From assembly GCA_001643675.2 (NCBI GenBank), contig LSRY02000008.1, forward strand, positions 496,001-560,000: a stretch of DNA of 64,000 nucleotides, read 5' to 3'. The DNA comes from Monocercomonoides exilis PA203 (lineage: Eukaryota; Protista; Preaxostyla). Both the position numbers and the translations under genes were made by a program. Below, piece after piece: positions 1 through 64,000 of the stretch (within the stretch, counting starts at the first letter, position 1; each line of letters begins with the position of its first letter). The notes below the pieces were generated by a model. The model had not been told where the DNA came from. It saw only the letters and a list, made by a program, of their open reading frames with translations, and did no database searches.

Positions 1-1728
1 AAGGAAAGAAAGGAAAGAAATGAGAGGAAGACGAAGATGAGGAAGAAGAAGAGGAAGAAGACGAAGAAGAAGAATCAAGATGAAACACAAATAGGTTTCA
101 TATTGATTGCGAAAAGAGGATAAATTTTGCATTCTTCAATTTCGTTTTGAATTGGCTAAGAAGACGAAAAATGGGAAATTCGATCAAAATTGCTGGGTTT
201 TTTGAAGGCAAACTGCAAAAGATGGCTCGATGGATATTTTGAGGGATGAAGAAGAGAATTATATAATGGGTTCGGAGAAATTGTCTTCGGAGAAACAGAA
301 TTTGTTGGAAATGAAGAAAATGAAGAATTTGAAGGGTCTTCGAAGAGATTGATGGAAAAGTTGTTGAAGAAGAAGGAGAAAGAAGGAGAAATGAAGGTGA
401 AGGTGAAGGAGAAGAAGAGGAAGAAGAGGAAGAGGAAGAAGAAGAAAGCGATGACGATGAGGTTGCAATACATTCAGAGAGATATAAAGAAGATACACAG
501 AAGAAGAAGAAGGCTTTTCTGTTGGAAAGTCATGTTGAATACAGAAATAAAAGGAACAATTGATGAGACATTGTTCATCCATTCGGCTGTTCCATTTAAT
601 TCAACTGAACATGAAATGCTCAATCAAACAAGACAAATCGAATAATTCGATTTTTCTTTCATCAGAGCAGACAATATCATCAGAACATGAATCATTGAAT
701 TCGTCACTTCCTTCATTCAGATTGAATGCGATCCAAAAAAAGAAAAATGAATTCCTTCCATTGAAGACTGTTCATTGTTTATATGCATATTAAGAAATGG
801 CGATTTGTGCCCTATCTTTGTGTTTCTCAAGGCCAAGTTGCTCTTGCTGTTTCATTTTTTCAGTCTCGTTCTGTCTGAAAGAAAACCGCTTTTTCTGTTG
901 TATTTGTGAAATAATTCGCAGTTAAAAAAAGGTCATTTTCTGCTTCTTCTTTTGTTGTGTCTTTGTCTGATTTTCAAAATGATAAAGCTTTGTTGTTGGA
1001 GTTGGCTTCTCAAATTAAACTTTTTTTGCTTATTTCCAAATTCCAAAATGTCATTTTGGGCTTGGCGAATTTTTGTTCGGTTCTTTCTTCAAATTAGTTT
1101 GTTCTGCATTTGCATCCTTTTGACACAATTGCCCTTTTCTTTTGTCCTTCTTATCTTTTTTGACTGTTAAATTCTTTCATCTTCAACAGTTCAACGAGTC
1201 ATTTTTATAAGAAAGTTAAAAAGAAGGCAAGTTGAAAACAGATCACAGAACAAAGGCATGCAAACATTTGTTCTCCTTGTCAGTCAGAATTGATGAATCC
1301 AAATGAGAATAACATTTTTTCCTCAAGAATCGTTTTATTTGCCCGTTTCTATTTTCTCACAAAAAGAATTTCATTTGCTTCTTTGAAGCGATTGCAATTC
1401 CAATCTCAGAATGCATTTGCTTCAAAATGAAAAAAGACAAAGGAAAATATCATCATAATGAATTTCTGTTGGTTTGATCAAAAAGAAACAAAAAGTTTTC
1501 TATTTTTTGCTCGTTCAGCCAAACTCTGCTGTCTCGTTGAACTTTTATTACAAAAACTGTTTTTTATAGAACAAAGCGATTTGTGTTGAAGTTGCATTTG
1601 CTTCTTGAAAGAAAATAAATGACGTTTGAATTTTTCGTTTATTTTGTTGAGAAAAGAATGAATATGAACATGTTATTCACTGGACATGATAAGCAGAAAG
1701 GATTTTCGAGCTATTGATAAGTCTATCG

Positions 1729-3148
1729 ATGAGTTCAAAAAGAAGTCATCAAATGAGCATTTTTCAGGTTTGTTCATTGTTCTGTGATTTGAAGCCCAAT
1801 TCTATTTGTTATTTTATCATTTTCGAAGAATTTCTTTGTGAGCTGGGACGTTGCGATGGGAATGCACAAAGACAGAAAATCCTTGAAATGAATGAAATAA
1901 TTGATGAAATGGAGGAAGAAGAATTTGAATCTGTCTTCACAAAAGAAATGTTCGATGAAATGGACGAAATGATTAAAGAAGAGAAACTTTCGACGAGAAA
2001 TGTGATTTTTCTGTTGAAGCAAATCGGGCATTGCTATGAGCTGAAAAATATGTATAATGATGGCTTTGAAAAATCTTTGTTGTGCCAAAGATTTGAGAAA
2101 ATGATTATAAATGAAAATGAAAAGATAAAAGATAAGGATGAAAAGCTGCTGGCTGATCTTTGTAAAAGTTATGCTTGTATAAGTACCTTCTTCTCAAAGG
2201 AATTGATTTCAATCTGTGTACCGTGCCTTCTGAAAGCTGAATCGAGCAAGAAGAGAAACAAGGAAACCCAAAAGGAAATAGAAATGGAATTGTTTGCTAT
2301 ATGTCACATTGGGAAATGTTTTGTATGATTTTTCTTTTCTCTCTTTGTTGAATTGATTTTGCTTTTTTTTATCTATTTTTTTTGATAAGATATTGGATTA
2401 TGAACTGTATCGTTATAAGATCAAAGAGATTATCCTTTATCATCAAAAACACAACAATCTGACTCGACTTGCCTGTCAGTCGGCTTGGAAGTTTTTGATG
2501 AACGGATTACCATACTACGATTGCTTTGAAGGAGTAATTGTGAATGAACTGCATTTTGCAAGAGAAGCAGCAAGAAAATTAGAAGAGCTGATGAAAAGTG
2601 TGAATAGGAAGAGAAAAGAAGAAGAAAGAGGAAGAGAAACGAAAGAAGAGCTTGTTTTATTGAGATGGCTTAAAACCTTGGAACGTTATTTTCTCTCTTG
2701 CACAATGTGGAATGAAGAATTTGTCGGACTTTTAAACAGTATTGTTCGGGTATTTCTGGCAGCTAAGGATAATTACAGAGAAGTGAACTTTCAATGCATT
2801 CATTTATTGAAAGAAATAGCAGATAATAAAGCGATAGAAATTGACGTCTTATTGAAAGGAGGAGCTGTTAATGCAGTTTTGGAGAAGATGCAGCTACAAA
2901 CATTGAATAAATATGAAACATATCAATTCTTGTTATTTTTTATTGAGCTTTCAATTCGATTGAAAATAAAGAAGGATGAAGTGAAAGAGGAGGAAAGGAA
3001 AGAGATGAAAATGAAAATGTTTGAAAAGATGGAAGAAGAAGGATACGAAGATATCGTAACAAGCTTTTATGGAATATCTCAATATATTAACATTTATTTT
3101 CATCCTCAAATATCGTTGGATATTTCAGACTATTTTGTGAATGTTTAA
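1729..3148 (+). CDS. Lineage-specific alpha-helical (ARM/HEAT-like) hypothetical protein, at least 2 exons; intron 2323-2389
   Basis: ORFs 1714-2328 and 2393-3148 join in phase 0 across a GTATGA...TAAG intron (67 nt), giving ...GKCF|ILDYELY.... The sequence is Glu/Lys/Leu-rich and helical. The start codon is uncertain. Confidence 0.7.
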
Positions 3149-6100
3149 GGACAAAGAATGTGTTGAATTTTGAAACTCAAAAGTTGTTCTATTTTCTTTT
3201 CTCATCATTTCACAAAATGGAAAACATTCCTTTGAAGAGCTCTTCATGGATTTTTCAACAGAGAATTCTGCAAAATGGAATGATTCTGCCGTTGATAATT
3301 TTCTAAAAGGTTCAAATATTAACAGCATCTGAATTAAACAAGTGTGTTCCAATTTAAAAAAAAAAAGTTTACTGAAAGTGCATTAATTTATTTGATTGGT
3401 TTGTGTTGTTCAAATTCGAAAAACTATATCTTTATTTCTTTATTTCTGAATTTCAATTATTTTTTCTTGAAATGTAAATTCAACAATTATCCTGAACAGT
3501 TTTTTGACGCTTTTTTATGAAGAACAATAATTGGAATTTGATTGAGAAGAACCATATTGTCTTTGTAATTTCAATTATTTGTCAAAAATATCGATTTTTT
3601 TTTTTTTCACACAAATGCGGACTTGAAGAGAAGCACCTATGAAATCGTTGATAGAGATGTGTGTGATTATGTTCGAAATCACAACTGTTTCAAGGTGAAG
3701 ATCACTTTATCGTTTTTTATCATTGGTTTGTAAATTTTCTTGTAAATGTTTCATGCTTTTTTTTGTTGTTTCAAAAGATAACATTTGATCGAAAGAAAGA
3801 CAAATACATTGTGAATTGGAGTATTCACTTTTCAGTGATCATTCACAAACATCGGAAACAAATTTTAAAATTGAATATTTTTAAAAAAAATAAAAGAATA
3901 TCAAAAATAATTCCCATCAAGCAATTATTTGATTTATTGCCAAAATAGTTTCACATTCAAAATTGCTTCGACATTGGAAGTTTGCATTTCTTTTAGCTTC
4001 AATAGCTTTTTTTTCCACGTTTATCAATTGTAAAACATTATGTGTGTTGTTCTTTTTGAAAAGTCGCACATATTTAATTTTCTGTCTCATCAAACAGATT
4101 ATTTTTTTCATTTCAGAAGTTATTTCGCATCAATTCCATTCTTTTTTATTGCAAAAATGAAACAAATCAGACTTAATTTTAATTGTGATAATTGGTCTCT
4201 TTGTTGACTAAAAAGTGAAATATTTTTATGAAGTGCTTTTTACCGATAAAAAAGGATTGCGTCTAACAAATATAATGTAGTCTCATATCAAAAGAAAAGG
4301 GGTATTCTTCTTGAAAAGTTGCAAATATAAAAGATCTTGATTAAAAAATTGAACTATGTTTGATAATCTTTAAAGATAAAATCGTCAAACTTCAACAATT
4401 AGCAAATTTGATCAAAGAAACCAATGTGATTTGAGAATATTTTCATAGTGGAGAAATTCGATGGATTTGAACCTTAAACTTATCAAAAAAGGTTTTGTTT
4501 AATTTTTTACAAATATAATAAATTTGTTGCTTATCAAAAAGAATCACCCAAATGTGAAATTTTCAAACGTTTGGACAAAAGAAATTGAATAATATAAAAC
4601 ATGATGAGAGATGTCTATTTTGCAAAGAATCATAAAGGAACATGGAAAAAATTCGGATATCAAAAAACAATGGTGAATATAAGATATTTGTTGAATAATC
4701 TTTTGATTCAAGGATGTGGATAACAATGCATGGCTAGTTTTTTTTTAAAGAACTTCCTGTTGTTTATTTTTCTAATGATGTAAAATTTATATATTTTCAT
4801 CAAAATTCTGATTCCATTCACTTGACTTCACATTGATGGAAATTGTATTATTGTTCAGGTTTTGTATCCATTTCTGAAAAGACACGCAAGTGTGAACAGA
4901 AATTTGTTGAAAATATGAAATTCTTTCTTCTATTGAAAATTAAAACAAAAGGAAGTTTTCAAAAAAGATTAGCCAAATAAGGATATGGTAAAGATGGACA
5001 AGAGAAAGAATGAGAAGAAAGCTGAGAAAAAAATAGAAAGCAGAATTTTGGAGGAGATGTGCAAAGAACAGGAAGAATGATGATTATAAAGTGTTTAATC
5101 CAATAATGGAATGTTGTTTTTGTTTAAGGTTTTTGGAGCAGCTGAGTGTTGCAAAAGGAGTTGACGAGTGAGATGAATGATTCGATGACCAGTTTGATGG
5201 TGGAGAGTTATATTGGAGAAAGTGCTGTGAATTTGAGTTCAATAATCATATTTGTGAAAAAAAAGCTTTGAAGCTGAGGTGCATCTGACTGCATTGAGGT
5301 GAAATGCATTCTATAAAGAATATTTTATTTTTTTAAATTGCTTTTGTTTAATTTTCTAAGTGAATAAATATTTCATTTGCTGAACAAATTATTTTTCCCA
5401 CTTTCAAAACTTCACTCAAATGGAAAACCGAACTTGATAAAGCTATTATCAACACTGCAGCGAAATTTCTTGAACGAAAACAGAATTTTTTCTAACAAAA
5501 TATAAATTTTTTGTTTTCAAAAAAAAAAAAATAAAATCAAATATGCATTAAAAATGTATCATACAGTCCATTATCAATTCTGATATTTATTTGGCTGGTG
5601 CAGATAACTCTATTTGAATTCAAATTCCATTCACCATTCGAAAAAGTTTCTTTATTAGGAACAAATTCGTTGATCATATCCATTAAAATTTTTGAATATG
5701 AAAAGAAAAAGTGATACAACTTTATGCATAGCAGCTGTGAGGGCGTGTGGATTTGATTGAGGTTTTAGATACATTTATAAATACTGTTGGAGAGGGATTG
5801 AAACAGTTGTGGGTGAAACAGGATTCTGGAGGAGAAAAAATGATCGAAGCTTGAAATGAATGAGAAGATTTTTCAACAAGAATTTTCTGAGGATGAAGGA
5901 TGTGTAATGAATGAATGTGGACGTGAAAGGAGGTTTTCCTTTATTGAATTCATCAGGAGTGAGGGGCGGGGTTCTTGTTTATTACTGGAGAAATGGAATT
6001 TGATGCAGTGAGATGGGACGAGATGGAGGAAAGGAAGGAGGAAGATGGGTGGAGCGAATAGACAATGTTTTTATTGGAGGAAATGATAAAAGTTTGATGA

Positions 6101-7171
6101 AAAATGGAGATATATATGGGAGGATTTGGTTTTTATAAAATACACTGAGAGAGGAGGCACATGTGGAAGGTTAAGGGGGTTATTGTGAGAACATGTGCGG
6201 TTAGGGATGAAACTTCGGTGGAAAATTGTGTGGAAGAGAGGAAGAAGAAAGTAAGGTGAGCTTTTGAGTTTTCACATATTATTTGGAGGACTGTTAGGTT
6301 GCGCCTGGCGTTTGCAGCGCAAGGGATGGAGGCGGAGGCGGAGGAAGATGGGAAGAAGAAACATTAACGCTGACACTTTGCATTGATGAAGTGGAGGCAG
6401 ATGTGCTGCGTGGATGGAGCGAGATGAGGAGCTGACCACAAGATGGCTTCGATCACTCGATACAGAAAAATGATGGGAGCATTTATTTTTTATTGGGAGA
6501 AGAGCGAAGGGAATGGGGAGAATGAGAGTGAAGGAGAAAAGAATATTATCATTGCTTGCGGAGGAGATAATGGATGTGCGGCAGATGTGCGTTTTTGCAA
6601 TGAGGGAAAATGAAGAGAGAGAGAAAAAAAAGGTGATGCAGCAACAAGGGATGGGAAGGGGTTCTTCTGATGGAACGAACACATTTTGATATTTCGATCA
6701 AACAGAGCTTGTGGAAGTTATTCCACATGAAACAAAACCGAAGATTTGGGTTTTGGGTATTATTTTTAGGAGCAGAGGTAGAAATGAAGAGGAGACGAGA
6801 CAGATGGAATTTGCAGGCAGAAAGGGACGACATTTTGCGAAGAAGAAGAAGAAGAAAGAAGAAAGTCTGTGAAGATTATTCGCATCAAAGCCATAGGTTT
6901 GCATTTTTATTCAATGATTTTTGTCATCTTTTGTTATTTTTCATGAAATTAGGTTTTTTTTTTGCAAGAATGATGAATGGCAATGAATGAACAAGGAATG
7001 TGGAAAGAGAACATATTGGAAGCATTTGAAGAGACAAGGACATGACAAATGAAGGGGAGCATGGAGGAATGGGCTGGGTGGAATAAGAAGGAAAGGAGAA
7101 GAAGACATTCTTTTTTGAAGGTTTTTGAAGGTTTTGGAAGGCACATAAGGCGAATCTTGTCAAAAGCTGAA

Positions 7172-7176
<5 letters not shown>

Positions 7177-7217
<41 letters not shown>

Positions 7218-7290
7218 AGAAAGAGAAAGAGGGAAAAGAGGAGCTTGTTTGTGATATCTTTCTTCTTCTTCTTCTTCTTCTTCTTCTTCT
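7177..7290. repeat. (GA)17 and (TCT)10 microsatellites
   Basis: Read directly at 7177-7210 and 7261-7290. Confidence 0.9.
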
Positions 7291-7896
7291 GCAGCAGAGA
7301 CGACACAAATTGAACAGACAACTGTCTCTTTTGAAAAGACACTGGGAATGTTTTGTTATCAAGTTCATGTGCTTCGAATTCTGTCAGCATTGCACAAACA
7401 CCTGTGTCTATGCAAATGCTGTGGCCAAGTGTTGTGTGGATGCAAATGAAGAAGAAGAAGAGGTGGAAGAAGAGAGAAAGTCAGATTACATAATTCACTT
7501 TCATGCTTTATCTCCATCTCTTCCTCAACACTTTCCTTTTCTCTCTCTTCCATTTTCAACAACTTCATCAACAGCATCATCAACTTTTTCTTCTCCCTCA
7601 TACATTTTGTTCACAAATTTCTGATATATTGTTGCAATTGGCATCATCATCATTTCGGTTGTTGTATTTTTCTCATTCTTTTTCTGCGTTTTCTCTTTCT
7701 CTCTGATTATTTTTATCGGCTGTCATGAATAATATTTTGTAACCAATTTTGTGAAATATGTTATTCATATATTTGAAAAAAAAACTTAAAAAAAAAATAA
7801 TGTTGCATTCACAAATTATAAGATATTTGTGATCTTTTATTTTTCGTTTGAAAAACCTGCTGCATTTCATTATTTCCGCTCAAAAACACATAAGGA

Positions 7897-9813
7897 ATGG
7901 GAAACGAAGAGGGTTCTTTAAATCCCAACAAAGATAATGATGGAAGAACAAGGGCAATGCGTTGGATAAAAAAGAATAAAACAGAACCGCCAGAGCAAAT
8001 GAGACATGACGAAACTGTTAAAGATAAGCATGGGTGGACAATGGCCATGTGGTGGATAAGGGAAGTCAAAACAGAGCCACCTGATTGGATGAGGCATGAC
8101 GTCACACTTCGCAACAATTTAGAATCAACATTGGCGATGCTGTGGATTCAATATGTAAAGACAGAACCTCCAGCATGGATGAGACATGACGTTACTCTTT
8201 CAGGCGATTTGGATAAGCAAACAATGGCCATGCTGTGGATTCAATTTGCAAATACGAAACCACCAAAGTGGATGAGACATGATGTCACGCTTTCTAATAA
8301 GTTTGGACGAACAATGGCAATGAATTGGATTCAATTTGTGAAGACAGAACCACCAGAATGGATGAGGCACGACATTGCGCTTCGCGATAGCGGAGGAGAG
8401 ACAATGGCAATGTTATGGATTATGGAGACAAAATCTGAACCACCGGAATGGATGAGGCATGATATTACACTTCGCAACAATGATAGATCAACAATGGCCA
8501 TGCATTGGATTCAAGAAGTCAAGACAGAGCCACCAGAGTGGATGAGACACGACATAACACTTTACCATGAGTGGGGGGAAACGATGGCCATGGTTTGGAT
8601 TTTTTGGTTGAGATCTGAACCACCGGAATGGATGAGGCATGGAAATACACTTAAAGATAACAATGGATTGACAATGGCGATGAAGTGGATTCAATATGTG
8701 AAGACAGAACCACCAGAATGGATGAGACACAGCATTACACTTGCCGATGAGAAAGGAAGGACAATGGCCATAACATGGATCGTATCTATTGAAAAGGAGC
8801 CACCAGAATGGATGAGACATTGCAATTCATTGAAAGACAAGAGAGGATGGACGATGGCAGATTATTGGAAATTTTATGTGAAACCTAAATTGCCAGAATG
8901 GATGAAATGTGATGATACATTGAAAGACAAAAATGGACAAACAGCGGGAATGAGGTGGATTATTGAGAACAAGACAGAACCACCAGAACAAATGCGACAC
9001 GACAACACACTTGCGGATAAGTTTGGACGAACAATGGCCATGCACTGGATAAAAAATGTAAAGACAGAGCCACCAATGTGGATGAGGCACGACATTGCGC
9101 TTCGCGATAGCGGAGGAGAGACAATGGCAATGTTATGGATTATGGAGACAAAATCTGAACCACCGGAATGGATGAGACATGACAAGGTGCTTGCAGACAT
9201 GGATGGGTGGACAATGGCTATGATATGGATTATCTATGTTAATGCAGAGCCACCTGAATGGATGAGACACGGAGCGGAACTTCCTGATAAGGATGGAAAA
9301 ACGATGGCGATGCACTGGATCAAGCAAGTAAAAACAGAGCCACCAGAATGGATGAGACACGATGCTACACTTTCCGACAAGAACGGGAAAACGATGGCTA
9401 TGTGGTGGATTGAACGTTTGAAGTCAGAACCGCCAGATTGGATGAGACACAACAACGAAATTGTGGATAAAGAAGGATTAACAATGACAGTGTATTGGAT
9501 TCAGTTTGTTCAAACAGATCCACCAAAGTGGATGAGACATGAATCTACACTTTTTGATTATGAAGGGAAAACAGTTGCAATGCATTGGATAAAAAATATC
9601 AAAGTAGAGCCACCAGAATGGATGAGGCATAGAATTGCGCTTGCTGACAGGGATGGAAGGACAATGGCGATGCATTGGATAAAAAATGTCAAGACAGAGC
9701 CACCAGAATGGATGAGACATTTTAATTCACTCAAAGACAAAAGCGGGATGACAATGAAAGATTACTGGAAATATTACGTTGAGACTGAGCCACCGCTTTG
9801 GATGAAAGAATGA
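7897..9813 (+). CDS. 30-aa ankyrin-like tandem-repeat protein, copy A (638 aa, about 21 repeats)
   Basis: Uninterrupted ORF with consensus DxxGxTMAMxWIxxVKTEPPEWMRHxxxLx and 90-nt periodicity. DxxGxT matches the ankyrin hairpin/helix-1 start. Confidence 0.85.
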   Translation: MGNEEGSLNPNKDNDGRTRAMRWIKKNKTEPPEQMRHDETVKDKHGWTMAMWWIREVKTEPPDWMRHDVTLRNNLESTLAMLWIQYVKTEPPAWMRHDVTLSGDLDKQTMAMLWIQFANTKPPKWMRHDVTLSNKFGRTMAMNWIQFVKTEPPEWMRHDIALRDSGGETMAMLWIMETKSEPPEWMRHDITLRNNDRSTMAMHWIQEVKTEPPEWMRHDITLYHEWGETMAMVWIFWLRSEPPEWMRHGNTLKDNNGLTMAMKWIQYVKTEPPEWMRHSITLADEKGRTMAITWIVSIEKEPPEWMRHCNSLKDKRGWTMADYWKFYVKPKLPEWMKCDDTLKDKNGQTAGMRWIIENKTEPPEQMRHDNTLADKFGRTMAMHWIKNVKTEPPMWMRHDIALRDSGGETMAMLWIMETKSEPPEWMRHDKVLADMDGWTMAMIWIIYVNAEPPEWMRHGAELPDKDGKTMAMHWIKQVKTEPPEWMRHDATLSDKNGKTMAMWWIERLKSEPPDWMRHNNEIVDKEGLTMTVYWIQFVQTDPPKWMRHESTLFDYEGKTVAMHWIKNIKVEPPEWMRHRIALADRDGRTMAMHWIKNVKTEPPEWMRHFNSLKDKSGMTMKDYWKYYVETEPPLWMKE

Positions 9814-10838
9814 TTGTTTTCATTTCATATGTTTATTTTATGAAGCTGAAGATATATTGTGTTTTCATTTGTGCCAACCGGCACACAAATGCTGAGCAGC
9901 AGATTTGCGTCATTTAGATGATTTTAATGATATTTGCTGTACTTTTTTCTTTTTGCTTGGACTTTTGATTTTTCTTTTTTGTATTTTTGATGTTCTTCAA
10001 AGAATGTCTATTTCAATCCATTTCCCTCATATTCTCACTTGTTTGTATGACTCACCAAATTGTTGAAAGGATTTCTGTTAATTATTATAACTTTTAGAAA
10101 TCGAGCAATAATTATTTGACAAAATGATTTTTGCCGACTTTTATTTTTCCATTTGAAAACATCTCCATTCACTCTGTTGCTTTAAATGATATGTGTGCTT
10201 TTATTCATCCGATTCAACAGTTTTGTCAATTTATTTCAAATTTTATTTTTAATTTCATAAAGAGAATAATTTCTCTTTGTTTTTCAGAATTTTGACAACT
10301 TCGTTTTTTCATTTCAAAAGCATTTCCATTCATTTGATATTCTGATCTTTTTCTCCATCTGGAGAAGCCTTCATTAATAACTTAAATCAGATTTGTATTC
10401 TTATATCCATTTGTTTTGATTAAATTTCTTTCATGTCGAAAGCTGGAAAAGAAACTGTAGGGAAATGAAAAGGAAAAGGAAAATGATTCAATTGAAGAAT
10501 TTGAAATTCTTTACAAGTTTTTTTGTTAACTATTCATAGTTAAAAGGCAAAAGAAACAGCTTTCAAGAAAATTAAAAAGAGTTATTGAAAATAAATTTTT
10601 TCTGTTGTACATTTAAAATAAAAGGAGATTGAAATGAATAAAATAATTGATGAAAAAGACAAGGCTCGATTAAGATCCCACATGAAAATCAAAGTGTAAC
10701 TTTTTAATCTTGTTAATAAAGTATATTGTTCAGAAATAATGTTAGTTTTTGTTGTAAAAAAAAACTGAGAATGAATGGATCTAATTTTTATCTTTTGTTT
10801 CTTTTTTCCAATAGAGCCCATTTCCAATTGAAAACTGC

Positions 10839-13800
10839 TTACTGCTTTGAGCACAACAATGCAACACCTCTCAAAATCCACTTTTCTGGTGGATCTCTTG
10901 TTGACAAGTCAATCTCGAAGATGTAGTTGAGTCCCGTACGCTTCGGCACCTTGTAGCAGGGGCACACGTAGATCGTGCTGTCCTTCGAGCGGGCGGTGTT
11001 GGTAGCAGAGACCCACACGACATTCAGTGGCGAATACAGCACCTTCGGCGCAGAGTCCGTCAGCCGCATTTCGCTCGCGTCCCAAGCAGCTCCGTCCAGA
11101 AACAGCCCGTGGACGTACACCCCTTCCTCAGGCGGCGCCTTCACATCGTCCTTCGTGAGGAACTTCGTCACTTCTGTCGTGAGCGCCACTGTATCCAGAG
11201 CCCAACCATGGGCACGTGTAATCTCCTGTCGCATCGATGTCAAGAACCCTTGCGGGTTGAAAAAGCCAGTCAGCCAGAAAGTCTTCGGTCTGCCCATCTT
11301 CATCCACTCCCTCAGCTGCTTTGTTCTTGCACCCACATCGCCAAACCAGAAGCCAAGTGTGGGTGATGCCCACGACACACGCAGCCACTGCTCAGGCACT
11401 CTCGAGTCAAAGAGCGATGTCAGCGCTGTCTGCAGGTTCTGGGACATCACAATTGTACCGGCAATGGCCAGCTCCAGGTCGTGGCACGTTGCACGGATCG
11501 TCGAAATAACAACCTGCATACGATCAATCTCTTGTTTCAGGAAGATATTCAGAGGCATTGTCGAGCCGCCTTGAAGCTGGGCAATGCTTTGCCTCACTTC
11601 AGCGGGGTTGAAATCTTGAGGCAGGTTCTTCATCATGTTGTTCACAACACGCAGCACAATCTCTTCAGGTGTTTCTCCTGAGCCTGTTGCCTCTTTTGGC
11701 TGAATGGCAAGAATTGTCTCCAAAATCGTTGTTGCCTGTTGGTTTCTGTATGTAATGTTCGCATTCGGATGCATACCAAATGCAAGTGGTGAATCATAAA
11801 TTGGAATTTCCTTCTCAATGTACTCCAAATACTCAGACTGCTTGTTCAGATTCGGGATTGGATAAGCTGCTTCTCCTCCAAATCTGAACTTTGGTTGGAA
11901 CACTGCCGAGTCAAGCCACACATCACCATACGTGTTCATCAGCCTTCGATCGTGGTCATCTGTGATTCTACCACCATAATGCACCTCACATACCATATAC
12001 CTCACTGTCGACCACGAAATACCTTTCTTGGCATCCATCTGGTACAGATGCGTCTGAAGGAACGAGATAGACGCTGACAAGTCAGACTGGTTGAATTCAT
12101 ATGGCACATTCCATCCCAACGGGCCAAACCTCTTTCTCTCGACGACTGTTGTGTGCAGGAAGCACATGGCGTACAGAAGAGGCTTCCACTCTTTCTTCTC
12201 AATCACAGACAGCATCTCTTCAGATAGCCAGTTGTAATTACGAAGCATACCTGCTTTGATTCCCATTGGTGACTCGCATGCAACTTTGATAGAGAGCTGA
12301 AGAAGAGAAATGGGGAATTTGTCGACCATTTCGGTGGAGAGGAACAATCTGAAGTCTTTGTGCACGTCAGATTTCATTGTGATGATCTGCTGCTCAATCT
12401 CTTCCATAAAGGCCAGATCCAAATGGCAGTTCTGCAGCATCACCCACGCCCCGCTCTGCATAGCCTGCTGCAGCTGTCTGCGCGCAAACACATCCTGCCC
12501 TTGTCCCATAGAAGTCAGCATCATCGGAATCTTCATCTTCTTCGAAAGCGCATCCACGTTAGCTGTGGGGTCTGTACCCAGAGACAGCAGGAACAGCACT
12601 GGAATGTTCGTCTCTGTCTCCTCCCAGGTCTCCTCAAGCTCCGGATTCGGCACAGACACAAACCTCTGCCCAAGCGACTCGGCCAAATAGAGGTTTGTCG
12701 CCAGGATGGTTCTGTCCTCTCTCCAGCACCTGACAAACAGCAGCTTTCCAAATGAGTCCATTCTGTCGTATACATCGGGAATAGGCGTCGTCTCAGGCGC
12801 TTCTGAGTCATACCACTTCTTCCAGGCATCTCCGTTCTGTGTGATCTGCTCCAGAACTGCACGGCACGATGGCAGACCTGACAGCGAAACCAGGTTCAAC
12901 CACACGTTATCAGGAATCCACGCAAACGGCTTTGGTCTGGCTGTTGCAATGTCCAGCGCTGCGCCTCCTTTGATCAGCACGTTGAACTGGTCGCGTGATA
13001 TCTTCCCACTCGCCATGTCGATTTTGAGTGCCATTTGCAGTGTGTACAGAATCTTGTGGTTGGAGAACAGCCCACGAGACACATAGCGGAAGATGTGGAA
13101 CGTCGCAAAGTTGATAATGTTCTCAATCCTCTTCGAGGCAATTGGTGATTTTTCGCTTCTGTCCATTGAAATGTCAAACAGACGAAGGAAGACTGCAAGT
13201 GATGTGTTGTACATCGAGTTCACCAGAGTCATTTCACCAATCAGGAAATACAAAATTGATGCACGAGTCGCCACAGGCCTGTATTCTTCTCTAGCTTCGT
13301 TGATCTTCGCTTCAGTAATTTCTCCGATGGACAATTTCTCCGCGACTTCCTGTGCTGCTTTCTTGGTGTTTCTAAGCACTGCAATCATTTCGTCATCGTC
13401 AAGAAGATTTCCTTTTGATTCGCTCAGACGATAAAGCAGATCTCTTTCGTATTGCTGCACCATTTTCTTGTTTGCAGCCACATCGTTCAAAACCTGATGC
13501 CTCTGCTCTTCCAGCTCGCTTCTCTCCTTTTCAATGACACGCCCCAGAATCTGCTGCTCAAGCCCTTTCATTGTCACTGTGAAGTCAACCACAGACGTCT
13601 TCGCACAGACCTCAGGTGAGAAGTGAGGATTTGGCAGTTTTGTAGTCATAAACAGCTTGAAGTTCTTGTCATAGTCTACATCTTTGTCTCCAATACGCAC
13701 CGTGAACGACTTCGACCCAGCCTTCACAAACTGCTTCTCGAGAATTGAATCAAGCACAGGATCCAACTCTTCCTGAATATCCTCAATGAGAAGCGACTTT

Positions 13801-16800
13801 CCGAGTGAAACGCATTCTTCCAAGTAATTTCTGAAGTAACGGTGGTTCAAAGTTGTAATCTTGAGATCCTTCTCCTTGTTGATAATCCACGAGCGTCCTT
13901 GCCCTTGTGGATCAATCAGAAGCGGATATCGATCAGATGTGGTGATAACAATACCGTTCTGGATCGAAAGATCATCAGTTGGCAGTCCCTGGGCATTCCA
14001 CTCAGCGACTGTTGCTTCGTCTGTGCAGAACTTTGTGAGTGAAAGATCCTTCTGGATTGGAATGTTCCTCCTCTTCAAGTCCTTCAACCACTCGTCTCTC
14101 AAAATCTCTCTGTATTCGCTGTTGAACGGACCAGCATAGCACAAGAACGACGAAGCCAAGCACACATCTCCCACAAACTTCTTGATGTCTTCATCGAACT
14201 GGATGATTTCCTCGCTCCATCTCTTTCGCTCGCCAGACAGCCCAGTGATAAGCGCATTCGCAGAGTCCATTCTCTTCTTCGTCAGATCTGCCTTGTCCTG
14301 CAGCCTCTGCTTCTCAGCCATTGCTGAATCGTACTGCGCCTTCATCTCATCCAGCGTCTTCTGCTTCTCTGCCAAATCTCTCTCTGCAATGTCCAGCTTC
14401 GCCTGTGTCACTCTCTGGATTGCCTCAGCCTCCATCAGTGCTTTGATCTTTGGCTCCACATTCTTCGCAATGAAGTGGTAGCTTACCATAGCTCTGATCC
14501 AAGAGCACAGACCAGCCAGGTTACCACAAGCGTTCTTTGCAGCGTCCTTGTTGAAGTCAGGCATCTCCAAATAAGGTGCCAGCAGCTCGCACTGCTCGTC
14601 GGTGATGGATTCCTTCGGGAACTGCTGAAGGGACTGCAGAAGACCAGACTCCTGGAGCATCACTTTGGATGCGGACCAAGAGGGCTTGATCTGCTGCTTG
14701 TCTTTGTCTGTCTCGATTGTCACTTGCTCGATGGAATAGTTACGAAGCAGCAGCACACCATCCATAATCCTCATAATCAGGTTTGGAGGTGTACCCAGCT
14801 TCTTCAGCGTGGCTATATCTCCTCCTGTAATTTGGTTCAGCGCTCTTTCGGCTTCTTCCAGTTCGGGTTTAGCTGCAGCAAGTCCTCTTTCTGCTTCTTC
14901 TTTCTGTGCATTGATCTTCTCAGCTTCAATGGCCAATGCATCTTTCACTTTTTGCACTTCGAACTTTGTCTTTTCAGCAGCTGCGGTGTTGGCTGTGATG
15001 ACAGTCAAGAATTCTGCAGCTTTCGTCTGTGCCACCTTCAATTCTTGTTCTTGCACCACCAATTCTTTCTTCATTTCTTCAATATCCTTTGCAGCTGTCA
15101 GCAGCTTTGTCAGCCCTGTCTTTAATCTCTCTTTCATCTCAAGAACTTCATTCCGCTTGCGTGTGTACATGCTCTTGTAAGTGTTGATGAACGACAGATA
15201 AGATTTGGGCGTGACATAAGCGTGTCTTCTCAATCTTTGGAAGTATTCATTTGACACGTCATTCACTTTGTGATGCACAAATGACATGTGATCCACAAGC
15301 TGTGCTTTAACCTCCGGTGAGCAGTCGATGTCAAACGATGACAGGAACTGCTGAGCCACTTCCAGAAGCGCCTCCTTCGGCCACGGCTTGAACCAGTCGA
15401 TGTTGCAGCCGGAAATAAGCCCAGGGAACTTTCTGGCTCTGTTTCTGAACTTATCGCCAATTGGAGAGAAGCACAGCACGACATGCAGGTTGTCCTTCAC
15501 TTGCTCGATGAAGAACTTCCACAGATTTTCTGCTGTGTCAATGATCTTCGGGGCCAGCTTCTTCATCCTTGGTCGAATGTCAGTTGTAATTGAGTCAACT
15601 TCATCCTTCGCGAACAATGATGGAATTTCACCAGATGTCAAGATGCAGTTGATGTACTCCAAAAAGCCTTCCTCTTTGATTTCATTATCGGTAAACAGAA
15701 ACACAACTGAATGCCCTTCAACACCAGCCATCCGATACACAATCTTCAGATCATCCAGAAGGTTATTTGTATTGTATGTTCTCGTGATTTGGATCTGGAA
15801 GGTCTTCGCATGTGCAATAAATGCTGCAAGACGTGTCAGCGTCTGCTTTCCTGAGCCTCCCACACCAACAAGCAGTGCATTCCCACGAGGTGTGGTGATG
15901 ATACGGTAGATTCTTGTCAAGTGTTCAAGGGCATCTTGGAAGAGCACAATGTTAATCTTCGCACGCTTGTTTGCTTCGTTGTATCGCTCCATGAATTCCT
16001 CTGCTCTGTGCTTCAGATCGTCCACCACCATCACTGGCTCGTAAATATGTGGCTCAGTTGGCTCTGCCACTGGCTGTGACATGTCAACGTTGTCGTCTTC
16101 TGGTGCATCTCTCATGAAATCGACAAACAGACACGGCTTCATCACTTCATTCACAACAGACGACGGGAATTGTTTTTGAAGAATATCGTGCATCGCTTTG
16201 TCAAACCATTGAACATCTTCTTTGCTTACAAACTTGTCTGGCATCACACGGCAGCATTCGTGTCTCCACAACTGTAAGAAAGTGGGCACAGTTTTGACAA
16301 TGTCAGATTCTGCTTTAATCATTCCCTGGAAGATACGTGACATATCTCTCAAGTTGAAAATGTAGTGGAACTTCGAAGGAGTTGGAAGCATCTTCGCTTT
16401 TGTCACTTCCCACATTTCGTGTGTGATTGCACAAATCTTCTGTGCCACTTCAATCACTTCGCTGCTGAACTTCCTTTCTGGGCAGAAATGTCCCTCCACA
16501 ATTGTGCCAAAGATCTTCTGCAGATTCGCACGAGATGGCATTGTGAAGTTGAAAATGCTGAAATGCCTGCGGAAACGCGATGGAATGTCGTTTCGGCCTC
16601 CTCCTGGGTGAGGCATTGCGCAGATGAACTGAATGTCCACAATCTCTGTAAACAGACCAGGCTTGTCCAGGTTGTAGAACCCGTGCTCTTCCACAAGCTG
16701 TCTGAACAGCTCATTCGTCACCTGGTCATTCCATTCGTTGTACTCTGGCATGTTCACATCATCCACAAAGATCGTCATCTTCCTGCCACCTGGTGGACCA

Positions 16801-19800
16801 TATGCACCAATACGCTTGTCGATGAGGGATTCAAGCATTCTCTGGAAGATGATTGGGGTGGTGGCTGACGAAAAGTTGAGCACTTTCGAAAGCATTGTTT
16901 CTTTGTCCAGAGATTCCAAGTATTGCATGATGGTGACTGTCTTTGCTGTACCTGACTCTCCAATGCACAAAATCTGCTTGTTCTGCGAAGCAATCAGGTT
17001 GATCAGGAACTGTGCACGTACATTATCCACAGTTGGAATAAACAGATCGGCAAAGGATGGTGTGTATGTGCGAGGATAGGTATAATCAGGCACCATTGTC
17101 GAAATGTGCACCCACTCTCCGCTCTCCTTGTTCACCATGTAGTCATACACTGTATCTCCGTCTTTTGTCATTGGAGGCAGATCCAATTGAAGCTCGTCCT
17201 TCATGAACTTGTGCAGCTTCACGCGATCTTCAGGCTCCAGACGCCCACCAACAGACCAAATCATTGAGAACACAAAGAAGCGCTCCAGCATCTGAGGAGC
17301 CAAGTTCGAATCGGCTGGTGCAAGTGCTTGCAAAATGTCAAGGCATGACGAGGCAGCAGCAAGTGGCTCGTTGCCCATCACTTCCTTCGTGTTCTTTTCG
17401 ATGAATGCAAACACTTTGTCCATTGTCTTCGCGAACAGATCTTCCAAAATAGCAGCATCGTTCCTCTTTGAAATGCGTGATTGCACAATTGGCATCCACC
17501 CAAGAGTCGAACGAGACAGGAAAATCATACCACCACGAGACACAGTAGCAGGTGAGGCATTATCCAAGTTGCCCACTTCAAAAATCATCTTCATTCTCGG
17601 TCCCATACGAATACGATCAGAGTTGGCCAATGTCAGTGTCTTGTTATCATCCAGCACAGTGTTCATTGACTCAATCCAAAGTGCATCGACTGGCCCATCA
17701 AGCGTCAGCCAGATGTAGTCCTGCTCCTTTTTGCATGCTTTTCTCCAGATGGTTGAGAAGATACCATCAAACCACTCATTCGTAGCCACATCCAGTTTTC
17801 CAAACATCTGAGTAGCTGTAATAGCCTTTGGATTCAGCCTGGTCTCCTTGTGCGGCATTCCCACATGCCCATAAGCCTTTGCCAGCATCTGAATGCACTT
17901 TGTCTTTCCTGAGCCCGCCACACCCATCACGAACACACCATGACGTACTGTGATTGTCTCATGCAGCTGGATAATCTTCAGCACCCACGAAGGATGCATA
18001 ATAAGCCCTGCTTTCTCCACCTCTTCCTGAATACCTTTCTCCAGGTCTGGATACGGCTCAGCTTTTACTTCCAGACCAGGGAACAGATCGTTAATCAGAG
18101 AGTTGAACAGAGGCCCATCTTCATCCACCAGCTTTGACAAGTTCATATCACGCACCACACGCATCAGAATCTGTGACTCGTTATCTGACGGCCGCATTCT
18201 CTTTGTTGCTCCGCATGTTCTCAGCACGGCCAGAATGTTTCTCAGACCGAAATCGTAATGTCTCTGCTGTGACAGCTGCTCTTCGCACAGACGGTACAAA
18301 ATATAGAACTTCTTCGCGAGGATGATGTTCTCCTGGAAACCAGCCGCAGCCAGCTTCACTCTCTGAATGATCTGCCTGTCTGGCACCATCATAGCGACAG
18401 AACGGAAGACAGCCTTCAAGTTCTCTGGCAGCTCCACACGACCAGCATAACCTGGGTTCATTGTGATGAAGTAACCGCACTCAGGCAACAAGGGGACGGT
18501 TGTACCATCAGTGAAGACAAACGAGTTCCTTCTCTCTCTCAGCGCAGTCAAAATACACGACACTTGCTGTGCAACCACAGACAGCACAGCTGGTTCAATA
18601 CGATTGAACTCATCAAAATCACCCCACGACCCAGATTGTGCCAGTCCTTTGAAGATCTTTCCCAGTCCTCTATAGTCCATCTGATCAGAGCAGTTGAACA
18701 CAACCACGTATTTCCCCAGTGCTTTGCCCATATCCTTAACTGTCTCAGTCTTTCCTGTTCCGGCTGGCCCTGCTGGAGCACCTCCCAGGAACATTCCCAG
18801 TGCCTGTGCCAGTGTGATGTAGCATCTGTCAGTCAGTGGAGTAACCACAAGACGTTCTGTGCATCCCAAATACTCGTAGCAGTAGTTGAAGTCGATATCT
18901 GTGATCTGGATCTGCACCAGCTGCTCGTCTGACTTCCAGTAGAAACGAGTCTGTTTCAGCCAGTTGAACTCGTGCGGTGAGCGGATCTTCTGCTTCACCA
19001 GTTCATCGAAGATATCTCTCTGATGCACATCGATTGTCACAAGCGTCTCAATCTTCGTTCTCTGTAGTGATGTCAAATCTTTCGTTGTCATATCCACAAG
19101 CCTCTTCAGAACATTCGCATTCTTCTTGTTGCAGTTGTTCAGTGCATTCTTGTCTGTTCTCGCTGCTCTCAAAGCCAAATCACAATCTCTTGTCCACATC
19201 AGCTGGATGCCCAACAACGCAATCTGTGCTGGGAACTTCCACACAAAGTCCTCCAGCTCCATCTGATCCATCGCCAAAACTGAGTCCTTCGTCACATTTC
19301 TGAGTGTAGCCCTCATTCCGTCCACAAGCGACTGCAGCCAGTGCTCAATATGCCCCTCAGCCACCACACGCTTCACCAGATCCACATGTTCATTCTCACT
19401 TGAGTTCATTCCGATGATGTGTGTTCTCTTCGAACGGTCGAAATCGACACGGGCGATGTTGTCGAAGATGTTCTTCAGCTGTGGCTGGATTGCATTCGGA
19501 TCGGTGGCTTGACCCAGAATTTCCAACAGATTGGGATCAGACACGAAATAGAAACGAGGGAACAAGGAACGTTTTGTCTCAAGATAACCAGAAAGTGACT
19601 TCTGGCAAGACTCCAGCTGCTCAGTGAGATGGGGCAGCAGCGTCTTCAGTGTGTCGTCGGCACAGCAAATGGCAATGATGTTCTTTCTGTCTCTTGCCGA
19701 GTCCATCAGCTTCACCCAGGACTTATCAATTCCCTGGAACAGACGGGCAGCTTGTGGCAATTGTTGAGCGATATCTCCTCCATTGAACACAGCTTCCAAG

Positions 19801-22800
19801 TAGATCCACAGTGCCTGCACAGCCAGCCACTGGTCAATCGTCTCGTGGCACACCAGCAGCTTCGTGTTCCAGTCAACAATTCTGTCCTTGAAGGGTCCAT
19901 TGAACCTGTTTGAGAGCAAACCTTGCAATGCCATCTGGGAATCTTCCATTGTCGTGATCATCTCAGAAGTGACTGAACCTTTCAGAAGAAGCTCTCCTCT
20001 GTTCTTGAACTGCATGAATGTGAACTCCTGGTTCACCCATGCCGCAATGATATCGTTCAGTTTCGCTTCAATTTCTGCTTCCTTCGCGCAGCCAGACGCG
20101 ATTTCATCAATTTCTTCAATGTGTTGCACAAGCCCTGCGTTTCTCAAATGTCCCAATTTGAACACATCTGAGTCTGTCTTGAATGTCGTGCCAATCACCT
20201 GCATAATCGACTGCCAATGTCTTTCTCTGATGAACTCTTGCTTTAGATTCCTCAGCGTCTCAATCACGTCCGAAAACTCATCCACCATCCGCTTCAGGTC
20301 CTTGTACGAGTCCCACTGATGGATCGTCTTCGGCATCGCACGACATTTCGACTGGAAATCAGACATTTGCTGCTCAACTTCCTCCAAATTGAGGTCGGCC
20401 CAGAGTGTGTCATCGTACTTGTTCACTGTCATGATCACATCTGAATACAAACTGTACAAAAGATCCAGCAATTTCAGCTCTCTCGAAATCTGGTCCAGTT
20501 TCGGGTACTTCGTTTCTTCCAGCCCAAACAGCGCTTCTCCTTCTTTGTACGATACATACTTCCTCGCTCTGTCGTCAAACACTGCTTTGTACACACGCAG
20601 CTTCTCCATGGCCGTCCTCGGGTTTGTCTGTGCCATTGGTCCCTTTTCTGTGTATTCCTCGTGGAATGACTCGACTTCAATGCGGAATGCTGCCACGTGC
20701 TCCTTCAGCTCCTGCATGTATTTGTCCTGCACAGAGCACAAATAGCCCATCACTTCGTCGTTCTTCGTCTTCAGCTTCTTCCAGCGGTAGCGCAAGTTGT
20801 CCAGCATATCTGTCTCTTCTGTTGTGATCTCCACGCCAAACTTGCCCAGAAGCGAGTATCTTTCTTCCAAAGGAATCAGCTTCAGATCAAAATTCTCACT
20901 CATCTGCCTCACTCCGTCCATCGTCTTCACCAAATCTCTGATATCGTCAATGTCGTTCACTGCTCGTCCCAGTTTTGACAGGTTGTCTGTCATAAACTCT
21001 GTCATTTCTCTCAGCTGTGCCAGTGCGTCTCTGTGAAGATGTTGAGCATAATGCGTCTTCCACTCATTGATCAAGTCAATGAACTTCTCCTTGATTGGTT
21101 GTGAATTCACCACAAACACTGCAATATCCTTCTGAGATGCAATGTCATTCACTTTCTCTGCAATCTCGTCGTATTTCAGGACCTGCTGCTGATATTCTTC
21201 CAATGTTGGGTTTGTCTTCACAAACTCAGAAATCTTCTCTTCCATATCATCTTCCCACAATTCCTTGAACTCTGAAAAGATCTCCAAATATTGCTTCACT
21301 TCTCTTCTGAACATTTTGATTCCGTGCGCCAACACAAGCACAGTTCTGATAATGTCCTTATGAGATGCAACTTGCTCAAAGAGTGGCTCGGGAATCAGAT
21401 AGCTTCCATCACCTCCTGGTGCAAATGGCGTAATCAGCCCTGCAAGCGCTGCATTCGACACACCCGCATTCTTCCCGCTCGATGATATGTGAGCAGAAGA
21501 TCCTGGTGTGATTGGTGTTTCGCCTGCCGATGATGCGGGGGAGGCAACCGCAGAGGCCGAAAGGGAAGAAGAGGAAGAGCCAAAGTTTGCTCCAGCAGCT
21601 GCGCTTGGAGTCATTCCACCAGGTGAAGCATAAGATCGGCTGGTTCCGCCAGCGTTCTGTCGATACAGCGAAGCCACTTCCTTTCCAGATGCAATCACAT
21701 CAAACAGCTGTGAGCTTGACTTCACAGCGTATGCACCTTCATCCGCACCAGCAGACGAGCCAGAGGCAGAAGCTGATGCAGACGCAGAGGAAGAAGCAGA
21801 AGCTGAGCTTACACCGTGCAGATAAGCTGTGCTGGCAGTCATTCCAGGCGACAGGCTGCTCCCAGCACCCACTGAGCTCGTGCTTCCTGACCCAGGCATC
21901 GCTCCTCCGCTTCCTCCGCCAGTCAAACCAGACCACGCAAACACTTTCTTTGTGGTGGCAATGATCATCTTGCTCACATTTACCAGTGAGCGCTTGATTT
22001 CTCTCAAAGACGGGGTGATTGTCACGTTGTTGTTGTCAAGCGTGATTGTAAGTTCAAACAGCGCTGGAACTGAGCCATTCGTCCATGCACGCACTGAATT
22101 CAATGACGCAATCACCGCTCTCAAAAGCATGTTGAATGCCTCTCTCTGGAAGTGGTTGTATATCTTCAGCGCTGGTTCCTTCACTGTCAGCTGCTTTTCA
22201 CGTGGAAGAGAAGCAAGAATCAATCTAATCATATCGATCACTGCTGATTCTGTCTCTTTATTCCTCACCTGCAATGCTTCTCCTTGTGCTGTCGTGAACT
22301 CCTCCACACCCAACATGAACTCAGGCAATGAGCACTGGTCCTGTGGTAGAGCAATCAGCTCCAGATGCCCCAAGCCCCACAGAGCTGTCGCAATACGGTG
22401 CTGGATGATGTCGTTCGCCTTGTTCAGCAGCTGCTCGAAGTTGTCCAGTGAGTTGCCTACACCCACGATGTACGAGTCAATGCTGAGTGAATTCCAGTTG
22501 ATTGTCTTTAAGGCCGGTGCGATCTTCTCCTCAATCAGGTTGATGTGTGGGATAACAATGTCCCGATAGATTGGCAAGATAAGCTTCATCACACTCGTCC
22601 TTTTTTCGATCAAGTTCTGCAGAGCGCTCTGGTAGAACTTCAGCTTGTCTTCCCTCTGAAGAGCTAAAAGCCCCTCAGGCACCACCTCCAGCTGCATCCG
22701 GTGCAGAAACTTGCTTTCTCTAATCAGCTCCAACAGAGATGGGTCAAGATTCACATACAGCTTCCCTGTCTTCGGGTGCTTCACCAGCAGCGTCACGTTC

Positions 22801-24889
22801 AGCCCCGCCAGCGCATTCTCCACAGAATCAAACCACTTCAGATGCCACCTCGTCTCAAACTCCAGCAGACCTTGTGCCAGTTTGTTGTACAGCCGAATGA
22901 TGTGCTTCGCCTCTGAGTGCTGCAAAAGCCCAGGGCGCGACCGGAACTCCAGCATCGGCCCTTCAATGTGCCTTAGAAGCTGTCTCGCCCACTGAATGTT
23001 TCCAGTCACCGGTGGCATATTCCTCGCAATCGGTGGATTTGCCCTCTGCGCCTCGAATCTCTCCTTCACTTCCTCCAAATCGTGTCCGAAGTTCACAAAG
23101 ACACGCTCCCACTGTCTGTTCAGCTCGTCCCGCAGTGTCTGCCTTGCTGTGATTGCCTCGAAGTGCTTCAGCAGGCGGATGGCGCTGTGTGTCTCGTGGA
23201 TGTTGTCAAAGCACAATGTGATGTACTGCAGAAAATCCTCCTCCAACCGGCGCGAAGCTCGGCAGAACTCGAGATAGTCCGCATCAAACGCATCCTTCCT
23301 GTAGTTCAAGACATCATAGCTCTTTCTCTGGAACAGTTCTGCGATCTCATCCAGACGACGTAAAAGTGGCTGCATTGACTCAAGTGTCGTTCTCTTGAAT
23401 GACGAGAATTCATCAATGCTGAGAATGACATCTTCAATCTTCTGCACACGCTTGCAGAACTGGTCAAAATTGCCAAAGATCGACGCTTCTGACATGTCAA
23501 ACTGCTTGGCCTGTGGAGTCACCTGCAGCTCCATCTTTGTCCGATGGTAGTGCTCTTTATACGAGTCCCGCAAATCAATGCACGCGTGCAATCGCCCAAT
23601 GAACGTCTTCCTATCCTGCTTCCAAATGTCTCCTCCTTCCGTCAGGTACTTCTTGCAGCACAGAATCATCTGGTTTGCAATCTTCACAAACAGTGCTGTC
23701 ATCTGCTCTGAAGTGTTGTAGTACCTCGCAACTGAGTGCATCATCTTAATAGCCTTGATGATGTTCGGCACCGAATCCATCAGCTCCACCGGGTTGTCTG
23801 TGTACAGCGGCTGGATAAAACGGTCGAGTGTATAAAGCGAACGAACATTGTCCTTCGCCTCATTAGCAGCATCTGTCACGCGAGCATCCAGTGTTGCCCA
23901 ATGCTTCACAATCTTCGACTGTGCCTGCTGCAGCACAAGCAGCACAATGCGGTACGGCTCCTGCCGCAGCTGATCCGTTATCATATTGAACCGCGCCATC
24001 CGCTCCTTCCAGTGTTCCAACTCGGCATCAGGCCCAATTTCGTCTCCTTCAGATCGAACTTGCTCGCTTTCCACCAATGTTTTCTCTACAGTGCGCGACC
24101 ATTCTTGAACTAGATTCTCAAAGTATTGGATTATGTCTAAATTCTTTGATGCTTCGAGAATTGAAGCTGGTTCGATTGTAATTGGATACTTCTCCAAATC
24201 TGGTGGAGTTAGCATCACCACGCAATCCAAACTTTTTGCAGTGGTTTGCATGTTCGTCGCGAAACGATTAGCATCATACAAAAAGACTGATCCCACTTCT
24301 GATTTGCTTGTCTGAAAAACAAATATAATGAAATTACACAACAAAACATCAAAAAAATAACCTCTCCCCATGCATCTTGCGCATCCAAAGCTGGGATCAT
24401 AACTTCTTTAAGAACGTCAACAAATGAAAGAAGATAATTTGCAGGAAAAGATCCCACCAGCATCTGAGAATTTTTTCAAATTTAATATTTCAGGCAAAGT
24501 TTTCTTTTGAAAAAGAAAGCAAACCTCAAATTCAAAATTTGCGGGTGGAATAGCTTTCTTTCCTGTTCTAAGTACATAAACGCATAGTCCTGTTTCAACC
24601 AAAGGTTCAACTCCTTCATTTTCTTCTCCAATTTGAGCAGAGTATGAAGCCATTCTAATATAAAAATCAATTGAAAACAATAATAGATCTTACTAAGTGT
24701 CAAAAAGCTCTTTTCAAACGGTGATTCGCCTTGTTGGTAAAACAGCATTTTCTTTTCTTGAGGATCATTAAAAAACTTTGTCATTTGAGGTATTAATCCC
24801 TCATCGTTAACAAGTCCCTCAATAACTGAGGATTCGCAATGAAAAAGTTCTGATACTCGTTGGATCACCCATTTATGACGAGCGTCCAT
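10839..24889 (-). CDS. DNAH5: Axonemal dynein heavy chain, outer-arm gamma type (DNAH5/8-like, Chlamydomonas ODA2-like), about 4624 aa. Exons 24889-24720, 24654-24525, 24463-24362, 24311-10839
   Basis: P-loops GPAGTGKT, GVAGSGKT, GESGTAKT (gamma-type) and GVGGSGKQ; FPRFYFVS and FDEFNRI motifs; C-terminus WILRGVALLC. Three GT-AG introns (24655-24719, 24464-24524, 24312-24361) join the upstream ORFs in frame. Confidence 0.95.
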
Positions 24890-25081
24890 GTTTTGAAAAT
24901 AATTAACGGCTAGATCATACCCTTTTTATGTAAAAATCAAAATAATTTCCATGGATGGAATTTTAAAAATTTGTATCATACGCATTCACAAATGTGTGTA
25001 AAATGTTTTATTAAGATGAAAATACAAATTAGCTCAAATTAATAATAATAAACATATTTTCCACATTTTTTGAAATAGATA

Positions 25082-27658
25082 CCATGGGTGCTTTCCCCGC
25101 CCCCTGGTGCCAAACCCGCACCCTATTCATATTTGAATGAGCTTTCAAAACACAATTAGATGTATAACTATTGAAAACTATTTTAAAACAGCTAAAAATG
25201 ATGTCAACAATCCAAGTTTTGCTTTTGCTCAATCTCCGTTAATTTTTGTTCTTTCAAAATTAAGCCAGTTTCTTCTTAAATCCAAAGACTATATTTATCG
25301 CAACTTTTTCAGAGCTAGTGAAAATAATAAACCAGTTCAATATTTTTCGCTTTGTATGTCAGACAACGAAATTTGTTAACGTTATCTTTGATTCAAAATG
25401 ACAACAAAAGAAATTTTGATATGCTTGATCACACCCAATAAAGATGACTGAAAAACCTGAATTATCATCAACTCAGTTGCACAGAGTTCTTGCAACCAAG
25501 GAATATCGATCATTCAAATCCCCATCGAAAAAGCTTTTCGCAATTCGAAAAAGTTTTAAAGTGAAATATTCAACTGCCATAAAAGCAAAGGTTGTGTCAA
25601 AAGATGCATGGAAAAGAGGTATAAGAGCGGAAAGAGCTGGCAGAGAAGCTGGAAGGAATGGGCACCCTCAGGCAATTACGAACGAGCAATTGGAAGAAAT
25701 TGAGAACCAGGTGCTAGTCCTTTTATCAAATCAGACAATAGTTCGAATTCGCGATGTTCAAAACATGGTTTGCATTATTTATTAATTTGTTTTTGTAACA
25801 TTTTCATGTTGCTAAGTGTGTGGATCAAATAGAAAAATCATCAAAACCGAAGCAAGAATTCAAAACAATCAACAAAAAATATGCATATAAATTAATTCAA
25901 CGAAGTGATGTTTTGAAGGCTGCAATCGCAAGGCACACGGACGTTGCAAAAATATCAGCGCAGTCACCAGAAAATATCAGAGGATGGTTTTCAGAATTGT
26001 TAAGCACTGTTACGGAATACAATATCACAGCTGCGGATATATTCAATTTTGATGAATCGTCTATCTCATGTGGGGAATCATCGAACAAACTGGTTGTTTG
26101 CCTAAAAAGCCAAACTCCTCCACAAGTTCCCGTCGTTCCGAAAGTCCCGAATGCAACTATATGCCTTTGTATCTGCGCTGACGGATCCTCATTACCGCGA
26201 TTTCTTCTATGGCCAAAGAAAACACTCCCGAAAGAGTTTCGCACACTTTCTTCATTTGATATCAGATATATTTTTTCATCTTCCGGGTGGATCACTAAGG
26301 ATATTTTCAAGTTCATTATGATTTATTACTGGATTCCATTAATCGTGGAGAAAGTGAAACCTACAAGTTCTCATCGTGCACTTTTATTAATGGATAATCA
26401 TTCAACTCACAATGACGAAACTGTAATTGAAGCAGCTGAAAAAAATTTCATCATTCTGAAAAAATTCCCACCTAATATGACACATTTGCTTCAGCCGTGT
26501 GACTCATGTGTTTTTTCTCGACTAAAATCCACTTTGAGTAACAAATTTGTTATTCCTTCTCCATTTTCTCTCCCTTCTTATCGAGCCCAACTTGCAGAAA
26601 TTCTCCCCGAAGCCATGGCTGCAGCTTGTGTTCCATCAACAGTGAAGGCAGCATTCATTAAGACAGGAGTCTGGCCTGTTGCTGCAGCTCCCGTTCTCTC
26701 TCGCATATCTGGAGCACCTATTGGAGCCTCTCCATTGAAAGAAGACCTTCATTCTTCGTCTCAAGATTGGCGTGAAGAACTTTTTGGAAGCTATTCTCCA
26801 CCAAAAAGGCAAAGTGTTTCAGCTTCATCAATACAATCAGATATTTATTCCGCAGAAAAAGCAGACTCAACAAAATCAACTTCATCGACGATACCGATCT
26901 GTTCTTCTCCGTCTGATGATCACAAATTAAATTCAACAACAATTATAGAAGATTTGGACAGCTTCGAATTAAAAAAACAACTTGAAGATGCAGAAAAGCA
27001 TCTTGCATTTCTTCGATCCAAATATAAAGAAATAGAAAAAGCGAAAACTTCTTCGACTCCTTCAACATCAAAAACCAAGCATACTCGTGAAGAATTCAAC
27101 ATTCTTTTGTCAAGCTCTTCTGCAGATGAAGATAAAAGAGAAATAAAACATAAAAAGAAAAAGAAAATGATAATTTACAAAATAATCAACGATGATACAA
27201 GTGGAGAAAGCTTCATTGATGATAGAAGAAAACCGGAAAAGGAGAAGCCAATTCAAAGAGCAGTTTCACCATCTTTCAGCAGAAAAGAAATTGAATGTCG
27301 CGAAAAGTATTATTCTTCGTTGTCATCGTAGTTTGTTTGTTTGTTTTTTCACATTGAAAGGTTTGCATCTGCTGAAAGTGATTATTGATAAAGAAGAACG
27401 AGTGAGTACCCCATTTGGTTATTTTTGTTTTTTGTATTACCGCAAACTGATTAAGTTGAAGAATTTTTAAAAAAAACTTCGAAACCTTTTTATCTCAAAC
27501 ACCAAACAATGAAGCTTTTCAATAATGTGATGTACTTGTCCTATTTTTTTCAAAGCTCAACGATTGAAAATGAATAGTGTTCATATGACAAAATGTGAAC
27601 TTTTAATTCAATTTGTGGGTGCGGGTTTAGCACCAGGGGGCAGGTAAAGCACTCATGG
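25082..27658 (+). mobile_element. pogo/Fot-like (IS630-Tc1-mariner group) DNA transposon, 2577 bp, apparently intact
   Basis: 42-bp TIRs at 25082-25123 and 27617-27658 (4 mismatches), each flanked by TA (25080-81, 27659-60). Encloses a DDE_1-type transposase. Confidence 0.92.
25444..27331 (+). CDS. pogo-family DD35D transposase, 612 aa, intron 25768-25816
   Basis: Catalytic motifs IFNFDES, LLMDNHSTH and HLLQPCD, with 35 aa between D2 and D3; SSGWIT motif. A 49-nt GTTTG...TAAG intron joins ORFs 25444-25785 and 25820-27331 in phase 0. Confidence 0.9.
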
Positions 27659-28506
27659 TATTATGAAGTGGTTTTTTTTAAATCCAAACAAATCAATGTC
27701 GAAGCACAATAGAAGCAAAAAAAGAAAATATAGAAAGAAAAAATAAGAGGAAGACAAAACAAAACAAAAGATAAGATAAGAGAAGTTAAGAAAGGAAAAG
27801 AGTACGTAAATGTTTTTCATATATCCCAATTGTTTCGATTTCCTTATTCTTTTTCTTTCACTTCTGCTTCTTCTCCAACTTTTGATGAATTTGTTTTTTC
27901 AAAATGATGTTTTTAAAATGACAATATTTTGTATTACTGTTTTATTTTCATATTTTTCATGAAATGGAGAAAAAAAAATACAGAATATCAGGTGAATGGA
28001 AATGCTTTTGAAATGAAAAAATGAAGTTGTCAAAATTCTCAAAAACAAAGAGAAATTATTCTCTTTATGAAAATAAAAAAAATTGAAATGGATTGGCAAA
28101 ACTGTTGAACAGGATGAATAAAAAACACATACCATTCAAAACAACAGAGTGAATGGGATTCTCTCAAATGGGAGAAAAAAGTCGGAAAGAATCGTTTTGT
28201 CAAATAATTATTGCTCGATTTCTAAAAGTTATAAAAGTCGACAAAAGTCCTTTCAACAATTCGGGGAGTTATGCAAACAAGTGGGAATAAGAAGAAAATG
28301 GATTGAAATGAATATTCTTTGAAGAACATCAAAAATACAAAAAAGAAAAACAAAAAGGCCAAGCAAAAAGTAAAAAGTGAAGCAAATATCAATAAAATCG
28401 TTGAAATGATGCAAAGATGCTGCTCAGATATTTGTGTGCAGGTTGGCACAAATGAAAACACAATCAATCTTCAGCACCTTAAAATAAACATATGAAATGA
28501 AAACAA

Positions 28507-30991
28507 TCATTCTTTCATCCAAAGCGGTGGCTCAGTCTCAACGGAATATTTCCAGAGATCTGACATTGTCATTCCACTCTTGTCTTTGAGTGAATTGTAA
28601 TGTCTCATCCACTCCGGAGGCTGTGTATTGATATTTTTTATCCAATGCATTGCCATTGTCCTTCCATCCCTGTCAGAAAGAGCAATTCTATGCCTCATCC
28701 ATACTGGTGGTTCTGTCTTCACATATTTAATCCATCCCATTGCCATCGTTTCCCCGTCTTTATCTTCAAGAGCGTTTCTGTGCCTCATCCATTCTGGCGG
28801 GTCTGTTTTAATCCAGAAAATCCAATTCATTGCCATTGTCCTTCCACTCTTATCAGAAAGTGCTGCATCATGTCTCATCCATTCAGGTGGCTCTTTTCTG
28901 ACATGAACGATCCACTTCATGGCCATTGTCCATCCATCCATGTCTGCAAGCAACTTGTCATGTCTCATCCATTCTGGGGGTTCTGTTTTCACATATACGA
29001 TCCATATCATAGACATTGTCCGTCCGAATTTATCTGCAATCGTATTGTCATGTCTCATCCACTCAGGAGGTTCTGTTTTTTTCTCCATAATCCACTTCAT
29101 CGATAATGTCCTTCCATCATTGCTGCCTTGCGCGTTATCCATTGTCATCCACTTCGGAGGCTCTGTCTTGACTTCCCTTATCCACCACATCGCCATTATC
29201 CTTCCATCCCTGTCAGAAAGCGCAATTCTATGCCTCATCCATTCTGGTGGCTCTGTTTTCACATATTCGATCCACAGCATGGCCATTGTTCGTCCAAACT
29301 TATCGGCAAGTGTGTTGTTGTGTCTCATCCAATGTGGTGGCTCTGTTTTGACACTTTTGATCCACAGGATCGCCACTGTTCGTCCAATCTTATCAGCAAG
29401 CGTGTTGTTGTGTCTCATCCATTCTGGTGGATCTGATTTAGCACATTCAATCCACCACATGGCCATCGTCCTTCCGTTCTTGTCGCAAAGTGCAGCATCG
29501 TGCCTCATCCATTTTGGTGGGTCTGTTTTAACAAACCAAATCCACAGCATGGTCATTGTGCATCCGTTCTTATCAGAAAGTGTAATGTCGTGTCTCATCC
29601 ATTCTGGTGGTTCTGTCTGAACATATTTGATCCACTTCATCGCCATTGTATTTCTCAGGACATCGATTCGTTCTATGTCATGTCTCATCCATTCTGGAGG
29701 TTCTGTTTTGATCTCTTGAATCCAAAGCATGGACATTGTCCATCCGTCTTTATCAGCAAGTGTAATATCGTGTCTCATCCATTCTGGGGGTTCTGTTTGA
29801 ACAAACTGAATCCAGAACATAGCCATTGTCTCTCCACCGCTATCGCGAAGTGTGATGTCGTGCCTCATCCACATTGGTGGCTCTGTCTTCACATTTTTGA
29901 TCCACAACATTGCCATTGTTCGTCCAAACTTATCGGCAAGTGTGTTGTCGTGTCTCATCCAATTTGGTGGTTGTGTCTTTTTCTTAATAATCCATCTCAT
30001 TCCCGCTGTTTGTCCATTTTTGTCTTTCAATGTATCATCACATTTCATCCATTCTGGCAATTTAGGTTTCACATAAAATTTCCAATAATCTGCCATTGCC
30101 CGTCCTTTCTTGTCTTTCAATGAATTGCAATGTCTCATCCATTCTGGTGGCTCCTTTTCAATAGATTCGATCCAGAACATGGCCATTGTCCTTCCTTTCT
30201 TATCGGCAAGTGTAATGTTGTGTCTCATCCAATGTGGTGGTTCCGTCTTCACATGATTAATTCATATCATCGCCATTGTTTCTCTGTTCTTATTAGTAAG
30301 TTTTATATCATGTCTCATCCATTCTGGAGGTTCTGTCTTCACAAACTGAATCCACAGCATGGCCATTGTCCATCCGTTATTATCAACAAGTGTAGCATCA
30401 TGTCTCATCCAGACTGGTGGCTCTGTCTTGATTTCCTTTATCCAATGCATGACCATTGTATTTCCTTCCTTGTCTGCAACTTCGTTGTTATGTCTCATCC
30501 ACTCTGGTGGGTCTGTCTTAGCATTTGCAACCCATATCATGGCCATTGTTACTCCGTTATTGTTGCGAAGTGTGATGTCATGCCTCATCCATTTCGGTGG
30601 ATCTGTCTGAACATATCCAATCCACAGCATGGCCATTGTCCATCCATCTGAATCTTTAAGTGTTGCATCGTGTCTCATCCATTCTGGTGGCTCTGTTCGA
30701 ACAAATTCAATCCACAGCATTGCCATCGTCATTCCATTATCATCATGAAGCGTTGTTTCATGTCTCATTTCCAATGGAGGTTCCATTTTCTTTTCAATAA
30801 TCCATCGCATTGCTTCTGTTCTTCCATCCTTGTCCCTTTTCAATGGATCACTTTTCAATTTTTGCATATCTGTTGTATATCTTATTTTACCGCTCAACGC
30901 TTCGGTTTTGCTGCTCGTCCTGCAATATAAGCAGAAAAAATGTCAATCGTTAAAAAGTATTATTTGAAATAAATATTATATACTTGATCAT
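28507..30991 (-). pseudogene. 30-aa ankyrin-like repeat protein, copy B (about 806 codons, about 26 repeats), with one in-frame TGA at 30262-30264; 8-nt first exon 30991-30984, intron 30920-30983
   Basis: ORFs 30262-30897 and 28507-30252 are in the same frame. The TGA replaces the invariant Trp (MAMI*INHVKTEPP). ATGATCAA|GT...TGCAG|G splices in frame. Confidence 0.8.
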
Positions 30992-31537
30992 ATTTTTTTT
31001 TTTAAATACTGTTTGTCATCTTTAAATAAATAAGAAAATGAGCATAAAGTGATTGCACGATTTTTGACAGTGTGGCATTTTGTTATTCAAACATTTTTTC
31101 AAAACAATTTTAACTTTTTAATATTAATTATTCAAATTTTTATTTCTTTTGACGTTCGTTAAACAAGTTGTAAGTGAATGAAAATGAAAAGCCAAGTTGT
31201 GAAAAGTAATAAACCTGTGAATTAATGTTGAGTCTTATTCTTTTTCTGCTCTTTTGCTTTTGCACCAAAACTCTCAGAAACAAAAGTTGAATTTTAACCA
31301 ACTCATTTCTTTTTTCTTTTTTATTTTTAAATTCACATTTCAAATCGCTTCAGGGATGCATTCATTTGGATCAGCCACAGCAACAGTTGAGTGAGTGAGT
31401 GTCTGAGGGTGTGGCAGAAGAGAAGGGAAAGATGAATGCCATTCACTCCGATGGAGAACATGCACATTCTGAAGAGAGGCTGAAATGCTGCCTTTGGAAA
31501 GGAAATGGCTGAATGAAAAGACAAAAACGATAGGGCA

Positions 31538-31586
31538 AAAAAGAGAAAAGAGAGAAAAGAGAGAAAAGAGAGAAAAGAGAGAAAAG
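31538..31586. repeat. (AAAAGAGAG)n 9-mer tandem repeat, about 5 copies
   Basis: Read directly. Confidence 0.8.
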
Positions 31587-32049
31587 GGAGAAAAAGAAAA
31601 AAATGGATGTTTGAATGGAAAATGGGAATGTTCAGAGCAGATGGACAGGAAAAGAATCTGACACTCAACATCATTCAGAATGAGAAGTGAGAGAAGAAAA
31701 ATTAATTGTGAAAATGAGAAAGGAGAAGGAAAAGGAAAAGGAGAAAAAGGAGGAGGAGGATAAGAAGAAGAAGAAGATGATGATGATGGTGATGATGATG
31801 ATGAATAGAATAATTTTCTTCATCTTCTTCCTTTTCTTCTTCTTCTTCTTTGAATGCATTTTTTTTTAGACCTTTCAATTTTGGCGCCTCAGTTGCTGAT
31901 AATGTATAATGTGACCACAACAAAAAGGAGAAAATGTTTCACAAATTTTTTATAAACAGGTGAAATAGGAGGTGGAGATAAAAAAGAAAAGAAAAATAAA
32001 ATAAAAAATAGAGAGAAATTGAGAGAAAAAGTTGAGGAGTGCCCAATCA

Positions 32050-33900
32050 GCGGTTGAGGAGCAACAAGAAGTTTCGACGTCGCACACAATAGCCTCCTCC
32101 TTTGAGCGAGGCAATGCGGAGCACACAGGAATTGGAGCAGATGAAGTTGGTCCAGGAAGAGAAATAGTTATTTTGGATGTTGGGAGTGCTGAAGGAGAAC
32201 AATAAGCAATTGAGGCATCCACGCTCACACTCACTTCCTGCCATTGGTGGAGATTTTATCTAACTGTGCACCAGAGATGCTCGTATCTTTGATATCAGTT
32301 GTTGCGCTCGTATAATGGAACAGAAAAGCATTCCATTTACACACACAGACACACACACACTTTCTCTCTCTTGTGTCTCTAACGCTTTTTGTGAATCTGG
32401 TTCCTCTGGCTCCTCTGGCTCCTCTGATTCTTTTTGCTCCTTTGATGCATCGGCAGCTTCATTCTTGCCAGAGAGGTTTCCCAATGAAGCCTTGTGGTGG
32501 CTGCAAAGTGAACCCAATTGTCAAAGATGCCTCAAGTTCCACTGAAGAGCGATGAAGGAATACGGATGAGCTGGCAAGAGATGAGGAAGACACATTCAGA
32601 TCAATAGAACAGTCTGTAAGATTGACTGCAGTTGTGCAGCTGTTTCGCTCTTATATGTTGTGGCAAAGCTGATTGAACGAGATGGATGTGAAGGAAGAGA
32701 ATGTTGTTCTGAAGCTTTCTGACAGATTTGTTTTAGAAAAATGAAGAAGAACATCGCTTTCGCTAATAATTGCGAGAACTGTTGTAAAAAGATGCCTTGC
32801 ATGGCGCCTGAAGCCATCGTTGAACACGAACGTTGTTGTAGCTGCCTTGAGAGCGAAGAGGTTGATGTGGAAGAGAAAGAGGCAGGAATTGGGGAGAGCT
32901 CAAAGCAGCGTGTAGCTAAGATGGATATGCTTGTCTGATGGAGAAAAGATCCAAGTGGAAGCAATGAGTGATCTATCGAGAAGGCAGAAGAGTGAAGAGT
33001 GGACTGATTCGAAGGAGGAGTGGAAGGAGAAGGGGCAGAAAGTGAGGATGCAGGTGTTGAGAAACACAACAACAGAGAGCTGAAGAAGGAGAAGCGAATA
33101 GAAACAAGACTTTTCGAGACAGACCAGATTCGAGTGTTGGTGAGGCAACTCAAGCGGTTGATGTGAAGGACTGCTGCAGAGAGGGAAGCACAGGAGTCAA
33201 GAGGAGGAACCTGTGAACTGGCTAACTAATATCTGTTGGGCGAGGAAGAAGGTGATGAAGGGAAGAAGATCGACATGAGGTTGGAGCTCAGCAGGGACGG
33301 TAGATGCCGGAGCAGTAAATAGTGGCTTTTGTGGTTAGAGAAGGCCTTGTGAAGTTGGGGAAAAGGAGGAATATACTGACTTGATAGAAGATGCAAGAGC
33401 ACCGGAGAAAGACTTCGTTCAAGGCGAAGAAGAGGTTGAGGATGCAGAAACAGATGGAAGAAGCGTTTGCAGGCGGATTGCAGTCGAGGCACGCTATTGC
33501 AGCCCCCCCTCAGACCTGCTCTTCGCTAACACAGCCTGTGAATACAGATGACTCGGCCAAGCAGTTTACTGAGCATCTCCTCTTCACATACACATACAAA
33601 AACAGAGCCATTTTTCTGTGTGTGAAAGATGTTGGTGATGTTTGCGGATTCCAGAATGATGACTGTTTTGGTGTCTGGGGCAGGCAGCCCCGAATCAGCG
33701 GAGTTAACCAGAACAAACGGGCAGATGGCAACACGAGATGCAGGCCCAACAAGCAAAGAGAAAGTGAACGGAGGGATACGAGTTCCACTGAAGGGGATGC
33801 AAAAACGATGTGGAAAAAAGGAAATGATAAGGATACGTGGACGATGGTTCAGCTCTTGAGATACATGCGCCCTTCTGTTTTATTAACCATTGCATGAGCA
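32050..33900 (-). pseudogene. Decayed fragment of a Ser/Cys/Phe-rich multicopy gene family (unknown, possibly a surface protein)
   Basis: Coding-like composition broken across frames. 32890-33085 is homologous, in inverted orientation, to 35985-36170. Confidence 0.4.
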
Positions 33901-34599
33901 ACGAGCATAAACTGAGTATGTGTGGAATACGAACAACAAGACAAAAGCAGCGAAGTCAAAAGGGTAGATGCCTAAATCAATGATAAATGATGAGGAGGAG
34001 AAAAAGAAAACCAGAGGAGAAGCAATGCTTTGAAGATTCGAAAGGAGAATCGTGTTTATTGGTGTGGAGAACGTTATTTTGGAATAAAAGGTGTAACTTC
34101 ATGAAATATTCAGTTTTTTATTTAACATTTTCAATCACATTTTTTTTATTTTGCTTGATCAACAAATCAATTATATCACAAATTTTTTTTATTTTTCTGT
34201 CCGATAATATATAAACAAATAAAATAGTTGTTTGTGCAACAAACAGTTAACAATGATTTCGAATTGTTGTTTCTTTATTTATTTTCTTGTTTTATTTTGA
34301 TATTTTTGTCCAACAGATATTATTATTTTTATTCATCCTTTTTTTCAACAAATGTTGTTTTTGAATAAGAATATTATAAACATAAATATTTAATTATTAT
34401 GTGACAGATACCAATAAATGAACAAAATGAAAAAAACCGGAATCTAAAATGAAAATCATGCAAAAGAATTTTTGTATTATTATTTGCTTTGTATTTTTTT
34501 GCAATAATAATTTTTATTGAATAAAAATAAACAAAAATTCTTTCCCAATCACATGGAATTCTTCAAAAACCGTTTTTCAACAAAAGAATCGGAATTAAT

Positions 34600-35181
34600 G
34601 CTTTGTTGAATGAATTATGCAAAGAATACAGGACAATATCGGTTTCTCAATGACTGCAAAAGGAAAAATTCTGATAATTTTTCTCGAAATAAATATTATC
34701 AATGAAAACTCTTTAAAAATACGAGAGTTTCATTTTCGTGTTGATTGAATGAAACAACAACAAAAAAATAGGAAATATTCGGAGATACAAAATATCATAC
34801 AGTTTGTGCATAAAATACCGGACATCGCTAAAAATACCGGACAAGTCGAGATCTCAATAGCCGCAAGAGGAATAATTCTGACAATTTTCCTCAAAATACA
34901 CCTCATCAATACTAACTCATTTGAAAAACAAGACTTCACTTCAGCTTCATTTGTGCTCAGAAAAAATATATTTCGAAATCTCGGAGAAACTCAAAATCCT
35001 ATTTCTCTGGTTTTTTTTTAAAAATAAATTTCTTCTGTGCATAAATGAAGCTATTTTGAAAGTTTTGTATTTCAAATGAGTTTGTATTGATGAGATGTGT
35101 TTTGAAGAAAATAGTCAGAATTATCCCTCTTGCGGTTATTGTGAAATCGATCTTGTCCGGTATTTTATGCACAAATTGTAT
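34600..35181. repeat. Foldback inverted repeat (arms about 34797-34973 and 35022-35181) plus an older direct copy at about 34600-34735
   Basis: The two arms translate on opposite strands to near-identical strings (IQFVHKIPD...ARGIILTIF.K.HLINTNSFE). AAAATACCGGACA is duplicated in the left arm. Confidence 0.85.
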
Positions 35182-35959
35182 TTCTATAATATATTCAAAA
35201 TTGTTATTCATAATATTCAATTGGTTTGAATGGAAAAGTTTTGAATGTTAAATGAGTTAAAAAAGACGAGTTGGGTGATTTTTTTTGATATCATAAAAAA
35301 TTACGAAGTTTGATCATAAATTTTTTTCATAAATGGTGGGGTTGAATCGATAAAATATTTGTAAAATTGAGCGAAAATATAGTTTAATATATTGTTGTTG
35401 TTATTTAAAAGTTGTTTTTTAATCAACACAAGTTGTTTTCATAACAAATATCTAGATATAAAAATAATTTCCGAAAAAAATATCGAAATTTCAATAAACA
35501 TTGCAAAACATAAGTTATCTTGCTTGAAAAGCAAGATAATAATTGTTTCAATGCTCAATAAATCAATTTTTTAAATGAAGAATGTCAAATAATGTTATAG
35601 AAAAGAAATTTCAAAATTGACGTTGAAGATCCAAAAAAATATGTTGAAAAAAAACAATTATCGAAAACACAAAAACAAAAATATGAAAGTTATGCAAGAT
35701 ATTTCACAGGTGACCAACAGTTTGCAGTATCCTTCGATTTAATAACAAATAATTCAAAAAAGAACTTTAAAAGATTTATTCGTTAAAAGAAGTGACAGAT
35801 GAAAATAAAAAAAACATTGTTTTAAAAAATAAAACAATCCAATTTGTGAATTTTCATTGTTCGCACAAAAAATGCTTCCATCAAACAAAATTCTTCACAT
35901 GCTTTTTTTCATCTCTCTCTCTCTCTCTCTGTCTTTCATCCTCTTCCAAGTCTTTTTTA

Positions 35960-36620
35960 TTCTTCTGGATGTCTTCCTCAGATGCTCTGCTGTTGTCACC
36001 TTTCTCAACTCCTGCATCCTCATCAGCTTCCACTTCTCCTTCCACTCCTCCTTCGCATCTGCTCACTTTTCCTTCTTCTCCTTCCTCGACGGATCCCTCG
36101 CTGTGAACTCCTCCCTCTTTTCCGAAGCCGACAAGCCTGTTAACCTCAACTCCACACTCCTTTGTGCTTCCCGAGGAACCCTTCGCCTCTCCAACAAATC
36201 TGTCCATTCCCTCCACCTCACCTGCTTTGATCTTCGCGCACTTCCCGCTAACTCCCTTTCTTTCTCCCAAGCATCAACACATCTGCTATCCGTTTTTCCA
36301 GCCTGTGTTCCTGTTTGACGATGGCTCCAGCTGCTCCCTCGAGCATCTCATTGCAACAGATCTTGCCGTTGTTGCGGGCAGCGTTGTTCTTCTCAATCCT
36401 CTGGCTAATCCCCCTTCTTCTTCTCCTTGAAAATCAAATCAGCCAAAAAGCTTCTTCAGTATGATGACTCCGTCTTCACCTCTGCCTTGTTAGGCAAGAT
36501 TTAATGTTGTGTTCACGTCTTCATCATTCAACTCACCAACAATAGCAGCGCTATGCAGAATAACCACTCCATGCTCAGCAACCTCATCTGCTCAGATGCA
36601 GCCGTACTCAACATTTCATT
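35960..36620 (+). pseudogene. Decayed paralog of the 32-34 kb family fragment
   Basis: FLNSCILISFHFSFHSSFASAH vs FLNTCILTFCPFSFHSSFESVH; stops and frameshifts present. Confidence 0.4.
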
Positions 36621-37220
36621 GCTTTGGAAAGTAAAATGAACGTTCCCTGGTTTCAATAAGTGGATTTTCAACAACGAAGGAGTTCTCCTGAGCACCAACT
36701 CTCAGTGCCCTTCCTCGCTCTTCGTATCTGTGCTTTAGGGCTGTCATGAATGAGTGGTTACATATAGGATGATTCAGATATTCAACGAACTGCTTCAAAC
36801 TTTGTTGTCACTTTCTGTTTTGGTTCATCATCGTTATCTCTTCAAACTTTTCATCTTTTCCATATTTTCTTTTTTTCTTTAAAAATCTCTTCAATTTATT
36901 TTCCATCCAATTTCCATTCATCGTATTCTGTCTGAAAATGTTCTTATTTCTCTAAATATTCACTCTCTTCGTCATCTTATCAATCTTCTTCTCATTTTCA
37001 ACGTGTTTCTTTTTTTGGATAATGCCCTTTTATATTCTCAAAAAATATCTTATTCTGATGCCAAAAATGAAGAAATCCAATCAAATGAAGTGAGCGATGA
37101 TGGTTAAAGAGTGTGAAATGATGTTTTTGGTTATTATGAAGAAGTTTGAAATGAACAGGAAGAAGAAGCCCAAAAATCAGAAAAAGTCGGTGGAGAAGAA
37201 AAATAATAAAAAATGTCGAA

Positions 37221-37288
37221 GAAGAAGAGGAAGAAGAGGAAGAAGAGGAAGAAGAGGAAGAAGAGGAAGAAGAGGAAGAAGAGGAAGA
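37221..37288. repeat. (GAAGAAGAG)n, about 7 copies
   Basis: Read directly. Confidence 0.9.
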
Positions 37289-38549
37289 GAACGAAGAAGA
37301 AAAAGAAGGATTATGAGATATCGCAGAAGGCAGAAGCGGAGAAGACGAATTAATAAGTATTGAGTTCATCGTATTTCTCACGGATTCGGAGAATTTCATG
37401 TCTTTGTTTAAGAGTTTTTGGGATTGGATGAGAGGAATATAGGAAAGGTGAGAAGTGAAACAGAAAGAAAAGAGGAAGAGGAAGAGGAAGAAGAAGATTG
37501 CCGCATTGACATAAGCAGAGCAGGGACGAAAGTTGCAGGTAAAGATGAAAGAGCATCCTTTTTTAAATGAGGAAGTCTACAAAGAAAAAAGACTCCGCAT
37601 CGCAGAATTCTTAGGAATTTCTTCAGATGGCTGGTAGAAAAAAAGAAGAAAAAGATCAAATTGAGAAGAAAATGAAGGAAATGTTTGTTGACGATGCTGA
37701 AGTGGAAGAGAATGAGTCGAAGGAAAAGGAATATTAATTGAAGATGGAGAATAATTTGATGTGAATGACGGAGAAGAGGGAGAAGGAAAAGGAGATTGCG
37801 AAAGTTAAAAGAGATGTTACTGAGAGGATGTGATGCTTGTCTGCAGCTTATGTGGAAGCGTAGTTGAGAATTGGTCTATCTTTATCTGACAGGGATGTTC
37901 TACTCCTCCTCCTCTTCCTGTTCCTGATGCATTTATCGCATTGCCAACTGAAGTTGTATTAGCTCCATCAGCAGCAGCGTTTGAAGATCCATTCATATCC
38001 TGTGCGTTTGTTGCAACATTCGATACCAATGAAGTAGACTGAGGCTCAGATGTTTGCTGAACGGAAGCAAAAGCGGAGGGTGTGGATTGTTGTGTGAATG
38101 AAGCACCAACAGCCTTCAACAGCTGAATGAGAGAGGCAGAAATGGACATCGAAGGAGAAGAAGAAGGTTTCTGGTTATGGTGTGTCTCGAGAATGGCTGA
38201 TATTTCGTGGAACAAGGTCTTCTTCACCATCAACTTGCGAAGAGCGGTTGCAACAGCGTTGAGTGCAGTGGTCGTGGCCAGTGTACGAAGCAGCAGGTGA
38301 TTGGACTAAGCGGCAGAAGGGCCGAGGTGTTGCATGGAGAACGAGATGATGGAAGGTGTTGTGCTGGAGGATGACATGGACTGAGAATCAGAAAAAGAAG
38401 TGACGCATGAGGTGAATAGAGAAGGGATGGAGAACACGAAGATGAAGTGAAAGATACTGAAAGCATTTTTGAAAGAAGAGTGTGGACGATGGAAGTGAGC
38501 GGGTGCGAAAAAGGGAGAGGGGGACACGTAGACAAGAGGCACCCATGAA

Positions 38550-41390
38550 AACTTTAGAGAAGAAGGCAAAATCGAATGCTGCTCTTCTTCATGTTACTGT
38601 TCAACGCGCAGCGGAGAAACCTTGTGTGTGTTGAATCTGTCAGTTCGAACAGAGTTTCTCCGATGAATGAGACGCATGCTGTTCTTTGAGGAGGAACAAA
38701 AATTGCATTTTCTGAGGCAGACAGCAGAAGTTGTTGGTCTTCGAAAAAGACATACGAAGCAAACAAAAGCAGGTCTCATTATATTCGTATTGACTGCAAA
38801 TGTTTCATTGTCAATTATGTTCAAAGAGAATCTATTATCATTCTTTCTATTGATCTAATTCTACACATCAGACACAGTTCCAAATGTTTTTCTCTCTTCA
38901 CAGAACAGCTCAACTGTGTCTCTTGCCTCGTCCCCTCCTTCCACAGCTGCCCTTCCTTCTCCTCTCCACCCATTCATCTCCTTTCTCATGTCCTCCACCA
39001 GATGTGTATCTCTTACTGCATCTTCTCCTCCCAAACTGAACAGCCTCGTTCCATATAGCAGGGTCAGAAACTTGTTCGCATCATTCGCCAATTTTCCCCT
39101 CATCGCACAGCCGTGCGAAGAAAAAATGGTTGTGGACTTTGGAAGCTGCGGTGACTTGAGTTGGTTGAAAAGATGAAACAGAGCCTCTCCAAGAAAATGA
39201 AGTAAAGCAGCGACTTCTTTTTTCTAAATCTGCTGCATCGACCGCACAAACTGCTTCTTCAGCTCTATCATCTTTCTGCCTTTTCTCCCAAACACAGAAG
39301 CATTCCCAAAGTCATCTGCTCCTCATCCTCCTCCTTCTTGCATTGACATTTGCATAGCCTGTCTGGATAGACAAACTCGCTAATAAACAAGCCGTGGCAA
39401 ACCCGTTCGCTGAAGTTGTTCTGAGGCATGTCTGCGTTGATCAGCAGAGTTCTGCTCTGATGGCAGATAAGACAAGATGTCTTCGTGACACAGAAACAGC
39501 AGCCAAACTGTAATTGCTGTGTCTTCTGCGCGGGCTCTGCAGCGCTTCTCTGCCTCATTCTGATCCAATTGCATTCTCATCTTCTTCTTTCGCATTGTTT
39601 TCCTTTGTGGACTTGGCTGAAGTGAAGGAAAACTGCAGATAAGTCGGATTGAGCTCTCCGCAGACGATGGTCAGAGTGTGTGAGAAATTGACATGCGACT
39701 TCTTATGATTGCTCTTTTGGGATGTCGATGAAAGCGTCTTTCGCTGCTTGGGAGTGAAACTCATAGCAGGGAATGTGTTTGAGTCTTCTTTTCTTTCTGC
39801 TGCCTTGTCTGTTTTAATAGGCATTTGACGTGTCAACAGATCGTGTTATATCGAAACAATCGTCATCACCGCTAACGTAACTATCATCGCTATCTTCACG
39901 GTCTTTGTCTTCGCTGTCTTCTTTTGCTTCTTCACTGTCTGTTGCACCTGCTCCGTTCACTCACTCTTTCCTCTCTTCATTTCGAATCAAATAGTTCATG
40001 TTCTTCCCTTTCCCTTTCTACCACATCTTTCTTTTTTGCTTCTTTGCCTTGCTTTTCTCTTCCTGAACGAGATTTGCATAAAGTCCAATATCGGTTGGAT
40101 TGATTGTTGGAATGATCCTTCCATGTATCTGCTTCAGTGTGTTCTTCATCAATTTCGTAAGTGAATCTCTTTTCTCCCTGTCCTTCATCTCAGTTGTTAT
40201 AAATGTTGCTTCGATTGAGCTGTTTTCTCTTGTTTTTTGCTGAGTTGAATGTGGTAGAGGTGCCATATTCAAAAACAAATCTGATCTTTTTCGGTGTCTG
40301 CCGATTTGCTCGTGTGCTTGTCATGGATATCTTTGCACTGAGAATCCTGTTTAACTCCACGTCTTCTTCTTCTTCTTCCTCCTCCTTATCATCCACTTCC
40401 TCTTCATATTCATTCCCATCAGTGTTTCATTCACTTCTTCCACTTGTCTCACTCGTGTCAGACTCAGAAGAGTCAAATGTAATGCTGCCATCTTCCATAT
40501 GTAGCAGCTCCAGCTCTCTCGAAAGCAGCTCACTCAGCACATCATACGAACTCATCGTCGTACTTGTCTTTGATTGAAATGCTCTTCCTTTCGCTTTTTC
40601 TTCCCTTTCACTCTCGCTTATCCTCTCCGCTTTTCACCTTTTTGCCTGCCACACTCCAATTCATCTGATGGAAACTCATCAAACACAGAAATAATTCTTT
40701 CCTTATCTTTCTCCTTTCTCATTTCTCCTCATCTTTTATTTCTCTTTGTTCCCAAGCTTCCTCTAACTCTTCAATGTTACAACAGTTGACTCTAAACTCC
40801 TCGCATTCTGAACAGTCACATTTGCACTTGCTCCTCCTTCGCTCTTCTTCCTCTGCTGACTCAACCTCATTGCAGTCATCATTCGCTTCCTCTTCATCTT
40901 CAGTGTCCTTCTGCGTGGGATACACAGCGGAACTTGTTTCATCACCACACGTAATAGCTTCTTCCTGTTCCTGCTAGAATAATTATTATTATTAATGTTA
41001 TTTCCGCTTCCTCCCATCTTGTTTGTCAGCCCCAGCACTTCTGATTTAAATTCTGGTGGAGCTATCCTTGATTCTGCATGTTCTTTTTATTACAGATCGT
41101 CCGCTTGAAGGCAGCAAGCGCTTTTTGCCTCCACTTCTTTTGAGTGTTCTGCCAAGTGTGGTTGTAGGCACACTCAACAATAAAACAGAAGATAAAGGAA
41201 ATGAAGAATTCTTTGTATGAATTCCTGAAATCGGGAAAGAGGAAGCTGGAAAACCAGCATTTGACGAAGCAGAAGAAGACGAAAATAAAAGACCCGAAAA
41301 TAAAATTTAAAAATAAAAATAAAAAAATACCTTGAAGGACAAACATAGAATAATTTGCTTTCACTCCATTGGAAACTGGAAACAGCAAAA
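38550..41390 (-). pseudogene. Fragmented hypothetical gene(s) of unknown function
   Basis: GC-richer coding-like segments broken into many short minus-strand ORFs; no recognisable domain. Confidence 0.3.
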
Positions 41391-42380
41391 TCCTATTCAG
41401 GATTCAGTTGGATAATAGTGAAAGAATTTCGAAGAGGAAAAGAGAAAAAGCATTCGAAATTTAATTATAGAATTTTTCATAAGTTGCAAAAAATAAGCAA
41501 AAATTGAGAATCAAACACATAATTTCAAACCTTTTTCTTCGTAGAAATCCCATTACAAATTTCATTTTTTTTGTTGATCAGGAATTTGCAGAAATGCTCA
41601 TTTGATATATCAAGATAATTCCTATATAATGTTGAAGTGTTTCATTAGGTTTATAACGATTTCTGCAAATTCCAAAGAAATGAAAATTTTTTATGTTCAT
41701 AGAGATCATTTTTAAGTTAAAAGTTTTTTGTTGATCTGTTAGAAAAAATTCATGAAGAATTTTTTTTGAGTGTGTTTGTTTTCTATATATGGCATTGCAA
41801 TATGGAAGAAATAAAAATGATTTCAAGGAGAAAATGCTTGTATATTCGAATTTGAGTTTTTTTCGAATGGATAAAATATCAGTGAAATGAAAAAAATTTG
41901 CGTTAAAAAAATAACGATCATTCATTAACCAAAATGATATAAAAAAACAAAAAATCCTTCATGATGTTAATCATTAAAAAAATTGAAAACAGTCAGAAAT
42001 TTTCTAATCAGATTCATCAACTTTCAATTAAACAAAGTTTTATTACATAATCATAAAACATTCACCAAATATCGACAAAATGTCAACAATTTTGAACAAT
42101 AAAAGATATAAGAAAAAACTGTACTATAACAACAAATTCGTGGTATCAAAGACAATTCCAAACAAAAAAGAAAACTCATACAAAAAGTTCAAAAACTCAC
42201 ATGTCTATTTTCCCTCTGTTTTCCATCCACTCTACACTTTCTGATATTTCTCTCACTTTGACTCAAAAAGATCAAATCCAACAAAGAAAAAAGACAGACA
42301 CAATGATTAAACATCACTTCACACTCTCAACAACTCTCCCTTCCAAAAACCTCACCCAAAGATCAATGAATTCCCTCACA

Positions 42381-42682
42381 ACTCTTTCTATTAATGAATC
42401 TCGAAATATACAAATATAATAGGGACAATAACCAATTTAATAATAGGGACATTATAGGGACAAAAAGCACAAGAAAACAATCGGATTCTAACTGTTGTGT
42501 ACCTGGGAGGCTGTTCGTCGTATCCAGGTCCGGATATTGCAGCCCGAATGCTGCAATATCTCATACGAACAGTCATGTCCAGCACCCTTCCGATAGAGTG
42601 CCAGCTAAGCATACACAATAACTAGTTTCTTAATGTGGGACACAATTAATACAAATTTGAGATTCATTTAATAAAGAAGAGT
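42381..42682 (+). other. Structured, GC-richer insert (candidate ncRNA or MITE-like foldback)
   Basis: Nested stems: 42381-402/42659-682, 42493-501/42612-620, 42509-518/42565-574, and a perfect 11-bp hairpin 42533-543/42550-560. Confidence 0.5.
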
Positions 42683-45600
42683 CAAGAAGAAGATCATATC
42701 TCCTTGAAAGAAAATCTTGAGAAGATTGAGAAAGAAGAGAAGAGTTAAATGATGTGATATCAGAGTGAAATGACTTCCTTGTTCGTTGAACTTTTTCTTT
42801 CATTGTCGAAGATTCGAGGGCAACCAGAGAGCGTTGAGGAAGATATCCAACAGCTGAAGCAGAGACAAATGAGCCTTTGCACTCAAAATACAAGTAGTCC
42901 TTCATGTGAGGGACTGACAGCGATGGCCATGAGATTTGTTGAGATGGTACATATTCTTCAAAGTACCTCTCTTGCTCAAAGTTATTGACAGATGTTGAAG
43001 ATGGCGAAGAGTTTGATGACGTTGTTGAGAAAATGTTTGATTGTGAAGTTGAAAAAGCTGATGTCGAAACATTCATATTGTTTTCGAAGAAGTTGATCAA
43101 GTCATGAAGTGTGGTGATGTGTTTTGTCGAAAGATTGTTGTCGATTGCATTAACTAACGAACCAAATTCACTATCACAGATATTCTTTCCATGGTGCTCA
43201 GCGAAGAAGTTGAGTTGAGTATTTTTCTTTTTAAGAAGTTTTGATTGCTTGGAGAGGATGAAGTGAAGAAGGAAGATATTTCGGTTGTGTGGACCCGAAT
43301 CGCAGAAGAACATAAAAGTGTGAGTGTCTGTGAAGAAGCGTCTTTTGATCATAGATTCCAGACACTCAATAACAAATCTGTGATCATTTGAAAGGAAGTC
43401 GGAGAAGAAGTTGAAAGTTTTTTTTATTTGTTGATTATTAATTTTTTGAAGTGAGATGATTGTGAATTGGGAGACTTGTTGATAGTTAAAGAACTCTTGT
43501 TGAAGTTGGTTCTTTCGGATTGGCAGTTTCCACTTCTCTTTGAGGTCAAAAACGAAGACTTCTTCTCTCTCTTTCAAATTATCAACAGTTGATTGATAAT
43601 GTATATGTTGCATTTCTGCAACGAGACGATGTTGTCGAAGAAGTTTTGGAGTGTGGAACTCTGCTTCAGACAGTCCATTTTTGTTTTGGGATGACTTTTA
43701 TTTGTTTTCCAAATAATCCAACTTTTCACACATTCCACAAAGGTCAGTTCGTCTTTTTGCTTTGGAGAAGTTGGTGGTGAGTTTGTAGATGTGGAGCAAT
43801 GAAACTTTGATATTTGTTTCTTCGGAAAACTATTTCCATAATTTCGTCTTGGGCTTGAAGATTAATCTCTTTTCATTGGGAGAAAAGATGCCCGTTTTCT
43901 TTCGTTTTTCTTTCAGTGCTTCCAATCCATAACTTGTTGAAATTGACGAAGAAAGTGGAGGAATGGAAGTTGAACGATGAGGTGGAGTGATGAATGGAGA
44001 CGATGTTGTTGTTGTTGTTGTTGTTGATGTGTTATTTAAAGTGTTGTTATTTGATGTTTCTGAAGAAGAGGAGGAACCACCAAATTGAAAAGAAGACAGT
44101 GTTGGCTTTGTTTTTTCTTTGATATAGAATGAAAGTGAAGGTGTGTAACCCTGGGAGAAAAGATCTTTCCATGATGAATTCCAATTATCTTTATCAAATT
44201 CCGAAACACTTTCATCATTGCAAATATTCCACAATACATCACTTCTTGTCTTCCTTTTCACAACTGCGATGTGATGTCCGTTTTGTTGATCCAAACGTTT
44301 GAATAGTATTTGTCCAGAAAGTTGATAAATGATCGTTTCCTGATTATCTTTTTGAAAAAGTTGAATGTTTTCTGTTGATAACCCTTTGCAGAAAGTGCGC
44401 TGGTTAACACGATCAGTTACAATCAGAAGCGTTATCGAAGATGCAGAACAAGCAGAATCAGTGCATTCATGACAGAGGGCCAGCACATCTGGAAATGCAG
44501 CCATTTCCTCCCATCTCGCAGAACAACATTTATCCTTGCGTGCATCACAATAAACACTATTCTTTCCATTTAAAACTTCAGTCGCAAAAAGAGATGATAG
44601 ACAGTTGTGAGGAGAAGAAGAATTGATAACGATATTGTTTCACATTTCATCGAAACGGTTTGATATTTTTTTGCATTTTTGGCATTTGAGATGAGTGATT
44701 AAAACAGGATTGAAGGTGTCCTTATTTATCAACTCATCTTTAAGAAGAAGTTGGTGAAGGTTGTCAAATGCCTCATCCACGTTTTGCTGCTGTCTGCTTC
44801 CATATCCACAAAAGTCTTCCCATTTGTTGATAAGAGATGGAACCCACGAACGCACTGTCGTTCCATCTTTAGCCAATTGTTGACAAACCAGAACAACACT
44901 CAAAGATGCGTTCTTTATTGCTGTTTGTTTTTTGTAAAAAGATGGCTTTTGTGTGATGATAGAAGACATGCATTGAAGAAGAGATGCAAGATAGAATGTG
45001 TTTCCAAAATTGATTAATCCTTTTATTGATGTTGATGAAGAAGAATGTGATGATATAATTTTTGAAGAGGTTGATGAAGAAGGAGAAGAATTTGAATGAG
45101 GAAAATCTGTTTGATTGTTATTCATCGTGATCTATGCAGTATTATCATGATGTGAAATAACATTCTCATCGGATGGTGTGTTATGTTGAGAAGAATAAGT
45201 GTTGTTCTCTTTTGAAAATGATGAAAAAAGATTCTGAAATGCTTGTGGTGGAATTAGAGCCGGTGAAGTGGCATATTCATTTAATTGATCACTAACACAC
45301 ACATCATCGTTGAAAAAGGAAGTTGAAGATTCTTCAATAGAAAAAGAATTTATATTTTCTTTTTCTTTCTTTTTGAAAGATGTGGAGGATGAGGAGGATG
45401 AAAAAGAAGAGGAAGAAGAGGAAGAAGAGGAAGAAGAGGAAGAAGAGGGAAAAGAAGAAGAAGAAGCAGAAATAGATGAAAAAGGAGAAGAAGAGGGAAA
45501 TGAGGAGGAGGAAGAAGAAGACGATGATATTAAAATTGGAGAAGAAGAAGAAGAAAGAGAAGAGGAGGAAGAAGAATCCAAAGAAGAAGAATTAAAAGAA

Positions 45601-46720
45601 GAAGAAGAAGAAGAATTTTGTGTGTGGCTGAAAGTGAAGTAATGATGAAGGAAATGAAAATGATGAGAATAAGAATAGAAAGTGAATTCTGACAGGAAAA
45701 GAGAGAGAGAAAGTGAGAAAGGGAAGGAAGAAGAGAAAGAGAGAAGGGGAAAGAAGAAAAAGAAGAAGAAGAGGAAGAAGAGGAGGAAGTGGATGACGAT
45801 TGCTTTGTTTTGAAGAATTTGTGAATTGAAATGGGTGAAGGAGACGAATGACGTTTTTGATATGATTTATTTGTTTTTCTTTTTGTTGAACCCCTTTCTC
45901 TCCTAATTGGAGTACTGATTGGAGCATCAACAGCTTGAGATGGAGAAGAATTTGTTGAAGAAGAATTTTTTTCTGAAATGGAATTTGAATTTCCATTTTG
46001 TTGAGTTGGTGTTGAAGATGAAGAAGATTGTTTTTTATATGAAGAAGAATTTTCTGGGATAATTTCTTCACACAAGCTGCTTCATCAATAAATCTTGCGT
46101 AATCTGGCTCAGTTCGCTGCTTTTTCTTTGCTGACTGAAGCGAAGTGGAGGCTTCAGTTGAATGGGCTAACATCCAGTTGTTGCCCTTTTCCCAATCCTG
46201 TTCATTTAAGCCTAAAATAAACAGAGAAAATTATGCAAAAAAAATTAAAATTAAAACAAACCACTTTTGCAAGACGGAAGATGAGGTTTTTGAGGCGGAA
46301 TGATTAATCCTTGGTTCTTTTTGAGTGTTTGCTTCGCGTTAATAAATTTGCCTTCTGTCACATCATATCCATAGTCGTGTAGATCGGACAATGATGTGTT
46401 TCGAGACAACGCCTGCAGCATTGTTGTCTGAGTGTGAAATGGAGCGTTGTTGCACACCACAGACAGGTCTTCCAGCAGCTTTATGTGATATTCTGTTTCA
46501 AAAATAATAATAATAAACAAATCAAAAAAATAAAAAATTACAGAGAGATTAAATAATATTTTTTACACAGTACAATATAATATAAAACAAAACCATTCAA
46601 AGACTTCAGTAAATCGTTAATAACAGAAGATGATTGCCTATAGTTGTAAAAGAGATATACGAGCAATGAATCAATATCTTCTCCACTCATTCGAGCATTT
46701 CATTCCAAATAACTTTGCAT
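42630..46720 (-). pseudogene. USP(C19)-transposase fusion pseudogene. Introns 46493-46593 and 46212-46261; frameshifts near 46075 and 45700; stops at 46700, 45132, 44640, 43830 and 43698
   Basis: One frame from 45581 to 42630 contains GLINFGNTFYLASLLQ (Cys box, C>F), QQNVDEAF, CQKC...YCDAR fingers and NGHHIAVVK...WNICNDESV (His box). It then carries KAKRRTDLCGMCE, VFDLKE, FFCDSGPHNRN and FFAEHHGKNICDSEFG (transposase core). Confidence 0.8.
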
Positions 46721-47809
46721 CGAGAATTAAGAGTTGATTGAGGTTTTGAAAAAGACATTTTTATTTTGAAAGTGTTTTTATAATGGTTTGATGATATTAG
46801 AGATTCATAAGCAGTTGTTTGATTTAATAATACTTATTTTTTTATTCTTTAATAATGTTAGGGTTTTGAATTGACCCCAAAAAAAATTGACAAATCGAAT
46901 AATAAAAGATCTTCCAAAAATAAATAATTCATATTTATTACTATCCTTCGGAAAATTTCCGAAAGTTCAAAACTGACATGAATTTTATCTCCTTTTCCAT
47001 ATCATCAGAAAAAAATATAACATCAAACAACAAAATAATTATCATTTTGAAAAATGATAATAAATATTTAGTAACAAAAAATGAGCATCTCTATCACAAT
47101 AAAAGTTTTATATAAAATAAATATTTTATTTGAGAATATAAAATGTCACAACAAATGAATAAATTGGAATTTTAAAACAATTTTATTTAAGAATAGTTAT
47201 TAATTTTAACAAAAAGTTCATTTTTCAATTGCGAAAAATAATAAAGAACAAAAATATATTTCATCGATAGAAATTTAAAAATGAAAAATTTTTTTTCATA
47301 AAAATGTTTCAAAAATATTCTTTCTGAAAATCGTTCAATTTGATCTTTTCGATCAATAAAAGATTTAAATTACTTAGAAATTTACAGAAATCGTTTCAAT
47401 GCTTATTAATCACTTCTTTATAACATTTGTACCATTCACAGTCAAAAAATTATCATTTCTGCAAATTGCAGATCAACAAAAAATTCGAAATTTGAAATGG
47501 GTTTATAGCATGAAATATAATATTTGATTATCTTAAAGAAAACTTCGCTTATTGAGGAAATCGGTTTATGCATAATTCAATTCTTAATTTAATTTTTCTT
47601 TTTCTGTTAGATTCAACAAAAAATACGCCCAATTCACTTCTCTTCCATTTGACACAAATAATGTTGTTCTCTCTTTTCGCCTCTTCTCGTAAGAAGCAAC
47701 AGAAGAAAATATTTTCTCAATTTGTTCGAAAATAAACATATTTCGTCTGTTTTTTCATCTATTCCACTTCCTTCCTCCTCTCCCTCCCATGATGTTTACA
47801 TACAATTAT

Positions 47810-50263
47810 CTTCGATCATTTTGGCTGTGGCAAATCAGTACTGCCTGTGTTGATTCTGGGATAGACTATCTGTTTGGAAGGGAAAGGTTATTTGAAGGGG
47901 ACGGTGGCTTATGTGCCTCATGTGAGTAAGTTAAGATGAATAAAAATGAAAATAAATGATTTATTATTATTATTTTAATAACTTTATCTCTTATAAACAT
48001 TATATTTATCATTTCTTTTTCTGATTATATTTAAGTTTTTTATTCTCCTTCTAATATACATCACAAATCTGTTCGTTCATCATTTCAATCACAGATTCCC
48101 TTCATCTTCAAAGATACCATCAAATCCAACATCCTCTTCCACACTTCCTTCGACCCCGTCCGCTACACTCGTGTCATTCAAGCCTGCTGTCTGGAACAAA
48201 ACTTGGCCATTCTTCCTGGCGGATACGAAGCAGAAGTGGGCAAAAGAGGATACAACCTGTTGGGTAGGTAGCGAATGAGGATAGCTCTGGCGAGGGCAGT
48301 CTATTCATCGGCTGAGATGTTTGTGTTTGATGACATTTTGGCAAGAGTTTAACGAGCAATGTTAAGTTGACGCTGTTTATCAAATGCATCAACCAGATGC
48401 TGAAGGGGAAGACTGTCTTGTTAGCGACACATCACACGAAATATCTGCCTCACTTTGACACGGCCATCGCGATGGAAGAGGACGGGAGGATCAGAAAGAT
48501 AGGCGTGGCGGAGGAGTTTAAGGGGACTGTGAAGGAGATGGTGGTGATGGTGAAGGAAAAGAAGGAAGGAAGGAAAGGAGGAGGAGAAGAGGAAGAAGAG
48601 GAAGAAGTGAAAAGAAAGAGAAATATTGGGAGATAATTTCGAAAACAATTGTGAGAAGAAGATTAAAGATGCAAATGACATTCCTTCTCCATCATCATCA
48701 TCTTCTTCTTCTTCTCCATTCAACTTGACTCACTCAAACACTTCACCGTCTCCACCCATTTCACCCATTTCACATTCACATTCACTATTATCTTCTTCTT
48801 CTTCTTCAATCATTCAAACTCCTATTTCTCTTTCTCCTTCTCCATCCTCTTCTTCCTCTTCCTCTTCCTCTTCCTCTTCCTCTTCCTCTTCCTCATCCTC
48901 TTCCTCATCCTCTTCCTCCTCTCCTTCTCCTTCTCCCACTGAACTGTGGTGTTTGAAGGAGTCCATCGACATTGAGGCTGATTCTGTATCTCTCTCCTCT
49001 GTTTTGTGGTATTTCAAGCATGCATCGTTTTTCCTGCTGTTCTTGGCGCTGCTGGCGATTGTGCTGAGCAACGTTGCTCAGAATGGGCAGTGCGCTGTTC
49101 TCAACATGTGGACTGTGAAAGATGCACAGATGGAGCAGATGAATAGGACACTCAATGGACTTGGAGGAGAAAAGAGATGGGAGGAGGAGAAGGAAAGAGA
49201 AGGGAATTTAAACGAAACATTGAATGAATCTTAATTGAATGATTCAATGATATCGTTATCATCATCTAAAGAAATTAGATCCAAAAATGGAGATAATTCC
49301 AAAGCAAGAGCATCCAAACATTCACCTCAGAAAAACGCCTTCAAACGCAAAAAGCAGAAGCAGAAGAAGCAAATGTTTCTGTTCTCATTTCTGAGCCGTT
49401 TCAATCTTTCTTCAGGATTCTTGTTCTTCCTCTACATCTCCACGAGTCTCTTCTCGTCGCTCGGTGAGATTCTTGTGAATTTGATCACCACCATCTTCCG
49501 AATTCAGTCTGCCCATGCCATCAAAACAGACATGTACGCAAAGCTCTTCCACGCACCGATGCGCTTCTTCGACACCACATCCTCCAGAATGTTGAACAAA
49601 AAACTGAATGGAGTGAACCCCATCAGCTACAGTGTACTCCATTCCTTCACTGCTACTGCCTCCTCCCTCGCGAAGCTGTTCTCGGCACTGGTGGCAATCC
49701 ACTCAGCGATGCCGGCGCTTCTGCTGCCTGTTGTGCTGGCAACGAGTGCAATGGTGCTGATCAGCCATTCCACATCACTCGCAAAGCGCCGCATTTACCG
49801 ATCGTTGGTTGCTGCCCGAAGCGGATCAGGGAGCTTTTTCAAGCAGTGTGTGGAAGGGGCGGCGACGATCAGGGCGTTTGGTGTGCAGGAGGCAATGGAG
49901 GAGAGGCAGAGGGAGCTGTGCGGAAGTCAGTACGATGCACAATTCAATTCTAAAAGTGTGCATGCGCTGGTTGCAAACATCACCAGCTGATGTTTTGATG
50001 TGCTTGTGCTGTTGACTTATCTGACAACGATTGTCTTGAAAGCTGCGGGGCGAAACACGTATTTTCTTCCGATGGCGCTGCAGATATCGCATTCTGCTGT
50101 TTCGGCAGGGAGGAACTTGTACAGCCAGCTTTTTTCATTGGACTATGTTGTAGGGAAGATCGGGCGGATCAGAAAATTATGTGTTGTGGAGCTAGAGGGA
50201 AAGTGGACAATAAATGTCTCTGAGGATACTGATGAAAAAAGCAAGATGATTAAATGCAGCTAA
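47810..50263 (+). pseudogene. ABCC/MRP-type ABC transporter pseudogene (NBD1 plus TMD2 fragment), intron 47922-48094
   Basis: GTVAYVPH|IPFIFKDTIKSNILF, IALARAVYSSAEMFVFDD (Walker B), KTVLLATH (H-loop), APMRFFDTT and GAATIRAFG. The Walker A and signature motifs are degenerate, with several stops and frameshifts. Confidence 0.85.
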
Positions 50264-50312
50264 TCGAAAGAAGAGAATTCTGCGCATGGAAATGGAATGG
50301 AATCTTCAAATG

Positions 50313-50894
50313 TTTCTTCTTCTTCTTCTTCCTCTTCCTCTTCCTCTTCCTCCTCTTCTTCCTCTTCCTCTTCTTCCTCTTCCTCTTCTTCCTCTTCTTC
50401 CTCTTCCTCTTCTTCCTCTTCCTCTTCTTCCTCTTCCTCTTCTTCCTCTTCCTCTTCTTCCTCTTCTTCCTCTTCCTCTTCTTCCTCTTCCTCTTCTTCC
50501 TCTTCCTCTTCTTCCTCTTCCTCTTCTTCCTCTTCTTCCTCTTCCTCTTCTTCCTCTTCCTCTTCTTCCTCTTCCTCTTCTTCCTCTTCCTCTTCTTCCT
50601 CTTCTTCCTCTTCCTCTTCTTCCTCTTCCTCTTCTTCCTCTTCCTCTTCTTCCTCTTCCTCTTCTTCCTCTTCTTCCTCTTCCTCTTCTTCCTCTTCCTC
50701 TTCTTCCTCTTCCTCTTCTTCCTCTTCCTCTTCTTCCTCTTCCTCTTCTTCCTCTTCTTCCTCTTCCTCTTCTTCCTCTTCTTCCTCTTCCTCTTCTTCC
50801 TCTTCCTCTTCTTCCTCTTCCTCTTCTTCCTCTTCCTCTTCTTCCTCTTCCTCTTCTTCTTCTTCCTCTTCTTCCTCTTCCTCTTCTTCTTCCT
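50313..50894 (+). repeat. 582-nt pure C/T tract of TCT/TCC units (poly-Ser, about 190 codons)
   Basis: No A or G on the + strand. Built from 15-nt and 9-nt subunits, often as a 54-nt higher-order unit. Confidence 0.95.
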
Positions 50895-53800
50895 ATTCTT
50901 CTTTCTCTTATTTCTCATCTTTTTTTATTTTCTTTTCTTTTTCTTCATTTTCTTTTTTCTCTTCTTCCTCTTCTTCCTCTTCTTCTTCCTCTTCTTCTTC
51001 AACATCATCATCAAAAACAGCAGCAGTCAAATTCCACAAGAAAGAAAACGTAGATAACGATTCATCTTCATCTTCCTCTTCATCCGAACAGTCAGAAGTG
51101 AATTCTTCACAAGAAAGAGCCGAAAAAGCTGAAATCGACGAAATCATCGAACGCTTCAAAAGAAAACATGCACTGCGTCTGCCTCTTCCTGTGATCCTTC
51201 CCCCACAAGAAGCATCTCTTCAGAATCCGTCTTATGTTCCCTCGAAGACTAAGACTGAGAAAAAGCAATAAAAATTTAACACAAACCTTTTTTTCTATTT
51301 AATTGCTGGCATTGGCACAGGAACAGGAACATCTCCTTCTTCTTTGCCCAATGAATTTTTTCTTTCTCTTTGTCAGCCATCTCCTTCTCCCTCTTCTTCA
51401 TCTTCCCCATCTTCTCCAGCAGTAACTGACCTCTCTCCCCACCCCAAACCGCCTCACCGTTCTGAAATTGCTATGGCTCGCCGCATAAGAGCAATGCATC
51501 CTCTCCTCCGCCGAAGCTATCTCAACCGCTGTGCACAAGTGGCTGCTGTTTCTGGCGCTTCACGTTCTTCTTCTTATTCCTCCTCCTCTTCTTCTTCTTC
51601 TTCTTCCTCGTTGCTTCACTCTTCAAGAAACAGATTTCTGACTAGCGAAGAGCAGCAGATGAGGAGGATGAGGCAGCAGTTCGGAAGAAGAAGGAAAAGA
51701 CAATATTTTGTTCTCCCACAAGATGTGTTTGAGGCGCTGCCGCTGTTTGCAGAGATTCGGATGGTGGAGCGGTATTCGGAGACTCTGGAGAAGAGGAAGA
51801 GAGAAAGAGAGAGAGCGAAGGAAAGAGAGAGAGAAGCAAAGAACGAGAGAAGAGAGGGAAAAAAGGAAAAGAGAAATGATTAAGATGAGGAAGGAATTAA
51901 AGCCTGAAAATGATAGTGAAAGAAATGATGATGAAAAAGAAAATAAAGTGAAAGCAGAAGAAAACGAGAGTTTATCATTGATTAGAAGAGATTCTTTGAA
52001 GGAACCGAAGAAAAATGAAGAAAATGAAGCTTTTCATATAACTCCATCTTCAGCCATGAAGACAGGAGAAGAAAGATGAGACACAAACAGAGATAAAAGC
52101 TGCTTCGGCTGATGAAACAACATAAAATTCAGAAGAAGAAAGAGAAGGAAGAGCGGGAGCTCAGGAAAATGGAGAAAATGACGAAGAAGATTGAAGAAAA
52201 AGACAAGAATCTGTAAAGCAGCATCCAAGAAATATAACAATCACACCTTGGGACAGGCACACCGACCAACAAGAAGGAGAACAAAATGGCAAGTGATGCG
52301 CAGCAAGAGGCGAAAGAAAGCAAAACTCGATTTTTGACAAGAGAGTGGAAATTTGACTGCACACTGAATGCTTTAGCAAATTCCGACTTAGAATATTTGA
52401 GTGATGAACCGGATATGCCTTGTCGCTATGTGCGTATCAAAAGCGAGGAAAACGGGCAATTTGTGTGGAAGATGCGGAGAGTGCCTGTGTATGCAGCAGT
52501 CGACGCGAGGCAGACAAGAACGCGGTTGGATCTGATGAGAACGCTGAAGAGTGGGCTGAGGCAGAGCAGGGCAGAGTTGAAAAGAGGAAGAGGGATGAAG
52601 TGAAGGGGCTGGCGGCCGTCCAAAGAGGAAGCAGAAGTGACACACAGAAAGGGAAGGAAAGGAGCAGGAAAAGGATAACCGCAACTGTTTCAGAAGGAGA
52701 AAGGGGCAAGAACATTCAGAAAGAACAGCGTGCCTGGAAGAAGAGATGCGCTGTGGTTCTCAATATTGGTATCTTTTCTCACTTCGTAGAATTCAATGGC
52801 GATGGATCTGATACAGAAATACCCTACCCACAATTTGGTTGCGCTTTTTGATTCATCTGCAGATTTTGTTACAAATATAAAAGTCGCTCTTAGTCCTCTC
52901 TCTAACTGCACTTCTTCGCTTGTCGATTCATCCTTTTTTATGAACATCCAACTTCAATCTTCTTCTTCTCTCAGAACATTTTTACCTCCTTCACTGCAGT
53001 CCCAAGCTAAACTTCTTTCTTCTGCTTTTCCTGCTATTCCTGAACCACTTTTTTCACTTTCACTGCCTGCTCTTTCTTCATCTACTTCTTTTTCATTCAA
53101 CTATTATCGAATTCAGCACTGGAAATTATCTATCGTTGCTATTTAGAAAGATACACAGAAATGCTTATTCAAAGAATGAATATCAGCTGATATTATATGT
53201 CAACGGAAACGATTCTATTTTTTGCATAGAAAAGCTGATCAGAGGCATACAATCAGCAAGAAAATCTATTCTGACTTTTTCATTTGGATGCTGAAGCATT
53301 TGAAGTGAAAAGGAAATGGTGTTGATGCTATTTTTGTTTGGAATGGCTGGGTTCCTAAATAGACTTCAGCAGGTTACACAGCTACGAAGTCACAGTAAAT
53401 TGTTGGAAATGAAACAATGAGATAAAGCGATTTTTGGGAAAAATCATGTTTGAAGGGAAGTCATATGAGATTCTGGTACGAATCGGATGCAAGCAAGTTG
53501 AAATCGGAAAGGTGAAGAAATTATAATCTGAAGAAAATTGTCTGAAATATATGAATATATTCTTTTTGAAAGATACGACAGCAATGAATCTTTTTTCATG
53601 AGCTTAATTTGTAGTTGATGAAAAGAAAAAATTGGATGAAGAAATGTGGAAGAAATATTTTTGTCTTGCTGATGTTAAGGATTTTGGTAAAATTAAGTGA
53701 TATGTTCTTCAGTTGAAGAAGTGATGAAGCCTCATGTATTTTTCTATGACATGGAAAATGGTGAAAATAAGAAAATGGAAGGAATAATATAGAAATCAGA

Positions 53801-54518
53801 AAAAAGTCATTATTTCCTGTTGTTTTTGTATCAACCGCGCTGAAGGTGAGTGTTTGAAGAGTAACAAATATTGAGGTGAGGAGCGTGAGAGAGGCGTCTT
53901 GGAGGAGGGAAATGAAGCCGTTGAGGGTATATTCTATGGTGGCACATGGGGTCTGATCTACTCTACCACAGGCATTAGTATCAGTTCCGCTATTGGAAAC
54001 GATTTTATTCTGGGCAATGAGGGAAAGTTAGCTGTTGAACTTGGCTTTATCTAATGTTCCACGATTTCGTTTAACGTTTGATGAATCCGATGAACCGAAT
54101 AAAAGGAATGGAGATTTGTTGGCTATACAAAGGTGAGGGGGAAAAAAGATAAATAACTATTATTGATAAATTGGTTTTAAAAATTTTGTTTTCTTATCTT
54201 CTTCTTTGTTCTTCTTCATAATTTTTTTTTCTTTTCAATATTTTATTTTCCAATTATTGGAATTGTTTTGCAGGTCTGGAAACTTCAATTTTTATTTTAA
54301 AGATAGATTTTTCAATTTTTTTTAAAAAAACTTGATCAAAAAATTCTTTTTAACTTAAAACATTATAAAGTTATGCTTTTTTTCATAAATAAATAAAACA
54401 AATAAATGTCTCATCAATACGAACTAAATACTCATGAAAAATCAGTACTTGTTCACTGATCAATAAAAACCTCATTAGATTTTATTTTTTCAATTTTTGA
54501 TCTTTTTTTATGTGCGGT

Positions 54519-55082
54519 ACAGAATTCTAGCATATATGAAAAAATAAATGATTTGTTCCAAACTTATTCTTCAATCGTATTATCACAATCCTGACATTCT
54601 CGTGCAAAAAAAATATAGAAATTTTAAAAAGTTGAAAATAGTCTTTGAAAGAACTGTGTGGAACTATATTCACAAAGAAAAAAATTTTGTCCCATATGGC
54701 TGATCCTTTTTGAAATCATACTTTTGTTCGAGTTTTGAGCAAAATTTTGATCTCAATGGGATTTTCAAAAAAAATACATATCCTTTAAAATATCTAAATA
54801 TGATGTATGTATTGAACAATATCGTTCATTTTGCAATAATCCCATTGAGAAAAAAATTTTGCTCAAAACTCGAACAAAAGTGTGATTTCAAAAAGGATCA
54901 GTCATATGGGACAAAATTTTTTTCTTTGTGAATATAGTTCCACACAGTTCTTTCAAAGACTATTTTCAACTTTTTAAAATTTCTATATTTTTTTTGCACG
55001 AGAATGTCAGGATTGTTATAATACGATTGAAGAATAAGTTTGGAACAAATCATTTATTTTTTCATATATGAAAGAATTCTGT
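54519..55082. repeat. Near-perfect palindrome/foldback: 245-bp arms (54519-54763, 54838-55082) with a 74-bp spacer
   Basis: The arms are reverse complements with about 7 mismatches counted by eye. Confidence 0.95.
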
Positions 55083-56298
55083 TCCAATTCGTCTCCAAAG
55101 AAATATAACATTTGGGACAAAAAATTTGACTTCAGGCATTTTTCATTGAAAAATTATGCATCTCGGATGAACTTTTTGTGATCGAAAATTTTGAAATAAA
55201 TGGGTTTATTTTTTGAAATACATGCGAGATCACACAACATGATGTTATTATATCAATGATATTTGCTTGCAGATATGAAAATCAAATTTATTTTGAAATC
55301 TGGTTAAGTTTCAAAATGTTATAAGTGAAACAACTTTCACATGCTTTGTTCATAAAAAGCTTGAAAGACCATATTTCTCCCCATTTGAATAAAATTCAAG
55401 AAATAAAAATTTTTTTCAAAAATAATCACCCTTGTCTCAACAAAAGACTTTGTTTTAAAATTTAATAATTCATGCGTTTTATTGAAGAAAAATAACCGAT
55501 TTTGTAATTTTCGATATTTTTGTTCAAAGAAAATCCAAAAATGAATGAAACTCATTTTCGGGGAAAAATGAGATTAAAAATGATATTGATATAAGTAACA
55601 ACAATTATTAATGATACACAAAGACTTCTTTCACTTTTAATTTTATTTATGTTCTTCCACATAGAGTTTTTTTTATGAGGTTATTCAAAAAGAATGAAAT
55701 ACACATTTTTAATTTGTCATCAAATTGACGATATTTGAAATTTATAAAATCCTCAAATAATTGAAAAGTTTTTTTTTTCAATCAAATAATAATTATTATA
55801 AAAGTGACAGTGCTTCATTGATTGACGAAAGCTTGTATTTTTATTATATTCATCATCATGAAAAGCTGAAAAATACCGTGAAATAAAAATTTTATTCGAA
55901 GTTGAAATATAAGTTTCGAAATTGAATAATTTTTGGTGTATTAATTTTGATAAACAAACAGCAGCAGCAAATACTACAACAATGAATAAAATAATAGTAA
56001 TTATTATAATAAAAATAATTATTAAAAGATTGAAGTGTGAATCAATAATTGTTGAATGAGATGATAATACAAATGTGGACAAGAGGAAAGAGATTCAAAT
56101 GGAAATACATTGAAGTGAGTCCAACTCATATCGATGCATATGAAGATACAAATAAGAGAAGAGAGAGGAACATGAAATGCAACATGGATTCTGTGTAATT
56201 GCAACGGAACTTAAGTTCGATGATTTGATCAAATGTTTATTCGAACAAACATCGAAAATGTTTTCAATATCCTAAAACTAACACATGAATTGATAAAT

Positions 56299-59275
56299 TC
56301 AACCTTTCATCCAAATTGGTGGTTCAGTCTCAATGAAATATTTCCAGAGATCTGACATTGTCATTCCACTCTTATCTTTCAATGAATTACAATGTCTCAG
56401 CCATTCTGGAGGATCTGCTTTGATATTCTTTATCCAATGCATCGCCATGGTGAATCCTTCTTTATCACCAAGCGTGATGCTATGCCTCATCCAATCTGGC
56501 GGTTCTATCTTTGCATGTCTTATCCAATGCATAGCCATTGTCCTTCCACTTTTATCAGAAAGCTCTGCATCGTGCCTCATCCATTCAGGGGGCTCTTTTC
56601 CAACGTGAATGATCCACGTCATCGCCATTGTCCTTCCATCCCTGTCAGCAAGCGCAATTCTATGTCTCATCCACTCTGGTGGCTCTGCCTTCACATATTT
56701 AATCCATCCCATGGCCATCGTTTCCCCGTCTTTATCTTCAAGAGCGTTTCTGTGCCTCATCCATTCTGGCGGGTCTGTTTTAATCCAGAAAATCCAATTC
56801 ATTGCCATTGTCCTTCCACTCTTATCAGAAAGTGCTGCATCATGTCTCATCCATTCAGGTGGCTCTTTTCTGACATGAACGATCCACTTCATGGCCATTG
56901 TCCATCCATCCATGTCTGCAAGCAACTTGTCATGTCTCATCCATTCTGGGGGTTCTGTTTTCACATATACGATCCATATCATAGACATTGTCCGTCCGAA
57001 TTTATCTGCAATCGTATTGTCATGTCTCATCCACTCAGGAGGTTCTGTTTTTTTCTCCAAAATCCACATCATCGCAAATGTCCTCCCATCCTTCTTGCTT
57101 TGTGTGTTATCCATTATCATCCATAAAGGAGGTTCTGTCTTAACTTCCTTTAACCAATGCATTGCCATTGTTCGTCCAATCTTATCAGCAAGTGTGTTGT
57201 CGTGTCTCATCCATCCTGGTGGTTCTGTCTTGTTCTCAATGATCCACCTCATTCCCGGCGTTTGTCCATTTTTGTCTTTCAATGTATCATCAAATGCCAT
57301 CCATTCTGGAAATGCAGCTCTTGTATAAAATTTCCAATGATCTGCCATTGTCCATCCGTCCATGTCTGCAATCGATGTGTCATGCCTCATCCATTCTGGT
57401 GGTTCTGTCTTGACATTATTAATCCATATCATCCACATAGTCCACCCGTCCTTATCGCTTAGCATCTTATTATGTCTCATCCATTCTGGAGGTTCAGTCT
57501 TCACATTCTCTATCCACAGCATTGCCATTGTTTTCCCTTCCTTATCAGCAAGTGTGTTGTCGTGTCTCATCCATCCTGGTGGTTCTGTCTTTTTCTCAAT
57601 GATCCACCTCATTCCCGGCGTTTGTCCATTTTTGTCTTTCAGTGTTTCATTAACTGTCATCCATTCCGGTAATTTAGTTTTAACATATATTTTCCAATAA
57701 TCTGCCATTGTCCTTCCGTTCTCGTCTTCAAGTGAATTGCAATGCCTCATCCATTCAGGTGGCTCTGTTTTTTTCTCCGCGATCCACTTCATCGATAATG
57801 TCCTCCCATCCTTCTTTCCTTGTGTGTTATCCATTATCATCCACAGTGGAGGATTTGTTTTGACGGTTGCAATCCAGTGCATTGCCATTGTTCGTCCTTC
57901 CTTGTCTGCAACTTCATTGTTATGTCTCATCCAATGTGGTGGTTCTGTCTTTACATGATTAATCCATACCATTGCCATCGTATCTCCATAATTGTTACCA
58001 AGTTCATTATCGTGTCTCATCCATTCTGGTGGATCTGTTTTAACACCTTTAATCCATATCATAGCCATTGTCCATCCATTCTTATCGGCAAGTGTAATAT
58101 CGTGTCTCATCCACTCTGGTGGTTCTATTTGAAAAAGCTGAATCCAAGCCTTGGCCATTGTCCAGCCATCCTTTTGAGAAAGTGTAATATCATGTCTCAT
58201 CCATTCTGGTAGTCCTGTCTTCACATGACAAATCCAATGCATTGCCATTGTCCTTCCACTCTTATCAGGAAGTTCCGCTCCATGTCTCATCCATTCAGGT
58301 GGCTCTTTTCCGACGTGAATAATCCATATCATAGCCACTGTCCAACCATCCTTCTGAGTTAGTGTAATATCGTGTCTCATCCATTCTGGGGGTTCTGTTT
58401 TAACAAACTGAATCCACCACATAGCCATCGTTTTCCCGTTCTTGTCGGAAAGTGTAGCATCGTGCCTCATCCATTCTGGTGGCTCTGCTCTGATATTCTT
58501 TATCCATAGCATAGCCATTGTTTCTCCATCCTTATCCTTAAATTCATTTTTATGTCTCATCCATTCTGGTGGTTCAGCTTCAGTAAACTGAATCCACAGC
58601 ATCGCCATTGTCTCTCCACCGCTATCGCGAAGAGTAATATCATGTCTCATCCATTCTGGTGGCTCTGTTTTGACTTCTTGAATCCAATTCATCGCCATTG
58701 TCCTTCCACTTTTATCAGAAAGTTCCGCTTCATGTCTCATCCATTCAGGTGGCTCTTTTCTGATGTGAATGATCCACGTCATGGCCATTGTCCATCCGTC
58801 CATGTCTGCAAGCACCTTGTCATGCCTCATCCATTCTGGGGGTTCTGATTTATTCTCTATGATCCAGTGCATGGCCATTGTCCTTCCTTCCTTGTCTGCA
58901 AAAGTTATGCTATGTCTCATCCACTCCGGAGGTTCTGTTTTTACGTATTTAATCCAGTGCATTGCCATCGTACGCCCATTCCTATTCTGAAGCGTGTTTT
59001 CATGCCTCATCCATACTGGTGGCTCTGTTTTAACAAATTGAATCCATAGCATGGCAATTGTTGCTCCGTTATTGTTGCGAAGTGAAACATCGTGTCTCAT
59101 ACATTCAGGTGGTTCTGTTTGATTCTCCATTATCCATAGCATCGCACTTGTGTATTGACGTTCATTATCCTGTGATTTTATTGCCTTCGCGTTATTGCCC
59201 ATGTTACTTGGCTTTTTAAGTTTGATCCAAAAATAATAAAACAAAAAATAAATTATGGAATGAAAACTTGATCAT
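56299..59275 (-). CDS. 30-aa ankyrin-like repeat protein, copy C (about 971 aa, about 32 repeats); 8-nt first exon 59275-59268, intron 59207-59267
   Basis: Open ORF with the same repeat consensus. ATGATCAA|GTTTT...CCAAG|T splices in frame to give MINNMGNNAK.... Confidence 0.85.
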
Positions 59276-60499
59276 TCAGCAATGCAAATTTTCTGATATT
59301 TTAAGTTGAAATGAGAATTATCATATCAGAGAGAAAGAATGGATGTTTGGCCCAATATTGCAATTGAATTGTTTTTCTTCTCGCAATAATTATTCCAAAT
59401 TCAGCAAATGTAGTTTTTCTTTGGGTTTATTGCTCTTTTTTTATTGTTTGTGTTTGTCCATAATTATTTTTAGAATATCTTTATGAATGCTTCAAACTTT
59501 AATAAATATTCTGCCTTTTTCCCGATTTTTTGTGATTTTTACCGAATTTGATGATTGCCAAGCTTCGCAAGACTTTTATGGTTGCCAAACACTCATTTGT
59601 CGTTTCCGTAATTTCCATAAGCAATTGAGAAACTGGTTTTTGCTTTTTATTGCATTCTGAAAGTGGTTTATTCATTTCCATTTCGAAAATGTTTTGATTC
59701 AAAGACAAATGCAATCACTTGAGATAACACGAGTTATTATGAATGCTTTGGTGTCTTAAAGAGAGTTTGTTAATGCCTTTTGTGATGGAAATGAGTGTGT
59801 TGACAAAAAAGAGAAGAAGAACAGTTTGCTATTTATTTGTTTTTCAATATTTGAATATTTGTCTGTTGATGTATTTTGTGTTTCTTTCAGGGCAGGAGGC
59901 GGAAATGAATGAAAATGAATGAAAGCGGGATATCTCATTGTGCAGGGTGGCTATCGAGTTGATACAGTAAATTCATATGGAAAGTGCCCAGGATGAAGGG
60001 ATTGGGAAGGGAATTGGAGATGATATTTTCAGACGAGAAACAAGGATATTTTTCAATGATGAGAGTGGAATTTGAGCAAAATATATGAATTTCACATTTT
60101 TCAGAAGGGAGGGAAATTGATGCATTTGATGGGAAAATGAATTCTGGAAAGGATGGTTGGGGAATCAGCTGATGAAACACTTGAAAATGGAAGGAATAAT
60201 GAATTTTTATTGAAGGGAAACAGGTGCCAACAGAATAAAATATAGACATTGGCTTAAAAATAGGTTCTGAAGGTTTGCTGTTATTATTATTTTTTTTGAG
60301 GTGATTATTAATTTTTTTGTTCAGGATGTTGAAAGAGAGAAGGAATGGATGGCTTTGAAGAAGAAGAAGAAAAAATAAAATTTCTACAACAGCAATAGCG
60401 ATACACCAATTCTTAGAACTTCAATTCGGATGGCGAATGACTATTTTTTTGAGAGGCCCTTTCATTTTTTTGTTTGTGAACTCAGATCAACTCGGATGA

Positions 60500-61220
60500 G
60501 AAGTCGAAGGGATGAAAAAAGCGAATAAAAAGTGCATGTTCAGCTGAATTGACAAGAAAACGTTGTGAAAATTCTTCAGCAAAAGATTTATCTGCATCGA
60601 CGTCATTCCATCTGATAGCGTGCCAGTTGCATCAGGAACATTTCAATAGCCAATGACTGTTTCATTCAGCACACAAAATGTTTTTACTGAAAGAGCTGTT
60701 AATTTTGGCGGTTCTTGTTTTGCTGAATATTCTGCTGGAAATGCTGCTAACTTCTTCTTCTTTGGTTCAAATTTACCACAAGCCACTCCAGCAGAGAGAG
60801 AAAGAGAGAGAAAAATTTTATTCACAACATCTGCTCATCTTCTTCTTCATATTTTATTGCCACCAGCCGTATTTGACTGTCTTCTTCAGCTTCGTCTTCA
60901 TCTTCTGCCTTCTTCGGGATGCGGAATGAGCGAAAATTGAGTGAATATGAACAAAATCCACTCCTTTTGAGCATTGCTCGAAAAGACATCGCTTTTGAAG
61001 ATTCTTTTATTGGAAAACGTTTCTGACCTTCACATCAACACAGTTGAATGAAACAACAGAAGATGGTTAAAGAATGAAAATAGTTACACAGAGAAGAAAA
61101 GAAAATCAGCCCAACCGAAAAGAGAGACAAGTCACTTTCACAGAAACGCATCTGAATCTTCTTCTTCCTCTTACTCTTCTTGTTCATCATCATCACCTTC
61201 TTCTTCATCTTCTTCTTCAC

Positions 61221-61251
<31 letters not shown>

Positions 61252-64000
61252 ATCTTCGTCTTCTTCTTCCAAATCCACCACCGACTCTCGGTCAGAAGCG
61301 ATGAGCGTGATGAAGAAGGAACCGGAGATGAGCTTCGATTCGACTTCTCGTTTTTCCACAGAATGTTTCGTGAGCTGCGTGGTTGTTGGTGTGTTTGAAA
61401 ACAACGTAGCAGTGGGAAAGCACGGCAACTTTCAGAACAAGCAGCAGTGAAGAGAAATGGCGGGGAAACAGATGAGAAGAGCGAGAAAGAGAAAGAGAAG
61501 AAAAGAGGGAGATGGAAATGGAGAGGAAGAGGAGGAAGATAGAGGAAGATGAGATAAATATTAAGAGGAAGAAGGAGTAATGGGTGATTCAGAACACAAA
61601 AAGCGAAGATACGAAGAAAGCGCAAAACAGAAGAGACAGAAAGAAACATCTGATGATCTGAGCAAGCTGCGGTAGGAAGAATTTGACTGGGGAGAATCGA
61701 ACTATTTTAGAAAGCAGGTGATCAAAGACGCAATTAAGGACAGGCTTGATTCGATGTTTGGGAACAAGAAATCGAAAAGAAAGCGGAGAAGAAGAAACGG
61801 ACACAGAGGGAGTTACGAAAATAAAGAAAGGAATACAAGAAATCAGCAGAATTCTTCCTCCTCTTCTTCTTCTTCCTCCTCTTCTTCTCCACACAGCAAT
61901 TCTCACAATCGGTCTTCTTATTCAGACTCCTTCTTCGAAGTGAGCGAAGATGAAAAAGACGAAGGAAACAACGAAGCAAACGATATTGCAGATGGCTCAA
62001 ATTATCCATAACATGCTAGGCAGTTAGCAGAACGAGATGTTCGAATGGATTTTGGTTCAACCTGCGTCTTCAGAGCGAATCAAGTGCGACATTCACTGAT
62101 GATGCAACTGATTGAGTTTTCAATAGGACACTTTGTGGTGTGTGCTTCGTAGATTGGATCTGGTCCGTATGGAGAGGAAGAGGAAGAGAAGGAAAAGAAG
62201 GAGATAGAGAGGAGGGAAACAAAAAGAAAACAGAAAAAGGACAGACAAATCAAACTCCAAAGGGAGCATAATGGATGAGAATGAAGAAAGAGCAGAGAGA
62301 CCCTTTTATTCACAAAATTGACCACAAAAGAGGAACGTCTATATCATCATCGTCACCTTCTTCACCTTCTTCACCTTCTTCTTCTTCTTCTTCTTCTCCT
62401 TCATCTCCTTCATCTCCTCCTCCTCCTCCTTCTTCTTCTTTCCATGTGTTTTGCTCAGATGTTTATGTTAAAGAAATTAATGCTGTTTTTGGGATTGAAG
62501 AAATAAAAATTTCATTCAGAAAATTTTTTGAATGAAAATGGATGGTTTTCGAAACAGGAGCTGGAGAGAGAAGAAGAAGAAGAAGAAAGAAGAAGAAGAA
62601 GAAGAGAAAGAAGAGGAGGAGGAGGAAGAAGAAGAAGAAGAGTGAAAAGAAGAAGAAGGTGAAGAGAAGGAAAAGAGCTACTGGAGAGGAGTGTGAGGAG
62701 GTGTGTTGTGCTGGAGGAGAAAGTGAAAGAGAAGCTGAAGTCGCAAGCGAGAGACAAGAAAGAAGAGAAGAAGCTGTCTGAGACAGGACATCAATCGGAA
62801 TTGGATGTTAAGGGGTTGATTGAGGAAGAAGAAAAAGGAGAGGAGAAGGAAGAGGAAGGGGAAAGCAGTATTAGAGCAAGCATTCATCGAAGGAGGGGAT
62901 TTGTCACAAGATGAAAGTTTGAATCAGAACGATGGAAGTGAAGGTAAAATGAGTTTGCATCACGAAGGAGATTAAAACGGTTAAGCTGAAGGAGCTTGTT
63001 CAAAAAAAAAAATAGAAGGGATTCTGTTTGTTATGCAGAAGATTGTCTTCAACGTCGTTCCGCTGAGTGACACGTGCACAATGAGCATATGCCAAGTCAA
63101 GAACAACGATGAGCTGAAGCTGATGCTGAGTCTGCAAATGGGGGTGCAATGTTATTGAAATGGCAGATGGGGCAGATAAGTGAGGCTGAGAGCGAGAATG
63201 GCAATGTCGATGGATGGGATGGCAGGAGCAGCAGTAGGACAAAGAGGAAGATCGAGAACGCTGATGCAGTCGAATGCAGTGCAGATAATGAACTGTGCCG
63301 GGGCTATGCCTCGAAGAGCATTTCAGATTGACAACTCTTTTTCAGTGGATGTTCAGATCAGTTCAAAGAAGTTGTTGAATATGGAAGCAGAGAATGAGCA
63401 TTATGACTTTACTTCTTCTTCTTGTGGCTCTTTTGCAGATGGTTGTGAATGTGGTGTTGAGGAAGAAGAAGAGACAGCACCAATTGCGAAGTTCCTGCAG
63501 GTGGAACATTCGAAGGAGGAGAAGAGGAAATTATATCTTCACGTTGCTTCTTTTCTAACTGATCAAATTGAGTGGAGCCATTTCTGTCTGGATTTTGAGC
63601 TGTATCTGTTTGTGTACGTTGTGGAGGGAGAAGGCAGCAATGCGAGAGCATTGCATTTTCTGCAGACGAGAAGGAGGGCATTAGATTCTTGTGGTAGAGC
63701 GCGCAACTGAACAGCCAGAGCGAAGAGATTGGGCGTATGTGTAGCAGGAGGTAGAGAAAATAGTGTTGCTGGAGTTTCTGGAGAAGAAGAATCTGCATCG
63801 AGCAGAGTGAATTTTTCAATGAAATTGTTCTGGATGAAGGAGAAGAAATTGTTAGACAGAGTGATTGTGTGCCGTCGACAGTAAGCTTGAAGATGGCCGT
63901 GACAAAAGCAGAGGTGTGCGCGCTGCAGTGAAGCCCGTTTATCAATGTGCGGACTTTTGTGTTTGGAAAAGAGTGCTGAAAATGTGAATATAAAAAATCC
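60500..64000. other. Low-complexity decayed coding-like sequence (GAA/TCT-rich), no assignable product
   Basis: Only short fragmented ORFs dominated by poly-Glu/Lys/Ser tracts. Confidence 0.3.

Follow-up and report, generated by a model that had tools for sequence, protein, structure and literature searches.

In the lamprey VLR system, as in VSG, vlsE and msp2, an incomplete or unique expression-site gene is found together with silent partial cassettes and the product is surface-exposed; assembly of lamprey VLR involves a cytidine deaminase. Clustered multigene families, the plant NLR/LRR clusters among them, are subject to unequal crossover as well as to non-allelic (interlocus) gene conversion. 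For the WD repeats of the Podospora anserina HNWD genes (het-d/e/r), concerted evolution, experimentally shown instability and a recognition function have been reported (PMC2873952).

The stretch of DNA analysed here (referred to as the window) comprises 64,000 nucleotides, C80:496001-560000, of a Nanopore assembly of Monocercomonoides exilis, and contains the genes A, B and C, members of a family that numbers at least 60 loci in the genome, about 29 of them on contig C80. M. exilis is a gut protist and a eukaryote without mitochondria. A first-pass annotation had described A, B and C as mosaics assembled by ectopic recombination, and exchange between paralogues is indeed borne out by tracts of 77-440 nt with 99-100% identity, abrupt edges and flanks of differing lineages.

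The repeat family and its predicted fold

The ORFs of the three genes are built of a tandem repeat of 90 nt, or 30 aa, per unit, in which the framework codons T-M-A-M-x-W-I and E-P-P-E-W-M-R-H are conserved.

7897..9813, + strand: gene A, ORF with translation, 638 aa, about 20 repeats of 30 aa
28507..30867, - strand: gene B, 786 codons, one in-frame TGA at 30262-30264
56299..59202, - strand: gene C, 967 aa, about 31 repeats, three capped modules

Family statistics cover 28 genes, and the donors named below are the nearest among these 28 copies; more collinear, better-matching relatives of C may exist beyond them. Eighteen of the 28 lie wholly within the DNA examined, with their own start, stop and caps, and the remaining 10 extend past the edge of the examined locus. 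ORFs of 600-1660 codons with a perfect 30-codon register are intact in 27 of the 28, the protein arrays run gap-free at 30 residues per unit, and the copies have conserved flanks of about 0.5-1 kb. The main text of two M. exilis genome papers (including PMC6759080) makes no mention of the family.

Structure prediction places these proteins with the ankyrin repeats, as putative ankyrin-type solenoids. Foldseek matches in the PDB include ankyrin-1, AnkB, NOMPC and DARPins at E values of 1e-24 to 1e-9 (best for A, 2.6e-24), and the AlphaFold2 model of A has a mean pLDDT of 90.1 with a sole internal dip at residues 331-350. Gene A consists of two capped modules with their junction at residues 337-348, where an internal C-cap-like unit is followed by an N-cap-like unit. 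Pfam Ank models gave no match to A, B or C even at E <= 1, and a family profile searched against PDB sequences retrieved no ankyrin, only spurious designed-TPR matches. A phmmer search with A reached P0139 at E 5.4e-9, a protein carrying 12 Ank_2 stretches, and the intermediate P0008 has a whole-protein Ank_2 score of 29.8 bits (cut-off 27.3) with no single stretch passing alone. The likeness to the ankyrin repeat superfamily lies in the stacked helix-turn-loop solenoid; the period is 33 there and 30 residues in the A/B/C family, whose second helix is cut to a 3-residue turn and whose framework is Trp- and Met-rich. What has been identified is a Pfam-invisible, 30-residue ankyrin-like repeat with a capped multi-module architecture.

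The N-termini of the family proteins are hydrophilic, and no signal peptide was found in the 28. A membrane-spanning segment is likewise absent, the maximum 19-residue Kyte-Doolittle mean staying at or below 1.58 throughout the 28 proteins, with the exception of an in-frame stretch of L005 upstream of the family's conserved start.

Identical tracts and their edges

The three nucleotide identities originally reported all proved exact: 346 nt between B and C (28742-29087 = 56714-57059), 101 nt between A and B (8854-8954 = reverse complement of 29996-30096) and 54 nt between A and C (9358-9411 = reverse complement of 58411-58464). Gene identity on the diagonals that carry these blocks is 69%, 69% and 62%, respectively, and shuffling of the mismatch positions produced no run longer than 45 nt in 20,000 trials. 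In 273 pairs with an off-contig member, the longest shared exact string had a median of 31, a 95th percentile of 40 and a maximum of 72 nt, so the 346- and 101-nt blocks are far outside the background, which the 54-nt block exceeds only moderately. Exact strings of at least 54 nt are shared by 33 of 105 same-contig pairs versus 1 of the 273 others (Fisher P 2e-19), an enrichment confounded with subfamily relatedness.

Repeat units across the family share a mean identity of 65.8%, which falls to 52.5% when third codon positions are taken alone. Inside the 346-nt block there are 0 synonymous differences over about 115 codons, bearing in mind that ten Pilon rounds could sharpen near-identity into identity. 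Because third positions elsewhere are so diverged, protein-level purifying selection cannot explain the identity of this block, and by the same comparison the exchange looks recent. The block also occurs in a third gene (C80:358109-358454), at 100% by BLAST and with one mismatch on direct comparison. The tracts concerned are as follows.

28742..29087, - strand: B copy of the 346-nt block, identical in C (exact)
56620..57059, - strand: C copy of the exchanged tract, 440 nt, of which 56714-57059 is exact to B
58841..59013, - strand: C tract near-identical to L005 (C80, about 383 kb), 173 nt, 2 mismatches

Over its 440 nt, the C tract is 98.9-100% identical to B and to B's near-twin L008, from which it differs at 5 positions. 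Right outside both edges, which are a few bases wide, identity is about 50-70%, with about 30-50% mismatches in the adjoining 100-200 nt. The 5' and 3' flanks of C are homologous to L002, L003 and L013 (on the 5' side also to L005) and in this comparison did not match L008; the flanks of B match L008, L017, L022 and L028. Abrupt-edged near-identity, incongruence between tract and flanks, and synonymous identity confined to the inside of the tract, all marks of gene conversion, are found together in C. At the single site separating B and L008, C agrees with B, too few sites to polarise the event. Painted with its relatives, C is a patchwork in which the best donor switches after every 1-5 units, and at least 8 genes take turns in that place. 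In L005 the 5' flank is of C type but the 3' flank of A/B type, and because of this L005 appears to be a crossover chimera.

Shorter tracts in A extend this picture.

8854..8954, + strand: A copy of the 101-nt block common to B (29996-30096), exact
9335..9411, + strand: A copy of the short A/C tract (C 58411-58487), 77 nt, one mismatch
8359..8456, + strand: intragenic duplicate in A, identical to 9079-9176, 98 nt, unit type 'O' (LRDSGGET module)
9628..9810, + strand: 3' end of A, resembling L005, 183 nt, 6 mismatches

The 101-nt block is nested in a region of about 450 nt with about 90% identity (A 8696-9143 / B 29807-30254). The 77-nt tract contains the 54-nt exact run and ends within a unit, right after the W-I codons. 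One of the two 'O' copies of A stands in the usual family context, F-C-D-O-J, and the other is ectopic.

B and L008 (C80:356254-358686) align without gaps over 2433 nt and are a recent duplicate, the duplicated stretch being at least 4.1 kb. The TGA of B corresponds to TGG in L008 through a single mismatch at B nt 681, and B is probably a very young pseudogene. Outside the divergent patches the two differ by 7 isolated mismatches (about 0.4%); the patches are 28-154 nt long with 13-46% differences, and those of 28 and 58 nt equal other paralogues exactly.

30322..30349, - strand: B patch, 28 nt, 13 differences from L008; B version = L011 100%, L008 version = L022 100%
30034..30091, - strand: B patch, 58 nt, 12 differences from L008; B = A 100%, L008 nearest L017 (93%)
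28588..28741, - strand: B patch, 154 nt, 20 differences from L008; partly nearest L005 and A
29197..29593, - strand: B/L008 repeat-unit rearrangement, one-unit register shift and a duplicated RIAL-type unit

At the 101-nt A/B block it may be L008, rather than B, that carries the converted patch, since the 12 extra L008 mismatches sit just there. Homogenisation of the B/L008 coding region after an old duplication was considered on account of a 5' flank only 92.5% identical, and was dropped because the flanks are patchy too; their background divergence is about 1% at both ends. No second copy of the adjacent dynein gene, as a large duplicated block might carry, was among the matches listed.

Unit order, breakpoints and competing explanations

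The initial description of recurrent modules in different orders and numbers in each gene stands in part: the modules are real unit types, each present in 6-13 genes, but the variation was overstated. Unit order is largely shared, with F-C-D-O-J-W-n-K-L common to four genes, and much of the 'shuffling' is common descent with unit gain and loss. In a tree of 250 units, these grouped by type and not by gene, as had been anticipated, with 190 gene-label changes against 186 +/- 4 for shuffled labels and 10 for strict clustering by gene. The tree alone was rejected as proof of recombination, because descent from a multi-unit ancestor looks alike. It had further been remarked that identity switches near framework codons, and descriptively this is true: of 155 run boundaries, 72 lie in 12 conserved codons, where random end points would put about 43, an enrichment that holds against two null models. 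As evidence for a breakpoint hot-spot it was nevertheless set aside, the boundaries being non-independent and nested older homology of the same type predicting likewise.

The best reading, and a highly probable one, is that the clustered paralogues became mosaics through non-allelic gene conversion and through unequal crossover. A, B and C are paralogues, with cytosolic solenoid proteins of a shortened 30-residue ankyrin-type repeat as their predicted products. Because their units have an equal length of 90 nt and share the same framework codons, diverged paralogues could pair in register, and homologous-recombination repair would copy tracts between paralogues in whichever direction, each tract being about 30-450 nt long and spanning at most about 5 units. 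Occasional resolution as unequal crossover would alter unit number and give rise to chimeric genes, and the resulting mosaic arrays would evolve in the germline, not by programmed or somatic assembly. Non-homologous end joining is reported to be missing in M. exilis, and homologous-recombination repair to be comparatively complete (PMC6759080), which makes frequent repair from paralogous templates a plausible genome-wide force.

Such identities might also be created by the assembly itself, through read correction, consensus calling, the ten short-read polishing rounds or chimeric contig joins, and a repeat-rich family assembled with Canu from Nanopore reads, then treated with Nanopolish and 10 rounds of Pilon, invites this suspicion. 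An artefact is very improbable, however, as the reads (N50 8.9 kb) span genes of 2-3 kb and tracts of at most 440 nt into unique flanks, and polishing cannot raise about 70% identity to 100% with edges a few bases wide. The long intact ORFs in perfect register also speak against it, and 28-nt patches exactly matching a third gene are unlike a collapse. Slightly more remote still is a history without ectopic exchange, in which whole arrays were duplicated, units came and went and divergence was uneven, leaving the blocks as slow-evolving remnants. Partial collinearity of unit order, the grouping of units by type expected from a multi-unit ancestor, and the older surroundings of the 101-nt A/B block are all compatible with such a history. 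It is already disfavoured, since 346 nt devoid of synonymous change beside such diverged sequence needs a rate step of orders of magnitude at one base, since the flank lineages of C differ from those of B/L008, and since twins 0.4% apart overall differ strongly in short patches, a pair of these being exact matches to other genes.

Programmed diversification, whether by somatic assembly of the VLR kind or from an antigenic-variation archive in which pseudogenes such as B would act as donors, has an equally slender chance. The clustering of the genes, the recent-looking tracts in register, a possible donor (B) that is a pseudogene and the enrichment of run boundaries in framework codons would all suit it. 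Yet the analogy with VLR cassettes and antigenic variation drawn at first found no support: each sampled copy is a complete gene that has flanks of its own, and promoter-less partial cassettes are absent from the window, where all family matches fall inside A, B or C. The scan for an AID/APOBEC-type deaminase covered 22 non-family ORFs of the window, each >=150 aa, and gave none; most of the remaining ORFs of this size lie within larger genes or simple repeats. Domains in the scanned ORFs comprise dynein, DDE_1 transposase, ABC transporter and UCH, the sole recombinase-type match being the DDE_1 transposase of a neighbouring transposon. Neither a signal peptide nor a membrane-spanning segment marks the products, and M. 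exilis has been described as a commensal (PMC6759080).

Beyond exchange between paralogues as such, C80 might house a recombination-diversified repertoire of intracellular binders in which new unit combinations would be selectively favoured, in roles such as substrate adaptor or sensor, with B-like broken copies as donors and framework codons and flanks as anchors; this is unlikely, if less so than the rivals above. The variable unit positions are 7, 10, 12, 17, 20 and 21, and RING-finger fusions present in metagenomic relatives give a hint of ubiquitin-ligase targeting.

Comparison with known diversity systems

Under gene conversion and unequal crossover, ectopic recombination would be reshaping a large family specific to the M. 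exilis lineage, and gene trees of the family would be unreliable for annotation because segments of one gene have different histories. A new kind of diversity-generating system is not revealed. With VLR, VSG, vlsE and msp2 the family shares mosaic repeat or cassette genes copied from paralogous donors; the hallmarks of those systems, namely partial cassettes, a deaminase, a surface product and an incomplete gene, were not seen in the window or the sampled genes. Unlike the HNWD repeats, the C80 units are not homogenised. The plant NLR/LRR clusters differ in two respects: in C80 the substrate repeats with a perfect 90-nt period, which allows non-orthologous units to exchange in register, and the C80 units, at 66% mean identity, are old and not homogenised within genes. 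What the C80 family and the NLR/LRR clusters have in common is short identity tracts in diverged paralogues, chimeras, mostly linked exchange and homology dependence.

Repeat architecture and ankyrin kinship

Genes A, B and C belong to one family of 30-aa repeats and are accompanied in the window by several other elements.

Features of the window (window coordinates)
7897-9813 (+): gene A, ORF of 638 aa
10839-24371 (-): dynein heavy chain, uninterrupted 4510-aa ORF, intron-free and with the full set of canonical domains
25080-27664: 2.6-kb DDE_1 (pogo-like) transposon with a transposase match, directly downstream of gene B
28507-30867 (-): gene B, ORF with one in-frame TGA at 30262-30264
44640-45125 (-): ORF matching the ubiquitin C-terminal hydrolase (UCH) domain
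50314-51000: (TTC/CTC)n-type array of 687 nt with 15- and 69-nt periods
56299-59202 (-): gene C, ORF of 967 aa

The intron-free dynein gene stands in a genome averaging ~2 introns per gene. Copies of the DDE_1 transposon are 98% identical on contigs C17, C16, and C24, with many more at 78-91% elsewhere, and the transposon family looks recently active. GAA/TTC-rich low-complexity tracts are numerous across the window.

A, B and C are each built as an array of 90-nt/30-aa units in which indels are almost absent. The family statistics rest on 28 distinct genes read (749 units), in which successive P-x-W-M motifs are nearly always spaced by 30 residues or by whole multiples thereof; an intact ORF and register are kept in 27 of the 28. 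A six-frame search of the genome (82,301,135 bp, 101 contigs) returned at least 184 matching stretches, by our count ~29 loci between 44 kb and 1.05 Mb of C80, the contig carrying the window, and ~35 on other contigs. Five evenly spaced matches at C80:446300-452000 (period ~989 nt) suggest higher-order tandem repetition of 11-unit blocks within one or two genes, and two inverted genes with equal scores ~8 kb apart, C80:91520-93427(+) and 100916-102823(-), are probably a palindromic duplicate pair.

At residues 337-348 of A (window 8905-8940), an internal unit resembling a C-terminal cap is followed by one resembling an N-terminal first unit, and this junction coincides with the sole internal confidence dip of the structure model (residues 331-350). 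Two capped modules are present in A and three in C. Such internal junctions were found in at least 12 genes, also within C, and the long genes resemble whole capped repeat domains fused head to tail. The N-termini are hydrophilic, many beginning M-G, and a sequence scan of the family products detected no membrane-spanning segment or signal peptide. Many members start with M-G-N (window 7897 in A, 59202 in C, and the sampled paralogues L002, L003, L009, L013, L019, and L027); a simple N-myristoylation pattern is fitted by A, not by C, and a subset of the family might possibly be tethered to a membrane.

A Pfam search of A, B and C gave no credible match. AlphaFold2, supplied with the paralogue alignment, returned a model with pLDDT 90.1 in which every 30 residues comprise a helix of 9 residues, a helical turn of 3, and a loop, and the best Foldseek PDB matches were ankyrin-1, AnkB, NOMPC, and DARPins (E as low as 2.6e-24). 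Only 208 relatives were found by phmmer among 1.84 billion representatives. One of them is a canonical ankyrin protein (E 5.4e-9); another, an intermediate, exceeds the Ank_2 cut-off by its whole-protein score. On the basis of this fold, these matches, and the links to canonical ankyrin and Ank_2, the family is a strongly diverged, shortened ankyrin repeat. The few relatives from outside this genome are metagenomic proteins in which the 30-residue repeat is fused to a C-terminal RING finger (database relatives P0001-P0004, P0006, and P0010; locus L031), which hints at a function as ubiquitin-ligase adaptor. Two RING genes on L031 are separated by 35 nt; this spacing, with the metagenomic relatives, hints at a compact-genome source.

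Identical tracts and mosaic histories

Three nucleotide-identical blocks had been reported in the first-pass annotation, and all are exact and lie inside the ORFs: 346 nt between B and C (28742-29087 and 56714-57059), 101 nt between A and B (8854-8954 and 29996-30096), and 54 nt between A and C (9358-9411 and 58411-58464). Gene identity on the diagonals carrying them is 62-69%, and permuting the mismatches produced no run >45 nt. In an empirical background of 273 gene pairs involving a copy on another contig, the longest shared exact string had a median of 31, a 95th percentile of 40, and a maximum of 72 nt. The B/C and A/B blocks (346 and 101 nt) greatly exceed this background and the A/C block modestly so; the latter is actually a 77-nt tract containing a single mismatch and ending inside a unit. 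Exact strings of at least 54 nt are shared by 33 of 105 pairs on the same contig versus 1 of the 273 others. Units average 65.8% identity, and 52.5% at third codon positions, so typical unit pairs are ancient and the 346-nt identity is not attributable to protein-level constraint. The 101-nt block is nested in an older region of ~90% identity; the deviant patch there sits in L008, the near-twin of B, and not in B, so transfer could have run either way.

The 346-nt block is also present in L008 (C80:356254-358686), at 100% identity as listed by BLAST. Against this gene the C tract is longer than first described, spanning 440 nt (56620-57059) with 5 mismatches, and its edges are marked by ~30% mismatches immediately upstream and ~50% downstream. 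Gene flanks, conserved at 84-98% over ~0.5-1 kb per side inside subfamilies, join C to L002, L003, and L013, plus L005 at the 5′ side, and B to L008, L017, L022, and L028; the C flanks showed no match to those of L008. These flank-defined gene lineages conflict with the tract. In L005 a 5′ flank of C type is paired with a 3′ flank of A/B type, which makes this gene a crossover chimera. When C was painted in 60-nt windows against the sampled paralogues, its nearest relative switched among at least eight genes (L005, L017, L013, L019, L022, M80/L007, B/L008, and L002), with tracts at 95-100% separated by stretches without a close relative.

B and L008 are duplicates in opposite orientation, separated by 168 kb; their coding regions, 2433 nt each, align without gaps. 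Outside divergent patches only 7 isolated mismatches occur (~0.4%), the other differences being clustered, and the flanks likewise show low background divergence interrupted by patches.

Divergent patches between B and L008
28 nt, 13 differences: B equals L011 at 100%, L008 equals L022 at 100%
58 nt, 12 differences: B equals A at 100%
397 nt: unit rearrangement
154 nt: near the 3′ end

The stop in B at 30262-30264 (- strand) is a one-base difference, TGA versus TGG in L008, a twin of 99.6% identity; either B is a very young pseudogene or its TGA is a residual base error. Upstream of the dynein gene, 605 nt (24400-25004) are 100% identical, inverted, to C80:366881-367485 near L008, and may represent the distal end of the B/L008 segmental duplication.

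Probable recombination among paralogues and alternative explanations

As the first-pass annotation had anticipated, units do not cluster strictly by gene: a maximum-likelihood tree with 250 units drawn from 11 genes gave 190 label changes versus 186 ± 4 when shuffled, where strict clustering would give 10. Twelve genes on other contigs cluster partially by gene (139 label changes versus 262 shuffled), which reflects unit amplification inside genes. The unit tree alone is also expected from descent from a multi-unit ancestor. The description of modules as differently ordered in each gene was overstated, since the unit order F-C-D-O-J-W-n-K-L is common to A, L002, L013, and L003, and G-v-J-Q-w-K-L to B and L008. 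The suggested switching of identity near framework codons is borne out numerically, 72 of 155 run boundaries falling in 12 framework codons versus ~43 for random end points. This enrichment is taken as compatible with homology-dependent exchange and not as a sign of a hot-spot, because boundaries are non-independent and older same-type homology biases them alike. The case for exchange is made by the identical tracts with their sharp edges, by the conflicting flanks, and by the patches between B and L008.

The Nanopore assembly (Treitli et al. 2021, PMC8767320) came from Canu, followed by Nanopolish and 10 Pilon rounds, and an assembly or polishing origin of the identical tracts is considered very improbable. 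The reads (N50 8.9 kb) are long enough to span whole genes, base-sharp edges of 100% tracts in a 70% context are beyond what polishing creates, and all but one of the 28 genes preserve ORF and register. A dedicated diversification system, likened in the first-pass annotation to VLR assembly or antigenic variation, is not supported either. The window holds no partial cassettes, and the sampled genes are complete, each with its own flanks. Among the scanned neighboring ORFs there is no deaminase, the sole recombinase-type protein being the transposase of the DDE_1 transposon, and neither a signal peptide nor a membrane-spanning stretch is seen in the family products.

On the most parsimonious view, paralogous templates are used in homologous-recombination repair, which would yield non-allelic gene conversion with tracts of ~30-450 nt and, occasionally, unequal crossover. 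Equal unit length and conserved framework codons would hold diverged copies alignable in register. Paralogue-templated repair fits the reported absence of end joining and comparatively complete homologous-recombination pathway in M. exilis (PMC6759080). Taken together, the original observation is confirmed and its interpretation survives in part, as exchange among paralogues rather than as a programmed, VLR-like system: the A/B/C pattern is best read as ordinary interlocus recombination in an unusual, undescribed ankyrin-like family. The process is already known, and this family of M. exilis provides a fresh example of it.
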